Program-made: the position numbers and the translations under genes
In this document: positions 1 through 64,000 of the stretch, piece after piece
Layout: every line of letters begins with the position of its first letter
Position numbering within the stretch: position 1 is the stretch's first letter
IMG/VR virus record: IMGVR_UViG_3300025327_000015
DNA from: a virus
Lineage: Duplodnaviria > Heunggongvirae > Uroviricota > Caudoviricetes
Strand: one strand, 5' to 3'
Length of the DNA: 64,000 nucleotides
The notes under the pieces: model-generated
Database searches by the model: none
What the model saw: only the letters and a program-made list of their open reading frames with translations
What the model was told of the DNA's origin: nothing

Positions 1-16
1 TCGAGATTCAAAGCTC

Positions 17-313
17 TTGGCTCAGCTTCATCTTCTTTGGCGAGAATGTGCTCTTTGTCATACAACAGGGCAACTCTCTCTTCATCATCTCTCCAAGCAC
101 CCAAGAGACGATGTGGAGGCCAATCTTGTCATGCTCTGCGGTTCAGGAACTACCGGTTGCCATGGGCTCATCGAGGCTAGAGACTCCGACAAGCTCCGAG
201 AACTCGGAACCTATGTGTTGCAAGCACGAGGAGACATCATCGTCTACCTCTATGAGCAACTAGGAGCAGTTGCTGCCCAAGAATGGATGAAACGACACTT
301 CCTCATCGAATAG
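17..313 (+). CDS. HNH endonuclease (TTG start; may extend upstream of window)
   Basis: Cys/His pattern CALCH...LHHL...N...LCGSGTTGCHG typical of HNH nucleases; no in-frame stop back to window edge. Confidence 0.45.
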   Translation: MAQLHLLWRECALCHTTGQLSLHHLSKHPRDDVEANLVMLCGSGTTGCHGLIEARDSDKLRELGTYVLQARGDIIVYLYEQLGAVAAQEWMKRHFLIE

Positions 314-331
314 ACGGAGCACGAGCGACCT

Positions 332-366
332 CCTAAAATAAGATGGCCCGAGGGGGCGGGCCATCT
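332..366 (-). terminator. Rho-independent terminator for minus-strand genes
   Basis: 10-bp GC-rich inverted repeat agatggcccg/cgggccatct (341-366) followed on minus strand by TATTTT. Confidence 0.4.
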
Positions 367-495
367 TAGGGGAGAGGGGGAAGTGCGTCTCGCCAAACAA
401 GTCTACGCTACAAACTCGTCGATTTCAAGACCTCCAAGAACTTGAATAAGCCCCAGACCCGAGTGTACGCCTCGGGTAGAGAGATTTCTACCTGC

Positions 496-684
496 CTAGC
501 CAGTCTTTCCCCACGGAATCGCTGGCTCGAACCAAGAGGCTATGAACGCGAGCACGGCGTTCACGGCCAACATGATGCCCGCGAGTTGATCGTCGGTCAG
601 GTTAATGACTCCACCCAGCACAAGAGCGCCGAGCACGGCCTGTACCGCCGCTGCGAGAAGAGCGAGTTTGGTCATCTCAATCAC
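496..684 (-). CDS. small hydrophobic membrane protein
   Basis: 62 aa, two hydrophobic stretches (LALLAAAVQAVLGALVLGGV...LAVNAVLAFIASWF). Confidence 0.35.
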   Translation of the reverse strand: MIEMTKLALLAAAVQAVLGALVLGGVINLTDDQLAGIMLAVNAVLAFIASWFEPAIPWGKTG

Positions 685-705
685 CTCCTCTCATTGGATC
701 GGAGA

Positions 706-1083
706 TCAAGTATCATCATGGGCTCCGCTCAAGCCCTTTCCATTCACACGCTTCCGGATCCACACGATTTGAACGAGAATAACGACGAAGGGGATGGCAA
801 GCATCCCATTCACGATCCGTCCTTGCTCCTGATCGAGCAAACTGAGGAAGACAACCATCCGCACGACCGCTGCTAGTAAGAGATAGATAGCGACACAGAC
901 AAGCGCTTCCCGCCCGAAGCTCGTGAGGCGTTGTACGCTCCGGGCTACGTCCAAAAGACCGAGCGCGAGAACCACGATTCCGAAGGTGCCCACGAGCTGA
1001 AACGCCTGACTCGTAGTCATCGTGTCCCAATCCAAATCATCGCCACAATCCCAATGAGAGTGAGGGTGATGGGGACACCCCAA
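706..1083 (-). CDS. membrane protein
   Basis: 125 aa ORF with multiple hydrophobic segments; true start may be internal. Confidence 0.3.
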   Translation of the reverse strand: MGCPHHPHSHWDCGDDLDWDTMTTSQAFQLVGTFGIVVLALGLLDVARSVQRLTSFGREALVCVAIYLLLAAVVRMVVFLSLLDQEQGRIVNGMLAIPFVVILVQIVWIRKRVNGKGLSGAHDDT

Positions 1084-1247
1084 CGCAGAGCGGCGATGGC
1101 AAAGTCCTGAACAGTCTTTCCGCGTTCGAGAGCGGGAATGCGCCCTACATGCGTACCTGGCCCAACTTGAAATTCACGCTCGATCGCACCAACACGACGC
1201 TCAAACTCCTCGCGGCTGACAATCCCCTTCCCACTGACATCGGTCAC
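1017..1247 (-). CDS. small protein with C-terminal TM anchor
   Basis: 76 aa; C-terminal GVPITLTLIGIVAMIWIG hydrophobic helix. Confidence 0.3.
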   Translation of the reverse strand: MTDVSGKGIVSREEFERRVGAIEREFQVGPGTHVGRIPALERGKTVQDFAIAALRWGVPITLTLIGIVAMIWIGTR

Positions 1248-1322
1248 ATGATCCCCTCATAGACGAGTTCGGACATCTTATCGATAGGCAAAAAAATCTT
1301 GGATAGGAGGCTGTGGATAATG

Positions 1323-1970
1323 TCATCCATCTATTGAATCGTAGAGAACGTTCCGGTCTCCTCTTCTAAAAGCGAGACCACTCCAATTCCAATAACCATG
1401 CGGTTGAAGTTCTTTACCTTTGGCGGTAAGAATAGGATCGTATTTATAGCCAATAGACTTCAGCACCTCAATCCAGTATTCATCTGGCTGACAGTGAACA
1501 TGATGATGTCCACCTTGTCCTGGCTGTGCATGGGTCATCAAAATCATCTCTGCGCAAGAGAACGTTGAGAGATAATTAGACATGAATCTCTCTTCAACGT
1601 GTTCTACGAATTCACAGCACCAACAGAGATCAAACTTTCGGTTTGGTATGAATGATCCAACCGTATAATCATGTTCCACAATCCAAGAATCTCTCTGTGG
1701 TATTCCTTCTACACCAAGTACATCACAGCCGAGATCATGAAAGAAACGAAGTGCTTTCCCACTTCCGCAACCTACGTCGATTACCGAATGGATCTTATAC
1801 TTCTCGATTACCCATCTCCAGAAATCAGGAAAATAACTTCCAGGATCTCCATCTGGGAAATAACCACCCAGCCATGGCCGTTCAGAGTCTACAACCATTC
1901 CATATTCATTCAACTCAAACATGAGTCTGAAAGACACCGTAGTAGCAGCGACCATGCGCACCATTTTCAT
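1323..1970 (-). CDS. class I SAM-dependent methyltransferase
   Basis: Motif I VIDVGCGSGKALRFF (GxGxG Rossmann) in 215 aa ORF. Confidence 0.6.
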   Translation of the reverse strand: MKMVRMVAATTVSFRLMFELNEYGMVVDSERPWLGGYFPDGDPGSYFPDFWRWVIEKYKIHSVIDVGCGSGKALRFFHDLGCDVLGVEGIPQRDSWIVEHDYTVGSFIPNRKFDLCWCCEFVEHVEERFMSNYLSTFSCAEMILMTHAQPGQGGHHHVHCQPDEYWIEVLKSIGYKYDPILTAKGKELQPHGYWNWSGLAFRRGDRNVLYDSIDG

Positions 1971-2526
1971 CTACATGAGCCACGAATCCAAAACTGTCAA
2001 GCCATTTATCGAGTTTCACTTTGTCCAGGCGATGAGGATGTCCTGGATAGGGATCTATCTCAATCCATTCAAAGATGCGAATGATTTTGGCGTCCCTTCT
2101 CGCATTAGTGATTATCTTCTCGGGATCGCGAACATGCTGGAGAACGTTGTAAATCCATGCCTCATCGTAATGCCCATGTGGTTCTCCTGGCTCTCCCATA
2201 TCTTCGTAAGAATAAGGCCAATACTGAATGCCACATTCCTTATAGCGAGCCATTACCCAATCTGGATACGGAGCAGGATCAACAACACATGATTTGCTAT
2301 TTAGATTCACACATTTTAGAAGCAGCGAGACAGGGCCGCCACCAACATCGATTACTGAGCGCCCGTTCAGATCGAAAAAAGGCGGATGCCCACCAGACCA
2401 ATCTGCACGTAGACCCATGCGAGCTGCATAGACAAGTTGCTTCTGCTCTTCGCGGAATGTGTTTCGGCAGTCCTGCCAAAACTCTAACTCATATGCGATA
2501 GTGTCAGAAACTGTAATATCCATCAT
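1915..2526 (-). CDS. SAM-dependent methyltransferase-like protein
   Basis: VIDVGGGPVSLL glycine-rich motif I-like; 203 aa. Confidence 0.45.
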   Translation of the reverse strand: MMDITVSDTIAYELEFWQDCRNTFREEQKQLVYAARMGLRADWSGGHPPFFDLNGRSVIDVGGGPVSLLLKCVNLNSKSCVVDPAPYPDWVMARYKECGIQYWPYSYEDMGEPGEPHGHYDEAWIYNVLQHVRDPEKIITNARRDAKIIRIFEWIEIDPYPGHPHRLDKVKLDKWLDSFGFVAHVDENGAHGRCYYGVFQTHV

Positions 2527-3634
2527 CCCAAAGCGAATCCAGACTATCGAACCAGCAGGTAAACATTGGCCCTACTGCTTCTAGTGAATAATGTTTCAGT
2601 GCATATTCACGGATTTGCTTACGATTAAACGAAGATAAATTATGGACTGCTTCAACACCCTGTTTAAGCGTGTGAAAGCGTGCTCCCACTTCTGATGTGA
2701 CGATTTCGGTAAACGAACCCCAGTCACTCGCAATAACGGGGCAACCACTGAGCATTGCTTCAACGGCCACTCCTCCGAAAGGCTCGACGTAGATTGTGGG
2801 CACGATGATCGCTGCTGCATTCGCCATGAGATCTGCACGCTCTGCGAAACCAACCGTACCCATATACTCCACGTCTCCCTCAAGTGTTATTTCTGGCGCC
2901 ACGATCTTGCCCTTTGACCACTCAGTTGCTCCTGGACCTGCAACCTTAAGCGGCATACCCGCCCGTTCAGCGATGAGAGCAGCGATGTGCGGCCCCTTGC
3001 GTTGCACAATGCGTCCTATATAGAGGAGATAATCCGCCCTTGGCCTACGCGCCATCTTGAACTGCCGCACATCGAAGAAATTGGGAATGACTGCATCAAA
3101 GGCACGCCCATTCACGATCTTACGATCGCCGTAGACATGATGCATCCAGGCGTAACTCTCGAAAGCACAGAATGGCGAGAAGATTCCGAAGTATCCGACA
3201 CCCCATTCCACCGTAATCGGATTGTTGTATTTTGATCCGGCGACTGCTTGCGCAATCGGTTCTTGCGCCCAACCTCCGATTAGGCATAAAAAATGATTAC
3301 GCCTGTCTTTCGGCAGGCGCTGTCGAATGGCATCGGTGGCACGAGTATTAGCTTCGAACCAATAAGGCTGCGAAGCATCCCATAGAAATGGGGTAAGTAC
3401 TGTATCGAAGCCACCACCGAAGCCCCAACGCTCACGATCAGCTTCAGTCGTGATAACGACATGTTCATCAGGCTTGCAGCTGATTTCATCTGGACCATAT
3501 AGGATTACTTTGCAGCCCTGGGCTTGCATCATAGGTACGAACTTGCTGCACTTCTGACTATAAGCGCAAGTCGCATCACGTTCAGTAAGCGTTGTATGGG
3601 GTAAGGCAACGACGTGGAGAACTCTTTCAGTCAT
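2504..3634 (-). CDS. glycosyltransferase family 1 (GT4-like)
   Basis: C-terminal EPFGGVAVEAMLSGCPVIASDWGSFTEIV matches the GT1 E-x7-E donor-binding signature. Confidence 0.7.
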   Translation of the reverse strand: MTERVLHVVALPHTTLTERDATCAYSQKCSKFVPMMQAQGCKVILYGPDEISCKPDEHVVITTEADRERWGFGGGFDTVLTPFLWDASQPYWFEANTRATDAIRQRLPKDRRNHFLCLIGGWAQEPIAQAVAGSKYNNPITVEWGVGYFGIFSPFCAFESYAWMHHVYGDRKIVNGRAFDAVIPNFFDVRQFKMARRPRADYLLYIGRIVQRKGPHIAALIAERAGMPLKVAGPGATEWSKGKIVAPEITLEGDVEYMGTVGFAERADLMANAAAIIVPTIYVEPFGGVAVEAMLSGCPVIASDWGSFTEIVTSEVGARFHTLKQGVEAVHNLSSFNRKQIREYALKHYSLEAVGPMFTCWFDSLDSLWDDGYYSF

Positions 3635-4932
3635 TGCTCACCAAGTAGTGCTCTGGACGCTACTCCATGACGCTGCGCATAACGCCAGTTCATACTTACG
3701 ATGGGCGAGATACCGAACAGCGATACCACATCACAGAGATTTCTCATACCATTGGAGGTCCCTGCGCCCGGATATTTGAAAGCACCAAAGGAGCCCCCTA
3801 CATGCAGATCGCGCCGATTTTTGGTAATTGAAAGCGTCTGCGGATAGCCTTCATGGAAGGCAGCTGTATATTCGATGCTGCCATCGCTGTTACAGAAGGA
3901 GACTCCTATCCCAGCTCCGCTGTTATTGGGATCCCAACCTTCTTCGATCTGATCGTTCCCATAGCCAAGCAGACCAACTGGTTGAGCTTCTGTAGCCACT
4001 TCTTTATCGTTAGCCGTCGGATCAAAGAGAAACCGGCCTATGTCTGCTTCTCCGATCGCAAGCCAATGGAAATAACGCGTCTGGCTATCCGCGCTACTCC
4101 AGTTGAGAAGAAAGCCGTCATTTTCCATTGAAAGAAGCGATGCCTGTGCATCAATACCGCGTCCTACACCAAAGCTCGAAGTAGAGCTATGTGCGAAAGT
4201 CACGATTTTGCCAGTGTCATTGCGGGCACTCAGAAACGGCGCACCCTTTCGAGCCCCACTCCAGATTGAATATTGCTCGCTTGCATCTCCTGCACCTACA
4301 CCGATCCACTGATGATCTTGAAGAAGTAGTCCACCAGGGCCATTAGCGATGAGCACAGCCTTGGGTCGGAAACCGACACCTGTTATCGCCTGATTTCCGG
4401 TTACAGTCGGCGCCTGTGTAGTTCCTACCTTGTAGCCGCCGCCATTACGAGCTGCTAAATAGATACAGCGGATCGTCGAGCTAGGCGCTTGATCAATATT
4501 CAGAGTAAAACCGTCAGCATCAAAGGAATTGAGGGAGGCACGAAAGCTCTCCTGCGGGTAATAGCGATAGCTACCGCCTACGTAGGCGATGACACGATCG
4601 TCTCGCCAGTAGGAATGGCGATCCGCATTCCAGGTGAAGTTGTTGTATTCACCAGTACAACTCCCGGCCCATTGATCACTACCTGCCGCGAAGCCGAGAT
4701 GAAAGGCTGCGCCGTACTGATTGGGTATCGAAGAAGGCAGGACGACGCCGATGATTCCGACGAGACTCGGAAGAAAACCGACACCTGTGATTGCTTGTAG
4801 TCCGGTCGTCGTGTTCAGATTGAAGGTCCCGACCGCGACCTCTTGATCGGGATCAGTCAGCGCCAAAAAATGGCGCCGCGAAGTATCTCTTGCGCCGCTG
4901 ATCTTATCGTAGAGAAATCCGAATTGGGCCAT
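3631..4932 (-). CDS. tail fibre-like structural protein (paralog of 16861..18162)
   Basis: 433 aa, Gly/Ser/Thr/Asn-rich beta-like composition, shares WLAIGEA motif and identical length with the 16861..18162 protein. Confidence 0.4.
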   Translation of the reverse strand: MAQFGFLYDKISGARDTSRRHFLALTDPDQEVAVGTFNLNTTTGLQAITGVGFLPSLVGIIGVVLPSSIPNQYGAAFHLGFAAGSDQWAGSCTGEYNNFTWNADRHSYWRDDRVIAYVGGSYRYYPQESFRASLNSFDADGFTLNIDQAPSSTIRCIYLAARNGGGYKVGTTQAPTVTGNQAITGVGFRPKAVLIANGPGGLLLQDHQWIGVGAGDASEQYSIWSGARKGAPFLSARNDTGKIVTFAHSSTSSFGVGRGIDAQASLLSMENDGFLLNWSSADSQTRYFHWLAIGEADIGRFLFDPTANDKEVATEAQPVGLLGYGNDQIEEGWDPNNSGAGIGVSFCNSDGSIEYTAAFHEGYPQTLSITKNRRDLHVGGSFGAFKYPGAGTSNGMRNLCDVVSLFGISPIVSMNWRYAQRHGVASRALLGEQ

Positions 4933-5186
4933 CAGTTACGGAAATGTGCTACCTGTGGAATAAAGACAACAACCTCTAACACGATTGCCTCGACTACAAG
5001 CTGGCTCAATCGTCCTTTGGCACTTGTCGGAGCAACGACAGTCTCGACTGGCTCCTGACTAAGACGGCCCTTGGCACTCGTTGGGGCAACAATGCTCTCA
5101 ACTGGTTCTTGACTGATACGTCCTTTGGCATCGGTGGGAGCAAGGACGCCCTCGACAGGCAGTTGTGAGATGCGATCATTCGCCAT
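4932..5186 (-). CDS. small protein with three 17-aa tandem repeats
   Basis: PTSAKGRLSQEPVEtvVA repeated 3x; coincides with 51-bp DNA tandem repeats. Confidence 0.35.
   Translation of the reverse strand: MANDRISQLPVEGVLAPTDAKGRISQEPVESIVAPTSAKGRLSQEPVETVVAPTSAKGRLSQLVVEAIVLEVVVFIPQVAHFRN
4990..5165. repeat. about 3.5 imperfect 51-bp tandem repeats
   Basis: ctcgact...cctttggcac...ggagcaacgac units repeated head to tail. Confidence 0.6.
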
Positions 5187-5189
5187 AGT

Positions 5190-6215
5190 TTAAGCTGTAA
5201 TCTTTACGCCGAATTCAGCACTATTTACATCACTGATTGCCCAGGCGCCCCCGCCAGGCTTTGTCTCCCGGATATCCGGATAATATGTATATGAGGTCGA
5301 GAGCGTCTTATCGGCGCTGTCCACCTCGGTAGCCGAGACTCGTGCGACGCTGACAATGGAGCGCACGCCCGCATCCGTCTTGCGCGCATAGGGAAGAATC
5401 TGCACTCCGTATACCGTGCCCGTAGTTGGGGTCAGGTTGCCGAAGGCATAGGTATCTTTGTCACCGATGTCCGAAGACTCGACGTAGTCGGTATCTCCGT
5501 TCGGAGCCGATTCGTCCACAAGCAGGTAGTTGTCTACCTGGTTACCGTCTGAGCCATCGAGCTGGCTGGAGTTCCCGTTCCCGCTCGGAAGAATCGCCTC
5601 GACGCGAACGTCGCCGAGGAAGTCGTTAGTCGGCGCGCCGCCCGTGCCGTCGCAGACGTAGAGATCGTCAAAGTCCCACGAGACTCCTAGAGCCGGGCCG
5701 GTTGGGCCGATCCTAACCTGGTCTGCGGTGGCGTTGGCCGTATTCTTGGTATCGATGCTGGACAGGTTGAGGTCGGTAACGCCGTTAACCTTGGTGACGA
5801 TGACGCCGGAGGCGTCGCTGATCGTCGCCTTGATCTCGATGTAGTAGAAGGCGCTGAGCGAGAGCACAATCGTCCCGAGACCGAGGCTCGTGCCGTTCCT
5901 GGTGGCGCGGAGCTTTCCGTCCGAGGTCACTCTCAGATCGACCTGTGTCGTACCGGCGTCAAGAAGATTGATGATGGCGGTGTCGTTACCAGTAGTAGGG
6001 TACGCCGACATCCGAAACGCCACGCCCACGAACCAGGTCGCCTGGCTGTCCAGGAACTTCGTGAGTATCTGGGTCGCCAGGTTGGTCGCCCGGAAGCTGG
6101 CGGTACCGTTTCTCCCGTTCCCGGCGGAGATCGTAGCGGAGGTCTGTGCGTTCCACTTCGAGAGAACGTCGGCGGTGACGTAGTGGTCAAACGAGTCGAT
6201 GAATCTCAGAGCCAT
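5190..6215 (-). CDS. tail/fibre-associated structural protein
   Basis: 341 aa, Thr/Ser/Asn/Gly-rich, sits between collagen-like fibre and fibre paralog. Confidence 0.35.
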   Translation of the reverse strand: MALRFIDSFDHYVTADVLSKWNAQTSATISAGNGRNGTASFRATNLATQILTKFLDSQATWFVGVAFRMSAYPTTGNDTAIINLLDAGTTQVDLRVTSDGKLRATRNGTSLGLGTIVLSLSAFYYIEIKATISDASGVIVTKVNGVTDLNLSSIDTKNTANATADQVRIGPTGPALGVSWDFDDLYVCDGTGGAPTNDFLGDVRVEAILPSGNGNSSQLDGSDGNQVDNYLLVDESAPNGDTDYVESSDIGDKDTYAFGNLTPTTGTVYGVQILPYARKTDAGVRSIVSVARVSATEVDSADKTLSTSYTYYPDIRETKPGGGAWAISDVNSAEFGVKITA

Positions 6216-6225
6216 CTAATCTCCT

Positions 6226-7358
<1,133 letters not shown>

Positions 7359-7359
<1 letters not shown>

Positions 7360-8582
7360 CAGATTGCATCCTGATCAGGAGAAGCCTCAAACTCGCCCAA
7401 TGCCTCTACGGCATCATCGTCGATCTCGATGACATAACTATAGATACGCTGTGCCCCGGAAGAGATAACTCTTGCTTTGTCTCCGACATTAATCGTAATG
7501 AGATCCCCGATATCAAAATCTCCGGGACCAAAATCACCACCACGAACAGGAGTGATATACACCATTTTTCTCGGTGTAGCTCGCAATAAACTCTCAGTAT
7601 TCCAAAGAGATACATAGAGAGGCCGTACTGAAGCCTCACTTCCGAAGTTGTCGTAGATGGAGATACTCATGAAGACACCCAATTCTTCACGAGATGTAAC
7701 AATAAGCTCTCCGAGCGGACCTACTGGGGTAGGAAAGGTGATGCTGGACCCCGTAATGCTCGTTCGCCAGTGCTGTTGATCAAGTCGTGGACCGAGGTAG
7801 TACCAGATCTTATTTCCAATTGTCGTCATGTCTTCAGAACGACGTAGCAAACGAGCATTGAAATCACCTGTTGCATAATCAAAATTGACAGTTGCTGTGC
7901 GATCAGTTCCATAATCACCGTTGAAACAATGAACACGGCCCATATTTATTCCAGAAACGATGGGTTCAATAACGATGTCGAGTTCTCCTGTGTTCGTAAG
8001 AAGAGATGCAATCTCGGCGATTGTCATTGGCCAGTTTGTAGGAGCACCCGAAAGATCTGAACCTCCAGTGGCATAAGTGCTTGAGGCAAGATCAAGAAAA
8101 AGTGGTCCCTCCGCGTCAGGAGGAGGACCCGCACCAGCGCTCTCAGAGGCATTTAGAATTTCCTCCATAATCTGCGGTCCAGAGAGATTACGGGCAAGAA
8201 AAGAAGGATCCGAGAAATTCCCTGCATCACCTGAATAAGAATTAACAAGATCACGGGCTGGACGGTAACGCCATACGACCATAGGGTCGTAGCAAGTAAC
8301 TCTGGTATAGACCATGTCCTCATCCCCCTCTTCTTCCAGCGTCCAAACAAACCCGTGAAAGAAAAGGCCGGTGCTATCGAGTGTCACCGAGAGCATCCGA
8401 TAGCCGGTACAGAGAAGGGGACGGCCGTCGGACTGAATCTCATTGACCAGATAAGAAGGAACAGTAAACGAACACTCAGAAGGACGATTTAGCCGCCGTT
8501 TGAGACGTTTGCTCATGGCGATATCGGCGATATCAGCCAATGCTGTCCCGTCGCGCATTCGTAGAATAAAGGAAGCTGCCAT
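7359..8582 (-). CDS. tail (baseplate/tip) protein
   Basis: 407 aa downstream of TMP-Dit block; position-based call. Confidence 0.35.
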
Positions 8583-9038
8583 TTATTTTCTGGCCCTACG
8601 CTTTTCTTTTTGTCGTGCATCCTGAATACGACGACATGCTCTACATCGTAGAATTCCCTGTGGAGTACGATATCCATATTCATTACGGAGATGCCCATAG
8701 GCGCATTGAATATTGACTGAATAAACTGATAGCCCACCAGTATTTCCAGAACATCTACCAGCGGCCCAGGCTCTCTTTGTATTTTCAGATGGAGAGACTG
8801 CCTCTAAATGCTCAGGATTAACACATGCCTTATTAAAACAAAGATGATCTACTTCAAAACCTTTGGGTATTTCACCCACCCAAAGTTGATATGCGATGCG
8901 GTGAGCGCAAACCATATGACCATCCAAATAAAATGATGCATACCCCGTACTATTTTTGGTTGCTGTCCATTCCCAGCAATCATCGCCTATTAGAAACTTC
9001 TTGAGAAATCGTTTCTGAGCCTTTTTTGTCATCACCAA
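8583..9038 (-). CDS. HNH homing endonuclease
   Basis: CAHRIAYQLW...EVDHLCFNKACVNPEHLEAVSPSEN (HNH_3-like) ; wedged between tail genes with 7-nt overlap. Confidence 0.65.
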   Translation of the reverse strand: MVMTKKAQKRFLKKFLIGDDCWEWTATKNSTGYASFYLDGHMVCAHRIAYQLWVGEIPKGFEVDHLCFNKACVNPEHLEAVSPSENTKRAWAAGRCSGNTGGLSVYSVNIQCAYGHLRNEYGYRTPQGILRCRACRRIQDARQKEKRRARK

Positions 9039-9511
9039 TCCGGATTCGCAGCGATGAGTCCAAAGACGAAGGTTTTTAGCTCAATTCCTCTAAACTCAAC
9101 TGGTATCTCGTTGCGAACTGTCAGGGAGCGAGCATCCGGGCCTCCAGAGAGCTGCACAGTCCAAGCAAGAGTTCCATCAGCCGCTTCGATGGATTCAAGC
9201 GCGACTCGAAGATCCTCCTCCATCTCATTACGAAGTACCCTGATCGAGTTCATGATGCGAGTAGAACGAATCATCAGCGCACCTTCGATGGTGACTCGCC
9301 GAGGACCTTTAAAGAAAGGATGAACGAGACCACCGTCGGTTTGCGGACGGTTATCTACAGGAGCACGAATGGGAGCCCCATCAAGTCCCTGGATATCGGA
9401 AATGTAATACTCATCTGCTCCGTAAGCATTGAAACTATCGATCCCCGAGTTATTGAAGAGAATTGTTCCTCCGGGAGTCGTAAGGGTATATTGGACGCTT
9501 AGATCAGCCAT
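9032..9511 (-). CDS. distal tail protein candidate
   Basis: 159 aa immediately downstream of TMP. Confidence 0.3.
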   Translation of the reverse strand: MADLSVQYTLTTPGGTILFNNSGIDSFNAYGADEYYISDIQGLDGAPIRAPVDNRPQTDGGLVHPFFKGPRRVTIEGALMIRSTRIMNSIRVLRNEMEEDLRVALESIEAADGTLAWTVQLSGGPDARSLTVRNEIPVEFRGIELKTFVFGLIAANPDW

Positions 9512-12500
9512 TTAGACACCGTGAGGTAGATCCATCGCGGCACTATTAACTACTGCCCGCCGTCGCGCTTCTGGATGTTTAGAGCGCCCCTCTATATGAG
9601 CGAGCAGCCGCACCATTTGACTGAGAAGATGGATAATGGTCGAGAACTGAGCGGGTGTTCCTCCACGCTCGCCAGCAGCTATTGCAGCAGCACGATCTGC
9701 AAGCCTTCCTGTTGGAGTCTTACCGAGATCCCCTCGCGTCACACCTGCAGGCAGACGGCCTATAGATGGAGGCGTTACAGCAGTAGCTCCGATCTTGGTA
9801 GGAGCGGTGACGCCACCGACTAGACCGCTGGACGCCAGCCCGCCCGGCAGCAGATTGCCGAGCAGATTGGCCGCAAATCCCTGTTGTGTAGTCAAGAATT
9901 CAAAAGCCATCTCCTGGAAGAGACGTTGTGCTTCTCCCCGGAGTTCCTTGATCGCCTGTCGTTGTTCAGCAATGGCATTACGCAATCGTTTCCACTCAAG
10001 CGTCCCTTTCTTGACCGTTCTCTGTTCGGCTTGCAACTGTCGAATGAGGCGCTCTCGTGCTCGAATCTCTGCCTGTCGGTTCTCTGTTGTCGCCGCAAAT
10101 TCAATATCAAGTTCAATGCTTTCGTGAATAAGATCACGAAGTTCCTGCTGGGTACGGATGATTTCAAGTCGTAGCTGAAGAGCTAGATTTGAACCTGTTC
10201 GAGCATCCCCGAGTGCTGCTCGTAGTTGCTTAACGCGCTCGCTCATAAGACGACGAATAAGAGCCAGGCTTCCAACCTCCCGAGCAATATCGAGACGAAG
10301 CTCAAAACGTGTTTGTAATTGCTCTTGCAATTCTTGCTGTAGATGATCAAGTTCTTGCTGTGCCTGAATTAATTCACGAGTGAGAGAAGTTATTGCTTCT
10401 GCTTTTGTTTGTGCATCCTTAACTGTTTTGCGCACTTCTTCGATAGATTTTTTGAAAAGGTCACGCAATGCTTCCTGAGCTTTAATATCATCACGCAGCC
10501 CAGCTGTCCCTTCAGCTATCAGAATGGCGTTTTCTAGTCTTCGTTGTCTAATTCCGATCGCATCAAGAATTTTCTGATCTGCTTCTTTCCGTTTTCGTTC
10601 GATTTCCCGAGCACGACGTTCTCGTTCAGAAGATGTTTCATCCAGAATGGACTGAATCTCATTCTGAACACCAAGCAGAGTTGATTCCAATGTTCGCTTC
10701 AGTCCGGGCCGTCTTTGTACGATCCCACGTCGAAGCTGTTGTTCCAAGAATTCCTGCTCTTTGCGTAGAGATTCAAGAAGTGCTTCGGTGTCTTCTCTAA
10801 TACGAGCACGTGTTTGTTGTGCTTCTAGGGCTGTAACACGACGTTCAATACCTTCTGGCAAAAGACCTCGGGCTGGTCCTGGAGCAGCTGCTGCATTCTC
10901 TATAGCTACTCGGGCGCGAGTAGCAGCATCTGCAAACTCTCCTAGATCGAAAACAACTCCTTGAATAGGTTGCTGCGCTCTTGTAGCTGCATCTGCAAGA
11001 CTTGTAAGTCCACTCGCTGTAAGACGAAGATCACCAGCTACCGCGCCAAGATCCAATTTCCCAAGAGCTGCAAGCTCTGTACGTAGATCAGCGATGCGTT
11101 GAAGAAGTTCAGGAGGCGGCGGTCTTCCAAAAGCAATTCTAAACCGGCGGGCTTCATCCTCAGCGGCTTTTAGATCATCTTTAAGTGCGCTAACTTTCTT
11201 CGCAGTATCTGTAGATCTTTCTCCTACTATTCCTATGTTACGTGCAAGATCTACTATGTCACTTACTTCAATTTCTGGTGTGTCTACTCCCAGAAGACTA
11301 ATGATAAGTCTATCCGTAGCATCACTAGCTTCTTTAACACCACTAGCGAGATCACTAAAAAAGCCCGCAGTGGCAGTAGCCGTTTCTTTACCTGATTGGA
11401 CTACAAAATTAATTCCTTGAACAAGAAGATTAAGATCATCGATCAAACCTTCAAGCAATGGAAGCACGACACTTCCAAGACTTTCACCAAGAGTTGTAAG
11501 GCTATTTTTCAAACCTTCGACTTTCCCAGAAAAACCTTCAGTGCGAGCACCGGCTAATTCAGCAGCAGTTCCAAATCTGTCTATCTCTTCCCGAGCTTCA
11601 GCAAAACCTTGCGTTCCCTCTCGAACAAAGATGCTGGCAGATCGAAAAGCATCCTGACCGAAGATAATCGCCAATGCAGCATCCCTAGCTGCAGGAGAAA
11701 GATCACGCATAGCTTCCTGCAACTGAATAAATACATCGGTACGAATAGCCCCATTAACATCTCTTAGATTAATTCCCAACTGCTTCAGCTTCTCTTGGGC
11801 TTCATCACTCGGATTAATAAGACGAATCAGAGCGGTTCTTAGAGAAGTACCTGCATCGGAGCCTCGTAGACCATTCTGTGCAAGAAGTGTAATAAATGTA
11901 ACAGTGTCCTCAAGTGTGAATCCAACTTGACGCGCAGCTGCAGCAGACTGCTGCAATGCAGCACCCATATCCGAGATTGAACCCTGGGCAGCAATGCTTG
12001 CATTTGCAAGAAGATCAGCAACATGAGTTGCTTCTTCACCGCGCAAATTGAAAACATTGAGAGCGGTTCCTACAAGCTCAGTTGCTTGCGCATTGTCAAT
12101 CTCAGCTGCAGTAGCAAGCTGCAGCACACCCCGCGCTCCTTCAATTGAATCCTGAACATCAAGTCCTGCCTTAGCGAGTTCACCCATTGCGCTCGCAGCA
12201 TCTCCGGCTGAAACAGCAGGAAGCGTAATATCTGCACCTAGTGATCTAGCCTCAGCACCTACTCGCTTCATTTCATCTGCTGTTGCTCCCGCAGTAACAC
12301 GAAATACATTCAATTCACGCTCTAGATTGGCTGCCGCACCGACTGCTTTGACAAAAATTGCTACTGCAGCAGCACCAGCCAGGAAGGCAGCACTAGCCGC
12401 CAGCGTTGCTCCTCGCACACCAAGAAGTGAGAGTCCCGTCGCACCAGCACCACGCGCTATAGTGCGCTCTTGGGTAACGCGTTTGGCACGTTCAGCCGAT

Positions 12501-13474
12501 AGTTTTCTCTCACTTGCTGCTTGTGCTTGATTGGCCGCTATTTGCAACTCTTGAGTAGCTAGAGTTTTTACAGCCTGACGTGCTGCAGCAGCTTGCAATG
12601 TAAGACTTGCTTCCAATGCCTGTAGTTCAGTTGCTATAGCGGTAGCATTTGCCGTTGTCGCTGTAGCCAGAGCTTCTTTAACAACTACAGCGACACGTTC
12701 AATTCGTATTGCCGCAGCTCTCGCTTCAACAGAAGTCGCAACTCCACGAACTTCCTGTTGAAGCGCCGCAGTTACTGTTTTCTGAACATCAACTAGAGCA
12801 ATTCTTGCACTAATCTGAGTCTTCAAAGCCTGAATATCCTCAGACTTCGCAGTAGCACCTGCCAGCAGCTGCTGATTTTCTCTACTACGCTCAACAGCAA
12901 GAAGAGCAGTAGCTTCTCTTACTGAATTTCTAGCCGCTACGCTTGCTTGATCTAGAAAAAGTTCTTGCTGCTCAACCGAAAGTCCTTCACGTCGAGCTTG
13001 AAGTAGAGATTCTTCTGCAAGTTTAAGTCGGTTATTGATCTGTACTCGTGCTTGCTCTTGAGTAAGCGCTGCTTTATCAGCACCACTCTTTTCTTTTGTG
13101 GATCGACTGGCTGCCTGGGTAGCATCTACGATATTTCCTAGCTCATTGACGACAAGACCGACTTGGCGCTGTGCAATAGCGGCTCCTGCCACATCGACCG
13201 GGACCGCAACTTTGATACCTCTCTTTGCAGTTTCAATTTTGGCAAGAAGGAGTTCTCGAAATCCCTTTGTGTCAGGGATGACAGGAACTTCAATAGGTTG
13301 AATACTTGTCTCTGCTTTAACTATTTGGCGGAAACGATCGAGACCAGCAGGACGAATAGGAATTGGAATCGGATCAATACCAATTGCAGCCTTAACTTGT
13401 TTCTGTAGTTCAGTCTTAAAACCCCGAACTTGTGGTTTAATCTGAACAAAAGCAGTAGCAAGAAATTCAGGCAT
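9512..13474 (-). CDS. tail tape measure protein
   Basis: 1320 aa, Ala/Leu/Gln-rich coiled-coil, follows G/GT chaperone pair. Confidence 0.8.
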   Translation of the reverse strand: MPEFLATAFVQIKPQVRGFKTELQKQVKAAIGIDPIPIPIRPAGLDRFRQIVKAETSIQPIEVPVIPDTKGFRELLLAKIETAKRGIKVAVPVDVAGAAIAQRQVGLVVNELGNIVDATQAASRSTKEKSGADKAALTQEQARVQINNRLKLAEESLLQARREGLSVEQQELFLDQASVAARNSVREATALLAVERSRENQQLLAGATAKSEDIQALKTQISARIALVDVQKTVTAALQQEVRGVATSVEARAAAIRIERVAVVVKEALATATTANATAIATELQALEASLTLQAAAARQAVKTLATQELQIAANQAQAASERKLSAERAKRVTQERTIARGAGATGLSLLGVRGATLAASAAFLAGAAAVAIFVKAVGAAANLERELNVFRVTAGATADEMKRVGAEARSLGADITLPAVSAGDAASAMGELAKAGLDVQDSIEGARGVLQLATAAEIDNAQATELVGTALNVFNLRGEEATHVADLLANASIAAQGSISDMGAALQQSAAAARQVGFTLEDTVTFITLLAQNGLRGSDAGTSLRTALIRLINPSDEAQEKLKQLGINLRDVNGAIRTDVFIQLQEAMRDLSPAARDAALAIIFGQDAFRSASIFVREGTQGFAEAREEIDRFGTAAELAGARTEGFSGKVEGLKNSLTTLGESLGSVVLPLLEGLIDDLNLLVQGINFVVQSGKETATATAGFFSDLASGVKEASDATDRLIISLLGVDTPEIEVSDIVDLARNIGIVGERSTDTAKKVSALKDDLKAAEDEARRFRIAFGRPPPPELLQRIADLRTELAALGKLDLGAVAGDLRLTASGLTSLADAATRAQQPIQGVVFDLGEFADAATRARVAIENAAAAPGPARGLLPEGIERRVTALEAQQTRARIREDTEALLESLRKEQEFLEQQLRRGIVQRRPGLKRTLESTLLGVQNEIQSILDETSSERERRAREIERKRKEADQKILDAIGIRQRRLENAILIAEGTAGLRDDIKAQEALRDLFKKSIEEVRKTVKDAQTKAEAITSLTRELIQAQQELDHLQQELQEQLQTRFELRLDIAREVGSLALIRRLMSERVKQLRAALGDARTGSNLALQLRLEIIRTQQELRDLIHESIELDIEFAATTENRQAEIRARERLIRQLQAEQRTVKKGTLEWKRLRNAIAEQRQAIKELRGEAQRLFQEMAFEFLTTQQGFAANLLGNLLPGGLASSGLVGGVTAPTKIGATAVTPPSIGRLPAGVTRGDLGKTPTGRLADRAAAIAAGERGGTPAQFSTIIHLLSQMVRLLAHIEGRSKHPEARRRAVVNSAAMDLPHGV

Positions 13475-14088
13475 TTAACGGATACCTGCTAATTGCTTTT
13501 CAAGCTGTGCGAGTGCTAGATCATTCTGAGAAATAACTCCTCGCTGCGAGCGTGCCGTGTCTGGTTCCTCACTACCGCCAGCGGTAAAACCCGCTTGCCA
13601 CGACTTCGTCTGTTCGATTGTGTCTTCTAGGCTCATACCCAGACGCTGGAACTCTTGAAAGATCAACACATAAGCAGCATCCAGAAAATGGCCGAGTTTC
13701 ATAGCATCCGGATTCCCTCCGGCCAGAATCACGCGGCCTTCAATGAGACTGCGGTTTTCCCACGCCCACCGCCCGAGGGCGAGGGCGGATTCGTAGGGCG
13801 GGCAGTCTGGATCTCCACCATCCAACGAAGCAATTCATTGAACTTCACAAGTGGGATTGCATTGTCTTCACGTTCACGTAGCTTCGCCCATCGCTCACGT
13901 TCCTCATCGGAAGCAAGAAATGACTTAATGCGCTCATCTTGACGTTTGAGTACCTCCTGCGATTTCTCTTCCAGAGGTTCTTCATCCCAGGCTGCAAGAA
14001 CCTCCGGACGCACCCAGCGCATCTGGAAAGATTCACCTCCAATAGTGAAACCTAGATCTTGATCTAGGTCTGAATCGAAATTCTTCAT
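13475..14088 (-). CDS. tail assembly chaperone GT (via -1 frameshift)
   Basis: ORF 13475..13825 is in -1 frame relative to G, open only after a TGA just upstream of the overlap, ends exactly at TMP start; GGGAAAAC stretch (plus 13753..13761) in overlap. Confidence 0.45.
13729..14088 (-). CDS. tail assembly chaperone G
   Basis: 119 aa, RBS aaggagg upstream, overlaps -1 frame ORF that ends at TMP start. Confidence 0.55.
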   Translation of the reverse strand: MKNFDSDLDQDLGFTIGGESFQMRWVRPEVLAAWDEEPLEEKSQEVLKRQDERIKSFLASDEERERWAKLREREDNAIPLVKFNELLRWMVEIQTARPTNPPSPSGGGRGKTAVSLKAA

Positions 14089-14106
14089 TACTCCTCCTTA
14101 CCGAAT

Positions 14107-14823
14107 ATGAGAATTGTTTCTCCCAGAAGGAGGTTCGTCTGCACTAGCTCTCTGCCGAGTGTTACAGTATTGTGGAAGGTGTATCTTCCAGTCGTCTACG
14201 GAGTCATACTCGGTGGGGAGGAACGCTATGGCGGGCTGGACGAGAACGGAAACTTCTTTGAAATGGAAGATCCACAAAGCGCCCTCGAACGCGAACTTCA
14301 GCCATTAAGAGAGGATCTTGCGCTTGAGATGCCTTGTTCGGCTGAGATTCTCGACATTCATGGAAGCCATATCGCGACTGCCGAGATTAATGTCGTGCAA
14401 AATCATGCCGCCTGCGTTGCTATACGAGCCTGTGAGGGCCTGGAACTGAATGGACAAGTACTTCGCCAGGTTCCTATCTCTCGTCTCGTGAGAGAGGCAG
14501 CCAGAGGCAAGATCGTGCATCTCCGCGATGGTTTTGGAGTGCGCTTTGTATACGGTCTCTCGGAGACCGAAAAAATCGACGTTCCTACCAAATCACGTCG
14601 ATGGATGCTGGATGAGAAATTCCTATCTCAGGTAGCTCAGGTCTACAGAACAGCTATAGCTTCTGATTTACCGCCAGCGGTAGCCGTCCAAGAGCGGTTT
14701 GGACCTACAACACCTGAGAATGCGCGACGTTGGATCATGATCGCACGACGAGAAGGGTTTCTCGGAAAGAGTCTCGGAATTGGGAAGAAGGGGGAGGCTC
14801 AGGAGCCTGGCAATTCCTCATAG
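14107..14823 (+). CDS. hypothetical protein encoded opposite to the tail module
   Basis: 238 aa ATG ORF on plus strand between two minus-strand structural genes; no recognisable motif. Confidence 0.3.
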   Translation: MRIVSPRRRFVCTSSLPSVTVLWKVYLPVVYGVILGGEERYGGLDENGNFFEMEDPQSALERELQPLREDLALEMPCSAEILDIHGSHIATAEINVVQNHAACVAIRACEGLELNGQVLRQVPISRLVREAARGKIVHLRDGFGVRFVYGLSETEKIDVPTKSRRWMLDEKFLSQVAQVYRTAIASDLPPAVAVQERFGPTTPENARRWIMIARREGFLGKSLGIGKKGEAQEPGNSS

Positions 14824-15347
14824 CCCTCAAGTGCCACTCGCAGAGTAAGGGTCCATCCACCGCAGCCACCAGAAGGAACAACAGCTACAAGGCCATCCCA
14901 GAATACTTCATCACAGAGTGCAAAGAGTTCTTGGTTGCGAATCATGTTGAAGATGTGATTCCAGAGCGCCCAGCCATCGGCATGGATCTGTGCGGCTGCC
15001 GTCTCCATATCCACAATCTCAGGGAGATCATCAATAGAAGTAACTCCGGCAACAGGGATACAGCGCTTAATAGTCGCAATAAGCGTTACAAGATTGATTC
15101 GACCAAAAGTTGCACGCCGCCCGATAGCTAATCCTCCTGGAGAGGTATCACTTTCAGTGACGGGGGTGGCATGAACTGTAAGTTGATCGCAACAATCATC
15201 AACTGGAAATCCTGGCGATACGAAGGATCGCTCCGGAGCACCCCCGAGCCCCGGAGCGAAGGTAGGAATCGTGTCGAGTGATTCCACACAAGCTGAGAGG
15301 AACTCGTGCGCCAGATTGTCGAGATCTTCGGGACCGACACCGGCCAT
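14799..15347 (-). CDS. structural protein (head-tail/tail)
   Basis: 182 aa in structural gene string. Confidence 0.3.
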   Translation of the reverse strand: MAGVGPEDLDNLAHEFLSACVESLDTIPTFAPGLGGAPERSFVSPGFPVDDCCDQLTVHATPVTESDTSPGGLAIGRRATFGRINLVTLIATIKRCIPVAGVTSIDDLPEIVDMETAAAQIHADGWALWNHIFNMIRNQELFALCDEVFWDGLVAVVPSGGCGGWTLTLRVALEGYEELPGS

Positions 15348-15745
15348 TACTGAAGACCCTGAAAGACTTCTCGCAGCGCAGAGGTGAGCCAGGGACGCTG
15401 TCCACCGCCACGAGACATTCCAGCTCCTGCGATGTCATGGAAGGCTGGATAGGCGAAACGTTCATTTGTGGCGGTCGTTCCGACTTCGACATACGGCTCA
15501 TCTCCTCGGAAAACAGGTGAAGTACGGAGGTGATCAAGAAGTCTGTGCGTCTTGATTCCGATGATCTGCCCAGAAGCATTTACACGCGCTTGTGTTTCAA
15601 CTCGTTCTCCAAGTCGCAGGACATACTTCATGACAGGCCCACCTGCGCCTCGCAGGAAGCGGTTTACCTCAGCTTCATGGATTACGAGCTGACTGGCCAC
15701 AATCCCACAGGACGCGCATAACGCATACGAGAAAGTGGGGACCAA
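15347..15745 (-). CDS. structural protein
   Basis: 132 aa, start overlaps stop of upstream gene. Confidence 0.3.
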   Translation of the reverse strand: MVPTFSYALCASCGIVASQLVIHEAEVNRFLRGAGGPVMKYVLRLGERVETQARVNASGQIIGIKTHRLLDHLRTSPVFRGDEPYVEVGTTATNERFAYPAFHDIAGAGMSRGGGQRPWLTSALREVFQGLQ

Positions 15746-16827
15746 ACAGCTGGTCTACGACTTACCCCATTTCGAGCGTAAGTTCCCAAAAAGGCATCGA
15801 CAAGCGGCAGTCCTGTGCGCCAGGTGCGATCTCGAAACGCCCATGAGGCGAAGGCATTTCTCTCAATCGTGATTCCCTGGCGAACAATACGAGTAACCCC
15901 GGAAGGCAGAATGCAGTCTGCACCAGTTGTGGCACAGGCTTTATAGATCTCACAGGCAAGCTGCTTAGCTGCTTCCTGGCCAATAAGTGGTGGATTTTGT
16001 CCATAGGTATACGTAACAGAGAACGTTCCTATTTCGTTCTCATCAAGATCAAGTGCTTGACAGTTAGGCCAGAGAAGAACGGTGTCAGAATCAAGTGGAT
16101 CACGGACCCTCGTCAACCATCTTCGTTCATCCAACCGATAAGTACTAGGATCAATGACCAGACCGTCGATCTTAACCTCGGTTATGTCTCGTACTGGATA
16201 TCCAGAAAGAAGAACACGAGAGAGAGGTTGACAGCCGCAGGCACGAATATCTCCGTTATCCCACCATGAACCATTCCAATTAAAACCATCAATGATGTGA
16301 CCACGTGAAAGTGTCTGGAAACCGCACCAACTTATTCCACAAGGACGAACAGTCTTGGAGCAAAGACCAGAAAAGAGACGACCAGAAAGCTCGTAAAGAA
16401 GTTGACTAGCAGTATCTACTGAGGAATCAAGAAGAGAAAATTCTGACCCTACATCTACTGAGCAGCAAAACGCAACATCCTCTGCAGTTGTCCAGGTAGT
16501 ACATGGACCAAGAGCAAGGCCACTTCCAACAGAAATCGGCGGGAATCCTCCCGATACCACAATGAGTTCATCAATCCCGATTCCTCCTGCCGGAGTGAAA
16601 GATCCATCAAGTGACCATTCAATCGAATACTGCCCTAGTGTTGCTGGTGCTGCTGGAGCGTTCCAGATATAGACACCGCTTGCCCCATCCTCGGCGATAT
16701 TCGTACCAGTGGGACCAATGACGGTCGCCCCGTCATTGTCGATGACCTTTACTTGAACAGTTCCGATTTGCCCTGAGACGCCAGAGTCAAAAACAGCCTC
16801 AAACGGTTCGGAAGGACCAACGTACAT
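15682..16827 (-). CDS. structural protein (possible major tail protein)
   Basis: 381 aa Gly/Ser/Thr-rich, position upstream of chaperones. Confidence 0.35.
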   Translation of the reverse strand: MYVGPSEPFEAVFDSGVSGQIGTVQVKVIDNDGATVIGPTGTNIAEDGASGVYIWNAPAAPATLGQYSIEWSLDGSFTPAGGIGIDELIVVSGGFPPISVGSGLALGPCTTWTTAEDVAFCCSVDVGSEFSLLDSSVDTASQLLYELSGRLFSGLCSKTVRPCGISWCGFQTLSRGHIIDGFNWNGSWWDNGDIRACGCQPLSRVLLSGYPVRDITEVKIDGLVIDPSTYRLDERRWLTRVRDPLDSDTVLLWPNCQALDLDENEIGTFSVTYTYGQNPPLIGQEAAKQLACEIYKACATTGADCILPSGVTRIVRQGITIERNAFASWAFRDRTWRTGLPLVDAFLGTYARNGVSRRPAVWSPLSRMRYARPVGLWPVSS

Positions 16828-16860
16828 ACTAAAGATTGTGCCAACAGTGTTGGACGCTTC

Positions 16861-18162
16861 TCATGTGACGTGCTGGAGGATCTGCTGTTGGAAAGCCGCC
16901 GCCGCCGCCTCGCCGATTGCGAGCCAGTTGTACTCTCGCGCGATCGCGTCCGTGTCGTTCCAGGTGAGGCGGAAGTTCGACCCGGAGAAGGAGCCGTCCG
17001 CCTCCGAGGCGAGCGAAGGTGGTCCGCCCGGCGTGTAAAACGCGATCGTCTTCGTCTGCTTGAAGAAACGCCCGGTGACAGCGTTCGTGTTGCCGTCGTC
17101 CTGCGAGCGCCCGGCCATCCCCTCGTTCGTGCCGTCCGTACCGCCGATCATGAAGGCACCCAGGTCTGCGTGGTCGATATTTACGAGCGTCGTGGTCGTA
17201 AGGTTGTTGCCCCATACGAGCGCGCCCTTCGGCGTCCCGCCCGTGGCGTTGTCCTGTGTCTGCGGGGGCGAGGCGGTCGGTGCCGTGTTCGAGCCAATGT
17301 CGAGCGTCGCGCCGGAGCCGAGCCGGATGACGAGGTATTTCACCAGGATCGCCGACGGCGCCTGGTCGGAGTAGGAGAGGCGGAAGTTGTCGGTGGGAGC
17401 GCCGCTCGTGACGTCCGCCTCGGCATTGACTGACGTCACTGCCACCGCGACTAGGCCGTGGGCTATTTGGTAGCTAGAGCAGGACATCAAGGGCGCGTTG
17501 TCTGCGTCCACGAACACGGTCGAGCGCGGCGAGGAGCCGTCGCCCTTGCACGCGCCCAGGGAGATGTTCGCGTCGTTGCGGAGATAGGCGCTGGAGAAGC
17601 CGTGATTCAGGAACAGGATCAGGTCGTTCGCGTCCGGCGTGCCGAATCCGGAGGGGAGCGGCACGTCCTGGGTCGCGACCGCTATCCCCATCGCGAAGCT
17701 CCCCACCACGGCGTCATCCACGTCCGAGCCGCCGATGATCCAGTAGTGAACGAGGATCTGCGAGGCGGGGGCGTCCGTCCAGTCGAGGACGAAGGTGGAG
17801 GGCGTGCCGGAGTTCAGGGAGACGAGATCGACGGAGTAGTCGCGCGCCGTCGCCTCCGTGCCCTCGACCGTCAGCCCCTCCAGGACGGCGTCGGTGTCGA
17901 GCGAGACGTCGGTGGAGGCCGCCGTGCCCCCGTCCACGGAGACGCAAGCGTGAAACGCCTGCTGCACGACCGAGCCCCGATAAGTGCCGAAGCCGAGCGA
18001 GAAGATCGCGTTCCCGTCCGTGTCGGCGTCGGCCGTCTCGTAGGTCGCCCACAGGAGGAGCGCCCGGGGAAGGATGCCGTTGAAGGCGGAGCCGAGGTTA
18101 TAGGTCTGCTGGCCGGTCGCGGCGGGAGCGGTGATCGTCCCCTTCTCGACGACGATGCCCAC
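16861..18162 (-). CDS. fibre-like structural protein (paralog of 3631..4932)
   Basis: 433 aa; shares NWLAIGEA C-terminal motif with 3631..4932. Confidence 0.4.
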   Translation of the reverse strand: MGIVVEKGTITAPAATGQQTYNLGSAFNGILPRALLLWATYETADADTDGNAIFSLGFGTYRGSVVQQAFHACVSVDGGTAASTDVSLDTDAVLEGLTVEGTEATARDYSVDLVSLNSGTPSTFVLDWTDAPASQILVHYWIIGGSDVDDAVVGSFAMGIAVATQDVPLPSGFGTPDANDLILFLNHGFSSAYLRNDANISLGACKGDGSSPRSTVFVDADNAPLMSCSSYQIAHGLVAVAVTSVNAEADVTSGAPTDNFRLSYSDQAPSAILVKYLVIRLGSGATLDIGSNTAPTASPPQTQDNATGGTPKGALVWGNNLTTTTLVNIDHADLGAFMIGGTDGTNEGMAGRSQDDGNTNAVTGRFFKQTKTIAFYTPGGPPSLASEADGSFSGSNFRLTWNDTDAIAREYNWLAIGEAAAAAFQQQILQHVT

Positions 18163-18167
18163 GGGCG

Positions 18168-19280
18168 TTACCTCGGCGCTACGTCACGCCAGGATTGGGT
18201 GGCCGAGTTCCAGCGCTGCCCGATCACATTTACGAAGGTCGCTGGGCCGATGATGGGATCGCTTCCGTTGTAGCCTGCACAGCGAGGGTCGGAACCATCT
18301 ACTCGGCCAGTACGGAAGCCCGTGTCCTCGACGCGGTTGGAGATCATCGAGTTGCCGAAGAAGCCGTGATTGCAGGTCACGTAACGGCCGCCATACACGT
18401 CCACATCGTAATTGTTCGAGTAGAAGATCGCGCCACCCGCGCCAATGCAGGTCGCAGTACCAGCATCCCAGTTGCCCGAAGTGCCGTTGACGATGTCCAG
18501 GCGGGCGATGAGCCAGGTAGGATGGAACTGCCACACATCCTGATGCGCGCCCGAGGCTCCGAGCGGCCCACAGTCGAAATTGCCGGTGATCTGGATGTCA
18601 GTCGGACCCGCAGTACGGAACTTGCCCGCGCCACCTGCCGCTCCGATCGTAAGTCCATCGGCGTTCGAGGCCACGATTACATCGATCGTATCTGAGTCTC
18701 CGTCGCCTTTGCAGCCAGAGAGGAAGTCGAGATGTCCCTGATCTCCGAAGTCTGGATTGCCAGTGAAGGTCCATATGAGCTTGAGCGGAAGCGGGCCGTA
18801 GTTGGAGAGCGGCTGCGAGCAGCGGAACTGCTGATTCTCGAACGTGAGCAGCGTCCTATAGCCACAATCCGTTCCGGCGAGTGACCATTCAGAACGGTTA
18901 GAGACTCGACAGTCGAAACCGCCTGGCGGAGGCGGTGGCGGGTCAGTCTCGTCGTCGTCAAGCGCATCCGTACAACCAAGATCAGCAGGCCAGTCGATGA
19001 GAGTGTCACCGTCGTTATCGATCAGATCGGAACACTGGGGAAGCGGGGGTGGAGGTGGCGGTGGGGGCTGCGTCTCCGTGACGGTAATCGTCTCGGTGAC
19101 GGTGATGGTCTCGTGTGGTAGCTGATCCGTGTCTGTGATCGTGGCCGCGCCCGTGACGTCGCCCACGGTGAAGGGAATGACGTGCTCCTCGGTAGTGATG
19201 GTGTGCGTGGCGAGCGCGGCTCCACCGAGACCAAGAACGAAGATTGCAGCAAATACTGCTACGAAGGCGAGTTTTTTCAT
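18168..19280 (-). CDS. secreted protein with signal peptide, Pro-rich linkers and DxDxDG calcium-binding-like motif
   Basis: MKKLAFVAVFAAIFVLGLGGAALA signal peptide; TETITVTETITVTET repeats; PPPPPPPP; LIDNDGDTLID. Confidence 0.45.
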   Translation of the reverse strand: MKKLAFVAVFAAIFVLGLGGAALATHTITTEEHVIPFTVGDVTGAATITDTDQLPHETITVTETITVTETQPPPPPPPPLPQCSDLIDNDGDTLIDWPADLGCTDALDDDETDPPPPPPGGFDCRVSNRSEWSLAGTDCGYRTLLTFENQQFRCSQPLSNYGPLPLKLIWTFTGNPDFGDQGHLDFLSGCKGDGDSDTIDVIVASNADGLTIGAAGGAGKFRTAGPTDIQITGNFDCGPLGASGAHQDVWQFHPTWLIARLDIVNGTSGNWDAGTATCIGAGGAIFYSNNYDVDVYGGRYVTCNHGFFGNSMISNRVEDTGFRTGRVDGSDPRCAGYNGSDPIIGPATFVNVIGQRWNSATQSWRDVAPR

Positions 19281-19291
19281 CTGACGACTCC

Positions 19292-21118
<1,827 letters not shown>

Positions 21119-21176
21119 TCACGAGGGGAGTGCCCGAGCTAGCTAAAGCACCCCCAGAGAAGGCGCTTACTATTCA

Positions 21177-21500
21177 TTAGACAAGTTGCTCTTCTGCGTC
21201 GATTGTCAGGACGAGGATGTTGTTCGTACCTGCAAGAGCCTGAACAATTTCCGCTGCCGCCAGCGTATATGGTCCCCAAAAATCCACATAGCTGTTGGCG
21301 GCAATCGAATAGGCATCGAAGATCCTCGTTGCCGCCGCATCCGCACCGATGGACATGGTGAATGTCACCGGAGACCCAGAAGGATTCTGGAGATGAATAT
21401 GACGAAGGATTCCTCGAATTCCAGTCCCGACGGTGTATTTGGTTGCCGCCGCATTCGAGACCTGGGCTGGCCCGTGAACTCGTCTTAGTGTTCCTGCCAT
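21177..21500 (-). CDS. hypothetical structural protein
   Basis: 107 aa ORF in structural string. Confidence 0.3.
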   Translation of the reverse strand: MAGTLRRVHGPAQVSNAAATKYTVGTGIRGILRHIHLQNPSGSPVTFTMSIGADAAATRIFDAYSIAANSYVDFWGPYTLAAAEIVQALAGTNNILVLTIDAEEQLV

Positions 21501-21518
21501 TTATCAATTCACCTCCTC

Positions 21519-22178
21519 TTAGCTCGACGGGGTCACGTCGGCGTAATCACAAGCAGCCGTAGGCGGTTCCACATCCGTCTTCCACCAGCCACCTTCGGAA
21601 ATATCCTGATCATCAGGCGGACCATCTCCATAAGGTCCCGATCCCCACATAGCATTGGTACGAGAAAATCCAGTCAGAGACGGCTGAGCGATGTCCTCTT
21701 CAAACGTATTGTCTGCAAGCTGCCAGACCGTCTTCGGAAACACCCAATGAATCCAGGGGAGTGGCCCATCCTGACCTGAACCAACGATATGCTTCGTCCA
21801 AAATTCAAGCGCGACAGAAGGCTCATCTTCATCACAAGCCAAAGCACTCAGAAACGCTTGACCGACAATATCCACTCCATCTTCAATCGTCGGTGCTCCG
21901 AGCATCAGAGCCCACATTGCTGGTTCGAGAGCACCAGAGTTGAATGTAAACTCAAACCAGTTGAAAATATCGTTCGCCTTGAAACGAGCAATTGAACAGC
22001 CACAGCCGTTTCGAAGCGAAAATGTATTCCCAGTCTCAATGTTTGGAGTAAGCGTGATCGAAATCGGCTTATCCGAGACATATGAGTTGTCTGGGGGATC
22101 AACCACAACTCCCGTAGCATCGACCTTGGTAACGCGCACGACACAAAGGCCGAAGCTGACTCCGCAGTTAACCGCCAT
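21519..22178 (-). CDS. hypothetical structural protein
   Basis: 219 aa. Confidence 0.3.
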   Translation of the reverse strand: MAVNCGVSFGLCVVRVTKVDATGVVVDPPDNSYVSDKPISITLTPNIETGNTFSLRNGCGCSIARFKANDIFNWFEFTFNSGALEPAMWALMLGAPTIEDGVDIVGQAFLSALACDEDEPSVALEFWTKHIVGSGQDGPLPWIHWVFPKTVWQLADNTFEEDIAQPSLTGFSRTNAMWGSGPYGDGPPDDQDISEGGWWKTDVEPPTAACDYADVTPSS

Positions 22179-22213
22179 CTAGAGCACCTCCTTAAGTGTC
22201 ATGGCGTCACTCA

Positions 22214-23050
22214 TTACGGCGTCCAATCGATCAGAACACCTACTTGCAAGGCGGTATCCCAAATTGCAAGTGCGTATTTCTCAGCCCGTACAACAACATC
22301 GTTAATGGACTGATCGAGATTTGACATAAGGTCGTCCCCGCCGAAATCAATCTCTGAAAGACGAACTTCGACAGGGCCGGTCGCAAAGACCCAAGACTGT
22401 CCAGCCGCTGGGCTAGCTTCAGAGACAGGATCAGCCCCGATGTAACCTCCCCCAGAAACAACGGGAGTTCCATTTGGAGTGCGAAGAACCTCTCCTGTTT
22501 CAAGTGCCTCAAACTCCCAGGCAGCTACGACAGAGGGCGTCGCATGAATCATCCCCATCCGCCCAGTCGCCCCAATAGCATCTTCGAGATAGCGAAGACC
22601 GATTTCCGGCGTTACTGCCGCACCACCAGCAAGAGCTACGAGATTCCCATCTCCAAAGAAGGGATTAGTAGAACCAATGACACCCTGGGAAAGAGCTTCT
22701 TCGATACCAAACGATTGCGTTGCATCAAGAACAACAGCCGCCCGATTACGAAATTCTTCCCATTCTCCGATTCCCATCGCCGTGCAGTTGATCGCTACGT
22801 AGACGGCGATTGGATCAAAACGAGGAGTCGGGAATCCCTCACCCTCACCTTTGACTCGAAACGTTCCAGTCGAGCAAGGCTCCCAGGTTGAAGGAACGTC
22901 TTCGGGATAGCCGTAAACATTCACTCCGTTCATCCACCGGTTCCCATCCTCAACAAGCACATCAGGAACGGAAAGCAGCGAATAAGGCGGAGCGACCGGG
23001 AGGGGACCGTTGATGTCAAGGGCAGGTCCTACTGCCGTTATTTCTGACAT
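22214..23050 (-). CDS. capsid-associated protein
   Basis: 278 aa directly downstream of capsid gene. Confidence 0.3.
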   Translation of the reverse strand: MSEITAVGPALDINGPLPVAPPYSLLSVPDVLVEDGNRWMNGVNVYGYPEDVPSTWEPCSTGTFRVKGEGEGFPTPRFDPIAVYVAINCTAMGIGEWEEFRNRAAVVLDATQSFGIEEALSQGVIGSTNPFFGDGNLVALAGGAAVTPEIGLRYLEDAIGATGRMGMIHATPSVVAAWEFEALETGEVLRTPNGTPVVSGGGYIGADPVSEASPAAGQSWVFATGPVEVRLSEIDFGGDDLMSNLDQSINDVVVRAEKYALAIWDTALQVGVLIDWTP

Positions 23051-23087
23051 CTCTGGTCTCCTCCTCGGTCTCTACTCCAGTCCGTTA

Positions 23088-24905
23088 TCAGCAGCTAAGG
23101 GCCGTTCCGAGGGCCGGGAATTCACCACTCGGGCAGATACCCTGAACCACCCAGAGAGCACCCTGTGCAGGGCCGAGACGAGCCACGTTCTCGAACGTCT
23201 CCCCGAAGAGCTGGTAGTCGTTCGTCGAGTTAAGCGTGGAGTCACGGACAATCCCGAGTTCGAGCGATCCACCATCAACATGGATAAACTCGCCCTCCGG
23301 GAACATCGCCCACTGAATGTCATCCGGGAAGTCGTCTAGAGCAGTGCCCCCTACTTCGTTGGCAAAGCCCTGAGACGTATCACTCCCGATGTCATCGAGA
23401 TACCACGTAACCGAGATGCCATAACGATCCAGAAGCGCCGCTGCCTGTGCCTGCGCCTGAACGCGATCGAACTGCGTCATCGCAAAGTCTGCAGCCAGCA
23501 GATCCGGAAGGTACTGAGGCAAAAGCACCCGGAAACGAGCATCCTGAGTCATGCGCAGACGGAAACGAATTGCCGCCTGTGCTTTCGTCAGTGCATGCAC
23601 AAGATCAGCGAATGCACCGAGAATTTCTGCCTGTGTAACACTGATCGAAAGTGCTTTGATCCGATCAAGCAAGTAACCCTCTGCGGAACGGGCATGTGCA
23701 GCCATCGTCAGATCGTTCTCATGCGCGATCTTCTCTGGCCACGCCCGCGCGTTGAGGTTTCCATATTCGCGGCAGTGAGAGATAATCGTGACTGCCGTTT
23801 CCGTATACGCCGGGCAAGTAAGGTCCTGACAGGACTTGGTAGCAAAGGTGCCACCAAGAGCATCATCGGACTCCTCGATCACCGTAATTGCCGAAGTAAT
23901 GTCACCGATGATCGTCGCCGTCGGGACGTTCACCCCACCACGATCCGCCTGAAAAGACGGGAGCGAATCACGCACAGGACGCGCCTGAGAAGCGAAATTC
24001 GGCATCGTGTAGAGCGGAGTCAGCGGAGCGCAGAGACCACCGGATGCGACCAGTGCATCACTGCCATAGACCCCAGGAATGTTATTCGGAACAACCTGGG
24101 CAATTCTCTCGGCATTAGCACCCCAATCGCTGGCGTCAAGCACACGCTCCTCCGGGAACGTGAAGTTCGCCATTGCGATCCGGATCTTTTCCTCGACACC
24201 ACCCTGTTGCTTGACAGGCGGACCGCGCCGCACTGCCGTTGTCTTCATTACCCGCGCCAAGGAAAGACGATCGAGAGGCTTTCCGGCACGGACGTCTTGC
24301 AGTCCTCCAGCAGCAACAAGAACACCGCTGGTGTTATCCGGAAGCTGTCGTTCTTTAGAAGGACGGGGCGGCTGCCGACGAAGAGCAGTCTTCTTAACCT
24401 TATTAGGCTTCTTCGTTTCGGGTTCCTTTTCAGCAGAAGCAGTCACTGAGACAGGAACTTCAACTTCAGCCTCCTCCTCCTCTTCAACCTCTTCCTCTGC
24501 TGTCTCTTCAGCAGTTAGTTCGGCAGACTCTTCACCGTCGCCTTCTTCACTGCCGTCACCCTCGTCACCATCATCACCGTCGCCGTCACCTTCATCGCCG
24601 TCGCCTTCAGACTCTTCAGCAACAGCAAGCTGAACTTTGCGACGTTCAGACAAGACCGACTTTCTTTCCTGATATGCGGTATGAGCATCAACCCGAGCCT
24701 TCTGCTCGGCAAGAATGCGTTCGATTTGCTCAACACCTTTTTCATATTGCGCAAGGACTTCTTCGGCCTCCATATCCTTGATGAAGTCCTCATCTTCTTG
24801 ATCAATCAACTCTGCAGCAATCTCATGTTCCTGAAGAAGATTCGCTAGTTCTTCATCAGAAAGCGAACTGAGATCTTCTGGAAGTTCTGGGAAAAGCGGG
24901 TCCAC
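23088..24905 (-). CDS. major capsid protein with fused acidic scaffold-like N-terminal domain
   Basis: N-terminal about 230 aa coiled-coil plus extreme acidic tract (EGDGDEGDGDGDDGDEGDGSEEGDGEE, EEEVEEEEEAEVE), C-terminal about 350 aa globular domain of major-capsid size. Confidence 0.4.
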   Translation of the reverse strand: MDPLFPELPEDLSSLSDEELANLLQEHEIAAELIDQEDEDFIKDMEAEEVLAQYEKGVEQIERILAEQKARVDAHTAYQERKSVLSERRKVQLAVAEESEGDGDEGDGDGDDGDEGDGSEEGDGEESAELTAEETAEEEVEEEEEAEVEVPVSVTASAEKEPETKKPNKVKKTALRRQPPRPSKERQLPDNTSGVLVAAGGLQDVRAGKPLDRLSLARVMKTTAVRRGPPVKQQGGVEEKIRIAMANFTFPEERVLDASDWGANAERIAQVVPNNIPGVYGSDALVASGGLCAPLTPLYTMPNFASQARPVRDSLPSFQADRGGVNVPTATIIGDITSAITVIEESDDALGGTFATKSCQDLTCPAYTETAVTIISHCREYGNLNARAWPEKIAHENDLTMAAHARSAEGYLLDRIKALSISVTQAEILGAFADLVHALTKAQAAIRFRLRMTQDARFRVLLPQYLPDLLAADFAMTQFDRVQAQAQAAALLDRYGISVTWYLDDIGSDTSQGFANEVGGTALDDFPDDIQWAMFPEGEFIHVDGGSLELGIVRDSTLNSTNDYQLFGETFENVARLGPAQGALWVVQGICPSGEFPALGTALSC

Positions 24906-25023
24906 TTCGTACTCCTTTCGACACGGTAAAAACTTCGCGTCGAAGTCCTGTGGACTCCGCGTAACGGATTAGCGCTATGCGCGTTCCTCGTCGAAGAAAT
25001 TAGAACAGACGCTGCGGTCGTTA

Positions 25024-25052
25024 CTTGCACTCAATCTAAAGCTGTGGTATAA
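25024..25052 (+). promoter_or_regulatory. sigma70-like promoter
   Basis: TTGCAC-17 nt-TATAAG. Confidence 0.3.
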
Positions 25053-25227
25053 GTGCCGAACTGCAAAGGCGACGGCCTGCGCAGGGGGTGGCACGAAGAG
25101 CCCTTCTCCGATGGGGCAAAGGCACTCCGGGGGAGACATCCCTACCCGATGGGGTAAACGGAGGTCCGGCGTTATCGATTACATAGCTAATCGGAGCGAC
25201 CGGTGGAGGGAGCTAGTCCCTCTCCCC

Positions 25228-25256
25228 ACTGAAAAGACCCGCTACGGCGGGTCTTT
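25228..25256 (+). terminator. Rho-independent terminator
   Basis: agacccgc-tacg-gcgggtct hairpin followed by TTTTCTTT. Confidence 0.55.
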
Positions 25257-25321
25257 TCTTTGATATCATTACTATCGGCTGGGCCGAAGAGCGTGGTTCA
25301 TCTCCTTATAAGAGAGAGGTC

Positions 25322-25372
25322 ATTGGTTCGAATCCAATCATTGCCTTGGGTGATGTAGCTCAGTGGTAGAGC
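25322..25372 (+). ncRNA. permuted tRNA-like module: T-arm + acceptor-3' strand, 2-3 nt loop, acceptor-5' strand + D-arm (candidate Y RNA tRNA-mimic domain)
   Basis: attgg-ttcgaat-ccaat then cattgcc / tt(g) / ggtgatg ta gctc agtggta gagc; the two acceptor strands pair 7/7 with two G-U. Confidence 0.45.
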
Positions 25373-25605
25373 GCTAAAGCTCCACACTCATTTCATGCCC
25401 GCCCTATACACTTTGATTCGCCTCCGGCAAGAGGCGATGAGAGATGGGCCGAAGAGGAATTGTTCTCACTGGTCAAAGCGGCAAGGCCCCGAAGTACGCC
25501 GCACGGAGCACTAGTGGCTCCGTAAGATCGATTCTTCACACCACGCCCTCTCTCTGTTAGATTTACTCCTGCGAATGGGTCGAAGTGAATGGTTCATCCG
25601 GTACT

Positions 25606-25690
25606 ACCGGGGTAGCTCAAGGGTAGAGCACTGGCTTAGAGCCAGAGGTTAGTGGTTCGAATCCACTCCTAGAACAACCATTGACATAAC
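25606..25690 (+). ncRNA. tRNA-like element (D-arm, anticodon-like hairpin with loop cttagag, T-arm) lacking a pairable acceptor stem
   Basis: gctc-aagggta-gagc; ctgg-cttagag-ccag; agtgg-ttcgaat-ccact; flanking 7-mers accgggg and cctagaa are not complementary. Confidence 0.3.
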
Positions 25691-25705
25691 ACATCCTTCG
25701 CTTTT

Positions 25706-26209
25706 ATGGGTTATCATCGGCCCATGCGGTCAGTTGAAGAGCGTTTCTGGGAGAAAGTAGATCGCTCAGGAGACTGCTGGCTTTGGATCGGCACAAAAGA
25801 CAAGCACTACGACTATGGTCGCTTTCGCATTGGAACAAAATCAACTGACAAGAAAGAGCGTGCTCACCGTGTAGCATGGATGTTGATTTTTGGCCCAATC
25901 CCAGATGGCATGTGGGTACTTCATCACTGTGATAGACCTGCCTGTGTTCGTCCAGAGCATCTCTTCCTCGGCACAAACTCAATGAATCAAAAAGATGCAT
26001 ATCGTAAAGGTAAACATGACTATCTTCACAAACAAGGTCGCAATAGCGGAGAAAAAAATGGAAGCTCGCGACTTACTAAAGAACAAGTTCTGGAAATACG
26101 TACAAGTCATAAGTCACAGTATGCGCTCGCAAAACGATTTGGAATCTCACAGCCAGCTATCTCATACATCCGATCAGGGAAGACCTGGCGACACTTGCTA
26201 GAGTGCTAA
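25706..26209 (+). CDS. HNH endonuclease with C-terminal HTH
   Basis: HRVAWMLIFGPIPDGMWVLHHCDRPACVRPEHLFLGTNSMN HNH_3 motif; similar to 8583..9038 product. Confidence 0.65.
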   Translation: MGYHRPMRSVEERFWEKVDRSGDCWLWIGTKDKHYDYGRFRIGTKSTDKKERAHRVAWMLIFGPIPDGMWVLHHCDRPACVRPEHLFLGTNSMNQKDAYRKGKHDYLHKQGRNSGEKNGSSRLTKEQVLEIRTSHKSQYALAKRFGISQPAISYIRSGKTWRHLLEC

Positions 26210-26334
26210 TTGCGAGTGGGCCGGAGGATCTACGGGTTATCTTCTGTCAAAAGACAACCCCGTATCCGTAATCACGCCCCTCGTCTGCTAATCTCCTGAG
26301 CGCGAGTGGGTCGAACGAGATTCGGTTCTCCCGT

Positions 26335-26390
26335 CATTGGTTCGATTCCAATCGCGCCCATATCACGGGCGCGTAGCTCAGTTGGTAGAC
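26335..26390 (+). ncRNA. permuted tRNA-like module upstream of rsr (candidate Y RNA tRNA-mimic domain)
   Basis: attgg-ttcgatt-ccaat cgcgccc a / tatcac / gggcgcg ta gctc agttggta ...; acceptor strands perfectly complementary; followed by tcctc-GGAA-gagga tetraloop hairpin. Confidence 0.45.
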
Positions 26391-26601
26391 GCAGAGTCCT
26401 CGGAAGAGGAACCCCCGAACTCACAACATATCCCTCGCGATTTGCATCGCTTTCTGTAGATGTGGTACAGTTACAACTGCTACTGAGCCGAAGGGTCAGT
26501 CGGTTATCTTGGCAATAAGAGCAGCCCGTGACGCTCGGGACACCCGACTCCCACACCATGCTCGTAGCTTCAAATCAACTCTTGCCGGGAGGTACAACAC
26601 G

Positions 26602-28182
26602 ATGTCTGATTATCTGACTCGCTACGGAACACGCGTCACGCCGCAGTCTGAGCGGATGCGTGAAGATCAGGTTCTCAACGAAGCTGGCGGCTTTGTTTGG
26701 GAGATCGACGCCTGGGCGCGGATGCGTCGTTTCCTAATTCTCGGAAGCGAAGGGGGATCGTATTACGCTTCCGAATTCCAGGCAACGAAGGATTCGGCTG
26801 CTGCTGTACGCCAGTGCATCAAGGAAGATGGTCTGCGTGCAGTAAAGGAGATCGTAGAAATCTCGCAGAAGGGCCGGGCTCCAAAGAATGATCCGGCACT
26901 CTTTGCGCTTGCCTGCGCGATTTCACTGGGTGATAAGGAAACGCGCTCGGCAGCTGCTGAGGCGCTACCTCTTGTCGCCCGTATTGGAACACATCTCTAT
27001 CATTTCGCCGCCTACGCGGAGACGATGCGCGGTTGGGGCCGGACGATGCGCTGGGCTGTTCAGAACTGGTATGACCGCAATCCCGAGCAGCTTGCACTTC
27101 AAGCGATCAAGTATCGTCAGCGAGATGGCTGGTCGCACCGTGATCTCTTGCGCCTAGCACATCCTTCTCGAAATGAAGAGACAGCTTCGCTCTTTAACTG
27201 GATCACGAAGGGTGTTCCAGAGGAAGGCAAATCTCTATCTGAAATCGTGGGAGGTTTTGAGCAGGCACAAAGCGCTACCACGCCACAGATAACGGCAAAT
27301 CTTGTCCGCGAGTATGGTCTACCACGCGAAGCACTCCAGACTGAGCATCTGAACTCGAAGGAAGTCTGGGCTGCGCTTCTAGAGATGCAGATGCCGATGA
27401 CGGCCATGCTACGTAATCTGGCCACCATGACACGAGTCGGAATTCTCGACTCGAATGATCATCGCAAGCTGGTTCTGAATGCCTTCGATAACCAGGAGGC
27501 GATCACAAACTCGCGTCTGCATCCGCTCGCCATTCTGATCGGAATGGAGACGTATGCACAGGGACACGGTATGCGTGGTCAGCATACTTGGAGCCCAATC
27601 GCTTCCATCGTGGACGCTCTCGACGGTGCTTTCTATAAGGCGTTCGGGAACGTGCAGCCTACTGGCAAGCGCCTACTCGTAGGTGTGGATGCTTCTGGAT
27701 CGATGCGAAGCGGAGTGATCGCAGGTGCTCCAGGAATGATGCCGGTTAAGGCAGCAATGGCAATGGCGCTCGTTTTCACTGCCACCGAGCAGGATGTCGA
27801 AACGGTGCTCTTCGATACCTCACTCTCGACATTCCCACTCTCTGCTCGACAGCGACTGGACGACGTTGTTCGTCGCCATCCAGGCCATGGACGAGGAACA
27901 GATGTCGCGCTTCCGATGCAATACGCAACAGCGAAGAACCGGCAGGTTGATGGCTTCGTTCTTCTAACGGATATGCAGACTTGGGCTGGTTATCAGCATC
28001 CAGCACAGGCGCTTCAGCAGTATCGCGAGCGTAGCGGTATTCCAGCACGCCTTGCCAGCGTCGCACTGATTGCTAATCGCTGGCAGGTGGCAGATCCACA
28101 AGATCCGCTAGCCTTCGAAGCAATCGGATTCGACACCGCTACACCAGAACTCGTTTCCGGCTTCGTTGCTGGTGAGTTCTAA
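26602..28182 (+). CDS. rsr: Ro60/Rsr ortholog (TROVE domain + vWA domain)
   Basis: Collinear similarity to human Ro60 throughout ([26 protein letters not shown] vs [75 protein letters not shown] MIDAS); GGGAGG RBS 7 nt upstream of ATG. Confidence 0.9.
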   Translation: [526 protein letters not shown]

Positions 28183-28355
28183 AGAAATCGGAGGATGCAT
28201 CTCCTGCCGAGACACAAGATGCATCCTCCGAGATATACGCGGGTAGCTCAGCCATGAAGACAATGCATCCTGCATATTTAGCAGGAATCATTGATGGTGA
28301 GGGCTCAATCTTTAATGGCCTCTTTGGGATGGGGCCATCATCCCTGTGATCAGCC

Positions 28356-28916
28356 ATGAAAAAAATCCCAACCATTTTTGAGCGCGACTGGGAGGGAGAT
28401 CGCTCGCGGGTTCTCAATCGAATTGTTCCCGGTTGCGAATGGGTATTCACTGGTGAGGGCATCGCTACGCGCAAATACGACGGCAGCGCTTGCATGGTCG
28501 AAGACGGTGTGCTCTGGAAGCGGCATGAGGTTCGTAAAGGAAAGCAAACTCCCGAGGACTTTCGTCTTGTTGAGGATGACTTGGAAACCGGCAAGACAGT
28601 CGGATGGATTCCCGTGAGCGACGGTCCGGAGGATAAATGGCATCGGGACGCTTTCGCCCGCGATATGACTCTGGCAGACGGAACCTATGAACTAGTTGGA
28701 CCAAAAGTTCAGGGCAATCCTGAGGGCTTCGAGCAGCACACTCTCATTCGTCATTCAGATGCTGAAACGTTTATCGTCTTGCGGCGTACTTTTGAAAGAA
28801 TCCGCGATTTGATCTCTGAACTCGATGTGGAAGGCTTCGTCTTCCAGCATCCTGACGGACGCATGGCGAAAATCAAAGGACGAGATTTCGGAATCAAACG
28901 TTCGAGTAAAGAATGA
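28356..28916 (+). CDS. small ATP-dependent nucleotidyltransferase, ligase family (KxDG ligase, RNA-ligase-like)
   Basis: Motif I KYDGSAC, motif IV EGFVFQ, motif V MAKIKGRD; 186 aa; stop overlaps next start (ATGA). Confidence 0.55.
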   Translation: MKKIPTIFERDWEGDRSRVLNRIVPGCEWVFTGEGIATRKYDGSACMVEDGVLWKRHEVRKGKQTPEDFRLVEDDLETGKTVGWIPVSDGPEDKWHRDAFARDMTLADGTYELVGPKVQGNPEGFEQHTLIRHSDAETFIVLRRTFERIRDLISELDVEGFVFQHPDGRMAKIKGRDFGIKRSSKE

Positions 28917-29284
28917 AACATTATACTCCTATAGGATGGATTTCTGAGCCAGAAGATGCGATTAAAGGCTGGGGTAACGAAGACGACTACAAAGATGTTC
29001 TTGAACAACTTAATACGACACCAGAAGATTTCCTATCAGCTGTCGTATATTCACTTACTTGGAATCTTAAAGACGCTGCTGCCTCGATTACAGGTATCTA
29101 CTGTGATCAATGGTGTGGAGTAGCTGGCAGCGGCGCCCCTCTTGAGACGCACGGTCTTCTCGCGATGACGGGAGAAGAGGGGAAGATAAATACTTGGTTT
29201 CAATGTGATAAACCTGAATGGGGAGTCGCAGCGACTTGGAAAGCCTTTGTAGAAAAGTTTGGGCTGCGAACGCAGGATGATTAA
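28913..29284 (+). CDS. hypothetical protein translationally coupled to ligase
   Basis: 123 aa; ATGA overlap with upstream gene. Confidence 0.35.
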   Translation: MKHYTPIGWISEPEDAIKGWGNEDDYKDVLEQLNTTPEDFLSAVVYSLTWNLKDAAASITGIYCDQWCGVAGSGAPLETHGLLAMTGEEGKINTWFQCDKPEWGVAATWKAFVEKFGLRTQDD

Positions 29285-29724
29285 CTCATGATTCTTGCGC
29301 GTTACATCCTACTTCTATACGGACCTGAGAAATCTAATAAAGAAACTGAAATACGTCTACCGCGTGTACTAGCAGACATGCCCGCATACCTAGAGGAGGC
29401 TGAGGAAAATCTGAATGATCTGCTTCCAGCAGACTTCAGAGTAGAGATTATTGAGAAATCTTAATGGTTAAATGGCGAAGCAAAAACACGATCCAGGAGT
29501 TATAAAAAGTAAGAAGAATCAGAAGAAACTGCCAAAAGACCTTCTCTGGAAAGAACGGAGGAAGCGGGCGTTGCCTCGGCTCTATCCCGGATGGGATGAG
29601 GATAAGTATCCACTTAGCGTTGTAAAAGCAGAACTCAAGCGCCGAATGATGTCCGAAGCCGAACGTCATACTTCTTCTTAGCCCGTGATGGGTTGCCCGT
29701 GAAGGGCCGAGCAAGGAGGGCAAG

Positions 29725-30003
29725 ATGCCCAAAGAAAGTGTGTACGGTTCTGTTCTTCCGCTCGATGAGTCTATTCCGGCTCATGAGTATGAGATGCAAC
29801 AGCCGATCATTGAAGTGCGCTGGGGCCGGTATCCAGAAAGCGATGTCCAGATCGTGACTCGGCGGAAAGGCTATGAGGTCGCGGTGCAAGAACCGATCAC
29901 ATGCGATTATGGCCTTTATGTCGATCTTGATCGTCCAGCGATCAATGATCTAATCCGTAAACTACGACGGGCTCGCGATCAGGCATTCGGTCGAGACGAA
30001 TAG
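29725..30003 (+). CDS. hypothetical protein
   Basis: 92 aa ORF, AAGGAGGG RBS upstream. Confidence 0.3.
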   Translation: MPKESVYGSVLPLDESIPAHEYEMQQPIIEVRWGRYPESDVQIVTRRKGYEVAVQEPITCDYGLYVDLDRPAINDLIRKLRRARDQAFGRDE

Positions 30004-30013
30004 AATCTGATTT

Positions 30014-30098
30014 GGAGGCTCGCAAGGCTGGCGTGCTCATCCGCCTTGAAAGCGGTGATGGTCGAAAGGCCGTACAGGTTCGATCCCTGTAGCCTCCG
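30014..30098 (+). tRNA. tRNA-Ser-like (anticodon UGA), class II with long variable arm
   Basis: Acceptor ggaggct/agcctcc, anticodon loop cttgaaa, variable hairpin ggtc-gaaa-ggcc, T-arm acagg-ttcgatc-cctgt. Confidence 0.5.
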
Positions 30099-30101
30099 CT
30101 T

Positions 30102-30184
30102 GGAGGGTCAAGTCTCAAGGAGAGACGGCGGGCTGCTAACCCGTTCGCGGTGCAAGCCGTGGGGTTCAAATCCTCGGCCCTCCG
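30102..30184 (+). tRNA. tRNA-Ser-like (anticodon GCU), class II
   Basis: Acceptor ggagggt/gccctcc (one G-U), anticodon stem cggg/cccg with loop ctgctaa, long variable arm, T-loop ttcaaat. Confidence 0.45.
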
Positions 30185-30310
30185 TGATAGAATTTCATTT
30201 CCGTGATAGGGGTGCATAGGGCTTTGGCGATCGTGCCCGCAGTCCGCGATTCGGGATGGTGACCTGAGCAGTTCGCGGTAAACGAGCGTCCTCTGGTGGA
30301 CCGGACAACC

Positions 30311-30336
30311 GGCCAACAAGAGCGGCTCTTGGAGCC
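30311..30336. terminator. bidirectional terminator hairpin between convergent genes
   Basis: aagagcggctc-ttgg-gagccgctctt perfect 11-bp stem, T-rich flank on minus strand. Confidence 0.45.
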
Positions 30337-30343
30337 GCTCTTG

Positions 30344-30730
30344 TTATTCAGGATATGTCTGATTCAGCCATTTGATACCACGTACTTGAATAATGAAAGC
30401 AATCTCTGACTGAGAAAGTCGTTTGCGCAGCATCTTTCGCTCACGATATCTGACATCACTTTCTCGTGAATCAATCAGATCATGGCAAGCTCTACAAAGA
30501 GGCACAATATTTGCATGTGCATTACGTACCATACGCAGATGCACAGGCTGCTTAAGAAACCATGATTCAGCGACAAGATGATGCCTGGTAAGTGGGCGCA
30601 CAAATGCGGGCCGAAGACACATTCGACAATGACCTTCAGCCCGCATTTTGTGTTCCGTCGTCTTCGGCGATTGCAGCGATACCGAAGGACGAGGAGCCCA
30701 GCGGTGCTCGATAACGAGCTTTCTGCTCAT
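30344..30730 (-). CDS. HNH endonuclease
   Basis: CRMC...TRHHLVAESWFLK...NIVPLCRACH. Confidence 0.55.
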   Translation of the reverse strand: MSRKLVIEHRWAPRPSVSLQSPKTTEHKMRAEGHCRMCLRPAFVRPLTRHHLVAESWFLKQPVHLRMVRNAHANIVPLCRACHDLIDSRESDVRYRERKMLRKRLSQSEIAFIIQVRGIKWLNQTYPE

Positions 30731-31179
30731 CCAAGAACCTTTCGCACCGCCGCCTCCGGCAACCAGTAAATCTTGTCAGACGGATTTTCGACGGCAGCCG
30801 TCAGCGCGACGGCAGCCAGAATATCACCGTCGAGCTTCGCCTTCTCAATCAGATACCAGCCGTAGCGCCGACGAATCTTGATTGGGATATCGGTGAGACG
30901 GACTCCTGCAACCGCCCCACCATTCCGGTCGGGCGTCACAGTGTCCTCCTTTGCGTTTAGCCCGAAAAGTCCTTGATGGGATTTTCGCTTTGGCGCTCGC
31001 AGTTATCCTGGAGCGTTTTTGCGATTGATCCTGCAAACTCGATACCGACCAACTCGTCTAGTAACGAGAAATCGAGTGTTATTCCCTCATGCGGGAATGT
31101 CGAGTAGGCCCAAGCTCTGGATGGCTTGAGCCTCAGATACAGGACTTCTCCGGTGTCATAACGCATGACGCTCATTGAC

Positions 31180-31249
31180 ACGGCTGGTAGGAATCGAACC
31201 CACTTCGTACCGGGTTGGAGCCGGACGAGACACCATGTCTCAGCCGTAT
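31180..31249 (-). tRNA. tRNA-Trp-like (anticodon CCA) with compact D-arm
   Basis: Acceptor acggctg/cagccgt perfect; anticodon stem ccgg/ccgg loop ctccaac; T-arm gtggg-ttcgatt-cctac. Confidence 0.45.
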
Positions 31250-31326
31250 AGTGGGCGGATTTTTCGAAGACCAGCACCGTCCAGCTGGCTTACGAACAGA
31301 TGCCTCGTGAGACATCTACCTTCTAG

Positions 31327-31402
31327 TAGCGCGCCTGGGAGTCGAACCCAGAGACTTCGGCTTATGAGGCCGACGCAGGAAGTCCGGTCCTGCTCGCGCG
31401 CA
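31327..31402 (-). tRNA. tRNA-Met (anticodon CAU)
   Basis: D-stem gcag/ctgc, anticodon stem tcggc/gccga loop ctcataa, T-arm ctggg-ttcgact-cccag, acceptor 6/7 bp with terminal mismatch. Confidence 0.55.
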
Positions 31403-31550
31403 TAACAACCGTACCAAAAACGGAGCCCTGACTCAACCGTGGAAGCACATCGCTGTCTAGTCCAGAGTTCGAGCCAGGGCTCCTTGACCAGTTTAGCGAC
31501 GGTAGATATACTTCACTCCCGTCTAGTCCATTTAACCGTGGAGGTATCTA

Positions 31551-32468
31551 ATGTGGTATGTGCTAACAGTTCTCGCTGGACTAATCATCGTAATAAGTTT
31601 GACGCTTGGATTGGTACTGGGCGGCTCTCGTGCATTTGAAGATAGAGCCGGTCGTCAACAGACGACACCCGATTGGCGCAAGATGGGATTCGCTATCGCA
31701 AGCGGAACCGCAGTTACATACGTTCTGTTGTCGATGCTATTCATCTGGCATTCTGTGGAAGCAGGACATGTCGGGCTAGTACGTGCGTTTGGTGCATATA
31801 CCGGCGTCAAAGAAGCAGGACTAGTTACAACTTGGCCATGGGAATCTATCGAAGAGGCCCGCATCCGCAATGCGTCTCATGAGTTGCTCATGGATGGCGG
31901 AGTCAATGGATCAGCCGCGAGTCAAGAATCACAAGAAGTATTTGTGGTTGCCACGATCAACTATTCACTAGAGAAATCGTGCGTGCAGGAGTTGTATACC
32001 AACTATGGAGCGGCGTATTACGAGACGATCATTGAACCAAGAGCGAAACAGCTATTCAAGGCGGAATCGGTGAAGTTCTCGGCAGTTGATATTCTGCCCA
32101 ATCGTGAGAAGATCCGGCGTGAAACACAGAGTGAATTAGCAAAGCAGTTGGATCAGTTCTGCGTTCGAGGACTGGATTTTCTTTTGACGAATGTCGGTTT
32201 TAGTCCAGAGTTCACTGCAGCTATCGAAGAGAAGCAGGTGGCGACACAGCAGGCCGCTGCTGAAAAGAACCGCGTAGAGATTGCCAGGCAGCAGGCTAAG
32301 CAAGTTGTCATCGCAGCGGAAGCGGACCGTAAAGCGTTCTTCAAGCGTCAGCGCAATCTGACTCCACTGCTCGTAGAATGGGAACGCATCCAGAAGTGGC
32401 AGCCTCAGATCATCTATCTCCCCAGTGACACGATCATCGGACTTCCTGGTCTAGAGAGTAATAGATGA
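31551..32468 (+). CDS. SPFH/band-7 (prohibitin/HflK-like) membrane protein
   Basis: N-terminal TM helix then VGLVRAFGAYTGV...VFVVATINYSL... SPFH core and C-terminal coiled-coil. Confidence 0.65.
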   Translation: MWYVLTVLAGLIIVISLTLGLVLGGSRAFEDRAGRQQTTPDWRKMGFAIASGTAVTYVLLSMLFIWHSVEAGHVGLVRAFGAYTGVKEAGLVTTWPWESIEEARIRNASHELLMDGGVNGSAASQESQEVFVVATINYSLEKSCVQELYTNYGAAYYETIIEPRAKQLFKAESVKFSAVDILPNREKIRRETQSELAKQLDQFCVRGLDFLLTNVGFSPEFTAAIEEKQVATQQAAAEKNRVEIARQQAKQVVIAAEADRKAFFKRQRNLTPLLVEWERIQKWQPQIIYLPSDTIIGLPGLESNR

Positions 32469-32822
32469 AGAATATTACAACTAAAGTAAGTCTCTCATGT
32501 GAGTTAGTTCTTCCATCTAAGGTTGTTACTCTCTATTTCGCACCTCCAATATATAGTCAAGATGGTACAACGTGTTGGACTCTAAGTATGACTGCGATTT
32601 CAGATACTGAACGTGATGCTCTACAAGCATTGAAACAAGCCATGGAAATAATCGCATCTGAATTAATCGGTTGAGAATCAGTGATTAGAATCGTTGAAAT
32701 TCTCGTAGCTGTCAATGCGATTGCTGGGATTGCAACGTTTCTGGGAGCACGCTATGTTATGAGAAAACTCTTTTGGCGCAAGGTAGGCCGAGAAGATCTT
32801 ATCGAGCCAGAGAGTCTACAAC

Positions 32823-33476
32823 TTAAATCCTTGCCCAATCCAAATCAAGAGGATCATTCTCGCAAAACATAAGAGCAGTTCTACCCCTATCCCTTCCAGC
32901 CTTAGCTCGTCTCGGATTGACAATACTCGTCTCATCTGGATGCTGAACAAGCGAAGGAACTGTTGCAAAGATTCTCTGCTTAGTCATTCGCATCCAGAAA
33001 CCTACAATCGCATCATCTGAACTGGGGGGGCGACCTGGAAGTCTGGCAGCTTTTGACCATTCAAGAAATTCTTGAGCTTTCATTCTCGGCCAGAGAACTC
33101 CGACAACTGGAACGAAATCACGGAAATAGATTGGTACATAATGTTCTCCCCGTTGTATGGCTTTCAGAGCATCTGAAGCAGTTTTTTTAGGAAGACCGCC
33201 AAGATAGAGACAGATAGGAGTTTCAGGATTTGCGAGAGCGACTTGCTCTACCGCCAGCGGGAAATTAATGCAAACTCGCACATCATCTTGAAGCACAACT
33301 CCAAAGTCTGCACCACCCTGAAGAAACTGACGAAGACATGCCTGATAACCCCGCCAAGGACTCAGAGGATGTTTGTCGTCAACAACAACTTCCACTGAAA
33401 GTGGGGTAAGTGATTTCTTTAACGCAGGAAGAAGCGAAGCTCGCGACGGATGATGTTGAACCAAAACACAAATCAC
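32823..33476 (-). CDS. hypothetical protein (possible nucleotide-sugar transferase-like)
   Basis: 217 aa; VVLQDDV acidic motif; weak. Confidence 0.25.
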   Translation of the reverse strand: MICVLVQHHPSRASLLPALKKSLTPLSVEVVVDDKHPLSPWRGYQACLRQFLQGGADFGVVLQDDVRVCINFPLAVEQVALANPETPICLYLGGLPKKTASDALKAIQRGEHYVPIYFRDFVPVVGVLWPRMKAQEFLEWSKAARLPGRPPSSDDAIVGFWMRMTKQRIFATVPSLVQHPDETSIVNPRRAKAGRDRGRTALMFCENDPLDLDWARI

Positions 33477-33952
33477 GTCGCAACAAGAAAACCATCGGCG
33501 AAGGAGAAAATAATGTCATTCCCATTGGGGACAACAGGAACACCATCTTTTATGATGTCCATATGAACCATCGGCACAATATCGGTATCGGTACCAGAGG
33601 TTGTATCTGAGTCGTAGCAGATAAGGAGTTTGCTCCAATTATCCCCGGCCGCTGGAGTTGTGTAGGTTTGATTCGCCAATGGTAGAACGATGCGATGGTT
33701 TGTAGTATCAACTGTGTAGGCAGCGAGATCTGCATCAGTCAATGTCTTACGAACAGAGTTCGTAGCCTCATTATTAGAGGCTGCCAATAGAGCAGAAAGA
33801 TTCGCATATGTACGGAGAACAGAATCTGCCTCCAATCCGGTATGAGTCAGAACAACCAGAATAAGCGCAGAGTTGGCGGGATCATTCGAATCGACACGAC
33901 CATAAAGCTCGACTTCACGTCGTAGCACTGCATCGAAACTGCCATTGGCCAC
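33473..33952 (-). CDS. hypothetical structural protein
   Basis: 159 aa Thr/Asn/Asp-rich. Confidence 0.3.
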   Translation of the reverse strand: MANGSFDAVLRREVELYGRVDSNDPANSALILVVLTHTGLEADSVLRTYANLSALLAASNNEATNSVRKTLTDADLAAYTVDTTNHRIVLPLANQTYTTPAAGDNWSKLLICYDSDTTSGTDTDIVPMVHMDIIKDGVPVVPNGNDIIFSFADGFLVAT

Positions 33953-34382
33953 TTAGCGCGCCGGTTCCATCGTAATCGTCTGATTTTCTCCCTTACGCAC
34001 TGCTCCAAGCGTCGGCACTAATCCTTTATTCGTAGGAACAGGTGTCATCTCCACACGGATTTTCGTGTCCTCTGCCTGAGTGACAGTAAGTTTGGAGACC
34101 GGACTCATTTACTTATATTTCTCAAATATTGGCCCGCTACATCCCAGCGCCCGCACTCGCTTGCGGATATGACGAACCACTCGTGCTTGACTCTGCGGAG
34201 TCTGCCCCCGACCTTGGGCTCGAATCGCTCGTTCGGCATAGTCGCAATTAGGGATCGGATAACTTCCATCAGGAAGTGCTACGCCCGATTTTGCCCAACG
34301 ACGACGTTGTTCAGCCGTAATCTCCTGGAAGCTATCAAGCCATCCACCTTCTTCTAGAATACGAAGAGTCTGCTGACGAATT

Positions 34383-36128
34383 TCAGCTCGTGTTGCCATA
34401 TCTCTCTCCTAGTGCCTGTCGGAGACGCTGAGTCAACATGACTTTGCGCCGCTTACGCTTCCGATAGTTCGCAAGCTCATCGACATTGGCTGTCGCGACG
34501 AGCGCTTCGACTTCTTCTTTCCCACCAGAAGCGACAAGACGCATCTCCGTGCGAGGAACAGGATATCCCGGAATTGGCACCGCGAGAACGCCCTGCAACT
34601 CCAGTGCCCCGTTCTCCCTTCTCCAATCCCCCGACGGCGGATTGGCTCGAAGGTCACGGATCTTTTCTGCCGGGACATCGCTTCGGATCGCGCCCGAGAG
34701 CCAGATTCCTCGGCGACCATCGTGAGCACGAACGAAAGCAGCAACACAGCCAGTGTTGTCGTAGTGCTCTTGGGTCTTTACTGATCCATAGGTCAGTGGA
34801 GCATGAGGCGTTCCCACGGTGATCTTTCCAACTGCAAGACATTCATCTTCAGCAGTTTCAATCTCTCCTAGATGAAAGAACTTGTAGTCCGAATACGAGC
34901 GAGGAGGCTGCTGACAGATTCCTTCAAAGCCGGTATGACATTGACCCCAAACGGCAAGATGCCCAAAAACACGTCCATCCTCAGTAATTGTCAATGGACA
35001 AGGAAGATTTGGCTCTGGCATCTCAAACCAGGCTTTAGGGGGTTTAAGCGGGGCTTTGCCTGCGGCTGAAGCGGTAAGAACTTCTTGTTCAACGTGAATA
35101 AATCCAATCCAATGCATGACTCCGCTGGCGGTAATAATCGAAGCCTCTGGGAAGGCTGCAAATGGAACAACTGTCGCTCCCATAATTGAGCCTTCAATAC
35201 CAGTTAGATAGCCTCCTCCGCCAAGAAGAAGCGTCATCAAATCCAATTCTTCAGGATCAACAGGTTCAAGCGTATCCGGATCCAAGAGAGAGACATTCGT
35301 CACCGAGAGATCGAGTGAGACTCCTCCACCATTTTCAAGCAATCGCACACCATTTTCTCCGGTTTCAGAACCATCAAAACTCCCCTTTGCCCAGATCACA
35401 ACAGCATCATCAGGCAAATCTCCGAGATCAAAACCATCTTCGTTAAATTCAGAAGAAGGAATACGATTAATTTTCTCAATTCTTCCTCCAACTTCTGATC
35501 CCTTATGTCCTTCTTCGCTAACTATCTGAACCATTAGAGGAAGCGGAAGTTCTCGATCATCAATCTTTCCCGGCATGAGATAACGCTTATCAGCAGTAGG
35601 ATGACCCTCGACAGCGAGCACACCTTTCCACGGTGTACGAGTTTCTACATCTTCATCAGATGATGTATCTTCAGATGTAACAGTAACAGTGACACTTGGA
35701 TTAAATGTCTCCAAATTACTGGATGTCATAAAAATCTGTGGCGCAGTAGATACAGATGAAGAAATAGGACCAATGTAATACCAAAACTGATCAGTCATAT
35801 TCTCATCCATCATCTTGCGCATATGGCGCTCAGCCTCTTCATGTGTGTCATAGCAAGCGCCTTCTACCGGAGTAGAAGTACCTGATTCATGGACGCAGTG
35901 CTTTCCATCTTTCATTCTGATCTCATAGGAATGCTCGGCCATCGTCTCCATGCTCTCTTTTGCTGTCTCCATCACCGTATCTCCGACTACGGACGTATTT
36001 AGTCTCTCTGCTCGATAGAGAGCACGTTGTTGCCGTCTTGCTTTCTCACGAGAGTCATGGCAGCCATGATTTCCGCTCGGGCCATATACACAATACTTCT
36101 CACCTTGCTTGCGAATCGTGTACGGCAT
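34383..36128 (-). CDS. head morphogenesis protein (candidate prohead protease/minor head protein)
   Basis: Start revised to ATG at 36128 (MPYTIRKQGEKY...) so that it abuts portal end; 581 aa; position downstream of portal. Confidence 0.3.
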   Translation of the reverse strand: MPYTIRKQGEKYCVYGPSGNHGCHDSREKARRQQRALYRAERLNTSVVGDTVMETAKESMETMAEHSYEIRMKDGKHCVHESGTSTPVEGACYDTHEEAERHMRKMMDENMTDQFWYYIGPISSSVSTAPQIFMTSSNLETFNPSVTVTVTSEDTSSDEDVETRTPWKGVLAVEGHPTADKRYLMPGKIDDRELPLPLMVQIVSEEGHKGSEVGGRIEKINRIPSSEFNEDGFDLGDLPDDAVVIWAKGSFDGSETGENGVRLLENGGGVSLDLSVTNVSLLDPDTLEPVDPEELDLMTLLLGGGGYLTGIEGSIMGATVVPFAAFPEASIITASGVMHWIGFIHVEQEVLTASAAGKAPLKPPKAWFEMPEPNLPCPLTITEDGRVFGHLAVWGQCHTGFEGICQQPPRSYSDYKFFHLGEIETAEDECLAVGKITVGTPHAPLTYGSVKTQEHYDNTGCVAAFVRAHDGRRGIWLSGAIRSDVPAEKIRDLRANPPSGDWRRENGALELQGVLAVPIPGYPVPRTEMRLVASGGKEEVEALVATANVDELANYRKRKRRKVMLTQRLRQALGERYGNTS

Positions 36129-37896
36129 CCGACACCTCCTGAACACGCTCAACATGGGCCGCAAACCCAGAGGGCAACGGGCCTGGATTCTTTTCGTAAA
36201 GAGTTCTGGCCGCATACACCTCAACCATCTCAGAAAGTGCAACCGCCTGTGTTTCCGCAAATCCCCAATTGATGAGCAAGTTACGGAATCCATCACTTCC
36301 ACTAGCTACTAGCTTGAGAGGTGATGGAGCATTCAGTTCTTTCAATACATCAGGGCCAATGAGAGAAGCGACAAGCGCATTAGGCTTACCATTCGCAGGC
36401 TCCAAGCACTCCGGACACGATTTTTGATAGGAACGAATTCGTGCCCCAGCAACCTCTCGACAACGAACGAGTGCTAGCTCCGCAGCGCCAAGAACTCTGG
36501 CAGAAGCTGTTCTCGATTCTGGCCGTGACCCTTCGCGCCCAGCTACAGGCTCCGGGGGACCTTCCTCTGGAGTACGAGCATCTTCAGGACTAGGCTGAGG
36601 ACCTCGTTCAGGAGTCATCTGAGGAGCATCGGGGAGAAGAAGCGGATTACGCATCTTCCAGGCGAGCCATTCATCATGCTCATCTTTAGAAGGCTCCATC
36701 GCTTCAGGAATACCTTTCATCTCACGATAACCTTTGTAACTAATTGCTCCGCGATCAAATGCTCGATCAGCATCTTCAGAACGATCAGGTGCAATAACAA
36801 CATCAGCATCGTCATAGGCAACTACTACCTGCGCCCATTCTGAATATTCAGCATCTTTCAATGCTGGACGCAAATATGCTTCCGAAATATCATCACAAAA
36901 CATCTCAGCAACTGGTGCCCCATGTGAACGCCACATATCATGAACAACTTGACGAGCCGTCCAGTGGTTGGCATCTGTCATTCCAAGCAGCACTTCAGGC
37001 GGAAAATCTAGACCCATCGCAAGCCTCTTAATAGCCTCAGTGCGCAGATCTCTTTCCAAATAATCAGTCTGAGGATCATGCATCTGCATCCAGCGCAGAC
37101 GATCGAGATATTCGTAGGAACCTTCAATGATCGGCGGTACACGCGCTTCTGCTGATCCCGGATTCTCGATCTGACCAATGAAGTGCTCAATTAGATCGAC
37201 CATGAAGGGATCGTTCTCTGGATCTTCATCTCCGATAGGTTCAGCAGGGCCTGGAGAAATTTCCTGCGGCACAAGCAGAAGTCCTTTAGTAAGACGCGTA
37301 AGGGCTGTTGATTGCACAGCTTTCGTCAAAAGAATTAGCTCTTCACAAACCTCTTGTACTGAACAAAGCGGAGCATCCGCAAGATCAGAATGTCGAGGAG
37401 AAGGGCGCCAAAGACGATATGCCACTCCTTCTTCTATGGGCTGTTTGTCCTTATCGATTCGGTAAGTTCGACCGTTCTCTTCCTTTACCTCATCTATCCA
37501 TAGAAAGCTCCATCGTTCTTCATCTGTATCGATTCGAGCACCAAAGAGAACACCTTCTCCAGTAATGAACATCAAACGCCCATAATTCAATTGAAGTTGG
37601 GAACGGCCACCACCTGGATCTTGAATGCGATTAAGCAAATCAACGGGTGGCCCTTCTTCAATAGGTTCGACTTCACCTTGTTCATCAAGAAGCGCAGGAA
37701 AAATTCGAACACGAGAAATCATGCGCGCATAAAACTGCGAAGCGTAACGAATTTCTCCTATTTGTTCGTAATAATCTAGGGCTCTTTGCTGCCAGCCTTC
37801 ACTCTGACGTTTAGAATAGGAAGTTTTCGGACCAGAATACTTCTCAGCAGAAGCAGTTAGAACACGAGGACCTCTGCGTCTCGCAGGAAGTGCCAT
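36100..37896 (-). CDS. portal protein
   Basis: 598 aa, size and N-terminal pattern (QQRALDYYEQIGEIRYA) typical of portal proteins; upstream of head morphogenesis gene. Confidence 0.55.
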   Translation of the reverse strand: MALPARRRGPRVLTASAEKYSGPKTSYSKRQSEGWQQRALDYYEQIGEIRYASQFYARMISRVRIFPALLDEQGEVEPIEEGPPVDLLNRIQDPGGGRSQLQLNYGRLMFITGEGVLFGARIDTDEERWSFLWIDEVKEENGRTYRIDKDKQPIEEGVAYRLWRPSPRHSDLADAPLCSVQEVCEELILLTKAVQSTALTRLTKGLLLVPQEISPGPAEPIGDEDPENDPFMVDLIEHFIGQIENPGSAEARVPPIIEGSYEYLDRLRWMQMHDPQTDYLERDLRTEAIKRLAMGLDFPPEVLLGMTDANHWTARQVVHDMWRSHGAPVAEMFCDDISEAYLRPALKDAEYSEWAQVVVAYDDADVVIAPDRSEDADRAFDRGAISYKGYREMKGIPEAMEPSKDEHDEWLAWKMRNPLLLPDAPQMTPERGPQPSPEDARTPEEGPPEPVAGREGSRPESRTASARVLGAAELALVRCREVAGARIRSYQKSCPECLEPANGKPNALVASLIGPDVLKELNAPSPLKLVASGSDGFRNLLINWGFAETQAVALSEMVEVYAARTLYEKNPGPLPSGFAAHVERVQEVSDAVHDSQAR

Positions 37897-38048
37897 CTAC
37901 TTCGCAGCAGAATCTTGAGGAGACGGAGAAGAAGATGGTTTCTTAACTGGCACTTTCTTGCCACCCTTACATCCGCACGGGATAGCAATCACCTCCAGAG
38001 ATAGCTAGACAGGCCATCGGCCTGATGGTGCCACATGTCTCCGGACGT

Positions 38049-38381
38049 TTACTCCGAGGAAAGCAGCTTATGACCAGCTATGACGGCTGCTGAAAGCATA
38101 AAAGGCGTTGCCACTATTAGCGCCGCCTGTGGCCATATTTGCCAAAAAAGCCACCAGCTAAGAGCTATCCATGCGCCTACACAATATGAACATGTAAGAA
38201 ACATCGCCCATTTCTCACGATAATCTCTCGGTATATCATCGCCTTCTCTATTCCATTCTTTACCGAGTTTCGTAAGATAACGACGAGGCTGATCGAAAAT
38301 ATCATCATATGCGATTAGCTGAAAAACACGCCAAGAGGCAATCGCTAGAATAATTGCCTCCCACCAATCAGGAACGTCCAC
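38049..38381 (-). CDS. membrane protein, holin candidate
   Basis: 110 aa, 3 hydrophobic helices, immediately downstream of amidase. Confidence 0.4.
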   Translation of the reverse strand: MDVPDWWEAIILAIASWRVFQLIAYDDIFDQPRRYLTKLGKEWNREGDDIPRDYREKWAMFLTCSYCVGAWIALSWWLFWQIWPQAALIVATPFMLSAAVIAGHKLLSSE

Positions 38382-38549
38382 GAGGCCATCCCTCTATCTT
38401 TCTTCTTCTTCTTCCCCAGGTTGGACCAAGATGTTTACGTGTCAACTCAACAACCATACGTTGGCTTACCGCTGGCGGTACATTGCGCTGAATCCCAGCA
38501 ATACTTTCTAGCTCCGTATCTTGGCGCCAGGGAAGTTTCATCTAAATAC

Positions 38550-39203
38550 TCACGTCTGTTCACGCTCTAGACGGATCTGCTCATACCAGTAGCGCACTTT
38601 GCGGATGAAGTAATCACGAGGAAAGTTTGGCCCAGGATCCCAATGCGTTCCGCCCTTGAAAGCCGCATTCACATCAACATGCGTTGTCAGACCACGCTTA
38701 TCTGCAAGAAGATCGGCAACAGTGAGCCAGCGACGAGGAATCTTGTATTGCCAGCACCATTTAGCGGCTTTGGCTGCAGCAAGATTGAGCATAGGTTTCA
38801 CAACTTCTTCCGCCCATCGTTCTTTCGTCCAGCCCGCACGACCGCAGATTTCCATATGCAGTCCGTCCGAGTTAGCACCTTTCGCTCCCCAAGGGATTAT
38901 AAGATCAGGCAACATCCGAACACATGAATCTCTGTCTACTGCAAGTTGAGTGGAAGCCTTCACATCTTGGCGAGCAAAATAGTTGGCAACACCCTCAGCA
39001 GTGTTATCGGATCCCGAAAGATCAGCCGCCTCTGCTGTATGGATAACCACGAGATCAATCGAAGATACCTGTCGCGGTCCTGAATCATGAGCCGCTCTCG
39101 GCCCTACTTTGCATGGCACGGCCCACAGACGAAGGGGATCATAAGATTTAGGTGGCATTGGCTTGATACAGGATACAGATGCTTTGAATCGTGGGGAGTT
39201 CAA
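38550..39203 (-). CDS. N-acetylmuramoyl-L-alanine amidase (PGRP/amidase_2) endolysin
   Basis: LVVIHTAEA...GANSDGLHMEICG amidase_2-like zinc site residues. Confidence 0.65.
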   Translation of the reverse strand: MNSPRFKASVSCIKPMPPKSYDPLRLWAVPCKVGPRAAHDSGPRQVSSIDLVVIHTAEAADLSGSDNTAEGVANYFARQDVKASTQLAVDRDSCVRMLPDLIIPWGAKGANSDGLHMEICGRAGWTKERWAEEVVKPMLNLAAAKAAKWCWQYKIPRRWLTVADLLADKRGLTTHVDVNAAFKGGTHWDPGPNFPRDYFIRKVRYWYEQIRLEREQT

Positions 39204-39262
39204 GATTTCCCCCCGCAGTTTTTACACAGACTCCTGGACGAAATAGATTAATCAATGGCAAA

Positions 39263-39586
39263 TTAGTACCTGATTTCAAGGCCAGGATATACACGCTGAG
39301 CAGCCTGAACCGCGTGCCGTACTTTAGGATAGCCAAATTCTCCACCTGTGTAATACCAGAGATCATCATCACCTTGATAGACAGATATTGATCCAGCTTC
39401 CTCAGCTTCCTCAGCTTCTTCAATTTCTTCAATAACTTCCTCTACTTCTACAGGAAGTGCATCTTTAACTCCTTCTTCGACCTTCGCTTCCTCAATCGCA
39501 TCCTGTAGTTCAGCCTTGTTCATCTGATAGCGATCCTCGATATTGAGTTCAATTGCTCGCTCCAACAATTCCGCCTTAGTAGGCAT
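39263..39586 (-). CDS. Rho_N-like domain protein with acidic linker
   Basis: MPTKAELLERAIELNIEDRYQMNKAELQDAIEE resembles Rho termination factor N-terminal motif. Confidence 0.3.
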   Translation of the reverse strand: MPTKAELLERAIELNIEDRYQMNKAELQDAIEEAKVEEGVKDALPVEVEEVIEEIEEAEEAEEAGSISVYQGDDDLWYYTGGEFGYPKVRHAVQAAQRVYPGLEIRY

Positions 39587-39708
39587 ATCTCCTCCTTATC
39601 TGACTTCCCAGGTCTTATCACGTCTCCAAATTTGTTTACCACAGTGCTGGCAAACCCACCAATAACCATTCTGCTTCATTGTCGTTTTTTGCCCATGACA
39701 ATAGATTG

Positions 39709-40287
39709 TCATACCATCTGCTTTCGCAGGTTATTTAATCTCCAATTTGCCGCGTCTAAGCGTTCAGGAGTATCCACACGTCCGATCTGCGACCAATGAT
39801 GGACAAATGCGTAGGAATATAGGATGCGCGTTTGAATACCCAACATGCGTGCTTTCTCCGATAACCAGATATCCGCGTAGTAATCAATCTCGGGCCAGAA
39901 ACCGATTCGTTCGTACTGATCGCGGCGGAGGATGGGAACACGAGTGAAATGAACAAAAGCTCCATCCTCACCATCTTCCCAGTTATCGAATGTGCCATCG
40001 GCAGAGAAGTTCAGAATCTTGGCGGCAGGAAGTTCATCATAGAGTCCAAGCCAGTGCAAAGGCTTTTCCCACCAGCCGGGCAAAGGCTCCAGATCATCTG
40101 CACCGAAATGCACGGTCTCTCCACTCGATTGCTTATAGCCCTTGTTGCAAGCTCCGGGCCAGGTTGGTTCGTCCTTCACCACGATCAGCTCGTGCTCCAC
40201 TTCCGTCGTCGCGCAGTAGGCGGCCACGATCTTCTCTAGAGATTCCTCTCGGCCAGAAATGGTAGGCATTATGATCGAGAGTTTCAT
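39709..40287 (-). CDS. GT-A fold glycosyltransferase (GT2-like)
   Basis: MKLSIIMPTISGREESLEKIVAAY start and HFGADDLEP DXD-like motif. Confidence 0.5.
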   Translation of the reverse strand: MKLSIIMPTISGREESLEKIVAAYCATTEVEHELIVVKDEPTWPGACNKGYKQSSGETVHFGADDLEPLPGWWEKPLHWLGLYDELPAAKILNFSADGTFDNWEDGEDGAFVHFTRVPILRRDQYERIGFWPEIDYYADIWLSEKARMLGIQTRILYSYAFVHHWSQIGRVDTPERLDAANWRLNNLRKQMV

Positions 40288-40615
40288 CCACCAAGATCCT
40301 TGATATTAATTCTTCGCACTTGCTCACTAAGAACAGCACTGGAAAGTTCCCAGGATGACAACTTCTCAGCGTCCTGGATTCCTAACCTCTTTGCATCCTC
40401 AAGATCACGAATACGTCGATGACGTGCAACTGAACGATTTAGAAGTTCTATCCACGATAGAGTATTCCAGTTAGAAGTTCCTAACTTCTTTTCTTCCATT
40501 CGCAACTTAGGTTCTTCTTTCTGACGATACTGTTTAGCTTGAAGCCGCGAAAGCTCTTGATTAGAGAGTTTCTCTAACTCTTCGCGGAGCTGTCTTTTTC
40601 CCCGCCTGAGCAGAT

Positions 40616-41221
40616 TCATCGCAGCACGTAGCAGGCCGCGAAGCAATCGGGCCGCCAAGGACTAGAGCAGGGATAGGAGCCGACGTGCTCGGCCTTGAAG
40701 CCCGCCTCTCCCGCCAGCGTGATGAACTCTCGTTTCGTCCACCATTCGGTAATGGGAACCTCGGACTGAGAGTGTGTCGAGAGGTTGCCGTCGTAGACCA
40801 TTACCCGCGCGTTTCCCTCTTTGAGCACTCGCCGCAGCCGAAGAAGAATACCAATGGGATCGTGGACGTGCTGGAGAACACCCGCGCAGTGAACATGATC
40901 TACCTGCGGCAGCTCGTCGTCGGCAAAGAGAGCGGTAGCCCTCCCGCGCAAGCCGTACATCTCTAGGCGTTCGCTCGTCGTTTGCAGAGCAAGCCAAGAA
41001 ATATCCGCGAAGTAGACGTGCGCCGCGCCATAGCGAAGAAAAAGCAAAGTGTCATGGCCGGGGCCGCAGCCGTAGTCGAGAATCGTCTGGCCGGGGTACT
41101 CGACAGGCATCAGCCCGAGCAAGTCCGGATAGCGAGAATTTCTCTCCTGGAGCGCCGCCTCAGATTCTTCGGCGTCCAAATAGGGGCCGCCGACTTGATG
41201 AGTGGCCCAGAAAGTTGTCAT
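40616..41221 (-). CDS. class I SAM-dependent methyltransferase
   Basis: ILDYGCGPGHDTLLF motif I. Confidence 0.6.
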   Translation of the reverse strand: MTTFWATHQVGGPYLDAEESEAALQERNSRYPDLLGLMPVEYPGQTILDYGCGPGHDTLLFLRYGAAHVYFADISWLALQTTSERLEMYGLRGRATALFADDELPQVDHVHCAGVLQHVHDPIGILLRLRRVLKEGNARVMVYDGNLSTHSQSEVPITEWWTKREFITLAGEAGFKAEHVGSYPCSSPWRPDCFAACYVLR

Positions 41222-41949
41222 ACGTAGCTTCTTTTAGAAATCGGAATATGTCTACGTTTCAATTCTGAACTGATTTGCTGGCTAACACGATTTCTATCTG
41301 TTGCACACCATTCATGATAGTTAACAAGATCAGTGTCAATGTAGGTTATTCCATGCTTTATCCATCCGTCTGTTTCATCCTTATTACGTTTACTGAGTTT
41401 CCAAGTTCGATGTTCAATGATGACATCGGGAAGATAACGGGTGAGATGAAGCATTCCAGCCAAGTTGTTCCAAGCCTCATCAATCCCGCCTTGACGTACT
41501 CCCGGCAATGCCCACCATCCAACCGTTCGAATCAACTCGCCTCCCCAACAAAGACCAGCCGTAAAGCAAGGACCTCCAGTCGAATGCAACCATCCCAGTT
41601 CTGACATCCAATAATCACGAGCGCATGAGATGTACCAATCGCCCGCTGCTTGCTCAAGCTCCACGTCCCACCCTGGCGTCTGTGGGATGTTGTCATCAGC
41701 CAGCCAGCCGTATTGGCTCGCATCCGGATATTGCTCTAGGCAGTAGCGCATGGAGGCCGCGATGGAACCCCATTCGGGCTCAAGATGCATCGTCCAGTTA
41801 GGCGGCAAGCGCAAGTCGGCATACTCCTCAACCGTTTCATCGACGTAGACAAGGCCGGGCGAAGTCATCTCCGTCGCCTCGCAGGCATCCAGAACTTCCT
41901 GACAGGCTTTCGGCCGTCCGCGCGTAGAGAGCAGCCAGATCGCGCTCAT
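41218..41949 (-). CDS. hypothetical protein in glycan cluster
   Basis: 243 aa Trp-rich; no clear motif. Confidence 0.3.
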   Translation of the reverse strand: MSAIWLLSTRGRPKACQEVLDACEATEMTSPGLVYVDETVEEYADLRLPPNWTMHLEPEWGSIAASMRYCLEQYPDASQYGWLADDNIPQTPGWDVELEQAAGDWYISCARDYWMSELGWLHSTGGPCFTAGLCWGGELIRTVGWWALPGVRQGGIDEAWNNLAGMLHLTRYLPDVIIEHRTWKLSKRNKDETDGWIKHGITYIDTDLVNYHEWCATDRNRVSQQISSELKRRHIPISKRSYV

Positions 41950-42863
41950 ACGAGCGCCTTTTGCCCCTGACAGAGATCAAGCCACCATTTGCGATCCCAG
42001 GGCTTCACGGGATCGGGAACATAGCCGATGCGCTCGAAGATGAAAGAACGTACGGGCTCACGCTGCGCCCACTCGACGTAGGGCACAGTGAATCCCATCT
42101 TGTCCTGGCGGGCGAGAATCTCCTCGGGGATGACACCGCGCATGGCCTCCTTTAGCAGCGGCTTCCCAACCCGCCGCTCGGGCGGTTGTTTCAGAACCCA
42201 CTCCACCACTTCCGGTTCCAACATGGGAGCGACGGCTGTGATTCCATAGAAGCTCGTCACCTGCTCATCCACCCGCAGCAGATCGGGCAAATGCTCCCAG
42301 TCATAGGCGAGCGCCGCTTCCAGCTCGCGAGGATAGTCGGCGGGAAGCTCGTATTCCTCATAGCCTGTGGGAGGCTCGATTCCGGCGACGATGTGCTGGC
42401 GAGCGTAACCTCCGAAAAGCTCGTCCCCTCCCTCACCCGAAAGCACCCGCTGGATTCCCTGCTTAGAGACATAGCGAGCGACCATAAACTGTCCGAAGGT
42501 GCCAGGCCCGGCGAAAGGCGGCTCCACGGCCTCCAGCATCTCGTCGAAGAACTCTACGAAATCCTCGGGTGTGATCTCGATCTCGTGATGCTCCCGTTGG
42601 CCCGCCGCTAGGCGTGCATAGGGCCGTTCATCGTAAGCCTCTCCCTCATACCAGCCCGTGAAGGCCGGTAGTCTCGGCGCAAAAGCCGCGATGGTAGAAG
42701 AATCGATTCCGCCTGAGAGCAAGACGCCTGTGACCGGGATTCGCGTTGCGTACTTGACAACCGCCGCACGAATAAGCGCCCGCAGATATGTCGCCTGAGC
42801 CATGTTCATCCTTTGAGAGAGAGATGTGTATACGCTTGTTCGACACCATTCTTGGAATACCAA
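41946..42863 (-). CDS. PP-loop ATP pyrophosphatase, asparagine synthase B C-domain-like (amidotransferase)
   Basis: VLLSGGIDSSTIAAFA SGGxDS PP-loop. Confidence 0.6.
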   Translation of the reverse strand: MVFQEWCRTSVYTSLSQRMNMAQATYLRALIRAAVVKYATRIPVTGVLLSGGIDSSTIAAFAPRLPAFTGWYEGEAYDERPYARLAAGQREHHEIEITPEDFVEFFDEMLEAVEPPFAGPGTFGQFMVARYVSKQGIQRVLSGEGGDELFGGYARQHIVAGIEPPTGYEEYELPADYPRELEAALAYDWEHLPDLLRVDEQVTSFYGITAVAPMLEPEVVEWVLKQPPERRVGKPLLKEAMRGVIPEEILARQDKMGFTVPYVEWAQREPVRSFIFERIGYVPDPVKPWDRKWWLDLCQGQKALV

Positions 42864-43642
42864 GAAATCGCGCGTCTAAGCCCTTCTTCAAGGGGAACTT
42901 TCGGTTGCCAATCTGGCGGATTCGGATAGACCGGATGCAAAGAACCCACATCCTCCGGAGCACGGATAAGCGACTCAAAATCTCCCTTGGTTCCCATCAA
43001 TTCGCTTATCCACCCAAACAATTCCAAGATCGAAGTGTCCTTAGCCGAGCTGATCCCGAAGGAACCTTCTCGTTCCAAGTTGTCTATTACTTCGGCCACC
43101 AGATCGTCCACGAAGACGAAGTTGCGGACGGTGTCGCTGACGGTGCATGGCTCTCCCGCCGCCAGCCGCTTGTAAAAGGCCGGAATCGCGCCCGAGAGGT
43201 TACGGGGGCCGTAAATATTGGCTAGTTGATATACCGCCAGCGGGATGCCCGAAAGTCTCAAATAGTGCTCGCCCGCGATTTTAGAGATGGCATAACTAGA
43301 GATCGGCGGCAAAGACGTCTGAAAATAAATGACTCCTGCACCGTGATGCTTAGCGACAGCGGCTACATTGATCGCTCCAGCCACATTGATATCGGTATCA
43401 CGATGCCACTTCTGCGCATCGTCATAGGAAGCCGCACAATGGATGACTAATTCAGGCTTGACCTTGTTGGCGAACTCATAGAAAGCAGAACGATTCGTGA
43501 TGTCAATGTCTTCGGCATCAGGCCAGTTGGACTCTCGACCAGTAAGAAGATTGTCACATCCACAGAAATAGTGATCTTCGGCTAGGGTATCTCCTAAATG
43601 TGAACCGATGAAACCCGCCACACCCGTACAGAGAATCTTCAT
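42806..43642 (-). CDS. NAD-dependent sugar epimerase/dehydratase
   Basis: MKILCTGVAGFIGSHL Rossmann GxxGxxG and YAISK YxxxK catalytic motif. Confidence 0.75.
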   Translation of the reverse strand: MKILCTGVAGFIGSHLGDTLAEDHYFCGCDNLLTGRESNWPDAEDIDITNRSAFYEFANKVKPELVIHCAASYDDAQKWHRDTDINVAGAINVAAVAKHHGAGVIYFQTSLPPISSYAISKIAGEHYLRLSGIPLAVYQLANIYGPRNLSGAIPAFYKRLAAGEPCTVSDTVRNFVFVDDLVAEVIDNLEREGSFGISSAKDTSILELFGWISELMGTKGDFESLIRAPEDVGSLHPVYPNPPDWQPKVPLEEGLRRAISWYSKNGVEQAYTHLSLKG

Positions 43643-43693
43643 TCATGAGAGGATAATTCCCCTAGCGGTCGGATCATCGAGTCTGTGGACTTT

Positions 43694-44173
43694 TCAATCA
43701 TCAGCAGATGCGGACAACATCTGCTTCATCAGCGTAGTCAGATTCTCAAGCGGATCCGTCCGAAGCACGGGCAAAACCGTCTCTTTCCACCAGGCCAGAA
43801 CCATTTCATCTGCGAGAGTGTGGCTGATTCCTTCGTGACGAAGCGCCTGCCGCAGTTCATCGGCCATCTCCGCCAATGTGCTACAGGAATGCTTGAATTG
43901 CTGTGCGTCATCCAAATCAAGGCTCATTCGATTCACCTCCTTCAGACTATTAGTTTCTCTTGCGTCCAGCGCCGCTCTAGCGCGAGCAGTTCGTCCAACC
44001 GCGCCATCGTCTCTTCGCGCGTTAGATCCTCGCCAAGGTATTTCCAGCCATAAAACGCCGCCGCATAAGGCTTGAAATAGTCTTTGTGCTCGAAGTTCCA
44101 GGGGCGATCCATTACCACTCGGCGTTGCAAAGACAGATGACATCGTTGGCAAGCGGCAAGTAAATTCCACCAT
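43694..44173 (-). CDS. hypothetical protein
   Basis: 159 aa. Confidence 0.25.
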   Translation of the reverse strand: MVEFTCRLPTMSSVFATPSGNGSPLELRAQRLFQALCGGVLWLEIPWRGSNARRDDGAVGRTARARAALDARETNSLKEVNRMSLDLDDAQQFKHSCSTLAEMADELRQALRHEGISHTLADEMVLAWWKETVLPVLRTDPLENLTTLMKQMLSASADD

Positions 44174-44583
44174 CGGCAGTTGGCCTTGTCCTCGTCAAGG
44201 TGATGACAGGTGAGGATGCGCCACTGAGCCTCCATGCGGAACGTTTCCCGCCCTTGGTAGCCCATCCATGCTCTCGGGTCGAGATCCGGCACCAGTTCCC
44301 AATCGCCTTCATCATCCGGGCCGTGCGTCTCCGCACGACCGAACGACCACACTCGCACCGGCCCTCCATGCGTGCAACGCTCATCGCAAGGGGACCACTC
44401 ACCGTTCCCGTGCTCCCCCACGCGGTAGGGATGCCCGCAGCGCTGGCAGCGGTGGCCCGCCTGCTCGCGGATCAGATCCTTGATCGCTGGTTCCCACTCT
44501 GTCTCCTGATGCCAAAAATACGGATAGCCATCCGGTCCGCATTCATAAGGCTCATATTGACGTAGAAATTTATTCACGGGCAA
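43942..44583 (-). CDS. HNH endonuclease-like protein
   Basis: HRCQRCGHPY ... LTCHHLDEDKANCRWWNLLAACQRCH. Confidence 0.5.
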   Translation of the reverse strand: MPVNKFLRQYEPYECGPDGYPYFWHQETEWEPAIKDLIREQAGHRCQRCGHPYRVGEHGNGEWSPCDERCTHGGPVRVWSFGRAETHGPDDEGDWELVPDLDPRAWMGYQGRETFRMEAQWRILTCHHLDEDKANCRWWNLLAACQRCHLSLQRRVVMDRPWNFEHKDYFKPYAAAFYGWKYLGEDLTREETMARLDELLALERRWTQEKLIV

Positions 44584-44585
44584 GA

Positions 44586-45233
44586 TTACCGAGGCACCGT
44601 AGGATCATTGGGATGCGGCTTAATGCGCCGAGCGCCATAGGACTCTTGATAGTAAGGATCTCTCCAATCTCCAGAGGCCAGACTTTCGATACATGGCCGT
44701 TCTACTCGGTCCCACTCATAGCCCATATTGAGAACAGCAGGCGAGAAAAAACTGTCTTCAGACCAACCTGGAGGGTATTTAGGCCAGGGAGTCTCGTCCC
44801 AACGTAATCCCTGATCCCATAATTCACGGCGGATAACGCAGTTACCTCCGGTGTTTTGCGCGACAAACAGTTCTTCTTCATCTGTTCGTAGTCCGAGTTG
44901 CCCTAGTTTAGAATTTGCCTCGAACATACGCTGAGTCTCCTCGCACCAGCCGGGGAGGAAACGGAAATCATTATCGGAACGATGAAGAAAGATAGCATCT
45001 TTCGGTGCTCGTTCCCAGCCTCGATTACAAGCAAAACCTGGATAATGATTCTCATTCAAAAGATAGATTCCATAATCAAACTGATTGAGCAACCACTGAC
45101 GCAGATCTTCATCTGATCTGTTATCAACCACCACCAAAGTAAAAGGAACAGTTACAGTCTCTAAATAGCTTCCAATCGTCTGTTTAGTTAGTTCTAGACG
45201 ATTGTAAGTGACAACAACTGTATGAAGTTTCAT
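44586..45233 (-). CDS. glycosyltransferase family 2
   Basis: MKLHTVVVTYNRLELTKQTIGS...LVVVDNRSDED. Confidence 0.65.
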   Translation of the reverse strand: MKLHTVVVTYNRLELTKQTIGSYLETVTVPFTLVVVDNRSDEDLRQWLLNQFDYGIYLLNENHYPGFACNRGWERAPKDAIFLHRSDNDFRFLPGWCEETQRMFEANSKLGQLGLRTDEEELFVAQNTGGNCVIRRELWDQGLRWDETPWPKYPPGWSEDSFFSPAVLNMGYEWDRVERPCIESLASGDWRDPYYQESYGARRIKPHPNDPTVPR

Positions 45234-45960
45234 CTTCTTCTCTTTACCAATCTATGCCGGAAACGTTTTCCAGAATTAACTTCCATCCAATTAGAAGGAT
45301 AATGATCGGGGAAAAGTTGACTCCCAATCTCATAGTGCCAACCAAGTCTTGTTAAATGATCCGCACCTCGATGTCGAGAACGCTGATCCCAATACGCGAC
45401 ATAGACAGCTTCTGGAACCTTTATTACTTGCGCACCTGCTTTATAGCAACGCGCCCAAAGTGACCAATCTTCATAAGCATTTGAACCTGGAGGATCTCCA
45501 TAATCGATGAATCCACCAACCCGAAAGAAAAGATCGCGTGGAATTAGCGTACCGATGACAAGCCAATTACCAGACTCAAAAGGAACAGCAGGCCAGATTT
45601 TGGGCGGTCGTGCTCGTCCACCCTGCACATAAGAGACAGCAGGCGTGAGCAGGAGAGGAGTGCCGTCATCTCTACTCTCCCGCTCAAAAGCCCGCTGCAT
45701 AGCCTCGACATAGCCAAGGCTAAGAGTGTCGTCACCGTCACAGAAAATCAGCGCATCACCTTTTGCCCTCTCAGCTAGTCCATTTCTCACTGAAGAAACA
45801 GTGCCCCCTGGAGCATGGTCTATTAAGACTTCAGCGTCTTGAGCACGAGCAGAAGGTAGCGCCCGTTCCTCTGCTAAACGGCGCCATTCATCTGACCCAT
45901 AGGTCCCAATACAAATAGAAACTCTTATAAGACGATCTGCTCTTCCATAACAGCAAGCTG
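45230..45960 (-). CDS. glycosyltransferase family 2 (5' end extended beyond ORF-track call; exact start unresolved)
   Basis: Track ORF begins at GTG 45790 with DXD motif (ALIFCDGDD) at residue 17; same frame stays open upstream and encodes the expected GT2 N-terminus (RVSICIGTYGSDEWRRLAEERALPSARAQDAEVLIDHAPGG), overlapping the 3' end of ORF 45925..46311. Confidence 0.5.
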
Positions 45961-46229
45961 ATCTTCAAGATCTCGAATCAATTGATCAAGATCTTCTCTA
46001 ATGTCAACTTCGGGAGTTTCTACCGCCAAGCGGTAAGCAACAGCCTGATCTCGCAAAGCACGAGTGCCTCCAAGAACGATTTGATTCATCGTCCTGACTA
46101 CCTCAATCTGCTCTGCTTGAAGATCTTCGATCATCTTCTGCTGGATACGTATGAACTCACTCTGACGTCTAGCAAGCTCAATTGCCTTCTCCAGCTCGAT
46201 CAAACCCATGAGACGGCGTAGTAAATTTC

Positions 46230-46961
46230 TCATCTTCGGGGGTGAGTATATCGCCTTCTGCGTCTCCTGATGATCGAGAGTTCTTGAGGCAGGAGACCGA
46301 CATAGCCCCACTGCTCCGCTCGATCCCAGAAGAGTTCCTGATCAACGCCGAAGTTAAGACGACCCTTCTCATATGTCGCATCTTGTGGCGCTGTTCCCCA
46401 GGCAGGATGGCGATGCACAATCTCTGCATTCTGAGCAAATGCCCATTGTTTACGAGCCTGTGCCAAATGACACAACTCACGATCAACAAAGTTATGATCA
46501 TAACTCTCTGAAACAAGAATCCCAGGACCATCCAACGATCCTCCTTGCTCTTCCACATACGAACGTCGCACAAGAGGATGAGTCGAAAATTGTCCTTTCA
46601 CCACGAGTCTATTGGCCTTATCATTTGTACCAATTACCCCAGCTCCAGTAGCTTCTGCCATTTGAAGGGTAAGTTCATCCCAGCCCTGCTTGAAATCAAG
46701 ATCATCAGAAGCAAGAAGAAGAAAGGGCTGTTCGGTGCGCTCAAAGCCTTTGTTCATCTTCTTCGGATACTGATGTTGTTCTCCAAAGTCAGCTACAAGT
46801 ACATCTTCTCCTGTTGCAAGACAAGCCTCAATCTGGGCTTCATCTCCCTCAGAACAAAGGAAAAGTGTCCGACAAGACACCGAAGATGACTGCATAAGAG
46901 ACACGATAAGTGGCTCAGCATTTTGAGGACGAGCTAGTACAGGAATCAGAACATCAATCAC
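46230..46961 (-). CDS. GT-A fold glycosyltransferase
   Basis: LLLASDDLDF DXD motif, MIDVLIPVLARP N-terminus. Confidence 0.5.
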   Translation of the reverse strand: MIDVLIPVLARPQNAEPLIVSLMQSSSVSCRTLFLCSEGDEAQIEACLATGEDVLVADFGEQHQYPKKMNKGFERTEQPFLLLASDDLDFKQGWDELTLQMAEATGAGVIGTNDKANRLVVKGQFSTHPLVRRSYVEEQGGSLDGPGILVSESYDHNFVDRELCHLAQARKQWAFAQNAEIVHRHPAWGTAPQDATYEKGRLNFGVDQELFWDRAEQWGYVGLLPQELSIIRRRRRRYTHPRR

Positions 46962-47195
46962 GAGATGAACGCATTCGGATAAAATAATTAGGGTTAATAA
47001 CTTCAGATAATCCCCAGATAGCTTTCGCCATCTGCTGAATCTCTTCCCGCGAGAATCGCTCTAACCAGAACGAGTAATAAGCAGAAATCGGTTCTTGCGA
47101 ACGGCCATGACTACACGGCTTACAAACGGTATGTCTACGTGCATGACGAGCCGATAGAACGTGTGGATTCCCGCAAGAAGGACAGTAGACGAGTA

Positions 47196-48734
47196 CTACG
47201 CCCTCGCTGCGTCTTGCCTTCTGCGACTGAAAGGACTCGAAATCCGCATTTTCTGTATCGGCCTCGATCTCAACCAATTCATACATTGCGACCACGCATC
47301 CACATCGTCGTCATGTGTGGCATTGGGAAAGAGCGCACATGAATTGATGAAGTCAACAATATCTGCCGGACAGTTCTTCTCATCTGGCATCGAAAGCTCA
47401 TCTGCGCCCAGCCTCCGTCCGGGAAGATAGCAGTTACCAGATTCAAGATCAGATGAGGCAGCTTCGGCACGAAGGATTTTGTCTCCCTCACCTTGATGGG
47501 AGAGCTTTTGCACACCTGTTAGCTCGCGTTTCAATTCGATAATGAGTTCTACTCCGTAACCGGCATTTTCAATCAGACAGTAGTGCGCCGCATGCGGGAA
47601 CATCTTCCGGACATAGCGCGCTTGCTCCAGAACGGCACGTTTGGCCTGGGTAAAATTCATATGTCCTTTTTTCAGGTCCAATAGATAGCGATCCGCTCCG
47701 ATGACTCCCCATGCCTGAATTGCGACCAGATCATTCGCTTCTTTGTCTTTCTGAGGCGTATCAATTGTTTGCACAACAGCACGAAAACGCGGCAAACGAG
47801 CCGGGTCTTGTAGAAGTTTCGGATCGTAGAAACGCCACCAGCTACGAAGAAGAATCTCTCCTTCTCGCGCAGCTGGCCGCTGTTGTAACTGCGCAGCAGC
47901 GCGGTGAGAAGTCATCCCCGCTGCCAAAGCATTAGAGGTCGTTTCATTCCGAAACTCAGGCCAAAGAAGATCCCCTTCGTTGCGAGGATCACGAGGCCAC
48001 AGTTGAGGATGATTGTGCTCAAAGCGTTCAGGAAGACAGAGAACTTCCCAACGCTCCTTTTCGAGTACGTGGCCAGCTAGATCATTTTGATGCAATCTCT
48101 GCATCACAATGATGCGCGCATGATCATTGCCGATCCCACGGGACTCGACGGTGCCGTCATACCAGTTATTCGTACTCCCGAGTACCGAACCTGACGTCGC
48201 ATCTGCTTCTCGGGCATTGACAGGATCATCGATAAGAATACGATGACCGTGCTCTCCCTGCCCCGTTGATTCAGGTGAAGTGGCTAGGCGCGTGCCACCG
48301 CGCGAATTGGTGAAGTAATACTCAGCATCTCTGATGAATTGAAGATCCCAACGCTCCTGATACCAATCAGACATCATGAGATCACGAGACATCGCAGCAA
48401 TACGACCAGAAAAACGAGTCTCATAGGAAGCACCCCAATACCGAATACTGGGACTGTGAGTCCATTCCCAAGCAGGCCAAAGAATAGAGACGATGAGTGT
48501 TTTCATAGAAACAGGTGGGACCCAAACCTGTAGACGTTTAATCTCCCCCCTGCTTACTGCCTCAAGGTATTCACACATGGCATCGATATGCCAGTTGTGA
48601 AGATAGATCTCATCGGGCTTTAGATTCGGCCAGGCGGCCAATACAAACTTACGAAACGACCTAGAAAGAATCTCGGCTTCTTCTTCTAGTTCTTTTCGTA
48701 CAAGCTCTTGCTCAAGAAAATCAAGAACTCCCAC
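47196..48734 (-). CDS. terminase large subunit
   Basis: ATPase core (KTLIVSIL Walker A-like, ILIDDPVN Walker B) and C-terminal nuclease (NATHDDDVDAW). Confidence 0.8.
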   Translation of the reverse strand: MGVLDFLEQELVRKELEEEAEILSRSFRKFVLAAWPNLKPDEIYLHNWHIDAMCEYLEAVSRGEIKRLQVWVPPVSMKTLIVSILWPAWEWTHSPSIRYWGASYETRFSGRIAAMSRDLMMSDWYQERWDLQFIRDAEYYFTNSRGGTRLATSPESTGQGEHGHRILIDDPVNAREADATSGSVLGSTNNWYDGTVESRGIGNDHARIIVMQRLHQNDLAGHVLEKERWEVLCLPERFEHNHPQLWPRDPRNEGDLLWPEFRNETTSNALAAGMTSHRAAAQLQQRPAAREGEILLRSWWRFYDPKLLQDPARLPRFRAVVQTIDTPQKDKEANDLVAIQAWGVIGADRYLLDLKKGHMNFTQAKRAVLEQARYVRKMFPHAAHYCLIENAGYGVELIIELKRELTGVQKLSHQGEGDKILRAEAASSDLESGNCYLPGRRLGADELSMPDEKNCPADIVDFINSCALFPNATHDDDVDAWSQCMNWLRSRPIQKMRISSPFSRRRQDAARA

Positions 48735-49282
48735 TACGCTGCCGCTTCCTGCGCATCACTCTGTTCACCAGCTTCAAGCTCAGGATATGAGACTTCATCA
48801 ATGATGTTCTCTTCATTATCAATTTCATTTAAAAGTTCATTTGCTCGTTCATTCTCTTTCGCTAGAGAGATAATTTGTCGAAGCTGTTCTGCACCCAGAT
48901 GCCCGAAGTGTTGATGGACAAGAGCTTCCAGATTCGTGTTGACATCGATACGCTGTGAGCGAAGAAACGCCCAATTCGGATCATGAATCATCATTTCTTT
49001 CTCAAGGAGTCGATCTGAGATCGTAAGCGCACGACCAAGCGCCGATTCACGAAGACGATCGAGAAGATTGTCTTCATGCTCACTCCCAACCTCAACAGCC
49101 TGGTCATAACAACGAGCAAAGCGCTCGTCATAATGGACACTATTCGGATTACAGAGTTTGCGAAAATCAGAGCCGGTCAAGTCCTCTCTAGTCATCCGCG
49201 CTGCCTCTGGGCGAATGTAACCCTGCCGGATATATTCGAGAAAGTCGAGTTTCTGCTCTTGGGTAATCGCTGATCCACGCAC
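48734..49282 (-). CDS. terminase small subunit candidate
   Basis: 182 aa gene abutting terL start; acidic C-terminus. Confidence 0.4.
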   Translation of the reverse strand: MRGSAITQEQKLDFLEYIRQGYIRPEAARMTREDLTGSDFRKLCNPNSVHYDERFARCYDQAVEVGSEHEDNLLDRLRESALGRALTISDRLLEKEMMIHDPNWAFLRSQRIDVNTNLEALVHQHFGHLGAEQLRQIISLAKENERANELLNEIDNEENIIDEVSYPELEAGEQSDAQEAAA

Positions 49283-49574
49283 GCTGCGAGTGTAGCGCGG
49301 GTTCAGGACTTCACTCTTGCGCTTTATTACAATTTCTGGTAGAAATACTTAAATGGATACCGCGATTCTCGAACGTCACTTCAAGGAGATGGGGGCACGA
49401 GTCAAGACTCGCATGTCTGAAATGGCTCTGGCGTCATCGCCACTCGCCCGACGGTGAGCATGCCCACTGCCCGCATTGCGACAAGAAGCGAAACTTCCGT
49501 CGCTACCAGACGAAGCGGCCTCGACAGTTGAGGGATGCGGCTCCTTCCGAGTCGCCCTCTAGGCTGTCACCACC

Positions 49575-50471
49575 ATGAGCTTCATGCTTGATGGTAATCC
49601 CAAGATGCCCGCGGGAGGTTCGGTCCTTGAGGGCGACGCCGCCGCGCTCCTGCAAACTCTTCCGGCATCGGCGATCCAGACCATTATTACAAGCCCTCCG
49701 TACTATGGTCAGCGCGATTACGGTGCGCCCGGCCAGCTTGGAGCCGAACCCACTCCTGAGGAGTATGTGGCGCGTCTCACTCTGATACTCGATGAGTGTA
49801 AGCGAGTTTTGAGTGACTCTGGAACGCTCTGGCTAAATCTAGGTGATAAGTATCGCGGCGGCGAGCTACTTGGCATGCCGTGGCAAGTAGCGCTCGCTTT
49901 GAAGAAAGCTGGTTGGAGACTTCGTTCTGACATAATTTGGCACAAGCCGAACGCTATGCCGCACTCGGTTCGCAATCGACCTACAGTTGACCACGAGTAT
50001 ATCTTCCTGTTTTCAAAGTCTGAGAGCTATTACTTCGACCAAGACGCTATTCGCGAACCGCATCGAACGTTCACTGACGCCAGCCGCATGCGAGGTGGCA
50101 GAAACCACTTCGGTGTGCGGGGAGGAACACCCGAGAGCGGGAAGAACGGTGGCTCATCGAACTTGCACGACGGACGGTGGGATCAGGCATTTCATCCTAA
50201 GGGGCGAAACCGAAGGACAGTCTGGGAGATACCCCTGTCCAAGTTCCGCGACACGCACTTTGCGGTGTTTCCAGAAGAGCTGGTGCGACGGTGCATACTG
50301 GCTGGCTCGGCGCCTAATGATTATGTGCTTGACCCGTTTGCCGGTAGCGGGACGACTCTTGTCGTCGCTGACCGCCTCGGTCGACGGGGTCTAGGTATCG
50401 ACATAAGCGCGAAGTACTGCGAGATGGCTCGTGGCCGAATTGCCGGACAGCAACTGGAGCTGTCGTCCTAA
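49575..50471 (+). CDS. DNA methyltransferase (N6-adenine/N4-cytosine, beta class)
   Basis: IITSPPYYGQRDYG (motif IV SPPY) precedes LDPFAGSGTT (motif I). Confidence 0.8.
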   Translation: MSFMLDGNPKMPAGGSVLEGDAAALLQTLPASAIQTIITSPPYYGQRDYGAPGQLGAEPTPEEYVARLTLILDECKRVLSDSGTLWLNLGDKYRGGELLGMPWQVALALKKAGWRLRSDIIWHKPNAMPHSVRNRPTVDHEYIFLFSKSESYYFDQDAIREPHRTFTDASRMRGGRNHFGVRGGTPESGKNGGSSNLHDGRWDQAFHPKGRNRRTVWEIPLSKFRDTHFAVFPEELVRRCILAGSAPNDYVLDPFAGSGTTLVVADRLGRRGLGIDISAKYCEMARGRIAGQQLELSS

Positions 50472-50775
50472 CGGCGCTAGGTTAGCTGTGCGAAATGAGG
50501 GAGCGCGTAAAGGTTTACGTTCAGCCCATTTGCGGAGACGCACCCTGTCCAGATGATGACGATCCGTCATCCGGTGCGCTCATCGTGCGTCGGATCACAG
50601 TAGACGGCGGCGAGATTCCATTCACGAAAGCACGCATCGAAACGAACGCCCAAGAATTCGTCTCCGTTGTTTTGGAACTCATTCCTGGCGGGATCGAGAT
50701 TCTCAGCAAAAGTAATCCCTGGGAAGAAGTAACATGAGCTTCATGTACCCAACCCGCACAACCTAGCCCTCGCGC

Positions 50776-51075
50776 TTGCGAGGGCGTTATCGGGAGGTAC
50801 ATATGAAGCGCTGGCACGAAGAACGTGTCCTTATGCTCCGTCGTTGGAAGATGGAGATGGAAAAGCACGACTATGACTGGCGCAATCCACCGGATCCGAA
50901 GTGCGATAAGCGAGCTTGCCATTGTGCGGCAGGAATCGGTTCAATGAGGAAACGGCGTCCTTATGACTGTGGGAATCCTCGCTGTGGCCTCTGTCACTTC
51001 GAGAAGTTCTGGATTCGCAAGAATCGCTATAACAAATTACGCAAGATCATCGAATTCGAGTTGGAGGTGTCCTAA
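50776..51075 (+). CDS. Cys-rich small protein
   Basis: CDKRACHCAAG...CGNPRCGLCHFEKF; TAATG overlap with next gene. Confidence 0.3.
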   Translation: MRGRYREVHMKRWHEERVLMLRRWKMEMEKHDYDWRNPPDPKCDKRACHCAAGIGSMRKRRPYDCGNPRCGLCHFEKFWIRKNRYNKLRKIIEFELEVS

Positions 51076-51756
51076 TGGAAGGCGTCATTATTGAAATCCG
51101 CGCAGCTGAAGGCGGTGACGATGCAAAAGATCTTGTCAAAGAACAGTTTTCTGTTTACATCACCTACTGCAAAAGAAGGCGTCTTTGACTATTCAATACT
51201 TGATGAGCGATCTGGAATGATCGTTGCTGAGATCCTTGGCGACGAGGCAGAAGTAGCATTTAGCAATGAATCCGGTGGTCATCGTTGGCAACGCATTCCA
51301 CCGAATGAGAAACGAGGTCGGCGTCATACCTCAACTGTCACCGTCGCTGTCTTCCCGATTATTCCTCCCCAAGATTGGGAATTTTCTGAAGGTGAGATCG
51401 AATGGGAGGCCATCTTAGGCACGGGTCCAGGAGGTCAGGCCCGCAATAAAACAGCAAATGTCATTCGAGCCACACATCTTCCAACGGGCATCTCAGTACG
51501 GATCTCAGATTCACGCTCACAGTGGCAAAATCGTCAGACTGCGTTTCGTTCTCTCGCAGCTCGTATCTCCGCTTACCATAAAGATGAACATTTGAAACGA
51601 GAAGCAAAAGAACGCCGAGAGCAGATCGGAAGTGGAATGCGAGGAGACAAGATTCGTACTGTCCGTCTACAAGATGGACGAGTTGTAGATCATCGAAGCA
51701 AGAAGAAGATGTCAATCGAACGCTATCTAGCCGGGCATCTCGAAGATCTGCACTAG
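51075..51756 (+). CDS. class I release factor homolog (PrfH/RF2-like, GGQ motif) requiring +1 frameshift at 51183..51189
   Basis: Frame 0 (ATG 51075) encodes MEGVIIEIRAAEGGDDAKDLVKEQFSVYITYCKRRRL then TGA; +1 frame continues DYSILDE...GTGPGGQARNKTANVIRATHLPTGISVRISDSRSQ; slip site CGU CUU UGA C with AGAAGG 3 nt upstream. Confidence 0.7.
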
Positions 51757-51792
51757 CCAACTTGACAAGCATAGCTTTCTTGCTATCATAGC

Positions 51793-52077
51793 TTGAGAGA
51801 TATGACAAGAGGGATGCCCCAACACGCGAAGCGACTCACGGAGTTGCTCGATGACCATGAGGAGTGGAGAGAGAACGTCAGCGCCCTCTTCTTCACCGTC
51901 AGGGCACATAGCAACATGAGTCAGACCAGCTTCGCCCAAGATGTACTCGGCATCACCCAGCCCTATCTCTCTCAAATCGAGCACGGCCAGCGTACTCCTT
52001 CCTCGGGAACGCTCTCCAAGCTGCGCTCTTATGTGGAAGGAGAACCACATGCCAACCAAGACCAAGACCAAGACTAA
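51793..52077 (+). CDS. XRE-family HTH transcriptional regulator
   Basis: MSQTSFAQDVLGITQPYLSQIEHGQRTPSSGTLSKL. Confidence 0.55.
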   Translation: MRDMTRGMPQHAKRLTELLDDHEEWRENVSALFFTVRAHSNMSQTSFAQDVLGITQPYLSQIEHGQRTPSSGTLSKLRSYVEGEPHANQDQDQD

Positions 52078-52876
52078 GAAGCTCGCTCCACCGGGCGTGC
52101 TGAATATCGCCTTCGTATGGGATATGTCCGGATCAATGGCAAACGTTCATGAAGCGACACGAGCAGGAACGCATAGTTATCTCTCAGATCTCCAGAAAGA
52201 AGAGAAAAAACTTGCCAGCAAGCACGGAGAAGGCATCTTCACCCGTTTCTCGCTGACGGCATTCGATACCGTCTTCGAGAAATGGCTTGTCGATGAGCCG
52301 ATCGCGAACGTCAACGTCGATCAGGTCGTGGGCCGCTACTACCCACGAGGCTGGACTGCTCTTTACGATGCTGTCGCGAATACCATCACCGAACTTGAAT
52401 CAAAGCTACACGGTGAGCGCGAAGGTGAAAAGTGTCTCGTCGTCGTCATGACAGATGGACAGGAAAACTCCTCTGTTGAATATGGAGGCCCTGACGGTAA
52501 AAGGCGAATCTTTGATCTCATCAAGGCATATGAAGCCAAAGGCAACTGGACCTTTGTTTATCTCGGAGCGAACGTCGATGCCTACGCTGAGGCTGCTTCA
52601 CTTGGAATCCCGAAAGGAAACGTGGCTTCTTATTCTTCTACTCCAGATTCTGTTGGAGCGGCTTCAATGAGCTACGCAGCAGTTACTTCTTCGCTACGTA
52701 GTTCTCCGAAAGCTCAGACAAATGCTGCTTTCACAGATTCTGGAATGAGCCAGGACTATCGTGATCCGAGTGATATCCAGGATCCAAGCAGAACCTCACA
52801 GCCTCTTTGGACTTCCCAGCAAAAGAGCTATGCCGATTCAGAAGATGCAACCGAGAATACGAGGAAAGCACGATGA
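52049..52876 (+). CDS. von Willebrand factor A domain protein
   Basis: Start ATG 52049 with AAGGAG RBS; MIDAS DMSGSM ... VVVMTDGQEN. Confidence 0.6.
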   Translation: MPTKTKTKTKKLAPPGVLNIAFVWDMSGSMANVHEATRAGTHSYLSDLQKEEKKLASKHGEGIFTRFSLTAFDTVFEKWLVDEPIANVNVDQVVGRYYPRGWTALYDAVANTITELESKLHGEREGEKCLVVVMTDGQENSSVEYGGPDGKRRIFDLIKAYEAKGNWTFVYLGANVDAYAEAASLGIPKGNVASYSSTPDSVGAASMSYAAVTSSLRSSPKAQTNAAFTDSGMSQDYRDPSDIQDPSRTSQPLWTSQQKSYADSEDATENTRKAR

Positions 52877-53076
52877 TGTATCAATGGTGCTCATGTTGCG
52901 GCTGTTGTCCTTGCCGCTGCTATCGAACTTGCCCTACTTGTAGGGGAAGTGGAGTCGTGACAGTTCCTTATTGGCCACGACCTATCCCGAGACCTTGGCC
53001 ATATCCTTGGCCTTGGCTATCAACTCCTAGTTATTCAGGAACAGCAGCGAACGATTTTGCCCGAGCGAGGATATGA
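52873..53076 (+). CDS. Cys-rich / Pro-Trp-rich small peptide
   Basis: MMYQWCSCCGCCPCRCYRTCPTCRGSG then PYWPRPIPRPWPYPWPW; ATGATG overlap with vWA stop. Confidence 0.35.
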   Translation: MMYQWCSCCGCCPCRCYRTCPTCRGSGVVTVPYWPRPIPRPWPYPWPWLSTPSYSGTAANDFARARI

Positions 53077-53257
53077 AATCCATTGAAGATAGAATTGCAG
53101 AAGCTCGTATACGGAGAGATCGACTCAATTCAGCATACGAACATATAGAGAATGGATTTGAAATAGAACTAACTGAAATCGAAGATATACGACTTGTATT
53201 GGAAGATATTCTTAAGCGTCTTTACAAACTAGAATATCCAGAGTTTTCAGAGTAGTA

Positions 53258-53833
53258 TCAAGTTTTTTTCTTTTCCAACAGAGTCTCAATAAGAAACACA
53301 GAAGCCTTGATCTGAGCAAGGGCTTTACGAATCTGATCATCGGGATCAGAATGACGTCCAGTGAGATACTCAAGAATCTTCTGACGGCCTGTTTCAAGGC
53401 CAAGTCCCTTCTCTCTCAAAATAATTGCAGCCACACCCTCATCTTCTCGGAGCAGGCCAAGAAGAATATGCTCGGTCCCAATGTAGTTATGACCTATCGA
53501 AAGAGCTTCCCGCAACGCCATTTCAAGAACTTTCTTGGCGCGAGGAGTAAAAGGAATCTGGCCCGTAACATATTCAGCTCCTTCGCCAATAATATTTCGA
53601 ACCTGCTCTCTCGTTTCATCTAAAGAAATACCAAACTCGACAAGCGTTCGCGCCCCAAGTCCTTCTTCCTCTCGGATAAGCCCAAGCAGAATATGTTCAA
53701 CTCCGATATAGTTATGTTTGGACTTTCTTGCTTCATCTTGAGCGCAGACAATCACCTGACGTGCTCGCTCGGTAAATCTCTCAAAAATAACTCTCACCTC
53801 CATTTCTGTCTCGGCTTGTTCTCTCAATAACAA
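53258..53833 (-). CDS. stand-alone double Clp N-terminal (Clp_N) repeat protein
   Basis: FTERARQVIVCAQDEARKSKHNYIGVEHILLGLIRE and FTPRAKKVLEMALREALSIGHNYIGTEHILLGLLRE repeats. Confidence 0.6.
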   Translation of the reverse strand: MLLREQAETEMEVRVIFERFTERARQVIVCAQDEARKSKHNYIGVEHILLGLIREEEGLGARTLVEFGISLDETREQVRNIIGEGAEYVTGQIPFTPRAKKVLEMALREALSIGHNYIGTEHILLGLLREDEGVAAIILREKGLGLETGRQKILEYLTGRHSDPDDQIRKALAQIKASVFLIETLLEKKKT

Positions 53834-55747
53834 TTAGAGGACAGACTCTTCTTTTCTTCGCAATCATAAACGAGCGGACCAGACCTGGCTGCTTTTTCTG
53901 CTTCGACTTTTTCCTTTTCTGTTCTTCATCCCAGGGCATCGGCTTGTGCCTTACAAAAGCAATCAACGTTGGAATAGCATAGACAACAGCTATTACTATA
54001 ATAAACAGAATAGCTACCAAACCTACTATTCCTACCATAAATGTCTTGCCAACAAGTATCCAGAAATAAGAACACAGATTAGTTGGCTCTTGAGAATGAC
54101 CCCCAAACTCATGTTGAAGCCACCACCAATAACGATAATGCCAAGAATCATCTCTAACGACGAATTTATCCATTCAGTGCTCCTCGATCAACACGCCATC
54201 CCTTTTCATCCAAGATCATCGGCGCTTGTCTAAAGACGATCGGCATCTCAAAAACAGATTTCGATTCTGGAAAAACATGTAGCTCCCAAAACCCCCAATG
54301 TCCCACATTACAGACTTCATTACATTCAAAGATACACTCATAAACTTCTCCCTCTTCAAACGCAGCGAAGAGATTAGGCGTACCATCACTGAAACGAGGC
54401 GCCATACGCTCTTCGCGTATAAGGTTAATCTGCCGTCGAAGGACCAACGCCTCACAGTCCTCTTTACGACAGACACCAAGATCCTGTTTTTTTAGAAACT
54501 GCATCAAGAAATTTCGGGCGCGTCTTCCGAGGGGATAGTTGACGCGCCCGAACCTGAAATCTCAAGAATGAACTCTTCTGGTAAAAGACGGAACATCACC
54601 CTCTGAAGCACATCTAGTTCTACATCGAGAGCAGCGAGAGCATTCTGTTCTTTCTTCTCCCAGACGGTATAAGAACCCTCATCCGCAGGATATTCATCTG
54701 GCCCTACAAGCGTAATCTCAACTTTTCTGAGAATCATTTCTTACTCTCTACAGTCTTCACTGCTTCTGTAAAACCTTTTTCGATATCTGCCCAGCGACGA
54801 CTAGGGGAATCGTTCCAACTCGTAATTCTTCCTTCAATTGTTCCATAACGATAGTTAGAGGATAAAGAACCAGCAAGCGCCTTAAGAACAGCCCGGCGCA
54901 ACCTTCGTTTTCCAACTGTCAATTCTCGGACAGCTCCAACTGAACAAAAAGACACTTCTTTCTCCCATTCGCCTTCTTTGTTTTTGTGGCGGATGGTTTG
55001 GCGATAGTGACCCCTAACCCAATGTTGGCCTTTTTCGTTCATGAGAGCCAATGCCTGCAAAAGAACGTTCCGGACTTCCTGTGAAGTAGGTTCCGAGTTC
55101 ATGCTTTCTCTTTTCCTTTCTTTAGAAGGCGTCCAAACACTGCTCGATCAAACGATCCTGTCACCTCTTGGTCAATCCCAAACTCCCGCAAATGCGCCGT
55201 TCCCTCTGGCTTACCATCCCATTCCCAGGCGGCGTTGGCCATTGCTCGCTTCACTCTCGATTCTCGAACGGCTCCTGTTTCCCGCCTACGCTCAGCTTCG
55301 TTTTCACCCAGAGCACTCCCATAAGCAATCGCTTGCTCACGAGTCAAATACTTGAACAAGCCAGTTCGGAGTGCTTCCCGCCGGGCGGGAGTTCCTCCCG
55401 CTTCGATTGCTCCTTCTACCAACTCAACTTTCTCATGAAATTCCTTAGAGTGAACGTATTCCTCCGAGGACACGGAGCGGGGACGATGCGGTTCTGTTTT
55501 AGACCCCTCAGCGTCCTGAGAGATATGCCCCACGCCTTCCGGCTGGCTGGTAGTTATACCCGTACCGTCTTTATCCCGCTCCGTCTCCTCGGCATGACGA
55601 AGAAGCTCATCGAATTCGCTCATTTTTTCTCCTTGCGCTTCTCCAATGCATAACGCACTAGATCTCGTACCCAGATTGCTACGTCCTTTCCTTCTTCTTC
55701 CAGACTACGCGCATCTTCAGCCTTCACATATACGATTACTTTTGGCA

Positions 55748-56488
55748 TCACAGTTTTTCCCAACGAGTAGTTATAAATTGCCCTGCCCCCTGAGAACGAC
55801 GAGCCCCAAGTCCATTCTTTTCAGCAACAGACATGATTCTAGTCCACTGTTCCTCTGTAAGACAATCGTCTAGAACAGAAAGCTGAACTGTAATAGTCGG
55901 ATTGATGACATACTCAAAATAGCCAAGTGTAGAACGTGTTCCAGTCCAATCTCGAATATGACCCACAGTAAGATCAAAACCATCACTGTCATCAGCGATG
56001 ATGATAGGTCTCTCTGGCACCCAGACAACTTCTGCAACGAAAGCTCGCGGACTTTTCCCTCCGACTTTCTGCCCCTGTCTTTTAATTGAGCGCGAAGAAT
56101 ACTGCCCGAATTTATGTTGTCCATCTGGAAAAGCAATACTTGTTGCTTCTTTGAACATCGCTTTTACATGTCGTCCTTCGAGATACGGTTTTCCATCTGA
56201 TGTTCTTTTGAAAACATTAGCCTTTTTCTCAATTGCATTCTCTTTAATTGCTTTTTCAATATCTTCGTCTGTAGCATCTTTTGGATCAAGCCCATAGGTT
56301 TCAGCAAGATGCTTAAGAGTCCATTTCTTGAGCATTTCTTCATCGGTAATACCAAGATTTTTTTTAAGCCAACCCTCAACCAATTCTGGATCGGAAGGAG
56401 AACCTCCAACCAGACGTCCGGTGAAATAAAAATCTGCTTCATACAAGATCCAGGCACTACTGTCAAAGACACTAACTGGTTCAATCAT
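55748..56488 (-). CDS. hypothetical protein
   Basis: 246 aa. Confidence 0.3.
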   Translation of the reverse strand: MIEPVSVFDSSAWILYEADFYFTGRLVGGSPSDPELVEGWLKKNLGITDEEMLKKWTLKHLAETYGLDPKDATDEDIEKAIKENAIEKKANVFKRTSDGKPYLEGRHVKAMFKEATSIAFPDGQHKFGQYSSRSIKRQGQKVGGKSPRAFVAEVVWVPERPIIIADDSDGFDLTVGHIRDWTGTRSTLGYFEYVINPTITVQLSVLDDCLTEEQWTRIMSVAEKNGLGARRSQGAGQFITTRWEKL

Positions 56489-56547
56489 AAATTAGCTCCT
56501 AAAAGATGAAGATTGTCGATGCGTATCGATGAGGGGAGAAGAAGCGC

Positions 56548-56900
56548 GTCAATTGGAGAAGATGGAGGTGAGCAAGGGGAGAAGTAGTGCGTACCGGGCC
56601 GGTCTAGTCTATTAGGAAGGGCAGGGGCGATGTGAAAGCGCTGAGAGCTGGGCAAGAACGACGAGGCGAGTCAAATGGTGAGGGGAAGGCGGAACTGATC
56701 GCGCGCAAAGCAGACGAGAGCGGGCTGGTCAATTAGGAAGGACAGAGGCGTAGAGAGCCCAGCGCGTGCGAGTAAGGAGCGAGCAGGACTGTCAATTGGA
56801 AAGAGCAGCAGCGTGAACGATGTGACGTGACCTGGGGAGTCAAATTAGAAGTGAGCGGAAGAGAAATGACGAAAGCGGGTGCGGGTTGTTAATTAGGATC
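56548..56900 (+). repeat. iteron-like array: 7 direct copies of GTCAATTRGRARG about every 48-63 bp
   Basis: Copies start at 56548, 56607, 56670, 56728, 56791, 56839, 56887, each preceded by GCG-rich context. Confidence 0.55.
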
Positions 56901-57392
56901 TTCCTCAGTATGGAAGTATTTATTCCATACAGAGTTAATCTGTTCATCAGAAAGACATTCAATTGTCATACAGGTATCATCTGGATGAAGAGATGCAATA
57001 GTACGATGAAATCCGGCCCAACGAAGTTCAGTTGCAGCCCTAACTTCCCGTTCTGCGGCAACAAAAAGATGCTCTGGTCGAGTCATCGTCAATAATGATT
57101 TATGAAAGGTCCCTCCAACATGGGCAAAAACATGCGCTAGCCGTTCTTTTACAGGCCCAGTTTGATAGGGAGCTTGGGCACGTATTTTCGCTCGTACTGA
57201 ATTTGCAACATCCGGAACGATAAACTCCATTGAAAAGTTGTAAAGAGCTTCGATGAATTCTTCATCATCGCGGAAATGTCTTTTAGTACGTTTCAGAAGT
57301 TGCCTAGTATCTACCTCCTCTTCTTCCGCATATACATTCTCAACGAAATCAGCAATGACTTCGCGTACATTGAGCATCGTAGTGCTGGCCAT
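56889..57392 (-). CDS. hypothetical protein
   Basis: 167 aa. Confidence 0.3.
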   Translation of the reverse strand: MASTTMLNVREVIADFVENVYAEEEEVDTRQLLKRTKRHFRDDEEFIEALYNFSMEFIVPDVANSVRAKIRAQAPYQTGPVKERLAHVFAHVGGTFHKSLLTMTRPEHLFVAAEREVRAATELRWAGFHRTIASLHPDDTCMTIECLSDEQINSVWNKYFHTEEDPN

Positions 57393-57440
57393 GTGACCTA
57401 GTGTACTAGATGACTAGGTACCGTACAAGAGGGCTCTCTC

Positions 57441-57572
57441 AACTTTTTTTCGCTTCTTGCGCCAAAATTCGTCGAACCCACTCTGAGAGAGTCAACTGCT
57501 CCTTATGGGCAGCTTCCTTCCAGAGCACGAGCAGAGCTTCCTCCACTTGTACGGTAAGTTTCTTCTTCATCG
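57441..57572 (-). CDS. ribbon-helix-helix (CopG/Arc-like) small DNA-binding protein
   Basis: MKKKLTVQVEEALLVLWKEAAHKEQLTLSEWVRRILAQEAKKS; not in ORF track (43 aa). Confidence 0.4.
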
Positions 57573-57977
57573 CAGGAAGGGAGAGGCTTCCTTCCACCAG
57601 ACGGGGAAGCGATTCTCGATCAGTGCGGGCGGGTACTTTCGGCGAAGGGCCTTCTGAAAGGAGTAAGCGATAGCTTGAAGGGCGCGTGTATAGAGACGCT
57701 CGTAGCCTTTGAGCCCATACTCATCGAGAGCATTGAGCGCAAACTCCCATGCCTCTACCTCCTCTACGAAGCGAGGATTCTGGCGAGAGCCATGTAAGAC
57801 GACATGACCCACTTCATGCGCCAGGATCCCGAAGCTAATAGATCCTATTGGCTCAGGAGCTTCGATCGTTCTGTCTTCATGAGCACAGCCAGCGTAGGAT
57901 GGCCGATAACGGCGAACACTGACGCCATACTTAGCTAGAAGATCTTCTGCCGCCTGGCGGTAAAGGTTATTCGTCAT
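57567..57977 (-). CDS. ImmA/IrrE-family zinc metallopeptidase
   Basis: ILAHEVGHVVLH HEXXH motif. Confidence 0.55.
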   Translation of the reverse strand: MTNNLYRQAAEDLLAKYGVSVRRYRPSYAGCAHEDRTIEAPEPIGSISFGILAHEVGHVVLHGSRQNPRFVEEVEAWEFALNALDEYGLKGYERLYTRALQAIAYSFQKALRRKYPPALIENRFPVWWKEASPFLR

Positions 57978-58011
57978 AGCGTAACTCTACCACCTTACGG
58001 TACTTACGGCA

Positions 58012-58085
58012 AGCCTCCAGCCGGATTCGAACCGAGCGCTTCGGGTTTGAAGGACCCGTGAGCTAGACCGCTACTCAATGGAGGC
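58012..58085 (-). tRNA. tRNA-Glu-like (anticodon UUC)
   Basis: Acceptor gcctcca/tggaggc, D-stem gagt/gctc, anticodon stem cgggt/acccg loop ccttcaa, T-loop ttcgaat. Confidence 0.45.
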
Positions 58086-58121
58086 GAGTCCGGAGGGTGG
58101 GTATCGCTCGTTCGATGTGTA

Positions 58122-58194
58122 CGCCCTCAATCGGATTCGAACCGATGTGTTCACCTCGACAGGGTGACAGACTAGGCCGCTGTCTGATGAGGGC
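58122..58194 (-). tRNA. tRNA-Asp (anticodon GUC)
   Basis: Acceptor gccctca/tgagggc, D-stem agac/gtct, anticodon stem tcacc/ggtga loop ctgtcga, T-arm atcgg-ttcgaat-ccgat. Confidence 0.6.
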
Positions 58195-58199
58195 AGGTA

Positions 58200-59340
58200 A
58201 GGCGTTTCAAGCATGGAAAACGTTCGAAGAATGGCTTGTGAATAGGCGTTTCATGTCTGGGAAGCGTTCGGCGCGGGCCTGCGAGCGTGCATGTCATGGA
58301 AAGCGTCAAGCTCAATGGCTCAAAGGCTTGTTTTAAGCGCGTTGCAGCTCTGGTTATCACAGCTTCAATGGCGCAGCACGTGGTGTGGTGGTGAAATGTC
58401 TTTGATATGGCGCGTTTCAGTCTTGGGAAACGTCGCCGTTGTGGCGCGTGCTTGACGTGGCTAAACGTGTCCAAGATGGCGCGTTCATAATGGGTATACG
58501 TGGCCGAAGTGGCATAAATAGGTGTTTTCGAGCGTGAACACCTTGATTATCGTCGTTAAGCTGGCTTTAGGACGTTTTCCTAGTGGGAATCGTGGTAATC
58601 CTAGCGCGTGTTCCGTGTGGGGAACGCATGCGGGTTGGCGCGTATTCAAGTTGATGAATGTGTGAGTTCTGGTGCGCTGAGGCTGTGGAAAACGTTCGTA
58701 TAGCGCGTGTGGTCGTATAGATATCAAAATATTTGAACTCGGCGTCCGTGGTATGGAGATCTCGTGGTACGCATGGCCGTATAGGAAATGAAGAATGCTC
58801 GTTTAATTGGTGCTTCGGCTGAGGGATATCGTGGATGCTATGGCGCTTGAGTTCTGGTTGTCGCTCCGGACTTGGCCGTATAAAATGGCGTTTGGAATAT
58901 GGAAATCGCTGGGACTGTGGCTGATGTAAAGATCCGCGCATCGTCTTTGATGAAAGGAGTTTCGCTCATGGCGGGTAACAGACATGCTTCGTATGGGTTC
59001 CGCAAGCTCCGTGATCTGTCGTATAGATACTATCAGAAACTAGAGAAAATGTTGTGTATATAGCGCTGAGCCTTGGAAACCCGTATAGGCGCCTGGGCGT
59101 AGCGGTAGCAGCTGGGTTTCCCGTCCGCCGTCGTCGTCGGCGCCTACCGCCGGACGGTACGGGGTGGATTCTGAAACGTTCGAGAATCGGCGCCGCTTTG
59201 AGAAGGCTTTGAGAACCGACTTGACAGATTGCAGGGACCGGCCCCATACTGGGGGTGCCCCGCAGGACGGCGGCGAGACCGCGTACCGGGGGCGAAAGGC
59301 GAGACGTTTGACAACCTAAGCCGGTAGTCGCCCAGATAGG
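58200..59340. repeat. about 1.1-kb noncoding region with dispersed ATGGCGCGT-like and AACGTTCG motifs
   Basis: At least 8 copies of (A)TGGCGCG(T) (58407, 58442, 58476, 58625, 58701, 58839, 58885...) plus aaacgttcg repeats; only short overlapping ORFs. Confidence 0.45.
59166..59188. promoter_or_regulatory. operator-like inverted repeat GGATTCT-N10-AGAATC (first of 5 copies)
   Basis: Copies at 59166..59188, 60596..60621, 61549..61572, 61852..61873, 62799..62820, each 20-60 nt upstream of an RBS and start codon. Confidence 0.5.
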
Positions 59341-59352
59341 GAGGCACTATCC

Positions 59353-60183
59353 ATGTCTAAGACGACTACCAAGCCGCGAAAGCGGCTATCCGCCGCGGAC
59401 CGTGAAACCCTCACGGCGGCCGAATCGCAGCTCGGATACTTCTCCGAGGAGATTCGGGCCATCGCAGTGTCCATCGGCCGGGAATGGGTCAGAGTTGGCA
59501 TCCTGCTAGCGCAGGGAGCCGCACTACTCGAATCCGTCCCCGCGTTGATGGCCCAGTTCGGATCGCCCGAAGGCTGGGCCCGGACCGTTCTCCCGGAATA
59601 CTCTGGGGGAGAGGGAACCGGCGGTATCTGGGGCTCATCCCCCGCGTACCGTGCGTTGCAAGCCGGTCGCGTTGCGCTGGTTCTAGGTGACGACGTCGGC
59701 GATGCGAGTGTCGCAGCCCTCGTTCCGCTTCACCGGGTTATCTCCGGCGTCAAGCCGGAGGACCAGGAGAAAGCGGAGACGAAGGTCCGCACCCTCTGGA
59801 CCCGTGCAGGAAAGCGGGGGACCCCTACCCTGGCGTCCATTACGAAAGTTCTGGACGGAATGGCAGGGACCCGCGGGAAGCCGAAGGGGTCCGAGAAGAC
59901 TCCGGGGTCCGGGCGGAAAGGAAAGGGGAAAGCATCGGCTAAGCCTGCCACCACGCAGGCCGAGCCGGAGTTGACTCAGAAGGACCTTTCCGCTATCGGA
60001 CAGAAGGTGGCGGGCATCCTGAAGAACTATCCCGACGAATCTCGTCGTGCGGTTCTTCTCGCCATGCACGCTACCGCCGCATTGTGCATAGACTTTGGTG
60101 CGGCGAACGTTTCCGGAGTCATTCTTGCCCGCCTGAAGGAAAGCGGGAACGGGAAGACCCGGAAGGCTAAGGATTCCAAGTGA
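59353..60183 (+). CDS. Lys/Arg-rich hypothetical protein
   Basis: 276 aa; GGGAGG RBS; basic K/G-rich central segment. Confidence 0.4.
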   Translation: MSKTTTKPRKRLSAADRETLTAAESQLGYFSEEIRAIAVSIGREWVRVGILLAQGAALLESVPALMAQFGSPEGWARTVLPEYSGGEGTGGIWGSSPAYRALQAGRVALVLGDDVGDASVAALVPLHRVISGVKPEDQEKAETKVRTLWTRAGKRGTPTLASITKVLDGMAGTRGKPKGSEKTPGSGRKGKGKASAKPATTQAEPELTQKDLSAIGQKVAGILKNYPDESRRAVLLAMHATAALCIDFGAANVSGVILARLKESGNGKTRKAKDSK

Positions 60184-60643
60184 ATCCGCCTAGCCTGCGA
60201 GTCTGGTCAACGATCCTCGCGAATCGCATCGGTACGCTCGATGCAATAGCGGGGCACAAGATCCGCTAGACAATCCACTACTTGACTACCGGCTTAGGTT
60301 GACTGGGGGACCCGAAAGGGTCCCCCTCTTTTTGGTCCCGGACGGGTCCTCCCCCTAATCCCGGACGGACCCGCGGGATAGGAAGGTCCTTCATTCCCGC
60401 GCGGCGGGAATAATCCCTGCCTCCCCGGATCCTTCCCGTGCGGGGGAGGGAACCCCCTGCCTCATCGGTTCGCCACCTTGTGTCCTGCCTTGACAACGTA
60501 CGAGGGAGGCGTGAGACAATGTAAGTGCGGGCTCGGCGCGTTTCGGGCGCTGATAGACCTGACTCCCCACGCTACCGCGTCGGCCCGCATCCTTCGGGAT
60601 TCTGAAACGTTTGAGAATCCCCCGTCCGGGAAGGAGACCCGCG

Positions 60644-60871
60644 ATGGCGAATCGCGAGTTCCACCTGGCAACGGAGCAGGGTCGGCCGCTTGCGGTCGTT
60701 CTGGCCCCTTCCGAACTTGCGGCGAAGGATGCCGCAGAAGGACTCTCCGAAATCATCGGTGGTAAGCCGGTGGTTGTGCGCGAGTACCTTGGGTTCCTAT
60801 GGGGTAAGGATCGGCTTTCCGAGCCGCTCTATTCCACCGCCCAGGGCTGGGTGGCGGCTGCGTTCCTGTAG
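60644..60871 (+). CDS. small early protein
   Basis: ATG 60644 preceded by GGAAGGAG and operator palindrome. Confidence 0.35.
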   Translation: MANREFHLATEQGRPLAVVLAPSELAAKDAAEGLSEIIGGKPVVVREYLGFLWGKDRLSEPLYSTAQGWVAAAFL

Positions 60872-61610
60872 TCGCTGCGGTTCCTGCCGACTTGTGCGGC
60901 AGGTTCCGGAGCTACTGAAAGGAGAACCTCATGCTCCAGGTCCGAATGGACCCGGCGGCTATGGCGCGCCTAGAGCGCGAGCTGCTGAGCCTCGTTGAGG
61001 TCGAGGTCGAGGTTCCTCCTCTAGTATCCCTCGACTCCATGCTCGTTCACATCGCTCGTTACCTGAGCGCTGCGGGGTATGGAGACGAAGTTCATAAGCG
61101 GGACGATATGCGGCGTGCTCATTCAGGAGTTCTGCCGCATACACAGCGGCTTCGGCTTCTTGCCGATTATCGTCTGCTCATGCTTCAAAGAGGATTCCCG
61201 CTAGAGGAGGTTGCTCACTTCGATCGCTGATTGCGGTTTCCGCCGACATAGTGCGGCGGATTCCGGAGCCACACGGCTCTAGATAGGGGGTATTTCTGTG
61301 CCTCGGAATCCTGGACATCGTGAGGGTATCCGGCGTTATCGGCGGTCTGGGCAAACTGCCCTGCTGACGGTGGCGACTCTCGTTACGCAGCCGAGCGTTA
61401 CGCATCGTTGCGTAGTCTGCTTAGACGTGGGCTGTGAGTTCTGCCCTGCTGTCGATATCGGTACTTGCCAGTCCTGCGGCGCGTACTGGGATCGCACACA
61501 GAGGCAGGTCTGTCCGTGCGGCGGGTACATCGGTTAGCTCTGCGGGTCGGATTCTCAAACCTTCGAGAATCCGCGCCCGGAGCGCTAGACACTCCAGAAA
61601 GGAGGAAATC

Positions 61611-61799
61611 ATGCCCGACGAACTTTCTTTGGTTTTGGTCGAGTGCATGGATTACAACGCCCGCTGTACGGAGTGGGCGCTTTCGGCTGCGCTTGAAAGC
61701 GAGCGAATAACAGTCGCGCGGCTCGAAGCTGAGAACGCGGAGCTGCGTAAGCGACTCTTTCGGATTCAAGAACGAGTCGCGTGGCTGCTCAGAGCTTAG
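61611..61799 (+). CDS. small early protein
   Basis: ATG 61611 with AAAGGAGG RBS after operator palindrome. Confidence 0.35.
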   Translation: MPDELSLVLVECMDYNARCTEWALSAALESERITVARLEAENAELRKRLFRIQERVAWLLRA

Positions 61800-61841
61800 C
61801 GCTGCGGGTTCCTACCGCCAATGGTAGGTTCCCGGAGCGCT
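61798..61841 (+). other. conserved post-stop hairpin element CTGCGGG(T)-[variable stem-loop]-(T)CCCGGAGCGCT (one of 8 copies)
   Basis: Copies: 60872..60915, 61231..61270, 61533..61585 (operator as inner hairpin), 61798..61841, 62236..62283, 62609..62652, 63057..63097, 63367..63410; inner stems differ in sequence but all pair. Confidence 0.55.
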
Positions 61842-61898
61842 AGGCGTTCCCGGTTCTCAAACCTTTGAGAACCGTCCTGCGAATAGGAGAATCCTAAA

Positions 61899-62234
61899 GT
61901 GGCTACCAGAACTCCTGGGCCACTTATCGGAGCGCGTATTGCAGCGGACGTGCTCTCGAATGGATACCTCGTCTCTACCATCCTTCGCTCGCCCGAGATG
62001 CGAGATGTGGATGGATTGGTCGGTGCATTGGTCGGTGCATTTTCGTCTCTCTTAGGAGAAGAAGATGAAGAGCGTGCTGATCTTCTGACTCCGGGTGACT
62101 ACGAAACGATGGTCTTTCGATGCTCGGAGGAAGGTGAAGTCGAAAGCTGGACCGAACTCGATTTCCGGCGTTATGTCACAAAGGACGAGGCTCTCGCCGG
62201 ACACGAGGAAATCGTCGGTAAGTGGCTCGACTAA
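61899..62234 (+). CDS. small early protein (GTG start)
   Basis: RBS TAGGAGAA; follows operator palindrome. Confidence 0.3.
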   Translation: MATRTPGPLIGARIAADVLSNGYLVSTILRSPEMRDVDGLVGALVGAFSSLLGEEDEERADLLTPGDYETMVFRCSEEGEVESWTELDFRRYVTKDEALAGHEEIVGKWLD

Positions 62235-62332
62235 GAACGCTGCGACTCCTTCCGCAATAGGCGGTCGGGGTCGGAGCGTTTCAGCTCCTCGGAACTCACT
62301 GTGAGTTCTGTCCTGCGAGTAGGAGGTCTTTC

Positions 62333-62608
62333 ATGGCTTCCCTATCTCGGCGTGTGTTCTCGGATGAAGATTGGCAAGAGATGGCGGAAACGTGTGTTGT
62401 CATCGGAGACGTAGCCACTCTCGCACTCGGAGAATCCACACTCGCCGATGAAGCGCAGCGCTACCTCGCGGCAATCGAGACTTTCCGCGCAGAATGTAGC
62501 GATCTTCGCTGGCTCCCAGAGTGGGAGCTGCCGAAAGTGCCGCATTGTGAGAACTGCGGAGAACCGACCGAATGGCCGCAGCGGTATTGCGACCGTTGCC
62601 AGACATAG
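62333..62608 (+). CDS. small protein with C-terminal Cys4 zinc ribbon
   Basis: HCENCGEPTEWPQRYCDRCQT. Confidence 0.35.
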   Translation: MASLSRRVFSDEDWQEMAETCVVIGDVATLALGESTLADEAQRYLAAIETFRAECSDLRWLPEWELPKVPHCENCGEPTEWPQRYCDRCQT

Positions 62609-62843
62609 CCCTGCGGGTTCCGTCGCTACCGCGCGGCGGTTCCCGGAGCGCTTGACAGAATCCGTAGCGAGTCTGTCATGCTGGTCCAAGAGTCGAGATT
62701 GCGTGAGCTGCGCTTTTTAACCGAAAGCATTAGTAGTGCCTCGGGTGGACAAGCCCGGCGAAGTAGGAGAAGCGCAGCTCACGGAGTCTCTGACTCCCGA
62801 TTCTCAATCATTTGAGAATCGCCTTTCTAGAAAGGAGTCCGTT

Positions 62844-63056
62844 ATGGCCGCTCGCAAGAGCGCATCCAAGAACGGCGCCGTATCCGTCTCGATGGAGATG
62901 GATCGGGACACGAAGAACACGATCCGCTTCGCCGAGGTCGTGAACGGACCGCTCGACGTTCCGCAGATCGGTGTTCTCTACGTCCCGAAGGCAACGCTTG
63001 CGGCGATGGGGTTCGAGGACGGTCACAGCCTCCTCGTCTCGATCGCACTCGCCTAG
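62844..63056 (+). CDS. small early protein
   Basis: ATG 62844, AAAGGAG RBS after operator palindrome. Confidence 0.35.
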   Translation: MAARKSASKNGAVSVSMEMDRDTKNTIRFAEVVNGPLDVPQIGVLYVPKATLAAMGFEDGHSLLVSIALA

Positions 63057-63123
63057 CGGTGCGGGTAGGGCCGGTTCTCCGGCCCCTCCCGGAGCGCTAA
63101 AGCGTTCCAGAAAGGAGGTCAAA

Positions 63124-63366
63124 ATGGCTGAGGCCATTACGATCCTCGATCTTGTTGTGCATCGGCTTGGTCGTCCTGCCATTACAGGACAGGACTTCGA
63201 AGATGCGGGACTTGCGATTCTCGGAGGGTGTGAAGGCTGTGGAGCGTCACTCGCTGCCTATAACGCTTATCCATCTAAGTCGGGGTTCTGGCGCTGTGGT
63301 GACTGTCTCTGCGATTCGGGCTGGGAGTCTGTCGAAGAAGCCGATCACGCAATCTTCGGCATGTAG
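63124..63366 (+). CDS. small Cys-rich protein
   Basis: AAAGGAGG RBS; GGCEGCGASL...WRCGDCLC. Confidence 0.35.
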   Translation: MAEAITILDLVVHRLGRPAITGQDFEDAGLAILGGCEGCGASLAAYNAYPSKSGFWRCGDCLCDSGWESVEEADHAIFGM

Positions 63367-63436
63367 CTCTGCGGGTCATCTACCGCCAGCGGTAGTTGGC
63401 CCGGAGCGCTACCCAGTCGCTCCAGAAGGGAGAATC

Positions 63437-63691
63437 ATGTACCTGCTGATTGCTCTCGGCATCCTTGCGTGCGGGCTCGTTACGCTCGTGCTCATGGGCA
63501 TCGTGCTCTGGCAGGAATCCCATCACAAGGATTCCGAGGAGACGGTTCTTTACTCCGAAGATTACGGAGTCGTCAGAGGCGTCGATCCGTCTTGGATCAA
63601 TCCCAAACATCTAAATGATTTCTTCGAGACGCGAACGGTTCCTCGTAAGCATCCAGCTCGCCGAACTCGGCGTTCTCGGGCACTTCATTAG
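63437..63691 (+). CDS. small membrane protein
   Basis: MYLLIALGILACGLVTLVLMGIVLW TM helix. Confidence 0.35.
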   Translation: MYLLIALGILACGLVTLVLMGIVLWQESHHKDSEETVLYSEDYGVVRGVDPSWINPKHLNDFFETRTVPRKHPARRTRRSRALH

Positions 63692-64000
63692 CTTTGAGGG
63701 TTTCACCGTGAAAATACGGTGATTCCCTGAGAGCTACCCGGCTCTCTGGAAAGGAGGTCCATCCAAATGGACGAACCAGCCTTTTCTGAGATTTCCGTCC
63801 AACGCGGAAATCTGGAAGCGATCTGGGAATACATCGGCGAGGGCTGGTCAGGGGAGTTTGATCCTGACGATCCTGACGATGTGCCGCTTCTTCGGTTCAC
63901 TGTCTATCAGGACGGTGAACAGATGGAGGACATGAGCTACTGCACCCAGATGCCAGTCAGTACGGACGAGGGCATCCTTCGGCGTGCGCTCGAACTCATC

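Follow-up and report, generated by a model that had tools for sequence, protein, structure and literature searches.

The stretch of phage DNA analysed here (64,000 nt, hereafter the window) carries on its plus strand, at positions 25028-25260, a 233-nt cassette that represents an insertion relative to the syntenic phages L127, L132 and L153. We consider, with about even confidence, that this cassette is a self-contained, moron-like accessory transcription unit, whose product would be a small RNA (sRNA) of ~205 nt and not a protein. The first-pass annotation had proposed at this place a regulatory or Y-like sRNA; the discrete promoter-to-terminator non-coding unit implied by that proposal is supported by the sequence signals, by the boundaries of the insertion and by one distant homologue, while its Y-like part is not supported. 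The sequence family is undescribed and its kind is familiar (i.e. an accessory promoter-to-terminator unit for a phage sRNA); the cassette is most likely not a member of the adjacent Rsr/Y-RNA set.

According to this reading, the host sigma-70-type RNA polymerase would initiate at ~25060 from an extended -10 promoter and would produce an RNA of ~205 nt, predicted to fold into a hairpin at the 5' end, a central domain made up of small G-C hairpins whose loops are rich in C/U, and a pair of hairpins at the 3' end. Transcription would stop at a strong terminator (25231-25265), and as the Y-RNA array, judging by its sequence, keeps a promoter of its own right past this point, the cassette would neither drive nor silence the array. 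The most likely mode of action would be in trans, with the conserved core (25122-25182) or the exposed loops of the transcript acting on an RNA or a protein of the host or the phage.

A variable slot within the structural gene cluster

The window is part of a phage-like contig of ~109 kb, with identical copies in several metagenomes. The ten contigs that encode this Rsr represent one identical phage (the six inspected were identical over 7.5 kb) and thus provide no population-level signal of constraint. To the left of the cassette, a minus-strand gene of 605 aa that ends at 24905 encodes the major head protein (phrog_777, E = 5e-64) and is surrounded by tail, adaptor, tape-measure and portal genes. 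Within this structural cluster we observed a plus-strand island comprising, in this order, the cassette, six Y-RNA-like modules (YrlA partial matches plus a tRNA-like unit), an HNH gene, rsr (26602-28182, whose product has TROVE and vWA_Ro60 domains), an RNA-ligase-family gene and tRNAs. The first-pass annotation had placed the unit directly upstream of the tRNA-mimic modules and rsr; in the island, the cassette precedes the six modules, the HNH gene and rsr. As a whole, the island looks like an RNA-repair and tRNA module; the RNA-ligase-family gene (phrog_14301, E = 6e-61; 28356-28916, plus strand) and two tRNA-Ser genes (30014-30184, plus strand) are situated after rsr.

Eight syntenic relatives were fetched via their Rsr proteins (68-78% identical), and all eight share with the window a ~120-nt block upstream of the capsid gene, the end of which (TGCGG(A/T)CGT) corresponds to window positions 25013-25021. 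In L127, L132 and L153 this conserved block runs into ...CCTTGATAT(C/A)GT and the first Y module follows 8-10 nt later. The alignment revealed that in these three phages the flanks are joined directly (...CGTACCTTG/ATATCGT..., junctions being marked by slashes), and that the window has the same flanks and 233 extra bases (...CGTTACTTG/CAC...CTTTG/ATATCAT...). As a TTG is present at both sides, the edges of the cassette cannot be placed more exactly. The inserted DNA also deviates in base composition, with a GC content of 58.8% for the cassette and 62.6% for its body, as compared to 50-55% for the flanks.

Across the eight syntenic phages, the slot that separates the leader of the capsid gene from the first Y module ranges from 0 extra nt to an ORF of 211-218 aa: L129, L133 and L151 have 40-75 unrelated bases in it, and L130 and L152 have the ORF. 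This slot ORF (2484-3119 in L130, 2575-3231 in L152) encodes CxxC pairs, has weak Pfam matches (zinc-ribbon type; HTH_7 at E = 0.03) and comes with its own TGGTATAGT promoter, being another accessory unit at the same hot spot. Furthermore, in L133 (1755-1885) an imperfect hairpin of ~110 nt (CTTGGAGCTGCTG...CAGCAGCTCCAAG) is located between two Y modules and constitutes a structured insert of non-Y type. By using nhmmer, blastn and tblastn, we found no cassette-like sequence in the eight syntenic loci, in 160 further rsr loci (GTDB genomes and IMG/VR contributing 80 each) or in 13 loci of related capsid genes. That eight related phages do without the cassette indicates that it is dispensable.

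Transcription signals and the predicted RNA

The promoter described in the first-pass annotation (TTGCAC-N17-TATAAG) is present, with its first hexamer at 25025-25030, one base above the 25024 initially given; overall, the features of that annotation lie 1-3 nt away from the positions assigned to them and are above chance. The -35-like TTGCAC matches TTGACA in three of six positions, with the TTG kept, and is separated by a 17-nt spacer from the TATAAG (25048-25053) of an extended -10 element, TGgTATAAG (25045-25053, TG at 25045-25046). The -10 hexamer is devoid of the -7 T and the consensus against which both boxes are scored may not be that of the host; with such a -10 and a -35 of three matches in six, the promoter was not listed by a generic scanner. 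In the 64 kb (both strands), the pattern TTG-N16-18-TGnTA with at least 5/6 matches to TATAAT occurs at three sites, as compared to 0.92 in shuffles. From the promoter geometry, transcription is predicted to start at the A in position 25060, 7 nt past the -10 hexamer, and the Y modules likewise begin ~7 nt past their TGnTAnnnT boxes. Moreover, a Y module of L133 is preceded (1888-1915) by TTGCAC-N16-TATAAGT, which is nearly the promoter of the cassette. The occurrence of TGnTA-type promoters ahead of Y modules, both here and in the relatives, points to a promoter type that is native to this phage group.

At the other end of the cassette, the strong intrinsic terminator that had been placed at 25228-25256 was recovered at 25231-25265 of the plus strand: its hairpin (25231-25258; -21.4 kcal/mol) has a perfect stem of 12 bp, with 7 G-C pairs and a UACG loop, and is followed by a U-rich tail (CUUUUC of the 3' arm, then UUUGAU). 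Strict intrinsic terminators number two in the 64-kb window (0.2 in shuffles), and that of the cassette is one of them. The other (60305-60326, plus strand) consists of GGGGGACCC-GAAA-GGGTCCCCC followed by TCTTTTT, and is located after the ORF 59353-60183. Read on the minus strand, the hairpin of the cassette is followed by AGUGGGG, and would be a weaker terminator in that direction. Promoter and terminator are found in the right order and orientation, 180 nt apart, and as both are rare, a complete unit of this kind is unlikely to have arisen by accident.

The RNA delimited by these signals is predicted to be structured. Its 5' end would form the hairpin CUGC-AA-AGGC-GACG-GCCU-GC-GCAG (25061-25084, pair probabilities of at least 0.96). 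The repeated motif noticed in the body was borne out, with copies at 25108-25122 and 25146-25160, and extends to a match of 17 in 20 between 25101-25120 and 25140-25158. The first extended copy (CCCTTCTCCGATGGGGCAAA, 25101-25120) would form a small hairpin with the loop UCUCCGAU. The second (CCCTACCCGATGGGGTAAA, 25140-25158; in its extended form CCCTAC-CCGATGGGGTAAA) lies inside the conserved core and would form the hairpin ACCC-GAUG-GGGU (25144-25155, pair probability 0.97). A self-similarity of the body as high as this was reached in only 5 of 1000 and 2 of 300 dinucleotide shuffles. Tandem Repeats Finder detected no tandem array in the cassette, and the repeat consists of just these two imperfect copies (17/20 identical).

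Farther downstream, the GGUCCGG string that had been pointed out is present (GGTCCGG at 25163-25169) and overlaps the base of a predicted hairpin, H4 (CGGCGUU-AU-CGAUUA / UAAUCG-G-AGCG-A-CCG, 25167-25202, pair probabilities 0.87-0.94). The ggaggga/ccctctcc hairpin likewise exists as GGAGGGA-GCUAG-UCCCUCU (H5, 25205-25223), its two arms pairing with a probability of at least 0.94. Fold prediction, named as a check by the first-pass annotation, found the body more stable than shuffles, with z = -5.4 when the terminator is included and z = -3.1 when it is left out; in the latter case the plus strand folds better than the minus strand, for which z = -2.5. The stretches ACGAAGA (25093-25099) and UCUCCGAU (25105-25112), together with the hairpin loops, are predicted to be exposed. 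All of these helices are predictions from a single nucleotide sequence.

The open reading frame and its distant relative

The statement that no ORF follows the promoter proved incorrect as written: an ATG-initiated ORF of 50 codons is found at 25111-25263, in a frame that stays open for 78 codons. When this open frame (25027-25260) was translated and searched against 1.84 billion representative proteins, a single relative was recovered (P0121, sequence MTHLFDSACYVCYDLVTLEATAERGGDRIGPSIMGLRYSGGDIPARWSKRKSGAITYA, E = 1e-6), a 58-aa JGI 'hypothetical protein' that is the sole member of its cluster and stems from a 1,924-nt JGI contig of another metagenome. A profile built from the frame of the window and P0121 retrieved P0121 again and nothing more, and a search with the remaining five frames joined into one query gave no match; the contig of P0121 is absent from IMG/VR. 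A 516-aa 'protein' of 13-aa tandem repeats (P0122), with E = 6e-5 to the cassette translation, was judged to be a probable repeat-driven match and rejected. It consists of ~20 tandem copies of the unit GVDVPSLMSRYGS, with a period of 39 nt that is near the 38-nt spacing of the motif copies in the cassette.

P0121 aligns without gaps to window positions 25048-25182, with 26 of 45 residues identical. It is known as a protein translation, and what we say of its nucleotides derives from parsimony back-translation. On this basis at least 32 changes in 138 nt are required (i.e. an identity of at most 77%), and they are concentrated outside 25122-25182, a conserved core that is possibly at least 90% identical in P0121 (BLASTP SGGDIPTRWGKRRSGVIDY vs SGGDIPARWSKRKSGAITY). 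The alignment begins at the -10 box, where W-Y-K (TGG TAT AAG) is matched by C-Y-D (TGY TAY GAY), which implies that the extended -10 element is kept; the residues upstream admit TTGAYT, a 17-nt spacer and TAYGAY with TG. Within the 5' hairpin, the G-C pair 25063-25082 must change on both sides in P0121 and still pairs (C/U-G), and further pairs are possibly compensatory, depending on codon choice. Elsewhere, the CCG of the first repeat copy is lost (Pro to Ile) and the CGAA at 25094-25097 must become GNAU (Thr-Lys to Arg-Ile). That a relative so diverged appears to keep the promoter geometry together with a long, near-identical core suggests selection.

We give next to no probability to the idea that 25111-25263 encodes a small, basic 50-aa protein, or that a ~25-aa peptide is made, despite the length of the open frame, the ATG common to P0121 and the 45 codons aligned without a gap. 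No Shine-Dalgarno sequence precedes the ATG, the stop codon lies past the U-tract of the terminator, and we observed neither a gene call at the cassette in six public contigs nor a Pfam match for its ORF. Moreover, the alignment starts 21 codons upstream of the sole start codon and takes in the -10 box, the two frames end differently (25 codons past the shared ATG in P0121 and 50 in the window, beyond the terminator), and no protein relative other than P0121 exists among the 1.84 billion representatives. As a gene, the 50-aa ORF is not credible. As the alignment starts at the -10 box, the promoter geometry appears to be kept and the ends of the frames differ, P0121 itself is best explained by homologous DNA on which an ORF was spuriously called.

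Y RNAs, rival readings and known systems

Bacterial Y RNAs bear the motif GNCGAAN0-1G near their 5' end (Chen et al., PMC4201824), and for the Thermus phage phiLo a looser criterion was used, in which a terminal stem adjoins an internal loop containing CGAA (PMC12135203). The Y-like character first ascribed to the cassette found no support in these terms. A regular-expression search yielded no match of GNCGAAN0-1G in 25054-25265, and none of the relaxed form GNCGRA, while 25266-26601, with the downstream modules, yielded five (six when relaxed); the nearest string in the cassette (GGCACGAAG) has one base extra. Furthermore, ARAGORN detected no tRNA-like arm (T-arm/D-arm) in the cassette and cmscan no YrlA at E<=10 (also in a dedicated 236-nt search), the only YrlA matches at this level being at 25315-25375 and 26328-26397. 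The GGUCCGG string is part of a predicted local hairpin and not of a terminal helix of the 5' and 3' ends.

That the RNA belongs to the Y RNAs as a divergent member, or is otherwise a ligand of the phage Rsr, we regard as very doubtful. Its position next to six Y-like modules and rsr would favour such an identity, as would the GGUCCGG...GUUAUC string, the CGAA at 25094-25097 (predicted to be unpaired with a probability of 0.94, as part of an exposed ACGAAGA beside a 4-bp long-range GGGG/CCCC closure) and the fact that Rsr-bound RNAs can elude bioinformatic detection (PMC4201824). However, the full Y-like stem-bulge-stem fold comes at +5.2 kcal/mol (i.e. when forced, it is 5 kcal/mol worse than the minimum-energy fold), the sole CGAA cannot be conserved in P0121, and the unit accompanies rsr in none of the eight syntenic relatives and in none of the 160 other rsr loci, in addition to the motif, arms and YrlA match that it lacks. 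In comparison with the described Y RNAs (YrlA, YrlB, Yrl1, Yrl2; RF02553; PMC4201824, PMC12135203), the cassette is alike in lying in the same noncoding stretch upstream of rsr, in its CGAA and GGUCCGG-like string and in its predicted structured RNA of similar length, but it differs by having no GNCGAAN0-1G, no tRNA-like domain and apparently no terminal bulged helix, by not being conserved with rsr and by a CGAA that its homologue does not conserve. It is just as doubtful that the ~205-nt RNA is a lineage-added partner or regulator of the Rsr/Y-RNA/RNA-ligase island. Such an RNA could be bound by Rsr without having the canonical motif, or could act as an sRNA to tune either the island or a host factor for RNA quality control, and it would place the cassette in a locus already under RNA-level control, through a candidate anti-RBS element upstream of one Y module (see below). 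We argue that the RNA should not be counted with the Y RNAs of this rsr locus, a negative but useful outcome.

Among the readings that grant the cassette no RNA function of its own, a passive remnant of foreign or rearranged DNA, which merely happens to contain a promoter and a terminator, appears unlikely, although it deserves a hearing: the cassette is confined to a single lineage and a hypervariable slot, it has no homologue in any fetched locus or annotated collection (blastn found no match in INPHARED phages or PLSDB plasmids, and core-block patterns none in IMG/VR), and its weak local similarities to pieces of Y modules could mean a scrambled origin. These similarities comprise GGGTGGCACGAAGAGC vs GGCTGGGCCGAAGAGC, and GGCAAAGGCACTCCGG vs the first Y module of L132 (local alignment score 27); as this best score was equalled in 9 of 200 shuffles, a derivation from Y modules was considered marginal and was set aside. 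Against a remnant stand the completeness and correct order of promoter, body and terminator, and the retention of promoter geometry and core in the diverged P0121. We find it rather improbable that the cassette is a promoter-plus-terminator insulator, or a unit of regulated read-through, that is placed between the control region of the capsid gene and the Y/rsr island, tunes transcription into the latter and yields the RNA as a by-product. Its size and layout do recall those of a constitutive promoter that gives a short, terminated transcript ahead of an operon, the near-symmetrical hairpin (with A-tract and U-tract arms) could slow minus-strand transcription toward the capsid gene, and on its left the cassette directly adjoins the 5' end of the leader that is conserved ahead of the capsid gene. 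Read-through is not needed, however, for the first Y module, the right-hand neighbour of the cassette, which has its own extended -10 (TGATATCAT, 25261-25269, plus strand; TGATATCGT, TGATATAGT and TGATATATT in L127, L132 and L153) intact just past the terminator. Moreover, inspection by eye revealed no GCGGGUC-like competitor of the terminator arm upstream, relatives exist without any such unit, and the homologue conserves the body of the RNA (core 25122-25182) and not just the signals.

A cis-acting leader that senses a ligand and governs the entry of transcription into the island, for example a riboswitch or attenuator of host origin, is highly improbable, even if a promoter, a structured and internally repeated RNA of ~170 nt and a terminator correspond to the layout of a transcriptional riboswitch, and internal pseudo-repeats are found in several aptamer classes. 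Rfam 15 gave no match in the cassette at gathering thresholds, and at E<=10 (in 1.8 kb, and in the 236 nt alone) all matches fell far below threshold. These sub-threshold matches (RsmY, istR, isrB and others) include the terminator hairpin, with the exception of one weak match to a miRNA model, and the best of them (RsmY, 22 bits against a threshold of 57) covers the terminator only. No aptamer was recognised at this level, nor did we see an alternative, antiterminating structure; the next unit possesses a promoter, and the homologue does not keep the first repeat copy. Glycine, c-di-GMP and other riboswitches, of which the CCGAUGGGGCAAA motif is suggestive, were dismissed for want of any Rfam match at E<=10. 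Scans for the twin motif in IMG/VR, JGI metagenomes and GTDB genomes returned only unrelated iteron-like and coding repeats, and a check with nhmmer and blastn gave nothing. With nhmmer, no relative emerged at E<=100. In five of the JGI metagenome contigs hit by the scan (L141, L142, L144, L145 and L146), units of CCGATGGGGGAAA-CCCCCAC(TG) recur every ~35 nt ahead of ORFs; these arrays resemble iterons or a replication origin and have no relation to the cassette. A ToxI-like type III antitoxin does not fit either, as near-identical tandem repeats of ~34-45 nt are absent and the downstream elements are Y modules, an HNH gene and rsr, not a toxin endoribonuclease gene.

The preferred reading, a stand-alone accessory sRNA unit, has several counterparts among phages. 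Morons, a concept of Hendrix and colleagues, are reportedly accessory units in which a gene comes with a promoter and a terminator, and they interrupt gene pairs that are neighbours in related phages. Similarly, the cassette is cleanly inserted between elements that are contiguous in L127, L132 and L153, possesses a promoter and a terminator of its own (both recognised at the level of sequence) and deviates in GC content, but it holds no credible ORF and, in place of a protein gene, apparently carries a non-coding RNA of ~170 nt as its payload. Phages and prophages also encode stand-alone sRNAs that end at intrinsic terminators (for example lambda OOP, DicF and IpeX), and the cassette resembles them in size range, in its sigma-70-type promoter and in a 3' hairpin with a U-tail that follows another stable hairpin; unlike them, it matches no described family in sequence or structure. 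In the PR'-tR' unit of lambda, which gives a terminated '6S' transcript of 194 nt, a transcript of ~200 nt likewise runs from a promoter to a strong terminator, and a gene block follows directly. In contrast to the lambda unit, the cassette came with neither an antiterminator gene nor a binding element that we could identify, it precedes a block equipped with promoters of its own, and it is missing from sister phages. No target emerged from a duplex-energy scan of the 125 translation-start regions of the window, as the best value (-70.9) equalled the shuffle mean (-71.8), with a method that allows unrealistically long duplexes and is uninformative. If expressed, the cassette would add a non-coding example to the phage moron class; it also marks the slot between leader and Y array in this phage group as a hot spot for the gain of accessory units.

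The promoters of the Y modules, the candidate anti-RBS element directed at rsr and the predicted structured leader of the capsid gene may be more interesting than the cassette itself. A TGnTAnnnT box lies ~7 nt ahead of the first stem base in five of the six Y modules (25261, 25555, 26196, 26286 and 26463, plus strand), and the same holds in the relatives; with an extended -10 of their own, the modules look like separate short transcription units and not like one processed precursor. Upstream of the Y module that has no TGnTA box, the hairpin CCTCCGGCAAGAGG (25418-25436) is reverse-complementary to CTCTTGCCGGGAGG (26578-26592), where ribosomes would bind ahead of rsr. Its 8-bp core (GGCAAGAG/CUCUUGCC) is fully paired in all nine phages (the window, L127, L129, L130, L132, L133, L151, L152 and L153). 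In L130 and L153 the core is changed to GGCAAGGG/CCCUUGCC, with one pair covarying, at a score that was equalled by 22 of 500 shuffles. As an anti-RBS element, the hairpin may couple the translation of rsr to the Y-RNA transcripts. The block of ~120 nt that precedes the major head protein gene (24906-25024, minus strand) is conserved in nine phages, and in its RNAalifold prediction 9 of 29 pairs show compensatory changes. In this model its 5' end, ACG(U/A)CCGC, pairs with AAGUGGAC, within which lies the GUG start codon, and this suggests a structured leader that would sequester the codon. In more distant capsid loci (L314-L326), a hairpin of the GGAgUCCcCUGGACcCC type is found at the same place.

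What the first reader, a model, noticed from the sequence alone, without database searches (positions are those of the whole stretch)
25250..51756. Unusual concentration of RNA-maintenance functions in one phage genome
The segment carries Rsr, two permuted tRNA-mimic RNAs, a KxDG ligase with RNA-ligase-type motifs, six tRNA genes (Ser x2, Met, Trp, Glu, Asp) and a frameshift-regulated PrfH-like factor. Each is individually rare in phages. Together they suggest a counter-defence against host anticodon nucleases, ribotoxins or abortive-infection RNases.
Basis: inference. Interest (0 to 1): 0.75.

Follow-up and report, generated by a model that had tools for sequence, protein, structure and literature searches.

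The report
Phage RNA-repair island plus frameshift-gated release factor
An uncultivated ~109-kb phage carries a Ro60/Y-RNA RNA-repair island with an RNA ligase and tRNAs, plus a shortened release factor made only when the ribosome slips at a stop codon; that stop-gated factor turns out to be widespread and apparently undescribed.

Summary
All the listed elements are real, with corrections. Rsr (26602-28182) is preceded by six Y-RNA-like genes, not two. An RLIG1-type RNA ligase (28356-28916) and four tRNAs follow it. tRNA-Glu and tRNA-Asp lie at 58 kb, outside the stated range, and about 19 kb of structural and glycosylation genes separate the RNA loci.

The "PrfH-like" factor (51075-51756) does need a +1 shift at CUU UGA C. 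By sequence and predicted fold it is RF1 without domain 1, not PrfH.

Co-conservation exists but is confined to this lineage. L045 has tRNAs, RFx, Y RNAs, Rsr and ligase adjacent. L214 has RFx, tRNAs, Y RNAs and Rsr. L046 has RFx next to RtcB. Most backbone relatives, and most Rsr, ligase or RFx loci elsewhere, lack the combination.

The unexpected result concerns the short RF1-like family. It is common in phage tRNA islands and in Myxococcota. About 88% of 146 distinct members need recoding at a stop codon near codon 37: a prfB-like +1 frameshift on UGA, UAG or UAA, or an in-frame stop. I found no description of this in the papers I could search.

A counter-defence role is plausible but untested. 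I rate it a new variant of a known kind.

The parts
25231..25258 (+). Strong intrinsic-terminator-like hairpin immediately upstream of the Y RNA array. It marks the left boundary of the island.
   Evidence: 12-bp stem followed by a T run.
25277..25403 (+). Y RNA 1. YrlA-type, with a permuted tRNA-like module (T-arm, closed stem, D-arm) at 25315-25375.
   Evidence: Rfam YrlA 33.7 bits, E 1.7e-4. 5' motif TGGGCCGAAG..GGTTCATC. Fold. Basal-stem covariation.
25439..25554 (+). Y RNA 2. Ro-binding stem and no tRNA-like module.
   Evidence: 10 of 10 basal-stem pairs. Fold z = -3.3. Motif.
25571..25701 (+). Y RNA 3. Ro-binding stem enclosing an unpermuted tRNA-like core (D-arm, short stem with a 5-nt loop, T-arm) at 25605-25675.
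   Evidence: Rfam tRNA positions 6-65 only, 42.9 bits. ARAGORN calls it 'tRNA-Leu(tag)'. Fold. Homologous elements in L045, L022 and L214.
25706..26209 (+). HNH homing-type endonuclease inserted in the middle of the Y RNA array.
   Evidence: Pfam HNH_3 E 2.6e-14. Relatives lie next to rsr in 11 of 80 phage Rsr loci.
26212..26284 (+). Y RNA 4. Minimal, 73 nt.
   Evidence: Motif TGGGCCGGAG..GGTTATC. Fold z = -2.9.
26301..26439 (+). Y RNA 5. YrlA-type permuted tRNA-like module at 26328-26397.
   Evidence: Rfam YrlA 29.3 bits. 10 of 10 basal pairs.
26479..26568 (+). Y RNA 6. It lies directly upstream of rsr and is conserved in L022, L045 and L214.
   Evidence: Motif. blastn conservation. Sequence comparison.
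26602..28182 (+). rsr, the Ro60 orthologue (526 aa from the ATG with a GGAGG Shine-Dalgarno). The longer TTG ORF starting at 26509 overlaps Y6 and is unlikely to be the real start.
   Evidence: Pfam TROVE and vWA_Ro60. NCBIfam Rsr 494 bits. 42-47% identical to actinophage Ro-like proteins.
28356..28916 (+). RLIG1-type ATP-dependent RNA ligase (5'-P/3'-OH), 186 aa, with catalytic K40 in KYDG.
   Evidence: phrog_14301 E 5.7e-61. PDB 9c6l RLIG1 E 2.4e-14; K40 aligns to the Lys that is mutated in 9c6m. Invariant K40, D42, G43, E112, K117, E159, G160, K172, K174.
28913..29284 (+). orf123. Unknown function. Its start overlaps the ligase stop.
   Evidence: No Pfam, NCBIfam or PHROG match. No similarity to the gene following the ligase in phage Collard.
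30014..30184 (+). tRNA-Ser(UGA) and tRNA-Ser(GCU).
   Evidence: ARAGORN. A pair of tRNA-Ser genes also precedes RFx in L214.
30344..30730 (-). Second HNH endonuclease.
   Evidence: Pfam HNH E 2e-5. Homologues in L045, L300 and L301.
31177..31402 (-). tRNA-Trp(CCA) and tRNA-Met(CAU).
   Evidence: ARAGORN. Rfam tRNA 28.8 and 42.4 bits.
31551..32468 (+). SPFH/Band-7 protein. Possible member of the island; unproven.
   Evidence: Pfam Band_7 E 1.5e-23. An SPFH homologue lies within 10 kb of rsr in only 1 of 80 loci.
50803..51075 (+). orf90, a Cys-rich small protein. Its stop overlaps the RFx start codon (TAATG).
   Evidence: Sequence. A homologue (50% identical) lies beside the ligase in L045.
51075..51185 (+). 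RFx ORF0, 37 codons (MEGVIIEIRAAEGG...KRRRL), ending at the slippery CTT.
   Evidence: ORF0 is called separately with a weak PCRF hit in 5 of the 7 listed assemblies.
51183..51189 (+). +1 frameshift site CTT TGA C. A weak SD-like GAAGG lies 3 nt upstream.
   Evidence: The same codon position is used in 95 of 165 related loci and 68 of 80 bacterial-genome loci.
51187..51756 (+). RFx ORF1, 189 codons. It carries the PPN (PxT-position) motif, GGQ and the C-terminal part of RF1 domain 4.
   Evidence: NCBIfam RF1 196 bits, RF2 134 bits, PrfH 93 bits. PDB search. AF2 model pLDDT 86. Foldseek RF1 TM 0.90.
58012..58195 (-). tRNA-Glu(UUC) and tRNA-Asp(GUC), outside the stated interval.
   Evidence: ARAGORN. 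Rfam 47.8 and 54.5 bits.

Best explanation
The window is part of a ~109-kb uncultivated phage that carries a toolkit for keeping RNA and translation working. It has two physically separate parts.

Part A (25.2-32.5 kb) is a plus-strand island inserted between the minus-strand capsid and portal genes. It holds six Y-RNA-like genes, the Ro60 orthologue Rsr, an RLIG1-type RNA ligase and four tRNAs, and it is peppered with two HNH homing endonucleases. The Y RNAs comprise two YrlA-type, one with an unpermuted tRNA-like core, and three plain. By analogy with the bacterial rsr-yrlBA-rtcBA operon, the Rsr/Y-RNA particle would capture damaged or misfolded structured RNA. The ligase would reseal breaks that have 5'-phosphate and 3'-OH ends, and the tRNAs would replace lost host species. 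This part of the mechanism is inferred.

Part B (50.8-51.8 kb) encodes RFx, an RF1-type class-I release factor lacking domain 1. Its full-length synthesis requires a prfB-style +1 slip at CUU UGA C. Slipping competes with termination, so the factor would be made in proportion to how poorly UGA is being terminated in the infected cell. This follows from sequence and from the known prfB mechanism; it was not measured.

In the closest relatives, RFx sits directly beside tRNAs, Y RNAs, Rsr and a ligase (RLIG1-type or RtcB). I therefore read A and B as parts of one functional theme that has been split in this genome. The theme is to sustain or rescue translation when RNA or termination capacity is compromised, most plausibly during host RNase-based defence.
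For: Identity of the parts.

Y array:
- The motif is enriched (6 copies against 0.1 expected).
- It contains the GNCGAAN0-1G Ro-binding motif of PMC4201824.
- The basal stem is 92% paired, and 9 of 10 pairs show compensatory changes. The covariation score is 0.76, against 0.25 for shuffles and 0.13-0.23 for slid controls.
- Arrays of seven Y RNAs occur in backbone relatives L022 and L025.

Ligase family activity: several RLIG1 homologues, drawn from a set that included a 'C. phage RLIG1', ligated tRNA halves (PMC11494293). The Cellulophaga phage homologue is 42% identical to the window ligase.

The frameshift is real:
- The site is identical in 7 assemblies.
- ORF0 is conserved at the protein level.
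- The shift falls at the same codon in 95 of 165 loci, with SD-like GGAGG upstream, and in 68 of 80 bacterial loci.

Linkage:
- L045: tRNAs, RFx, Y, Rsr, RLIG1, orf90, with a portal 50% identical.
- L214: tRNA, RFx, tRNA, Y, Rsr.
- L046: RFx next to RtcB.
- L101: RFx and Rsr in one tRNA island.
- tRNA density around RFx genes is 0.55-0.75 per kb, against 0.008 per kb in control phage loci.

Insertion: the portal-to-capsid gap is 11.2 kb here and 1.6-6.5 kb in relatives.

Literature frame: PMC7824862, PMC6514570, PMC9304027.
Against: - In this genome RFx is 23 kb from Rsr and the ligase.
- Most backbone relatives lack all of these genes at the equivalent positions.
- In the wider families the partners are not linked. 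None of the 6 nearest ligase loci has Rsr. Of 80 Rsr loci, none has the ligase, 1 has an RF and 1 has RtcB. Only about 4 of 160 RFx loci have Rsr or RtcB within 10 kb.
- No polynucleotide kinase or phosphatase was found among the window proteins I scanned (a subset). A 5'-P/3'-OH ligase cannot directly repair the cyclic-phosphate/5'-OH ends left by PrrC-, colicin- or HEPN-type nucleases.
- RFx keeps RF1 decoding residues, so unlike PrfH it may simply terminate at UAA and UAG. The phage itself ends 33 of 59 genes with TGA, which an RF1-type factor would not serve.
- No defence or RNase target is identified, and the host is unknown.
Confidence: 0.5

Rival explanations
1. General translation support, not counter-defence. 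RFx and the tRNAs are ordinary members of the 'translation islands' that large phages accumulate to keep elongation and termination efficient as host machinery decays or codon demand shifts. Rsr/Y RNA and the ligase are independent cargo that happen to sit in the same hypervariable, homing-endonuclease-rich regions.
For: - RFx genes lie inside tRNA arrays in most of about 160 loci.
- They are rarely next to Rsr, a ligase or RtcB.
- Huge phages are already known to carry RF1 and RF2 along with many other translation genes (PMC7162821).
- Chromosomal copies in Nannocystis sit in ordinary cellular neighbourhoods with no repair genes.
- HNH endonucleases flank these genes, which is consistent with mobile cargo.
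Against: In the nearest RFx clade, 4 of 8 genomes pair it with Rsr/Y RNA or RtcB, three of them by direct adjacency. That is hard to get by chance, given how rare these genes are in phages. Stop-codon gating points to conditional expression rather than constitutive support.
Confidence: 0.3
2. Host RNA demolition. The Rsr/Y-RNA particles recruit a host exoribonuclease, as the Deinococcus and Salmonella Rsr/Y RNA/PNPase machine does. They would degrade structured host RNA (rRNA, tRNA) for nucleotide recycling or host shut-off. The phage's own tRNAs and release factor would then replace what is destroyed.
For: - Rsr with Y RNA specialises PNPase for degrading structured RNA (PMC4201824 introduction).
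- The unusually large array of six to seven different Y RNAs could address different partners or substrates.
- tRNAs and RFx are present in the same genomes.
Against: An RNA ligase immediately downstream of rsr, here and in L045, points to joining rather than destruction. RtcB next to Rsr in L371 points the same way. There is no phage nuclease partner and no evidence of host RNA degradation.
Confidence: 0.12
3. The split release-factor gene is a pseudogene or an assembly error, and only a truncated, inactive product (or none) is made.
For: Gene callers report a 37-aa ORF and a 179-aa ORF rather than one gene. No experimental product is known.
Against: - The sequence is identical in 7 independent assemblies.
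- Both halves are conserved at the protein level.
- The break is at the same codon, with CTT-stop-N and an upstream SD-like element, in 95 of 165 loci and 68 of 80 bacterial loci spanning 40-65% identity.
- The nearest neighbours share the same state in 134 of 146 cases.
Confidence: 0.02

Closest known systems
Salmonella rsr-yrlBA-rtcBA RNA-repair operon (Rsr, YrlA/YrlB Y RNAs, RtcB ligase, RtcA cyclase)
   Same: A Ro60 orthologue, several Y RNAs (some with a tRNA-like module) and an RNA ligase are encoded together on one strand. One phage Rsr locus (L371) even has RtcB adjacent.
   Different: - The ligase is an ATP-dependent RLIG1-type 5'-P/3'-OH enzyme, unrelated to RtcB (3'-P/5'-OH).
- No RtcA or RtcR was detected in the window proteins scanned.
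- There are six Y RNAs instead of two.
- The system is phage-borne, with tRNAs and homing endonucleases interspersed.
Mycobacteriophage and actinophage Rsr with YrlA-like RNAs (Chen et al. 2014, PMC4201824)
   Same: Phage-encoded Rsr with an adjacent YrlA-type RNA carrying the GNCGAAN0-1G motif. Gordonia phage BearBQ has a Y1-like RNA upstream of its Rsr.
   Different: - Only 42-47% protein identity, in an unrelated phage backbone.
- An array of six RNAs of three architectures. Arrays of five or more were seen in only 3 of 80 other Rsr loci.
- A ligase immediately downstream, which is absent in BearBQ.
Bacterial PrfH-RtcB2 ribosome rescue and repair pair (Tian et al. 2022, PMC9304027)
   Same: A class-I release-factor paralogue lacking domain 1, genetically linked in relatives to an RNA ligase: RtcB in L046 and RLIG1-type in L045.
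   Different: - RFx scores 93 bits on TIGR03072 (cut-off 167) and 196 bits on RF1.
- The model fits RF1 at TM 0.90 and PrfH at 0.69.
- RFx retains the RF1 decoding elements (Q, PxT-position tripeptide, HT), which PrfH has lost.
- Its gene carries a programmed frameshift. None is mentioned for prfH in PMC9304027 or PMC6514570.
prfB (RF2) autoregulatory +1 programmed frameshift
   Same: The cassette is SD-like element, short spacer, CUU U, stop codon, usually +4 C. The mechanism is described in PMC12421855.
   Different: - It sits in an RF1-like gene, at codon 38 inside domain 2. In prfB it sits at codon 26 in domain 1 (my recollection).
- The stop is UGA in about 69%, UAG in about 28% and UAA in about 3% of frameshifted members. 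In prfB it is 98.6% UGA and never UAG in 8,164 genomes, and no frameshift is known for prfA.
- About a quarter of family members have in-frame stops in the same region instead.
T4 Pnkp/Rnl1 tRNA repair against the PrrC anticodon nuclease
   Same: A phage-encoded ATP-dependent 5'-P/3'-OH RNA ligase, from a family shown to join tRNA halves (PMC11494293), together with phage tRNAs.
   Different: No kinase/phosphatase end-healing enzyme was found in the window proteins I scanned. The ligase is a minimal 186-aa RLIG1-type enzyme, not Rnl1 or Rnl2. It is coupled to Rsr and Y RNAs.
Translation gene sets of huge and jumbo phages (PMC7162821, PMC7824862)
   Same: tRNA arrays, release factors, RNA ligases and occasional Rot/TROVE proteins are known cargo of large phages. 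Many RFx loci are on 80-600 kb viral contigs.
   Different: Those surveys list 'RF1 and RF2'. The passages I retrieved by keyword do not mention the loss of domain 1 or the stop-codon gating. This phage is only about 109 kb.

Membership tests
Rsr / Ro60 (TROVE) | TROVE domain followed by the Ro60-type vWA domain | tested here: met
   PF05731 E 2e-45 and PF25045 E 2.5e-44.
Rsr / Ro60 (TROVE) | Reaches the NCBIfam equivalog cut-off (NF041674, 900 bits) | tested here: not met
   494 bits over the full length, positions 3-525. It is a divergent orthologue, like other phage Ro-like proteins at 42-47% identity.
Rsr / Ro60 (TROVE) | Y RNA gene(s) encoded next to it | tested here: met
   Six Y-like RNAs lie within 1.3 kb upstream.
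YrlA (Rfam RF02553) | Reaches the Rfam gathering score (69 bits) | tested here: not met
   33.7 and 29.3 bits, and only the tRNA-like core (model positions 23-86) aligns.
YrlA (Rfam RF02553) | Permuted tRNA-like module (T-arm, closed acceptor-like stem, D-arm) inside a Ro-binding stem that bears GNCGAAN0-1G | tested here: met
   Alignment. The motif is described in PMC4201824 and is present in Y1 and Y5. Basal-stem covariation.
RLIG1-type RNA ligase (PF17720 / phrog_14301) | Catalytic lysine in KxDG, plus the downstream nucleotidyltransferase motifs | tested here: met
   K40-Y-D-G aligns to the Lys of Yasminevirus RLIG1, which is Met in the 9c6m mutant. E112, K117, E159-G160, K172 and K174 are invariant in 8 homologues.
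RLIG1-type RNA ligase (PF17720 / phrog_14301) | Family model thresholds | tested here: inconclusive
   Pfam PF17720 gives 18.4 bits, below its 25-bit cut-off. The phage family phrog_14301 matches end to end at E 5.7e-61, and PDB RLIG1 matches at E 2.4e-14.
RLIG1-type RNA ligase (PF17720 / phrog_14301) | Joins 5'-phosphate and 3'-OH RNA ends, tRNA halves included | not testable with these tools
   Shown for several bacterial and viral homologues, from a set that included a 'C. phage RLIG1', in PMC11494293. Not shown for this protein.
PrfH (TIGR03072) | Reaches the curated cut-off (166.65 bits) | tested here: not met
   92.7 bits; RF1 models score 193-196 bits.
PrfH (TIGR03072) | Lacks the N-terminal domain 1 of RF1/RF2 | tested here: met
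   226 aa aligning to RF1 residues ~105-334. The upstream gene orf90 is unrelated. The model covers RF1 domains 2-4.
PrfH (TIGR03072) | Divergent rRNA-recognition domain in place of a stop-codon decoding domain | tested here: not met
   RF1 decoding positions are retained: Q, P-P-N (P-P-T in most relatives), E, H-T. TM to PrfH is 0.69 and to RF1 0.90.
PrfH (TIGR03072) | Operon with RtcB2 | tested here: not met
   No RtcB was detected among the window proteins scanned. RtcB is adjacent only in relative L046.
RF1 (TIGR00019 / NF001859) | Curated cut-offs and full four-domain architecture | tested here: not met
   193-196 bits against cut-offs of 400-423. Domain 1 is absent.
RF1 (TIGR00019 / NF001859) | GGQ catalytic motif and PxT decoding tripeptide | tested here: inconclusive
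   GGQ is present (G119-G120-Q121, invariant). The tripeptide is PPN in the window and PPT in most relatives. Stop-codon specificity is untested.
prfB-type +1 programmed frameshift | Slippery CUU U followed by a stop codon with a weak +4 base, with ORF1 in the +1 frame | tested here: met
   CTT TGA C at 51183-51189.
prfB-type +1 programmed frameshift | Shine-Dalgarno-like stimulator a few nt upstream | tested here: inconclusive
   The window has only GAAGG with a 3-nt spacer. Most relatives have CGGAGGGGT directly upstream.
prfB-type +1 programmed frameshift | Conservation of the site across homologues | tested here: met
   Same codon in 95 of 165 phage or metagenome loci and 68 of 80 bacterial-genome loci.
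prfB-type +1 programmed frameshift | Frameshift efficiency responds to release-factor level (autoregulation) | not testable with these tools
   Needs reporters or in vitro translation.

The most novel reading that the evidence does not exclude
The short RF1-like proteins form an undescribed class of auxiliary release factor, found in phage tRNA islands and Myxococcota chromosomes. Their synthesis is gated by failure to terminate at a stop codon near codon 37, either through a prfB-like +1 frameshift on UGA, UAG or UAA or through an in-frame stop. They would act as a sensor and responder for the cell's termination capacity. In this phage lineage the factor has been wired to a Rsr/Y-RNA/RNA-ligase module. 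The result would be a rescue-and-repair system that works like PrfH-RtcB but is built from non-orthologous parts.
Probability: 0.3. Interest if true: 0.85.

Novelty: new variant of a known kind. Interest (0 to 1): 0.7.

Why it matters
Phage RNA repair (tRNAs, ligases, Ro/Y RNA) is a recognised theme, but it is almost untested outside T4. This locus offers a compact, natural pairing of Rsr and Y RNAs with a member of the recently described RLIG1 ligase family. That pairing could help show what RLIG1-type enzymes and bacterial Y RNAs act on.

The release factor matters more. A 2025 survey found programmed frameshifting only in prfB, always on UGA or UAA and never on UAG, and found none in prfA (PMC12421855). 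Here an RF1-like family uses the same cassette at a different position and with all three stop codons, or uses in-frame stops instead, in about 88% of members.

If these sites sense termination capacity, that would be a second, independently evolved feedback circuit on translation termination. It would be carried by viruses, and it can be tested in cultured bacteria that have the gene: Nannocystis exedens DSM 71 and Thiobacillus denitrificans DSM 12475.

Tried and rejected
- **Nucleotide search.** Megablast of the island against 50,697 phage records found nothing. The phage has no close sequenced relative; its TerL is at most 36% identical to cultured phages.
- **Single-protein scans.** IMG/VR scans for RFx and Rsr found nothing because no exact 8-mers are shared. 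Alignment-based scans were needed.
- **Metagenome scan.** It returned about 50%-identical relatives rather than the closest clade.
- **Genome-wide TGA recoding.** I tested whether in-frame TGA in some RFx genes reflects genome-wide TGA recoding, using stop-free ORF coverage under alternative codes. The measure did not separate the classes, so the test is inconclusive. No tRNA with a UCA anticodon was found in any locus.
- **Gene after the ligase.** orf123 showed no similarity to the gene following the ligase in phage Collard.
- **Other RNA-related domains.** Pfam scans of 20 further window proteins found no additional RNA-related domains, only tail, glycosylation, methyltransferase and Clp_N hits.
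- **Promoters and terminators.** Their counts in both islands are not above chance. I make no claim about transcription units beyond the one strong terminator at 25231-25258.
- **Missing paper.** Burroughs & Aravind 2016 (NAR gkw722) proposed Rot/TROVE and SPFH/Band-7 as RNA-repair scaffolds, as I recall it. It could not be retrieved, so the SPFH link rests on memory only.
- **Ruled out.** The frameshift is not an assembly artefact or pseudogene. The factor is not PrfH.

Full report
**What the window is.** The 64-kb window belongs to an uncultivated tailed phage of about 109 kb.
- Its release-factor fragment is found, with identical sequence, on 14 contigs from several JGI and ENA metagenomes. 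The longest are 108.7-109.6 kb.
- Nothing in 50,697 deposited phage records matches the island at the nucleotide level. The large terminase is at most 36% identical to cultured phages.
- Minus-strand genes for capsid (23088-24905), portal (36100-37896) and terminase (47196-48734) frame the region. Between portal and terminase lie lysis and glycosylation genes.
RNA-related genes occupy about 25.2-32.5 kb and 50.8-51.8 kb, and two further tRNAs lie at 58.0-58.2 kb.

**Checking the listed elements.**
- *Rsr.* It is real. Pfam gives TROVE (E 2e-45) plus the Ro60-type vWA domain (E 2.5e-44). The NCBIfam Rsr model gives 494 bits over the full length, below its equivalog cut-off. The likely start is the ATG at 26602, which has a GGAGG upstream.
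- *Permuted tRNA mimics.* The two modules are at 25315-25375 and 26328-26397. They align to the T-arm / closed stem / D-arm core of Rfam YrlA at 33.7 and 29.3 bits, under the gathering score of 69.
- *Ligase.* The 28356-28916 gene matches the phage family phrog_14301 'RNA ligase' end to end (E 5.7e-61). It matches the crystal structure of Yasminevirus RLIG1 at E 2.4e-14, and its K40 falls on the lysine mutated in entry 9c6m. K40, D42, G43, E112, K117, E159, G160, K172 and K174 are invariant among eight homologues. Several RLIG1 homologues, from a set that included a 'C. phage RLIG1', ligated tRNA halves with 5'-phosphate and 3'-OH ends (PMC11494293). The Cellulophaga phage phi10:1 protein is 42% identical to this one.
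- *tRNAs.* ARAGORN finds Ser(UGA), Ser(GCU), Trp and Met inside the interval. Glu and Asp are at 58012-58195, outside it.

**The Y RNA array is larger than reported.**
- Six elements upstream of rsr share one 5' motif, T-GRGY-CGRA...GTT(N1-2)TC. The motif contains the GNCGAAN0-1G Ro-binding signature described for YrlA (PMC4201824).
- Each element closes with a complementary 3' strand ...CAC...RYYC-N5-6.
- The composite motif occurs six times in 1.2 kb on the plus strand, plus once elsewhere in the window. About 0.1 is expected per simulated window.
- I aligned the 5' and 3' ends of 15 such RNAs from the window, L022 and L045. The basal stem is 92% paired, and 9 of 10 pairs show changes on both sides. 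The covariation score is 0.76, against 0.25 for shuffles (0 of 500 reach it) and 0.13-0.23 for slid controls. One caveat applies: I chose the 3' ends partly by complementarity.
- Y1 and Y5 carry the YrlA-type permuted module.
- Y3 carries an unpermuted tRNA-like core with a 5-nt 'anticodon' loop. ARAGORN mis-calls it tRNA-Leu(tag), and Rfam's tRNA model matches it only over positions 6-65. Both arrangements are known from YrlA and Deinococcus Yrn1.
- Y2, Y4 and Y6 have no tRNA-like part.
- An HNH endonuclease gene sits in the middle of the array.
- Backbone relatives L022 and L025 have seven such RNAs before their Rsr. L045 has two and L214 at least three. Arrays of five or more were seen in only 3 of the 80 nearest IMG/VR Rsr loci.

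**The release factor.**
- ORF0 (51075-51185, MEGVIIEIRAAEGG...CKRRRL) ends at CTT and is followed by TGA C. Reading resumes one base later (51187-51756) through the decoding and GGQ regions.
- The joined 226-aa protein scores 196 bits on RF1, 134 on RF2 and 93 on PrfH NCBIfam models. All are below their cut-offs. It aligns to RF1 residues ~105-334, which means domains 2-4 only.
- An AlphaFold model (pLDDT 86) superposes on ribosome-bound RF1 at TM 0.90 and rmsd 2.0 A. It fits RF2 at 0.83-0.85 and PrfH at 0.69.
- RF1's decoding positions are kept (Q, P-x-T position, E, H-T). The tripeptide is PPN here and PPT in most relatives.
- The factor shares PrfH's architecture, the loss of domain 1. It is not a member of the PrfH family.

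**The frameshift is a family trait.**
- Protein and DNA searches recover a large family of ~225-aa proteins. Among them are 391 IMG/VR contigs, many from genomes of 80-600 kb.
- Across 165 loci, 95 need a +1 shift at exactly the same codon, 31 codons after the start of the EIRAAEGG motif.
- The sites are CTT TGA C (43), CTT TAG C (24), CTT TGA G (19), CTT TGA A (4), CTT TAA C (3), CTT TAG T (2) and TTT TAG C (1). Most are preceded by CGGAGGGGT, an SD-like element placed as in E. coli prfB.
- Among 146 distinct full-length members, 88 are frameshifted. Forty have one or two in-frame stops in the same 30-45-codon stretch, mostly TGA and often where RF1 has an aromatic residue. Only 18 are uninterrupted.
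- Nearest neighbours share the same state in 134 of 146 cases.
- The family also occurs in bacterial genomes, chiefly Myxococcota such as Nannocystis exedens DSM 71. It is also in Thiobacillus denitrificans DSM 12475, Variovorax, Achromobacter and a Cupriavidus plasmid. There 68 of 80 are frameshift-type.
- The window site is identical in seven independent assemblies. This rules out an error or a pseudogene.
- For comparison, a 2025 survey of more than 12,000 genomes found the prfB frameshift stop to be 98.6% TGA and never TAG. It found no evidence of programmed frameshifting in prfA (PMC12421855).
- The release-factor review PMC6514570 contains neither 'phage' nor 'frameshift'. The retrieved passages of the huge-phage paper PMC7162821 list only 'release factor 1 and 2'.

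Evidence against a link:
- Capsid and terminase relatives at 44-70% identity carry none of these genes at the equivalent places. The exception is L022/L025, with Y RNAs and Rsr between terminase and portal.
- The portal-to-capsid gap is 11.2 kb here and 1.6-6.5 kb in relatives, so the island looks like an insertion.
- None of the six nearest ligase loci has Rsr.
- Phage Collard has the ligase without Rsr nearby, and BearBQ has Rsr without a ligase nearby.
- Among the 80 nearest Rsr loci there is no RLIG1-type ligase, one distant RF and one adjacent RtcB.
- Among about 160 RFx loci, only L045, L046, L101 and weakly L152 have Rsr or RtcB within 10 kb.

Evidence for a link, from the eight closest RFx relatives (57-65% identity):
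- L045 has five tRNAs, an S12-like gene, tRNA-Glu, RFx, two Y RNAs, Rsr, the ligase (73% identical), the orf90 homologue, an HNH and tRNA-Met. Its portal is 50% identical to the window's.
- L214 has an HNH, tRNA-Ser x2, RFx, tRNA-Leu x3, three Y RNAs and Rsr (64% identical) at the contig end.
- L046 has tRNA-Ser, RFx, tRNA-Tyr, tRNA-Leu and RtcB.
- Across the whole family, RFx genes sit in tRNA arrays. Density is 0.55-0.75 tRNAs per kb within 5 kb, against 0.008 per kb in control phage loci.

The link is therefore real in this lineage but not general. Rsr with Y RNA is the conserved core. tRNA islands are the usual home of RFx. Ligases (RLIG1 or RtcB) and RFx join them sporadically.

**Most likely mechanism.**
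- *Shown.* The identities and anatomy above, the conserved recoding site, and the adjacency in relatives.
- *Inferred from known families.* Rsr/Y RNA particles bind damaged or misfolded structured RNAs. The ligase reseals 5'-P/3'-OH breaks. The tRNAs substitute for lost host species. Full-length RFx is made in inverse proportion to termination efficiency at its gating stop codon, as for prfB.
- *Speculative.* The trigger is host RNase-based defence.
- *Weak points.* No end-healing enzyme was seen among the window proteins I scanned, though 45 kb of the genome lies outside the window. RFx looks able to read only UAA and UAG, while the phage ends 33 of 59 genes with TGA and gates RFx with UGA. 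The host is unknown.
- *Open question.* The mixed use of UGA, UAG and UAA as gating codons, with no correlation to the PPT/PPN/PPS tripeptide, is unexplained. It could mean that the sites sense host RF1 or RF2. It could also mean that the factor reads all three stops.

**Verdict.**
- The island is a new combination within a known theme, phage RNA repair with Ro/Y RNA.
- The stop-codon-gated RF1-like factor is a new variant of a known regulatory device. It sits in a family that I could not find described, so it is the more interesting product of this follow-up.

Noticed in passing
Related loci L049-L203 (e.g. L115:9986-10660, L158:9986-10669): Forty of 146 distinct short-RF genes have in-frame stop codons instead of a frameshift. 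Most are TGA and some are TAG. They are confined to the stretch 30-45 codons after the EIRAAEGG motif and often fall where RF1 has F or W. No UCA-anticodon tRNA is nearby, and the test for genome-wide recoding was inconclusive.
   Followed up: partly
L286 (Nannocystis exedens DSM 71), L288, L292, L298, L260; L239 (Thiobacillus denitrificans DSM 12475): The frameshifted short RF also sits in bacterial chromosomes, especially Myxococcota. In Nannocystis it lies beside FemAB-like and ClpA/C-like genes with no tRNAs. In Thiobacillus it is embedded in an array of 31 tRNAs. These are cultured organisms in which the frameshift could be tested.
   Followed up: partly
L045:2479-2781: A 100-aa gene with a ribosomal protein S12/S23 Pfam hit lies just upstream of tRNA-Glu and RFx in the relative that has the complete RFx/Y/Rsr/ligase cluster. 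PrfH contacts S12 on the ribosome (PMC9304027), so a phage S12-like protein next to a release factor is intriguing.
   Followed up: no
window 51941-52876: A VWA-domain protein (phrog_7371) lies immediately downstream of RFx, behind a near-consensus promoter-like site (TTGACA-16-TATCAT, 51762-51789). Homologues lie next to RFx in L063 and within 10 kb of rsr in 5 of 80 phage Rsr loci.
   Followed up: partly
window 53258-53833 (-): A stand-alone protein made of two Clp_N repeats lies 1.5 kb from RFx. In Nannocystis the chromosomal RFx is 1.7 kb from a ClpA/C-type ATPase that has a Clp_N domain. This may be coincidence.
   Followed up: no
window 25040-25262 (+): A ~220-nt GC-rich, highly structured non-coding stretch (MFE -109 kcal/mol) ends in the strong terminator at 25231-25258, between the capsid gene start and Y1. 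It has no Rfam family and no similarity in any fetched locus. It may be an unrelated small RNA.
   Followed up: partly
window 1323-3634 and 39709-46961 (-): Two blocks of glycosyltransferases, SAM methyltransferases, an asparagine-synthase-like protein and an NAD-dependent epimerase are interleaved with the structural genes. This suggests glycan modification of virions or of the host surface.
   Followed up: no
window 31551-32468 (+): An SPFH/Band-7 protein closes the RNA island next to tRNA-Met and tRNA-Trp. From memory, Burroughs & Aravind 2016 proposed SPFH/Band-7 with a tRNA-like RNA as an RNA-repair scaffold. The paper could not be retrieved, and only 1 of 80 Rsr loci has an SPFH homologue nearby.
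   Followed up: partly
window 25706-26209, 30344-30730; L328, L330, L332, L341 next to rsr: HNH homing-type endonucleases recur directly beside phage rsr genes (11 of 80 loci) and inside the Y RNA array here. This suggests the Rsr/Y RNA region is a hot spot for mobile endonuclease insertion or for cargo exchange.
   Followed up: partly
window 23088-24905 (-): The major capsid protein carries a long acidic low-complexity insert (D/E/G repeats, about residues 95-150) after its N-terminal segment.
   Followed up: no
L371:136-3370: One IMG/VR phage contig has RtcB immediately upstream of Rsr. This is the same pairing as in the Salmonella RNA-repair operon.
   Followed up: no

What the first reader, a model, noticed from the sequence alone, without database searches (positions are those of the whole stretch)
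25322..25372. Circularly permuted tRNA-like module 1 (T-arm and 3' acceptor strand placed before 5' acceptor strand and D-arm): candidate Y RNA tRNA-mimic domain
Reading 5' to 3' there is a canonical T-arm (attgg-TTCGAAT-ccaat), then an acceptor 3' strand (cattgcc), a 2-3 nt loop, an acceptor 5' strand (ggtgatg) and a canonical D-arm (ta-gctc-agtggta-gagc). The two acceptor strands pair 7/7 with two G-U pairs. The result is a tRNA elbow with a capped acceptor stem and no free ends. This matches what I recall of the bacterial YrlA Y-RNA tRNA-like domain rather than a tRNA gene. The same permuted layout recurs at 26335..26390, right upstream of rsr. A third, conventional-order tRNA-like piece at 25606..25690 has D, anticodon-like and T arms but no pairable acceptor.
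Basis: seen in the sequence. Interest (0 to 1): 0.85.

Follow-up and report, generated by a model that had tools for sequence, protein, structure and literature searches.

The report
Phage Y RNA genes mimicking tRNA

Summary
Confirmed. Window 25322-25372 holds, in this order, a T arm, a closed 7-bp acceptor hairpin, UA and a D arm. This permuted layout occurs twice in the window against 0 expected. It is the core of a ~127-nt unit, Y1 (25277-25403). The unit's ends pair into a stem carrying GCCGAAG, the GNCGAAN0-1G motif of bacterial Y RNAs, 1.3 kb upstream of rsr (TROVE + vWA_Ro60) on the same strand.

Seven orthologous units from related metagenomic phages support the whole fold: 94% of cells are paired against 36-48% in slid controls, and 21 of 38 pairs show compensatory changes. 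A model built from them scores 76-97 bits on the units upstream of the Ro-like genes of Bxz1, BearBQ and FuzzBuster. It also finds exactly six units in the window:
- Y1 and Y5 are YrlA-type.
- Y3 is a tRNA-like domain in conventional order.
- Y2, Y4 and Y6 are hairpin types.

The host genome is a tailed phage. Verdict: a new member of a known kind (YrlA Y RNA).

The extras are the large six-gene array, the clade-specific Y3 subtype, anticodon-loop-like V loops, per-unit -10-like motifs, and a conserved anti-Shine-Dalgarno element. Expression and Rsr binding are untested.

The parts
25261..25269 (+). Extended -10-like motif TGATATCAT, 8 nt before the Y1 stem (candidate promoter of Y1)
   Evidence: TGNTANNNT lies at the same offset before 5 of the 6 window units and 15 of 39 units in 7 loci, against about 0.45% expected per unit. 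A consensus match only.
25277..25403 (+). Y1: complete YrlA-type Y RNA unit (~127 nt) that contains the flagged module
   Evidence: Clade model R1 gives 127.8 bits (Y1 is a training member). Covariation in 7 orthologues. Rfam YrlA local hit at 25315-25375.
25277..25289 (+). Y1 5' strand of the putative Rsr-binding stem: GGC, bulged U, GGGC, CGAAG (GNCGAAN0-1G motif = GCCGAAG, 25283-25289)
   Evidence: Pairs with GCCC-GCC at 25397-25403. This helix has 5 of 9 pairs with compensatory changes.
25301..25315 (+). Y1 'V' hairpin: 4-bp stem with 7-nt loop CUUAUAA, followed by GAGGUC
   Evidence: helix 3, 100% paired. The loop is 7 nt in 49 of 52 YrlA-type units, with U33, R37 and A38 conserved.
25322..25338 (+). 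Y1 T arm mimic (ATTGG-TTCGAAT-CCAAT)
   Evidence: 4 of 5 pairs compensatory, 100% paired.
25339..25355 (+). Y1 closed acceptor-stem mimic: 7 bp, loop UUG
   Evidence: 7 bp in all 7 orthologues; 4 of 7 pairs compensatory.
25356..25372 (+). Y1 UA linker (U8, A9) and D arm mimic (GCTC-AGTGGTA-GAGC)
   Evidence: invariant, so no covariation information.
25397..25403 (+). Y1 3' strand of the terminal stem (GCCC-GCC)
25420..25435 (+). 'A-element' GCCTCCGGCAAGAGGC between Y1 and Y2, complementary to the rsr ribosome-binding region
25439..25554 (+). Y2: Y RNA-like unit with the same Ro-type stem (GAGAGA-U-GGGC-CGAAG / GCCC-UCUCUC) and a hairpin-type distal module
   Evidence: R1 30.2 bits, E 5.5e-7. 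Fold z = -3.75.
25571..25701 (+). Y3: Y RNA-like unit whose distal module is a conventional-order tRNA mimic (extra hairpin 25598-610, D 25615-29, anticodon-like arm 25631-45, T 25651-67, 3-bp acceptor remnant)
   Evidence: R1 44.3 bits. Rfam tRNA 42.9 bits, local. Covariation in 6 orthologues: 96% paired, 19 of 40 pairs compensatory. R2 search.
25706..26209 (+). HNH_3 homing-endonuclease-like ORF inserted between Y3 and Y4 (an intruder, not part of the RNA system)
   Evidence: Pfam HNH_3, E 2.6e-14. PHROG HNH endonuclease. Absent from the related arrays.
26212..26284 (+). Y4: short Y RNA-like unit (GCGAG-U-GGGC-CGGAG / GCCC-CUCGU) with a single hairpin, loop CUGUCAA
   Evidence: R1 21.6 bits, E 1.2e-4 with filters off. 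Fold z = -2.6.
26300..26439 (+). Y5: second YrlA-type unit (T 26336-52; 7-bp closed acceptor 26353-73; D 26376-92 with a bulged C; extra hairpin after D at 26397-410; no V hairpin)
   Evidence: R1 51.9 bits, E 7e-13. Rfam YrlA local hit, 29.3 bits. Covariation in 4 orthologues.
26479..26568 (+). Y6: Y RNA-like unit in the rsr leader, ending 33 nt before the start codon (GCUAC-U-GAGC-CGAAG / GCUC-GUAGC)
   Evidence: R1 26.9 bits, E 4.3e-6. A unit of this type is the last one before rsr in all related loci.
26579..26592 (+). 'B-element' CTCTTGCCGGGAGG, which includes the rsr Shine-Dalgarno sequence and is complementary to the A-element
26602..28182 (+). rsr: Ro60 orthologue (526 aa)
   Evidence: Pfam TROVE 1.5e-45 and vWA_Ro60 2.3e-44. 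NCBIfam Rsr 494 bits, below the equivalog cut-off of 900. PHROG 850.
28356..28916 (+). RLIG1-like 5'-3' RNA ligase gene next to rsr (context)
   Evidence: phrog_14301 'RNA ligase', E 5.7e-61. PDB 9c6l 'RNA ligase1', E 2.4e-14, with KxDG (TRKYDGS) aligned.

Best explanation
Window 25322-25372 is the tRNA-like effector domain of a YrlA-class Y RNA gene, Y1 (about 25277-25403, + strand), carried by an uncultivated tailed phage.

Shown at the level of sequence and comparison:
- The RNA's 5' and 3' ends pair into a bulged stem that displays GCCGAAG, the motif through which bacterial Ro60/Rsr is thought to grip Y RNAs.
- The middle folds as V hairpin, T arm, closed 7-bp acceptor hairpin and D arm. 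This is an L-shaped tRNA look-alike with no free CCA end.
- Y1 is the first of six tandem units that share the same Ro-type stem but carry different distal modules.
- All six lie on the rsr strand, within 1.33 kb upstream of the phage rsr gene.

Inferred by homology with D. radiodurans, S. Typhimurium, M. smegmatis and Thermus phage phiLo:
- Each RNA docks on the phage Rsr ring through its stem.
- The distal module is used to recruit or gate a partner, either host PNPase or, for the tRNA-shaped modules, a tRNA-recognising factor that has not been identified.
- Infection would thus produce a set of Ro60 ribonucleoproteins acting on structured RNA or tRNA metabolism.

Because the acceptor mimic is exactly 7 bp, as in M. 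smegmatis YrlA, cleavage by RNase P followed by CCA addition is possible, but it is not shown.
For: Anatomy and chance:
-.

rsr identity:
-.

Rfam:
- YrlA aligns T-AS-D to both permuted modules.

Fold and covariation:
- RNAalifold on 7 orthologues from phages with 68-78% identical Rsr recovers terminal stem, bulged U, GGGY/RYCC helix, CGRA loop, helix 2, V, T, AS and D. 21 of 38 pairs have compensatory changes.
- 94.3% of cells are paired against 36-48% with slid partners, and 0 of 500 shuffles reach the observed values.
- 52 units from about 50 phage loci give 94.8% paired and 35 of 38 compensatory pairs. That alignment was fitted to the model.

Clade model R1:
- With filters off it finds exactly six + strand units in 12 kb, with E from 1e-4 to 7e-13 for the five non-training units.
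- It scores 76.5-97 bits on the regions upstream of the Ro-like genes of Bxz1, BearBQ and FuzzBuster.
- All 118 hits in 77 IMG/VR Rsr loci are upstream of rsr and on its strand.

Published definition and properties of YrlA:
- PMC4201824 and bioRxiv 10.1101/312249.
- Phage Ro60 with Y RNA-like RNAs binding host PNPase: PMC12135203.

Genome context:
- Tape measure, portal, major head and TerL genes show a tailed phage.
Against: - There is no expression, end-mapping or Rsr-binding data. Everything rests on sequence and comparison.
- The Rfam YrlA gathering score (69 bits) is not reached (33.7 bits, local). The regions upstream of Ro-like genes in Bxz1, BearBQ and FuzzBuster also produce no YrlA hit at gathering, so that threshold is narrow.
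- Y1's outer stem is short (3 + 4 bp), and its YUAY element reads UUCAUC rather than the UUAUC of its orthologues.
- The partner of the tRNA-like domain is unknown even in model organisms.
- The host is unknown (TerL is at most 36% identical to any isolate).
- The stable caps on the acceptor hairpins of several orthologues (UUCG, UGCG) argue for a hairpin that stays closed rather than one opened by RNase P.
Confidence: 0.88

Rival explanations
1. The units are not free-standing small RNAs. They are cis-acting structures of a long rsr leader or polycistronic precursor, and their main role is to let Rsr regulate its own synthesis. In this view Rsr binds Ro-type stems in its own 5' UTR, and an anti-Shine-Dalgarno element controls translation.
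For: - Y6 ends 33 nt before the rsr start codon, and a unit of this type holds that position in every related locus.
- The A-element (25420-35) can pair with the SD region (26579-92) at -23 to -28 kcal/mol. This is the best of more than 1000 windows in 6 of 7 loci, and L011 carries one compensating change.
- M. smegmatis YrlA and YrlB are processed from a single precursor encoded upstream of rsr.
Against: - Five of the six units have their own TGNTANNNT -10-like motif at a fixed offset.
- The tRNA-like modules are conserved and covary far beyond what a protein-binding leader would need.
- An HNH ORF is tolerated in the middle of the array.
- In characterised species these RNAs accumulate as discrete Rsr-bound species.
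- The rival is compatible with the main explanation for Y6 but not sufficient for Y1.
Confidence: 0.12
2. Y1 and Y5 are precursors of split or permuted functional tRNA-like molecules. RNase P opens the 7-bp acceptor hairpin, the 3' strand is trimmed and receives CCA, and the two-piece molecule is aminoacylated or used by the translation or tRNA-repair machinery.
For: - The acceptor mimic is exactly 7 bp in Y1, Y5 and all 7 Y1 orthologues.
- M. smegmatis YrlA, which has a 7-bp stem, is cut by RNase P and receives CCA in vivo.
- V hairpins carry an anticodon-loop signature followed by an AGGUC variable-loop-like linker.
- An RLIG1-like RNA ligase gene and tRNA genes lie beside rsr.
Against: - No CCA is encoded after the acceptor 3' strand.
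- Loops of 3-4 nt with stable caps (UUG, UUCG, UGCG) are poor RNase P leaders.
- 'Anticodons' in the V loops vary freely among orthologues (UAU, GCU, GAU, GUC), so nothing constrains decoding.
- The terminal stem shows no bulge-helix-bulge, and bacteria are not known to have the splicing endonuclease.
- The ligase is adjacent to rsr in only 2 of about 85 loci.
Confidence: 0.12
3. The tRNA-like pieces are debris: tRNA 3'/5' fragments left by integration (attL/attR), decayed tandem tRNA genes, or a two-piece tmRNA.
For: - T-loop and D-arm sequences are tRNA-like.
- There is a weak Rfam cyano_tmRNA hit at 26336-26375 (24.1 bits).
- A dimeric-tRNA origin for YrlA has been proposed.
Against: - Each piece sits inside a covarying Ro-type stem conserved in dozens of phage loci, always upstream of rsr and on its strand.
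- The tmRNA hit is far below its gathering score (70), and ARAGORN finds no tmRNA or tag.
- No integrase lies in this island.
- Compensatory changes show purifying selection on the fold.
Confidence: 0.01

Closest known systems
YrlA of Mycobacterium smegmatis and of mycobacteriophages (Chen et al. 2014, PMC4201824)
   Same: - Encoded upstream of rsr on the same strand.
- GNCGAAN0-1G near the 5' end.
- Order V - T - AS - D, with a 7-bp acceptor mimic.
- The clade model R1 scores 76.5 bits upstream of the Ro-like gene of mycobacteriophage Bxz1 and 93-97 bits in Gordonia and Microbacterium phages.
   Different: - Rsr is at most 47% identical to that of any isolated phage.
- T-stem sequences differ (A-U rich ATTGG/CCAAT).
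- The neighbourhood holds six units, against the two described for M. smegmatis.
[quoted passage not shown]
Salmonella Typhimurium YrlA (crystal structure PDB 6CU1; Wang et al. 2018, bioRxiv 10.1101/312249; Rfam RF02553)
   Same: - Circularly permuted tRNA mimic with a closed acceptor stem.
- Same tertiary-contact nucleotides, a UA linker and a conserved D arm.
- The Rfam model aligns T-AS-D.
   Different: - The Rfam gathering score is not reached.
- Salmonella YrlA has a shorter acceptor stem and no V hairpin, and lies in the RtcR-controlled rsr-yrlBA-rtcBA operon.
- Here there is a V hairpin with an anticodon-loop-like 7-nt loop, a phage context, and an RLIG1-like ligase instead of RtcB.
Deinococcus radiodurans Yrn1 (comparison for unit Y3)
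   Same: - The T and D elements are in conventional order, with an anticodon-like arm between them.
- The Ro-binding stem takes the place of the acceptor end.
   Different: - Y3 has a full D arm, a 5-bp anticodon-like stem, a short acceptor remnant capped by an extra hairpin, and a YrlA-style Ro stem (GNCGAAG).
- Yrn1 has only partial D features and a metazoan-like two-strand Ro site.
- The Y3-type model R2 finds this subtype only in the window's clade and its near relatives.
Thermus phage phiLo Yrl1/Yrl2 with phage Ro60 (PMC12135203)
   Same: - Phage-encoded Ro60 with several Y RNA-like genes carrying a CGAA motif just upstream.
- A proposed Ro60-Y RNA-host PNPase complex.
   Different: - Two RNAs there, six here.
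- The passages retrieved from that paper do not mention tRNA-like domains.
- Binding is shown experimentally there and not here.
Circularly permuted tRNA genes of Cyanidioschyzon and some archaea
   Same: - The 3' half precedes the 5' half.
- The acceptor is initially a closed loop.
- The ends pair into an extended stem.
   Different: - Those stems carry bulge-helix-bulge motifs and are spliced to give true tRNAs.
- Here the stem carries a Ro-binding motif with a 1-nt bulge and an asymmetric internal loop, and no mature tRNA is predicted.

Membership tests
YrlA-class Y RNA (Chen 2014; Wang 2018; Rfam RF02553) | Encoded within about 4 kb of a Ro60/rsr gene, on the same strand | tested here: met
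   Y1 starts 1325 nt upstream of the rsr ATG (26602), both on the + strand.
YrlA-class Y RNA (Chen 2014; Wang 2018; Rfam RF02553) | GNCGAAN0-1G motif near the 5' end | tested here: met
   GCCGAAG at 25283-25289, 7 nt from the predicted 5' end. The motif or its CGGA variant is present in all six units.
YrlA-class Y RNA (Chen 2014; Wang 2018; Rfam RF02553) | 5' and 3' ends pair into a stem that contains the motif | tested here: met
   MFE fold. Consensus fold with compensatory changes in 5 of 9 pairs of the terminal helix and 6 of 9 pairs of helix 2.
YrlA-class Y RNA (Chen 2014; Wang 2018; Rfam RF02553) | Order T arm, closed acceptor-like hairpin, UA, D arm (permuted relative to tRNA) | tested here: met
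   T and AS helices are 96-100% paired with compensatory changes.
YrlA-class Y RNA (Chen 2014; Wang 2018; Rfam RF02553) | Nucleotides for tRNA tertiary contacts (U8-A14, R15-Y48, G18-U55, G19-C56, U54-A58) | tested here: met
   All are present in Y1 by position. Whether the contacts form in three dimensions cannot be tested with these tools.
YrlA-class Y RNA (Chen 2014; Wang 2018; Rfam RF02553) | Conserved YUAY at the start of the V region | tested here: inconclusive
   Four of the six orthologues, plus Y4 and Y6, have UUAU(C). Y1 itself has UUCAUC.
YrlA-class Y RNA (Chen 2014; Wang 2018; Rfam RF02553) | Reaches the Rfam RF02553 gathering score (69 bits) | tested here: not met
   33.7 and 29.3 bits, local matches to model positions 23-86. 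Control: the regions upstream of the Ro-like genes of Bxz1, BearBQ and FuzzBuster also give no YrlA hit at gathering, while clade model R1 links them to Y1 at 76-97 bits. The Rfam threshold therefore does not cover phage or actinobacterial-type YrlA.
YrlA-class Y RNA (Chen 2014; Wang 2018; Rfam RF02553) | Discrete transcript bound by Rsr; pseudouridine 55 and dihydrouridine added by tRNA enzymes | not testable with these tools
   No transcriptome or biochemical data are available.
Canonical tRNA gene | Contiguous cloverleaf with a 7-bp acceptor stem formed by the 5' and 3' ends | tested here: not met
   Module 1 scores 20.8 bits on Rfam tRNA, E 0.35, through a forced alignment, and ARAGORN makes no call on modules 1 or 2. 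Y3 matches only model positions 6-65; its acceptor pairs at most 5 of 7, and it carries a Leu-type anticodon with a short variable loop.
Circularly permuted tRNA gene (algal/archaeal type) | Bulge-helix-bulge splice motif in the stem formed by the transcript ends | tested here: not met
   The consensus structure has a 1-nt bulge and an asymmetric 5/7-nt internal loop carrying CGRA, not two 3-nt bulges 4 bp apart.
Two-piece (permuted) tmRNA | tRNA-like domain plus tag reading frame; detection by ARAGORN or Rfam | tested here: not met
   ARAGORN finds no tmRNA. The cyano_tmRNA hit is 24.1 bits against a gathering score of 70, and covers the T arm and acceptor only.
Ro60/Rsr protein (partner gene) | TROVE HEAT-repeat ring plus vWA domain | tested here: met
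   Pfam TROVE 1.5e-45 and vWA_Ro60 2.3e-44. The NCBIfam Rsr equivalog cut-off is not reached (494 against 900 bits), so this is a divergent orthologue.

The most novel reading that the evidence does not exclude
The six-gene array may be a modular 'bait library'. A common Ro60-docking stem would present different tRNA-shaped or anticodon-loop-shaped modules:
- YrlA-type modules whose V hairpin is a true anticodon-arm mimic (7-nt loop, U33, R37, A38, then an AGGUC variable loop).
- A clade-specific unit in conventional order with complete D, anticodon and T arms.
- Minimal units that carry only an anticodon-like loop.

Phage Ro60 particles could then capture, decoy or shield several tRNA-directed host factors during infection, for example anticodon nucleases, RNase P or modification enzymes. 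This would work together with the neighbouring RLIG1-like RNA ligase and the phage tRNA genes. rsr translation would be tied to array processing through the conserved anti-Shine-Dalgarno element.
Probability: 0.12. Interest if true: 0.8.

Novelty: new member of a known kind. Interest (0 to 1): 0.42.

Why it matters
The flagged module adds one more well-supported, phage-borne member to the YrlA family of tRNA-mimicking Y RNAs, whose cellular partner is still unknown.

The comparative set assembled here is more useful than the module alone:
- This phage clade carries 5-8 Y RNA units per rsr locus.
- Three or more different ways of wiring a tRNA-like fold onto the same Ro-type stem sit side by side.
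- The loop of the 'V' arm has the signature of an anticodon loop.

Such natural variation shows which parts of the tRNA shape are under selection: the elbow, a 7-bp acceptor length and an anticodon-like loop. It also gives well-defined RNAs for pull-downs aimed at the long-sought effector of the YrlA tRNA-like domain. The dense covariation could be used to widen the Rfam YrlA model, which gave no gathering-level hit in any of the ten phage rsr loci scanned here.

Tried and rejected
- Megablast of the locus against isolated phages found no match.
- The search for related loci with the single Rsr protein in viral contigs found nothing. With an Rsr alignment in GTDB genomes, 63 pattern matches appeared but none was confirmed. 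The host therefore remains unknown. TerL is also at most 36% identical to any isolate.
- The Rfam gathering scan of the window returned only tRNAs.
- My first regex-plus-stem detector for units had a high background (about 6 hits per shuffled window). I replaced it with covariance models R1 and R2.
- The exact-pattern scan for the repeated CCGATGGGG motif of the upstream structured region returned more than 120 viral contigs. My own estimate puts this at about the number expected by chance for 18 specified bases with a variable gap, so it is uninformative.
- The Annual Review on bacterial Ro60 (PMC10870794) and the supplements of Chen 2014 are not held. I could not check whether larger arrays or anticodon-like V loops are mentioned there.
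- An RNA-repair operon reading resting on the RLIG1-like ligase was weakened: the ligase is near rsr in only one other locus (L041).
- The att-remnant, tmRNA and true permuted-tRNA readings were considered and rejected (see the rival explanations).

Full report
**Observation.**
- T arm ATTGG-TTCGAAT-CCAAT, 25322-25338.
- Acceptor 3' strand CATTGCC, 25339-25345; loop UUG; acceptor 5' strand GGTGATG, 25349-25355. All 7 positions pair, two as G-U.
- UA, 25356-25357.
- D arm GCTC-AGTGGTA-GAGC, 25358-25372.

Positions equivalent to U8, A14, G15/C48, G18G19, U54-U55-C56 and A58 are all occupied correctly. The T-loop word GGTTCGAWTCC occurs six times in the window against 0.09 expected. The permuted combination 'T loop, 15-35 nt, GTAGCTCA' occurs exactly twice, at 25325 and 26339, and never in 100 shuffles. 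The 7.6-kb locus is identical in five independent assemblies.

**What surrounds it.**
- The ORF at 26602-28182 is a Ro60/Rsr orthologue: TROVE 1.5e-45, vWA_Ro60 2.3e-44, NCBIfam Rsr 494 bits.
- The window is a tailed phage genome with tape measure, head-tail adaptor, major head protein, portal and large terminase genes. The window's locus also occurs on a ~109-kb metagenomic contig.
- The flagged module is not isolated. At 25277-25289 the sequence GGC-U-GGGC-CGAAG pairs with GCCC-GCC at 25397-25403. This places GCCGAAG, the GNCGAAN0-1G motif that Chen et al. 2014 associate with Rsr binding, in a bulged terminal stem.
- The same stem grammar recurs five more times before rsr: 5-7 bp, bulged U, GGGY/RCCC, CGRAG, second helix.

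**Comparative evidence.**
- Rsr homologues of 68-78% identity were traced to metagenomic contigs. All carry 5-8 such units in the gene-free 0.8-1.5 kb upstream of rsr.
- Seven orthologues of Y1 give an RNAalifold consensus of terminal stem, Ro helix, helix 2, V hairpin, T arm, 7-bp acceptor hairpin and D arm, with 21 of 38 pairs compensatory.
- Counting gives 94.3% paired cells against 36-48% when partners are slid, and none of 500 shuffles reaches the observed values.
- A covariance model built from this alignment (R1), run without filters over 12 kb, finds exactly six + strand hits above noise:

| Unit | Bits | E-value |
|---|---|---|
| Y1 | 127.8 | training member |
| Y5 | 51.9 | 7e-13 |
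| Y3 | 44.3 | 8e-11 |
| Y2 | 30.2 | 5.5e-7 |
| Y6 | 26.9 | 4e-6 |
| Y4 | 21.6 | 1e-4 |

- The next hits are genuine tRNAs at 16 bits.
- In 77 IMG/VR loci encoding Rsr relatives, all 118 R1 hits are upstream of rsr and on its strand, with one to six per locus.
- 52 strong YrlA-type units give 94.8% pairing and 35 of 38 compensatory pairs. That alignment was fitted to the model, which favours the structure.

**Link to the known family.**
- The Rfam YrlA model aligns T-AS-D to both permuted modules (33.7 and 29.3 bits) but stays under its gathering score of 69.
- This is not evidence against membership. The regions upstream of the Ro-like genes of mycobacteriophage Bxz1, Gordonia phage BearBQ and Microbacterium phage FuzzBuster also yield no YrlA hit at gathering.
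- R1 scores those same regions at 76.5-97 bits, with the same architecture. Chen 2014 reports YrlA-related sequences in 22 bacteriophages, including several mycobacteriophages.
- The literature already describes YrlA as a circularly permuted tRNA with a closed acceptor stem. It proposes an origin from dimeric tRNAs. [quoted passage not shown]
- Phage Ro60 with upstream Y RNA-like genes that engage host PNPase is also published.
- The module is therefore a new member of a known kind.

**How it most likely works.**

Shown here:
- A conserved, covarying RNA fold made of a Ro-type stem plus a tRNA-like domain.
- Six such units on the rsr strand.
- TGNTANNNT -10-like motifs at a fixed offset before five of the six units.

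Inferred from homologous systems:
- Each RNA docks on the Rsr ring through the GGGY-CGRAG stem.
- Its distal module tethers or gates a partner. That partner is PNPase in D. radiodurans, Salmonella and phage phiLo, and is still unidentified for the tRNA-like domain.

The strict 7-bp length of the acceptor mimic in all orthologues fits mimicry of the tRNA acceptor/T minihelix. Whether it is opened by RNase P is open. The stable UUCG/UGCG caps in orthologues argue for a closed hairpin.

**Features beyond the published picture, as far as the accessible papers go.**
1. Y3 is a unit with a YrlA-style Ro stem whose distal domain is a conventional-order tRNA mimic, with full D, anticodon-like and T arms.
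   - Its acceptor is reduced to three pairs and capped by an extra hairpin.
   - Six orthologues give 96% pairing and 19 of 40 compensatory pairs.
   - Its model R2 finds it only in this clade and its near relatives.
   - Chen 2014 regarded the two orientations (YrlA and Yrn1) as independent lineages. Here both sit in one array.
2. The 'V' hairpin loop is 7 nt in 49 of 52 units.
   - Position 32 is C or A, U33 is present in 46 of 49, R37 in 49 of 49 and A38 in 48 of 49.
   - The loop is followed by GAGGUC. This is the signature of an anticodon loop plus a class-I variable loop, whereas Chen 2014 equated V with the variable arm.
3. Y5-type units lack V but carry a hairpin after the D arm.
4. 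Other loci contain still larger permuted tRNA remnants.
5. An element between units (25420-35) is complementary to the rsr Shine-Dalgarno region (26579-92).
   - The duplex energy is -23 to -28 kcal/mol, the best of more than 1000 windows in 6 of 7 loci.
   - L011 carries a compensating change, and the pair is present in 11 loci.

**Rivals.**
- A purely cis-regulatory leader is plausible for Y6 but not for Y1-Y5.
- Processing to a split, CCA-tailed tRNA-like molecule is possible but unsupported.
- att remnants, decayed tRNAs and tmRNA are excluded by covariation, genomic placement and the ARAGORN and Rfam results.

**Limits.**
- There is no expression or binding evidence.
- The host is unknown.
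- The RLIG1-like ligase beside rsr is seldom linked to rsr elsewhere, so an RNA-repair role is only suggestive.

**Scores.** Interest 0.42. The array-level variants are what deserve follow-up.

Noticed in passing
window 25420-25435 and 26579-26592: GCCTCCGGCAAGAGGC, between Y1 and Y2, is nearly the reverse complement of CTCTTGCCGGGAGG, the rsr Shine-Dalgarno region. Exactly one such pair exists in each of 11 related loci. The duplex is -23 to -28 kcal/mol and the best of more than 1000 windows in 6 of 7 loci. L011 carries a compensating A>G / T>C change. This is a candidate long-range anti-SD pairing or processing stem.
   Followed up: partly
window 25261-69, 25555-63, 26196-204, 26286-94, 26463-71: TGNTANNNT (extended -10-like) motifs lie at a fixed offset before Y1, Y3, Y4, Y5 and Y6. 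Only 11 such motifs occur on the + strand of the whole window. 15 of 39 units in 7 loci have the strict motif. This suggests the units are separate transcription units; Y2 instead follows the A-element.
   Followed up: partly
window 25045-25262: A strongly structured segment (MFE -106 kcal/mol, z = -5.7) lies between a TTGCAC-17-TGgTATAAG promoter-like site and a 12-bp terminator (25231-25258). It contains CCGATGGGG twice. It is absent from the related phages and has no convincing Rfam match. Possibly an unrelated ~200-nt sRNA gene.
   Followed up: partly
window 25706-26209: An HNH_3 / His-Me finger / HTH homing-endonuclease-like ORF is wedged between Y3 and Y4, starting 5 nt after Y3. It is absent from all related arrays. 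L006 has a different ORF inserted at another inter-unit position.
   Followed up: partly
window 28356-28916: A 186-aa protein just after rsr matches phrog_14301 'RNA ligase' (6e-61) and PDB 9c6l 'RNA ligase1' (2e-14), with the KxDG motif (TRKYDGS) aligned. It is an RLIG1-like 5'-3' RNA ligase. It is found near rsr in only one other locus (L041).
   Followed up: partly
A6 alignment (52 units); window 25305-25311 and 26244-26250: V-hairpin loops of YrlA-type units carry an anticodon-loop signature: 7 nt, C/A32, U33, NNN, R37, A38, followed by an AGGUC-like linker. Y1 has CUUAUAA and the Y4 hairpin has CUGUCAA. The 'anticodon' triplets vary freely.
   Followed up: partly
L013 1592-1770, L011 3482-3662, L006 3447-3607, L006 3611-3745, L007 1583-1729: Other array units contain larger or differently permuted tRNA remnants. 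One type runs GGGTAGAGCA, anticodon arm, variable loop, T arm, closed acceptor, then TAGCT-GCCGAAAGGC-AAGC. Another runs T, AS, D, then an anticodon-like arm. They look like intermediates of a dimeric-tRNA origin.
   Followed up: no
L007 5842-5913, L011 5763-5831; window 31177-31248: ARAGORN calls tRNAs with a CUA anticodon (amber-suppressor type, labelled tRNA-Pyl) downstream of rsr in two related phages. In the window, the tRNA gene in the comparable position downstream of rsr is tRNA-Trp(CCA). This hints at stop-codon reassignment in relatives.
   Followed up: no
L013 3922-4154: Three 72-74-nt tRNA genes with Leu anticodons (GAG, UAG, CAA) lack the long variable arm expected of bacterial tRNA-Leu. 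Y3's anticodon-like loop also reads UAG.
   Followed up: no
L017 (Streptomyces phage SparkleGoddess) 494-642, 1607-1838: Model R1 finds several unannotated Y RNA-like units interspersed with annotated tRNA genes upstream of the Ro-like gene of an isolated Streptomyces phage.
   Followed up: no
window 19292-21118 (-): A 608-aa protein with about 20 collagen triple-helix repeats (Pfam Collagen, 4e-59) lies in the tail/structural module. It is probably a fibre protein.
   Followed up: no

What the first reader, a model, noticed from the sequence alone, without database searches (positions are those of the whole stretch)
26335..26390. Circularly permuted tRNA-like module 2, located 210 nt upstream of rsr
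The order is attgg-TTCGATT-ccaat (T-arm), cgcgccc-a (acceptor 3' strand plus discriminator), tatcac (loop), gggcgcg (perfectly complementary acceptor 5' strand), then ta-gctc-agttggta (D-arm). This is followed by a tcctc-GGAA-gagga GNRA-tetraloop hairpin instead of an anticodon arm. It shares the architecture of module 1 but has a different acceptor sequence. Conservation of structure rather than sequence argues for function.
Basis: seen in the sequence. Interest (0 to 1): 0.8.

Follow-up and report, generated by a model that had tools for sequence, protein, structure and literature searches.

The report
Phage YrlA-type Y RNA (tRNA mimic)
The flagged sequence is the tRNA-shaped middle of a Y RNA gene, a known class of small RNA (YrlA) that partners with the Ro/Rsr protein encoded just downstream; the unusual part is that this virus carries six such RNA genes in a row.

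Summary

It is not a free-standing module. It is the core of a ~140-nt RNA gene (26300-26440, + strand). The ends of that RNA pair into a bulged stem carrying the Ro-binding motif GTCGAACG.

This order (V, T arm, closed acceptor, D arm inside a Ro-binding stem) is that of YrlA, the bacterial and phage Y RNA described as resembling a circularly permuted tRNA. rsr (TROVE + vWA_Ro60) starts at 26602 on the same strand.

Twelve orthologues from related metagenomic phages keep the fold through compensatory changes: 89% of cells are paired and 29 of 42 pairs show double changes. The tRNA core nucleotides are invariant or nearly so.

It is neither two tandem tRNAs nor a tmRNA.

Verdict: a new member of a known kind.

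Seen in passing: it is the fifth of six tandem Y RNA genes (relatives have about 5-10). Their tRNA-like parts are opened at different points, and most window units have their own extended -10-like promoter.

The parts
26300..26440 (+). Y RNA gene 'U5' (YrlA type); contains the finding
   Evidence: Model R1 scores 131.1 bits over its full length on 26298-26442. Structure supported by covariation.
26286..26294 (+). Extended -10-like element TGCTAATCT, ending 6 nt before the stem
   Evidence: Sequence. TGnTAnnnT lies 4-7 nt upstream of 5 of 6 window units and 17 of 66 units overall, against 0.6% background. Inferred promoter.
26301..26313 (+). 5' strand of the Ro-binding stem: CGCGAG, bulged U 26307, GGGU, bulged C 26312, G. 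The motif GTCGAACG (GNCGAAN0-1G) is at 26310-26317.
   Evidence: Motif definition from PMC4201824.
26319..26325 (+). 5' strand of upper stem P2, pairs with 26415-26421
   Evidence: helix 2: 79.5% paired, 5 pairs with double changes.
26326..26330 (+). UUCUC, this unit's variant of the UUAUC motif. CUC 26328-30 pairs with GAG 26394-96 (anticodon-stem remnant).
   Evidence: motif in 60 of 66 units. helix 3: 75% paired, few sequences.
26331..26335 (+). Variable-loop equivalent CCGUC; C26335 corresponds to position 48
   Evidence: 15:48 is G:C in 5, A:U in 4 and A:C in 3 orthologues.
26336..26352 (+). T arm (5 bp, loop UUCGAUU)
   Evidence: 100% paired; T54 T55 C56 G57 A58 invariant in 12 of 12.
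26353..26373 (+). Closed acceptor-like stem: 7 bp, discriminator-like A 26360, loop 26361-66
   Evidence: about 97% paired, 6 of 7 pairs with compensatory changes.
26374..26392 (+). U8 A9 followed by the D arm (GCUC / AGUUGGUA / GAcGC)
   Evidence: 91.7% paired; A14, G18, G19 conserved.
26397..26410 (+). Extra hairpin UCCUC-GGAA-GAGGA
   Evidence: A hairpin sits here in 8 of 12 orthologues, with variable length and loop.
26415..26421 (+). 3' strand of P2
26429..26439 (+). 3' strand of the Ro-binding stem (UAUCCCUCGCG)
   Evidence: 10 of 10 paired. helix 1: 93.8% paired, 7 pairs with double changes.
26437..26455 (+). Weak terminator-like hairpin GCGAUUUGCAUCGC followed by UUUCU
   Evidence: Consensus match only.
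25274..25407 (+).
   Evidence: Rfam YrlA 33.7 bits. R1 46.9 bits.
25439..25554 (+). Y RNA 'U2' (no T or D arm consensus)
   Evidence: Terminal stem 10 of 10 paired. R1 31.6 bits.
25570..25702 (+). Y RNA 'U3': tRNA-like part in the order D arm, anticodon arm, T arm. ARAGORN calls it tRNA-Leu(tag).
26211..26285 (+). Y RNA 'U4' (short hairpin type)
   Evidence: R1 31.3 bits.
26478..26569 (+). Y RNA 'U6', abutting the rsr ribosome-binding site
   Evidence: Orthologues in 8 loci are found by R1. The window copy itself did not reach E 1 with default filters.
26602..28182 (+). rsr (Ro60 orthologue)
   Evidence: Pfam TROVE 1.5e-45 and vWA_Ro60 2.3e-44. 42-47% identical to actinophage 'Ro-like RNA binding protein'.

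Best explanation
The finding is the tRNA-like domain of a YrlA-class Y RNA gene at window ~26300-26440, + strand. It is the fifth of six tandem Y RNA genes directly upstream of the rsr (Ro60) gene of an uncultivated phage. The phage is distantly related to phages of Actinobacteria.

Shown here:
- The RNA's 5' and 3' ends pair into a bulged stem that carries the Ro-binding motif.
- Inside it lie, in order: a variable-loop equivalent, a T arm, a 7-bp acceptor-like stem closed by a loop, U8-A9, a D arm, a 3-bp anticodon-stem remnant and an extra hairpin.
- All helices are kept by compensatory changes in relatives.
- The nucleotides that build the tRNA elbow are invariant or nearly so.

Inferred from the characterised family (PMC4201824, 10.1101/312249, PMC12135203):
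- The stem binds the phage Rsr ring.
- The L-shaped tRNA mimic is recognised by host tRNA enzymes (TruB, Dus).
- The mimic serves to tether Rsr to, or gate it for, a partner such as host PNPase or a tRNA-binding factor.
- Because the acceptor stem has 7 bp, as in M. smegmatis YrlA, cleavage by RNase P and CCA addition is plausible. That would give a two-piece RNA.
- Each unit probably starts at its own extended -10 promoter.
For: Identity as a YrlA-type RNA:
- Rfam YrlA is the top match on 26328-26397, with T, AS and D aligned in that order.
- GTCGAACG fits GNCGAAN0-1G at 26310-17 (definition).
- rsr is on the same strand, 162 nt downstream of the RNA's 3' end.

The Ro-binding motif and stem:
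- The strict 5'-strand motif occurs exactly 6 times in 64 kb, all on the + strand and all at 25280-26484.
- The terminal stem is 10 of 10 paired. GGGC/GCCC, GGGU/AYCC and GAGC/GCUC replace one another across units.

Conservation of the fold:
- Structure-blind MAFFT alignment of 12 orthologues: T stem 100% paired, acceptor 97.5% paired with 6 of 7 pairs covarying.
- Model-fitted alignment: 89.3% paired against 32-50% in the slid controls, and 29 of 42 pairs with double changes.
- tRNA core nucleotides are conserved, and positions 15:48 switch between G:C and A:U.
- In the window, the model hits only the array upstream of rsr, apart from one 17-nt tRNA T-arm match at 58130-58146 (E 0.66).

Calibration against known phage YrlAs:
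- Isolated actinophages of the kind published as carrying YrlA give the same sub-threshold Rfam scores, 33-37 bits.
- The same phages are hit by the model upstream of rsr.
Against: - Rfam's gathering score (69 bits) is not reached: 29.3 bits, and only model positions 23-86 match.
- There is no expression, end-mapping or Rsr-binding data.
- The host is unknown.
- The single-sequence MFE fold does not recover the T arm. This is common for tRNA-like RNAs.
- The 3-bp helix and the extra hairpin are supported by few sequences.
- RNase P cleavage with CCA addition, and the identity of the tethered partner, are pure inference.
Confidence: 0.88

Rival explanations
1. Two tandem canonical (or decayed) tRNA genes. 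The 'module' would be the junction between them: the T arm and acceptor 3' strand of one, then the acceptor 5' strand and D arm of the next.
For: Junctions between real tandem tRNAs in related loci give weak partial hits to the model, covering positions 37-93 only at 19-33 bits (tRNAs located). Wang et al. (10.1101/312249) propose such a dimer as the evolutionary origin of YrlA.
Against: - ARAGORN finds no tRNA at 26285-26440.
- No Rfam tRNA hit is listed there at E up to 10. Any hit dropped by clan competition scored below cyano_tmRNA's 21.9-24.1 bits, hence below the tRNA gathering score of 29.
- The two acceptor strands are perfectly complementary to each other and covary together in 12 loci.
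- The flanks carry a Ro-binding stem instead of the missing tRNA arms.
Confidence: 0.02
2. A circularly permuted tRNA gene, as in some algae and archaea. It would be processed through a circular intermediate into a decoding tRNA.
For: It has the same topology: a closed acceptor and ends in the anticodon region (10.1101/312249, Discussion).
Against: - There is no anticodon loop. The position is taken by a 3-bp helix and a GNRA hairpin.
- The ends form a conserved Ro-binding stem.
Confidence: 0.03
3. The acceptor piece of a two-piece (permuted) tmRNA.
For: A weak Rfam cyano_tmRNA match, 21.9-24.1 bits against a gathering score of 70, on the T arm plus closed acceptor.
Against: - ARAGORN, which detects permuted tmRNAs, reports none.
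- Position 3:70 is G-C rather than the G-U alanine identity pair.
- No tag reading frame or pseudoknots match the model. Only model positions 62-107 of 288 match.
- A D arm with a full stem is present.
Confidence: 0.01
4. A cis-acting structured leader of the rsr mRNA, for example an autoregulatory Rsr-binding site, rather than a separate small RNA.
For: It is on the same strand and there is no strong terminator between the array and rsr. In M. smegmatis the Y RNAs and rsr come from one precursor.
Against: - A self-contained 5'/3' stem.
- Its own -10-like element.
- Another complete unit (U6) lies between it and rsr.
- Orthologous units occupy different positions in the arrays of relatives.
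Confidence: 0.05

Closest known systems
M. smegmatis YrlA (PMC4201824)
   Same: - Lies upstream of rsr on the same strand.
- Carries the GNCGAAN0-1G motif.
- Has the order T arm, acceptor-like stem, D arm.
- Has a 7-bp acceptor-like stem, the feature that makes it an RNase P substrate with CCA addition in vivo.
- About 147 nt long; here about 140 nt.
   Different: - Both strands of the Ro-binding helix are conserved here. The paper says only the 5' strand is recognisable in the M. smegmatis and Salmonella RNAs.
- An extra hairpin follows the D arm.
- The unit has its own -10-like element.
- There are six Y RNAs rather than two.
- Cleavage and CCA addition are untested here.
S. Typhimurium YrlA (Rfam RF02553; crystal structure PDB 6CU1, 10.1101/312249)
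   Same: The same permuted-tRNA topology. The same D-arm consensus GUAGCUCA..GGUAGAGC and the same T loop.
   Different: - The Salmonella acceptor-like stem has 6 bp.
- The Salmonella gene sits in the RtcR-controlled rsr-yrlBA-rtcBA operon.
- The window RNA reaches only 29 bits of the 69-bit Rfam threshold.
YrlA-like RNAs of mycobacteriophages (22 phages in PMC4201824; e.g. cluster C1 such as LinStu)
   Same: Phage-encoded and directly upstream of the phage Ro gene. Similar Rfam scores of 33-37 bits.
   Different: Those phages show 1-3 model hits upstream of rsr. This window has 6, and its closer relatives have about 5-10.
D. radiodurans Yrn1 and Yrn2
   Same: Both strands of the bulged Ro-binding helix are retained. 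Several Y RNAs sit upstream of rsr, interspersed with a tRNA.
   Different: Yrn1 has the opposite arm order (D, anticodon-like arm, T). In the window that order is seen in unit U3, not in the finding.
Thermus phage phiLo Yrl1 and Yrl2 (PMC12135203)
   Same: Phage Y RNA-like genes upstream of a phage Ro60, identified by the CGAA motif and a stem-bulge-stem structure. They form complexes with phage Ro60 and host PNPase in vitro.
   Different: There are two RNAs, and the paper's text mentions no tRNA-like domain.
Metazoan Y RNAs and nematode sbRNAs
   Same: A lower stem with a bulged C (animal UGGUCCGA, here UGGGYCGRA), then an upper stem, then a UUAUC motif at the start of the loop (PMC4726728). 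Here UUAUC or a close variant is found in 60 of 66 units.
   Different: Animal Y RNAs have no tRNA-like domain. Whether the resemblance reflects homology or convergence on Ro binding is not resolved.

Membership tests
YrlA (Chen et al. 2014; Rfam RF02553) | Encoded within about 4 kb of a TROVE/Ro60 gene, on the same strand | tested here: met
   The RNA ends at 26440 and rsr runs 26602-28182, both on the + strand.
YrlA (Chen et al. 2014; Rfam RF02553) | GNCGAAN0-1G motif near the 5' end | tested here: met
   GTCGAACG at 26310-26317, 10 nt from the predicted 5' end.
YrlA (Chen et al. 2014; Rfam RF02553) | Conserved T-arm-like and D-arm-like stem-loops, with an acceptor-like stem-loop between them (order V, T, AS, D) | tested here: met
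   Rfam alignment. Covariation in 12 orthologues.
YrlA (Chen et al. 2014; Rfam RF02553) | Nucleotides for tRNA tertiary contacts: U8-A14, 15:48 Levitt pair, G18 G19 with 55/56, 54-58 | tested here: met
   All are present in the window copy and invariant or nearly so in orthologues. Positions 15:48 covary G:C and A:U in 9 of 12. The 3D fold itself was not tested.
YrlA (Chen et al. 2014; Rfam RF02553) | Score at or above Rfam's gathering threshold (69 bits) | tested here: not met
   29.3 bits, model positions 23-86. Actinophage YrlAs of the published kind also score only 33-37 bits, so the threshold excludes this whole phage subgroup.
YrlA (Chen et al. 2014; Rfam RF02553) | Bound by Rsr; modified by TruB and DusA | not testable with these tools
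   Needs immunoprecipitation and modification mapping.
Y RNA (general) | 5' and 3' ends pair into a stem containing the conserved bulged helix recognised by Ro60 | tested here: met
   26301-13 pairs with 26429-39, with bulged U and bulged C. 93.8% paired, with 7 covarying pairs.
Canonical tRNA gene(s) | Detected by ARAGORN or the Rfam tRNA model; acceptor formed by the 5' and 3' ends; anticodon arm with a 7-nt loop | tested here: not met
   No call at 26285-26440. The acceptor is closed by a loop. A GNRA tetraloop hairpin takes the place of an anticodon loop.
Two-piece (permuted) tmRNA | tmRNA call with a tag peptide; G3:U70; pseudoknots | tested here: not met
   ARAGORN reports none. Rfam cyano_tmRNA gives 22-24 bits against a threshold of 70, over model positions 62-107 only. 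Position 3:70 is G-C.
Yrn1 type (D. radiodurans) | Arm order D, anticodon-like arm, T between the Ro-stem strands | tested here: not met
   The finding has the order T, AS, D. The Yrn1-like order is found in the neighbouring unit U3, 25570-25702.

The most novel reading that the evidence does not exclude
The finding is one element of a phage-borne array of Y RNAs: six in this window and about 5-10 in relatives. The same Ro-binding stem (with a metazoan-like bulged helix and UUAUC motif) is fused to tRNA-shaped modules opened at different points:
- in the anticodon arm (YrlA type, U1 and U5);
- within the acceptor 3' strand (U3, which keeps a Leu-like anticodon arm);
- in the D loop (relatives only);
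- apparently in the variable loop (two relatives).

Such a set could let one phage Rsr be tethered to several different host tRNA-binding factors. It could also present decoys or substrates in a tRNA damage and repair conflict with the host. In this phage an RNA ligase gene follows rsr, and tRNA genes surround the locus.

I found no description of arrays this large, or of the D-loop and acceptor-strand permutations, in the papers I could search.
Probability: 0.45. Interest if true: 0.6.

Novelty: new member of a known kind. Interest (0 to 1): 0.38.

Why it matters
On its own, the module adds one more phage YrlA to a family known since 2014. Its practical use is for annotation. Rfam's threshold misses it, and ARAGORN mislabels a sister unit as tRNA-Leu.

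The context is more useful. This group of uncultivated phages offers a compact natural series of Y RNAs that share one Ro-binding stem but display differently permuted tRNA mimics. The function of the tRNA-like domain of bacterial Y RNAs is still unknown. A phage with six variants, each apparently with its own promoter, next to rsr and an RNA ligase, gives a direct way to ask which host factors each mimic recruits.

Tried and rejected
Searches that found nothing:
- Megablast of the locus against GenBank phages: no match.
- Rsr-based search of IMG/VR: no relative confirmed.
- GTDB genome scan for the most conserved unit's 5' strand, aimed at finding a host or prophage: 0 hits.
- tblastn for the RNA ligase in the flanks of related loci: nothing, so the rsr-ligase adjacency is not conserved.

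Searches that gave little:
- IMG/VR pattern search (Ro motif plus T loop) returned 9 contigs. The model found only one weak hit among them (L017, 15.5 bits) and no arrays.

Readings rejected:
- Tandem tRNAs, a permuted decoding tRNA, and tmRNA. Reasons are given under the rival explanations.

Limits of the methods:
- The single-sequence MFE fold recovers the terminal stem, the acceptor stem and the GNRA hairpin, but not the T arm. The reverse strand folds about as well (z -2.4 against -3.1). Thermodynamics alone therefore does not decide the strand or the structure. The strand follows from the motifs, G-U pairs and rsr orientation.

- The supplement of Chen et al. 2014 and two reviews (PMC10870794, PMC6542706) were not held. 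The published maximum number of Y RNAs per locus could not be checked.

Full report
**Observation**

- T arm: attgg/TTCGATT/ccaat, 26336-26352.
- Acceptor-like stem: cgcgccc 26353-59, a 26360, tatcac 26361-66, gggcgcg 26367-73.
- ta 26374-75.
- D arm: gctc/agttggta/gaCgc, 26376-92.
- Hairpin: tcctc-GGAA-gagga, 26397-26410.

The rsr reading frame starts at ATG 26602. It carries TROVE and Ro60-vWA domains. The D arm therefore ends 210 nt upstream, as stated.

**What it is**

With relaxed thresholds the best Rfam match on 26328-26397 is YrlA (RF02553): 29.3 bits, E 7.6e-5 to 6.6e-4, aligning T arm, closed stem and D arm in that order.

Chen et al. 2014 (PMC4201824) define YrlA RNAs by four features:
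- a location near Ro60 on the same strand;
- a 5' GNCGAAN0-1G motif;
- T-like and D-like arms;
- an acceptor-like stem-loop between those arms.

Wang et al. (10.1101/312249) describe these RNAs as resembling circularly permuted tRNAs with closed acceptor stems.

The window sequence has GTCGAACG at 26310-17. Its flanks pair: CGCGAG-U-GGGU-C-G (26301-13) with UAUCCCUCGCG (26429-39). This gives a self-contained RNA of about 140 nt.

**An array of six units**

The 5'-strand motif TG[GA]G[CT]CG[AG]A.?G occurs exactly six times in the 64-kb window. All six are on the + strand, between 25280 and 26484. Each is matched downstream by a 3' strand of the form ..CAYGCCC plus the complement of the six bases that precede the bulged T. 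The finding is thus the fifth of six tandem Y RNA genes, U1 to U6.

**Comparative evidence**

The window has no close relative among GenBank phages. Its capsid protein is 34-37% identical, and its Rsr 42-47% identical, to proteins of phages of Gordonia, Mycobacterium and Microbacterium.

A protein search found Rsr relatives at 60-78% identity on metagenomic contigs. I fetched eleven such loci. Ten have sequence upstream of rsr, and two of those are near-identical. All carry about 5-10 copies of the same motif upstream of rsr on its strand.

I aligned twelve units of the same type as the finding without reference to structure (A1).
- RNAalifold recovered the Ro-stem core, the upper stem, the T stem and the 7-bp acceptor stem.
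- For a hand-drawn full structure, 80% of cells pair on this alignment. The T stem is 100% paired. The acceptor stem is 97.5% paired, with six of seven pairs changed on both sides.

I then built a covariance model from this alignment (R1).
- It scores 131 bits on 26298-26442.
- In the window, at E up to 1, it hits only four of the other five array units (U1-U4) and one tRNA T arm at E 0.66. U6 is missed with default filters.
- On the model-fitted alignment, 89.3% of cells pair, against 32-50% when partners are slid.
- 29 of 42 pairs show compensatory changes.

The nucleotides that build the tRNA elbow are conserved.
- T54, T55, C56, G57, A58 and the G53-C61 pair: 12 of 12.
- U8, A14, G19: 11 of 12. 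G18: 12 of 12.
- Positions 15:48 are G:C in five, A:U in four and A:C in three.

**Rfam threshold**

The match falls far short of Rfam's gathering score. So do the YrlA-like RNAs of isolated actinophages, of the kind reported in the original paper:
- LinStu 36.1 bits, Farewell 36.6, FuzzBuster 33.3.

My model does find these directly upstream of their Ro genes. I therefore treat the failed threshold as a limit of the Rfam seed, not as evidence against membership.

**Rivals**

- No tRNA is called at 26285-26440 by ARAGORN or by the Rfam tRNA model. Junctions between real tandem tRNAs in related loci give only weak, partial hits to my model. This rejects the tandem-tRNA reading.
- A permuted decoding tRNA is excluded because there is no anticodon loop.
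- A permuted tmRNA is excluded. ARAGORN makes no call, position 3:70 is G-C, and the cyano_tmRNA model reaches only 22-24 of 70 bits.

**Mechanism**

Shown here: the structure, its conservation, and its linkage to rsr.

Inferred from the family:
- The stem binds phage Rsr.
- The tRNA mimic is recognised by host tRNA enzymes.
- The mimic tethers or gates Rsr with respect to a partner. Host PNPase forms complexes with phage Ro60 and Yrl RNAs in vitro in Thermus phage phiLo (PMC12135203).
- The 7-bp acceptor stem with a discriminator-like A resembles M. smegmatis YrlA. That RNA is cut by RNase P and receives CCA in vivo. The same is plausible here but untested.

TGnTAnnnT elements end 4-7 nt before the stem in five of the six window units. 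Across all loci the figure is 17 of 66 units, against a background of 0.6%. This suggests that many units, including five of the six in the window, are individual transcription units.

**Differences from described YrlAs**

- Both strands of the bulged Ro helix are conserved and covary, as in Deinococcus and animal Y RNAs.
- A UUAUC-like motif follows the upper stem in 60 of 66 units. The same motif is known in animal Y RNAs and nematode sbRNAs (PMC4726728).
- A variable extra hairpin follows the D arm.
- The gene belongs to an array larger than any I found described.

**Verdict**

The object is a new member of the known YrlA class of Y RNAs. The array, and the variety of permutation points among its members, are the parts that deserve follow-up.

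Noticed in passing
window 25274-26569 (units at 25274-25407, 25439-25554, 25570-25702, 26211-26285, 26301-26439, 26478-26569): Six tandem Y RNA genes upstream of rsr. Ten related metagenomic loci have about 5-10 each, while isolated actinophages show 1-3. I found no description of arrays this large in the papers I could search.
   Followed up: partly
window 25570-25702 (ARAGORN tRNA-Leu(tag) 25605-25675): Unit U3 is a Y RNA whose tRNA-like part has the order hairpin, GG, UA, D arm, anticodon arm (UAG-type loop), V, T arm, CC.

The 2-bp GG/CC (GA/UC in one relative) plus the hairpin make a 7-bp acceptor-like stack. The tRNA shape is therefore opened inside the acceptor 3' strand.

Six orthologues: 96.7% of cells paired, 17 of 40 pairs with double changes. 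The ARAGORN and Rfam 'tRNA' call here is probably not a free tRNA.
   Followed up: partly
L001 1585-1727, L003 3452-3596, L006 1597-1744, L007 3487-3631, L010 1662-1793 (not in the window): A further Y RNA type in which the Ro stem enters through the D loop. The rest is a complete cloverleaf: anticodon arm, T arm, 7-bp closed acceptor.

89.2% of cells paired, 17 of 40 pairs with double changes.

Separately, in L003 3613 and L010 3562 the junction appears to lie in the variable loop.
   Followed up: partly
all units; in the finding 26326-26330: A [GAU]UU[AC][UC]C motif, exact UUAUC in 44 of 66 units, lies 17-20 nt after the bulged U. It sits just after the upper stem, in the same relative position as the UUAUC motif of vertebrate Y RNAs and nematode sbRNAs (PMC4726728).
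   Followed up: partly
window 25420-25436; also L001 and L004-L009: A conserved hairpin GCCUC(C)GGCAAGAGGC precedes units that lack a -10-like element. It may be a processing or transcription signal. Its function is unexplained.
   Followed up: no
window 26478-26601: Unit U6 is the most conserved type across loci. It ends about 30 nt before the rsr start, next to a conserved CTCTTGCCrrGGAGG ribosome-binding region. It may be the 5' leader of the rsr mRNA and a site of autoregulation.
   Followed up: no
window 28356-28916 (+): The ORF after rsr is an RNA ligase: PHROG 14301 at E 5.7e-61, and PDB 9C6L 'RNA ligase1' at E 2.4e-14. This echoes the bacterial rsr-rtcB linkage. It is not found in the fetched flanks of related loci.
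   Followed up: partly
window 25706-26209 (+): An HNH_3 homing-endonuclease-like ORF is inserted between Y RNA units U3 and U4. The -10-like element of U4 lies inside its 3' end.
   Followed up: no
window 30014-30184 and 31177-31402: Four of the seven ARAGORN tRNAs (two Ser, Trp, Met) are not reported by the Rfam tRNA model at its gathering score. They may be atypical phage tRNAs or over-calls.
   Followed up: no
window 25231-25258: A strong 12-bp hairpin flanked by A-run and T-run, terminator-like in both directions. It separates the leftward capsid gene region from the start of the Y RNA array.
   Followed up: no
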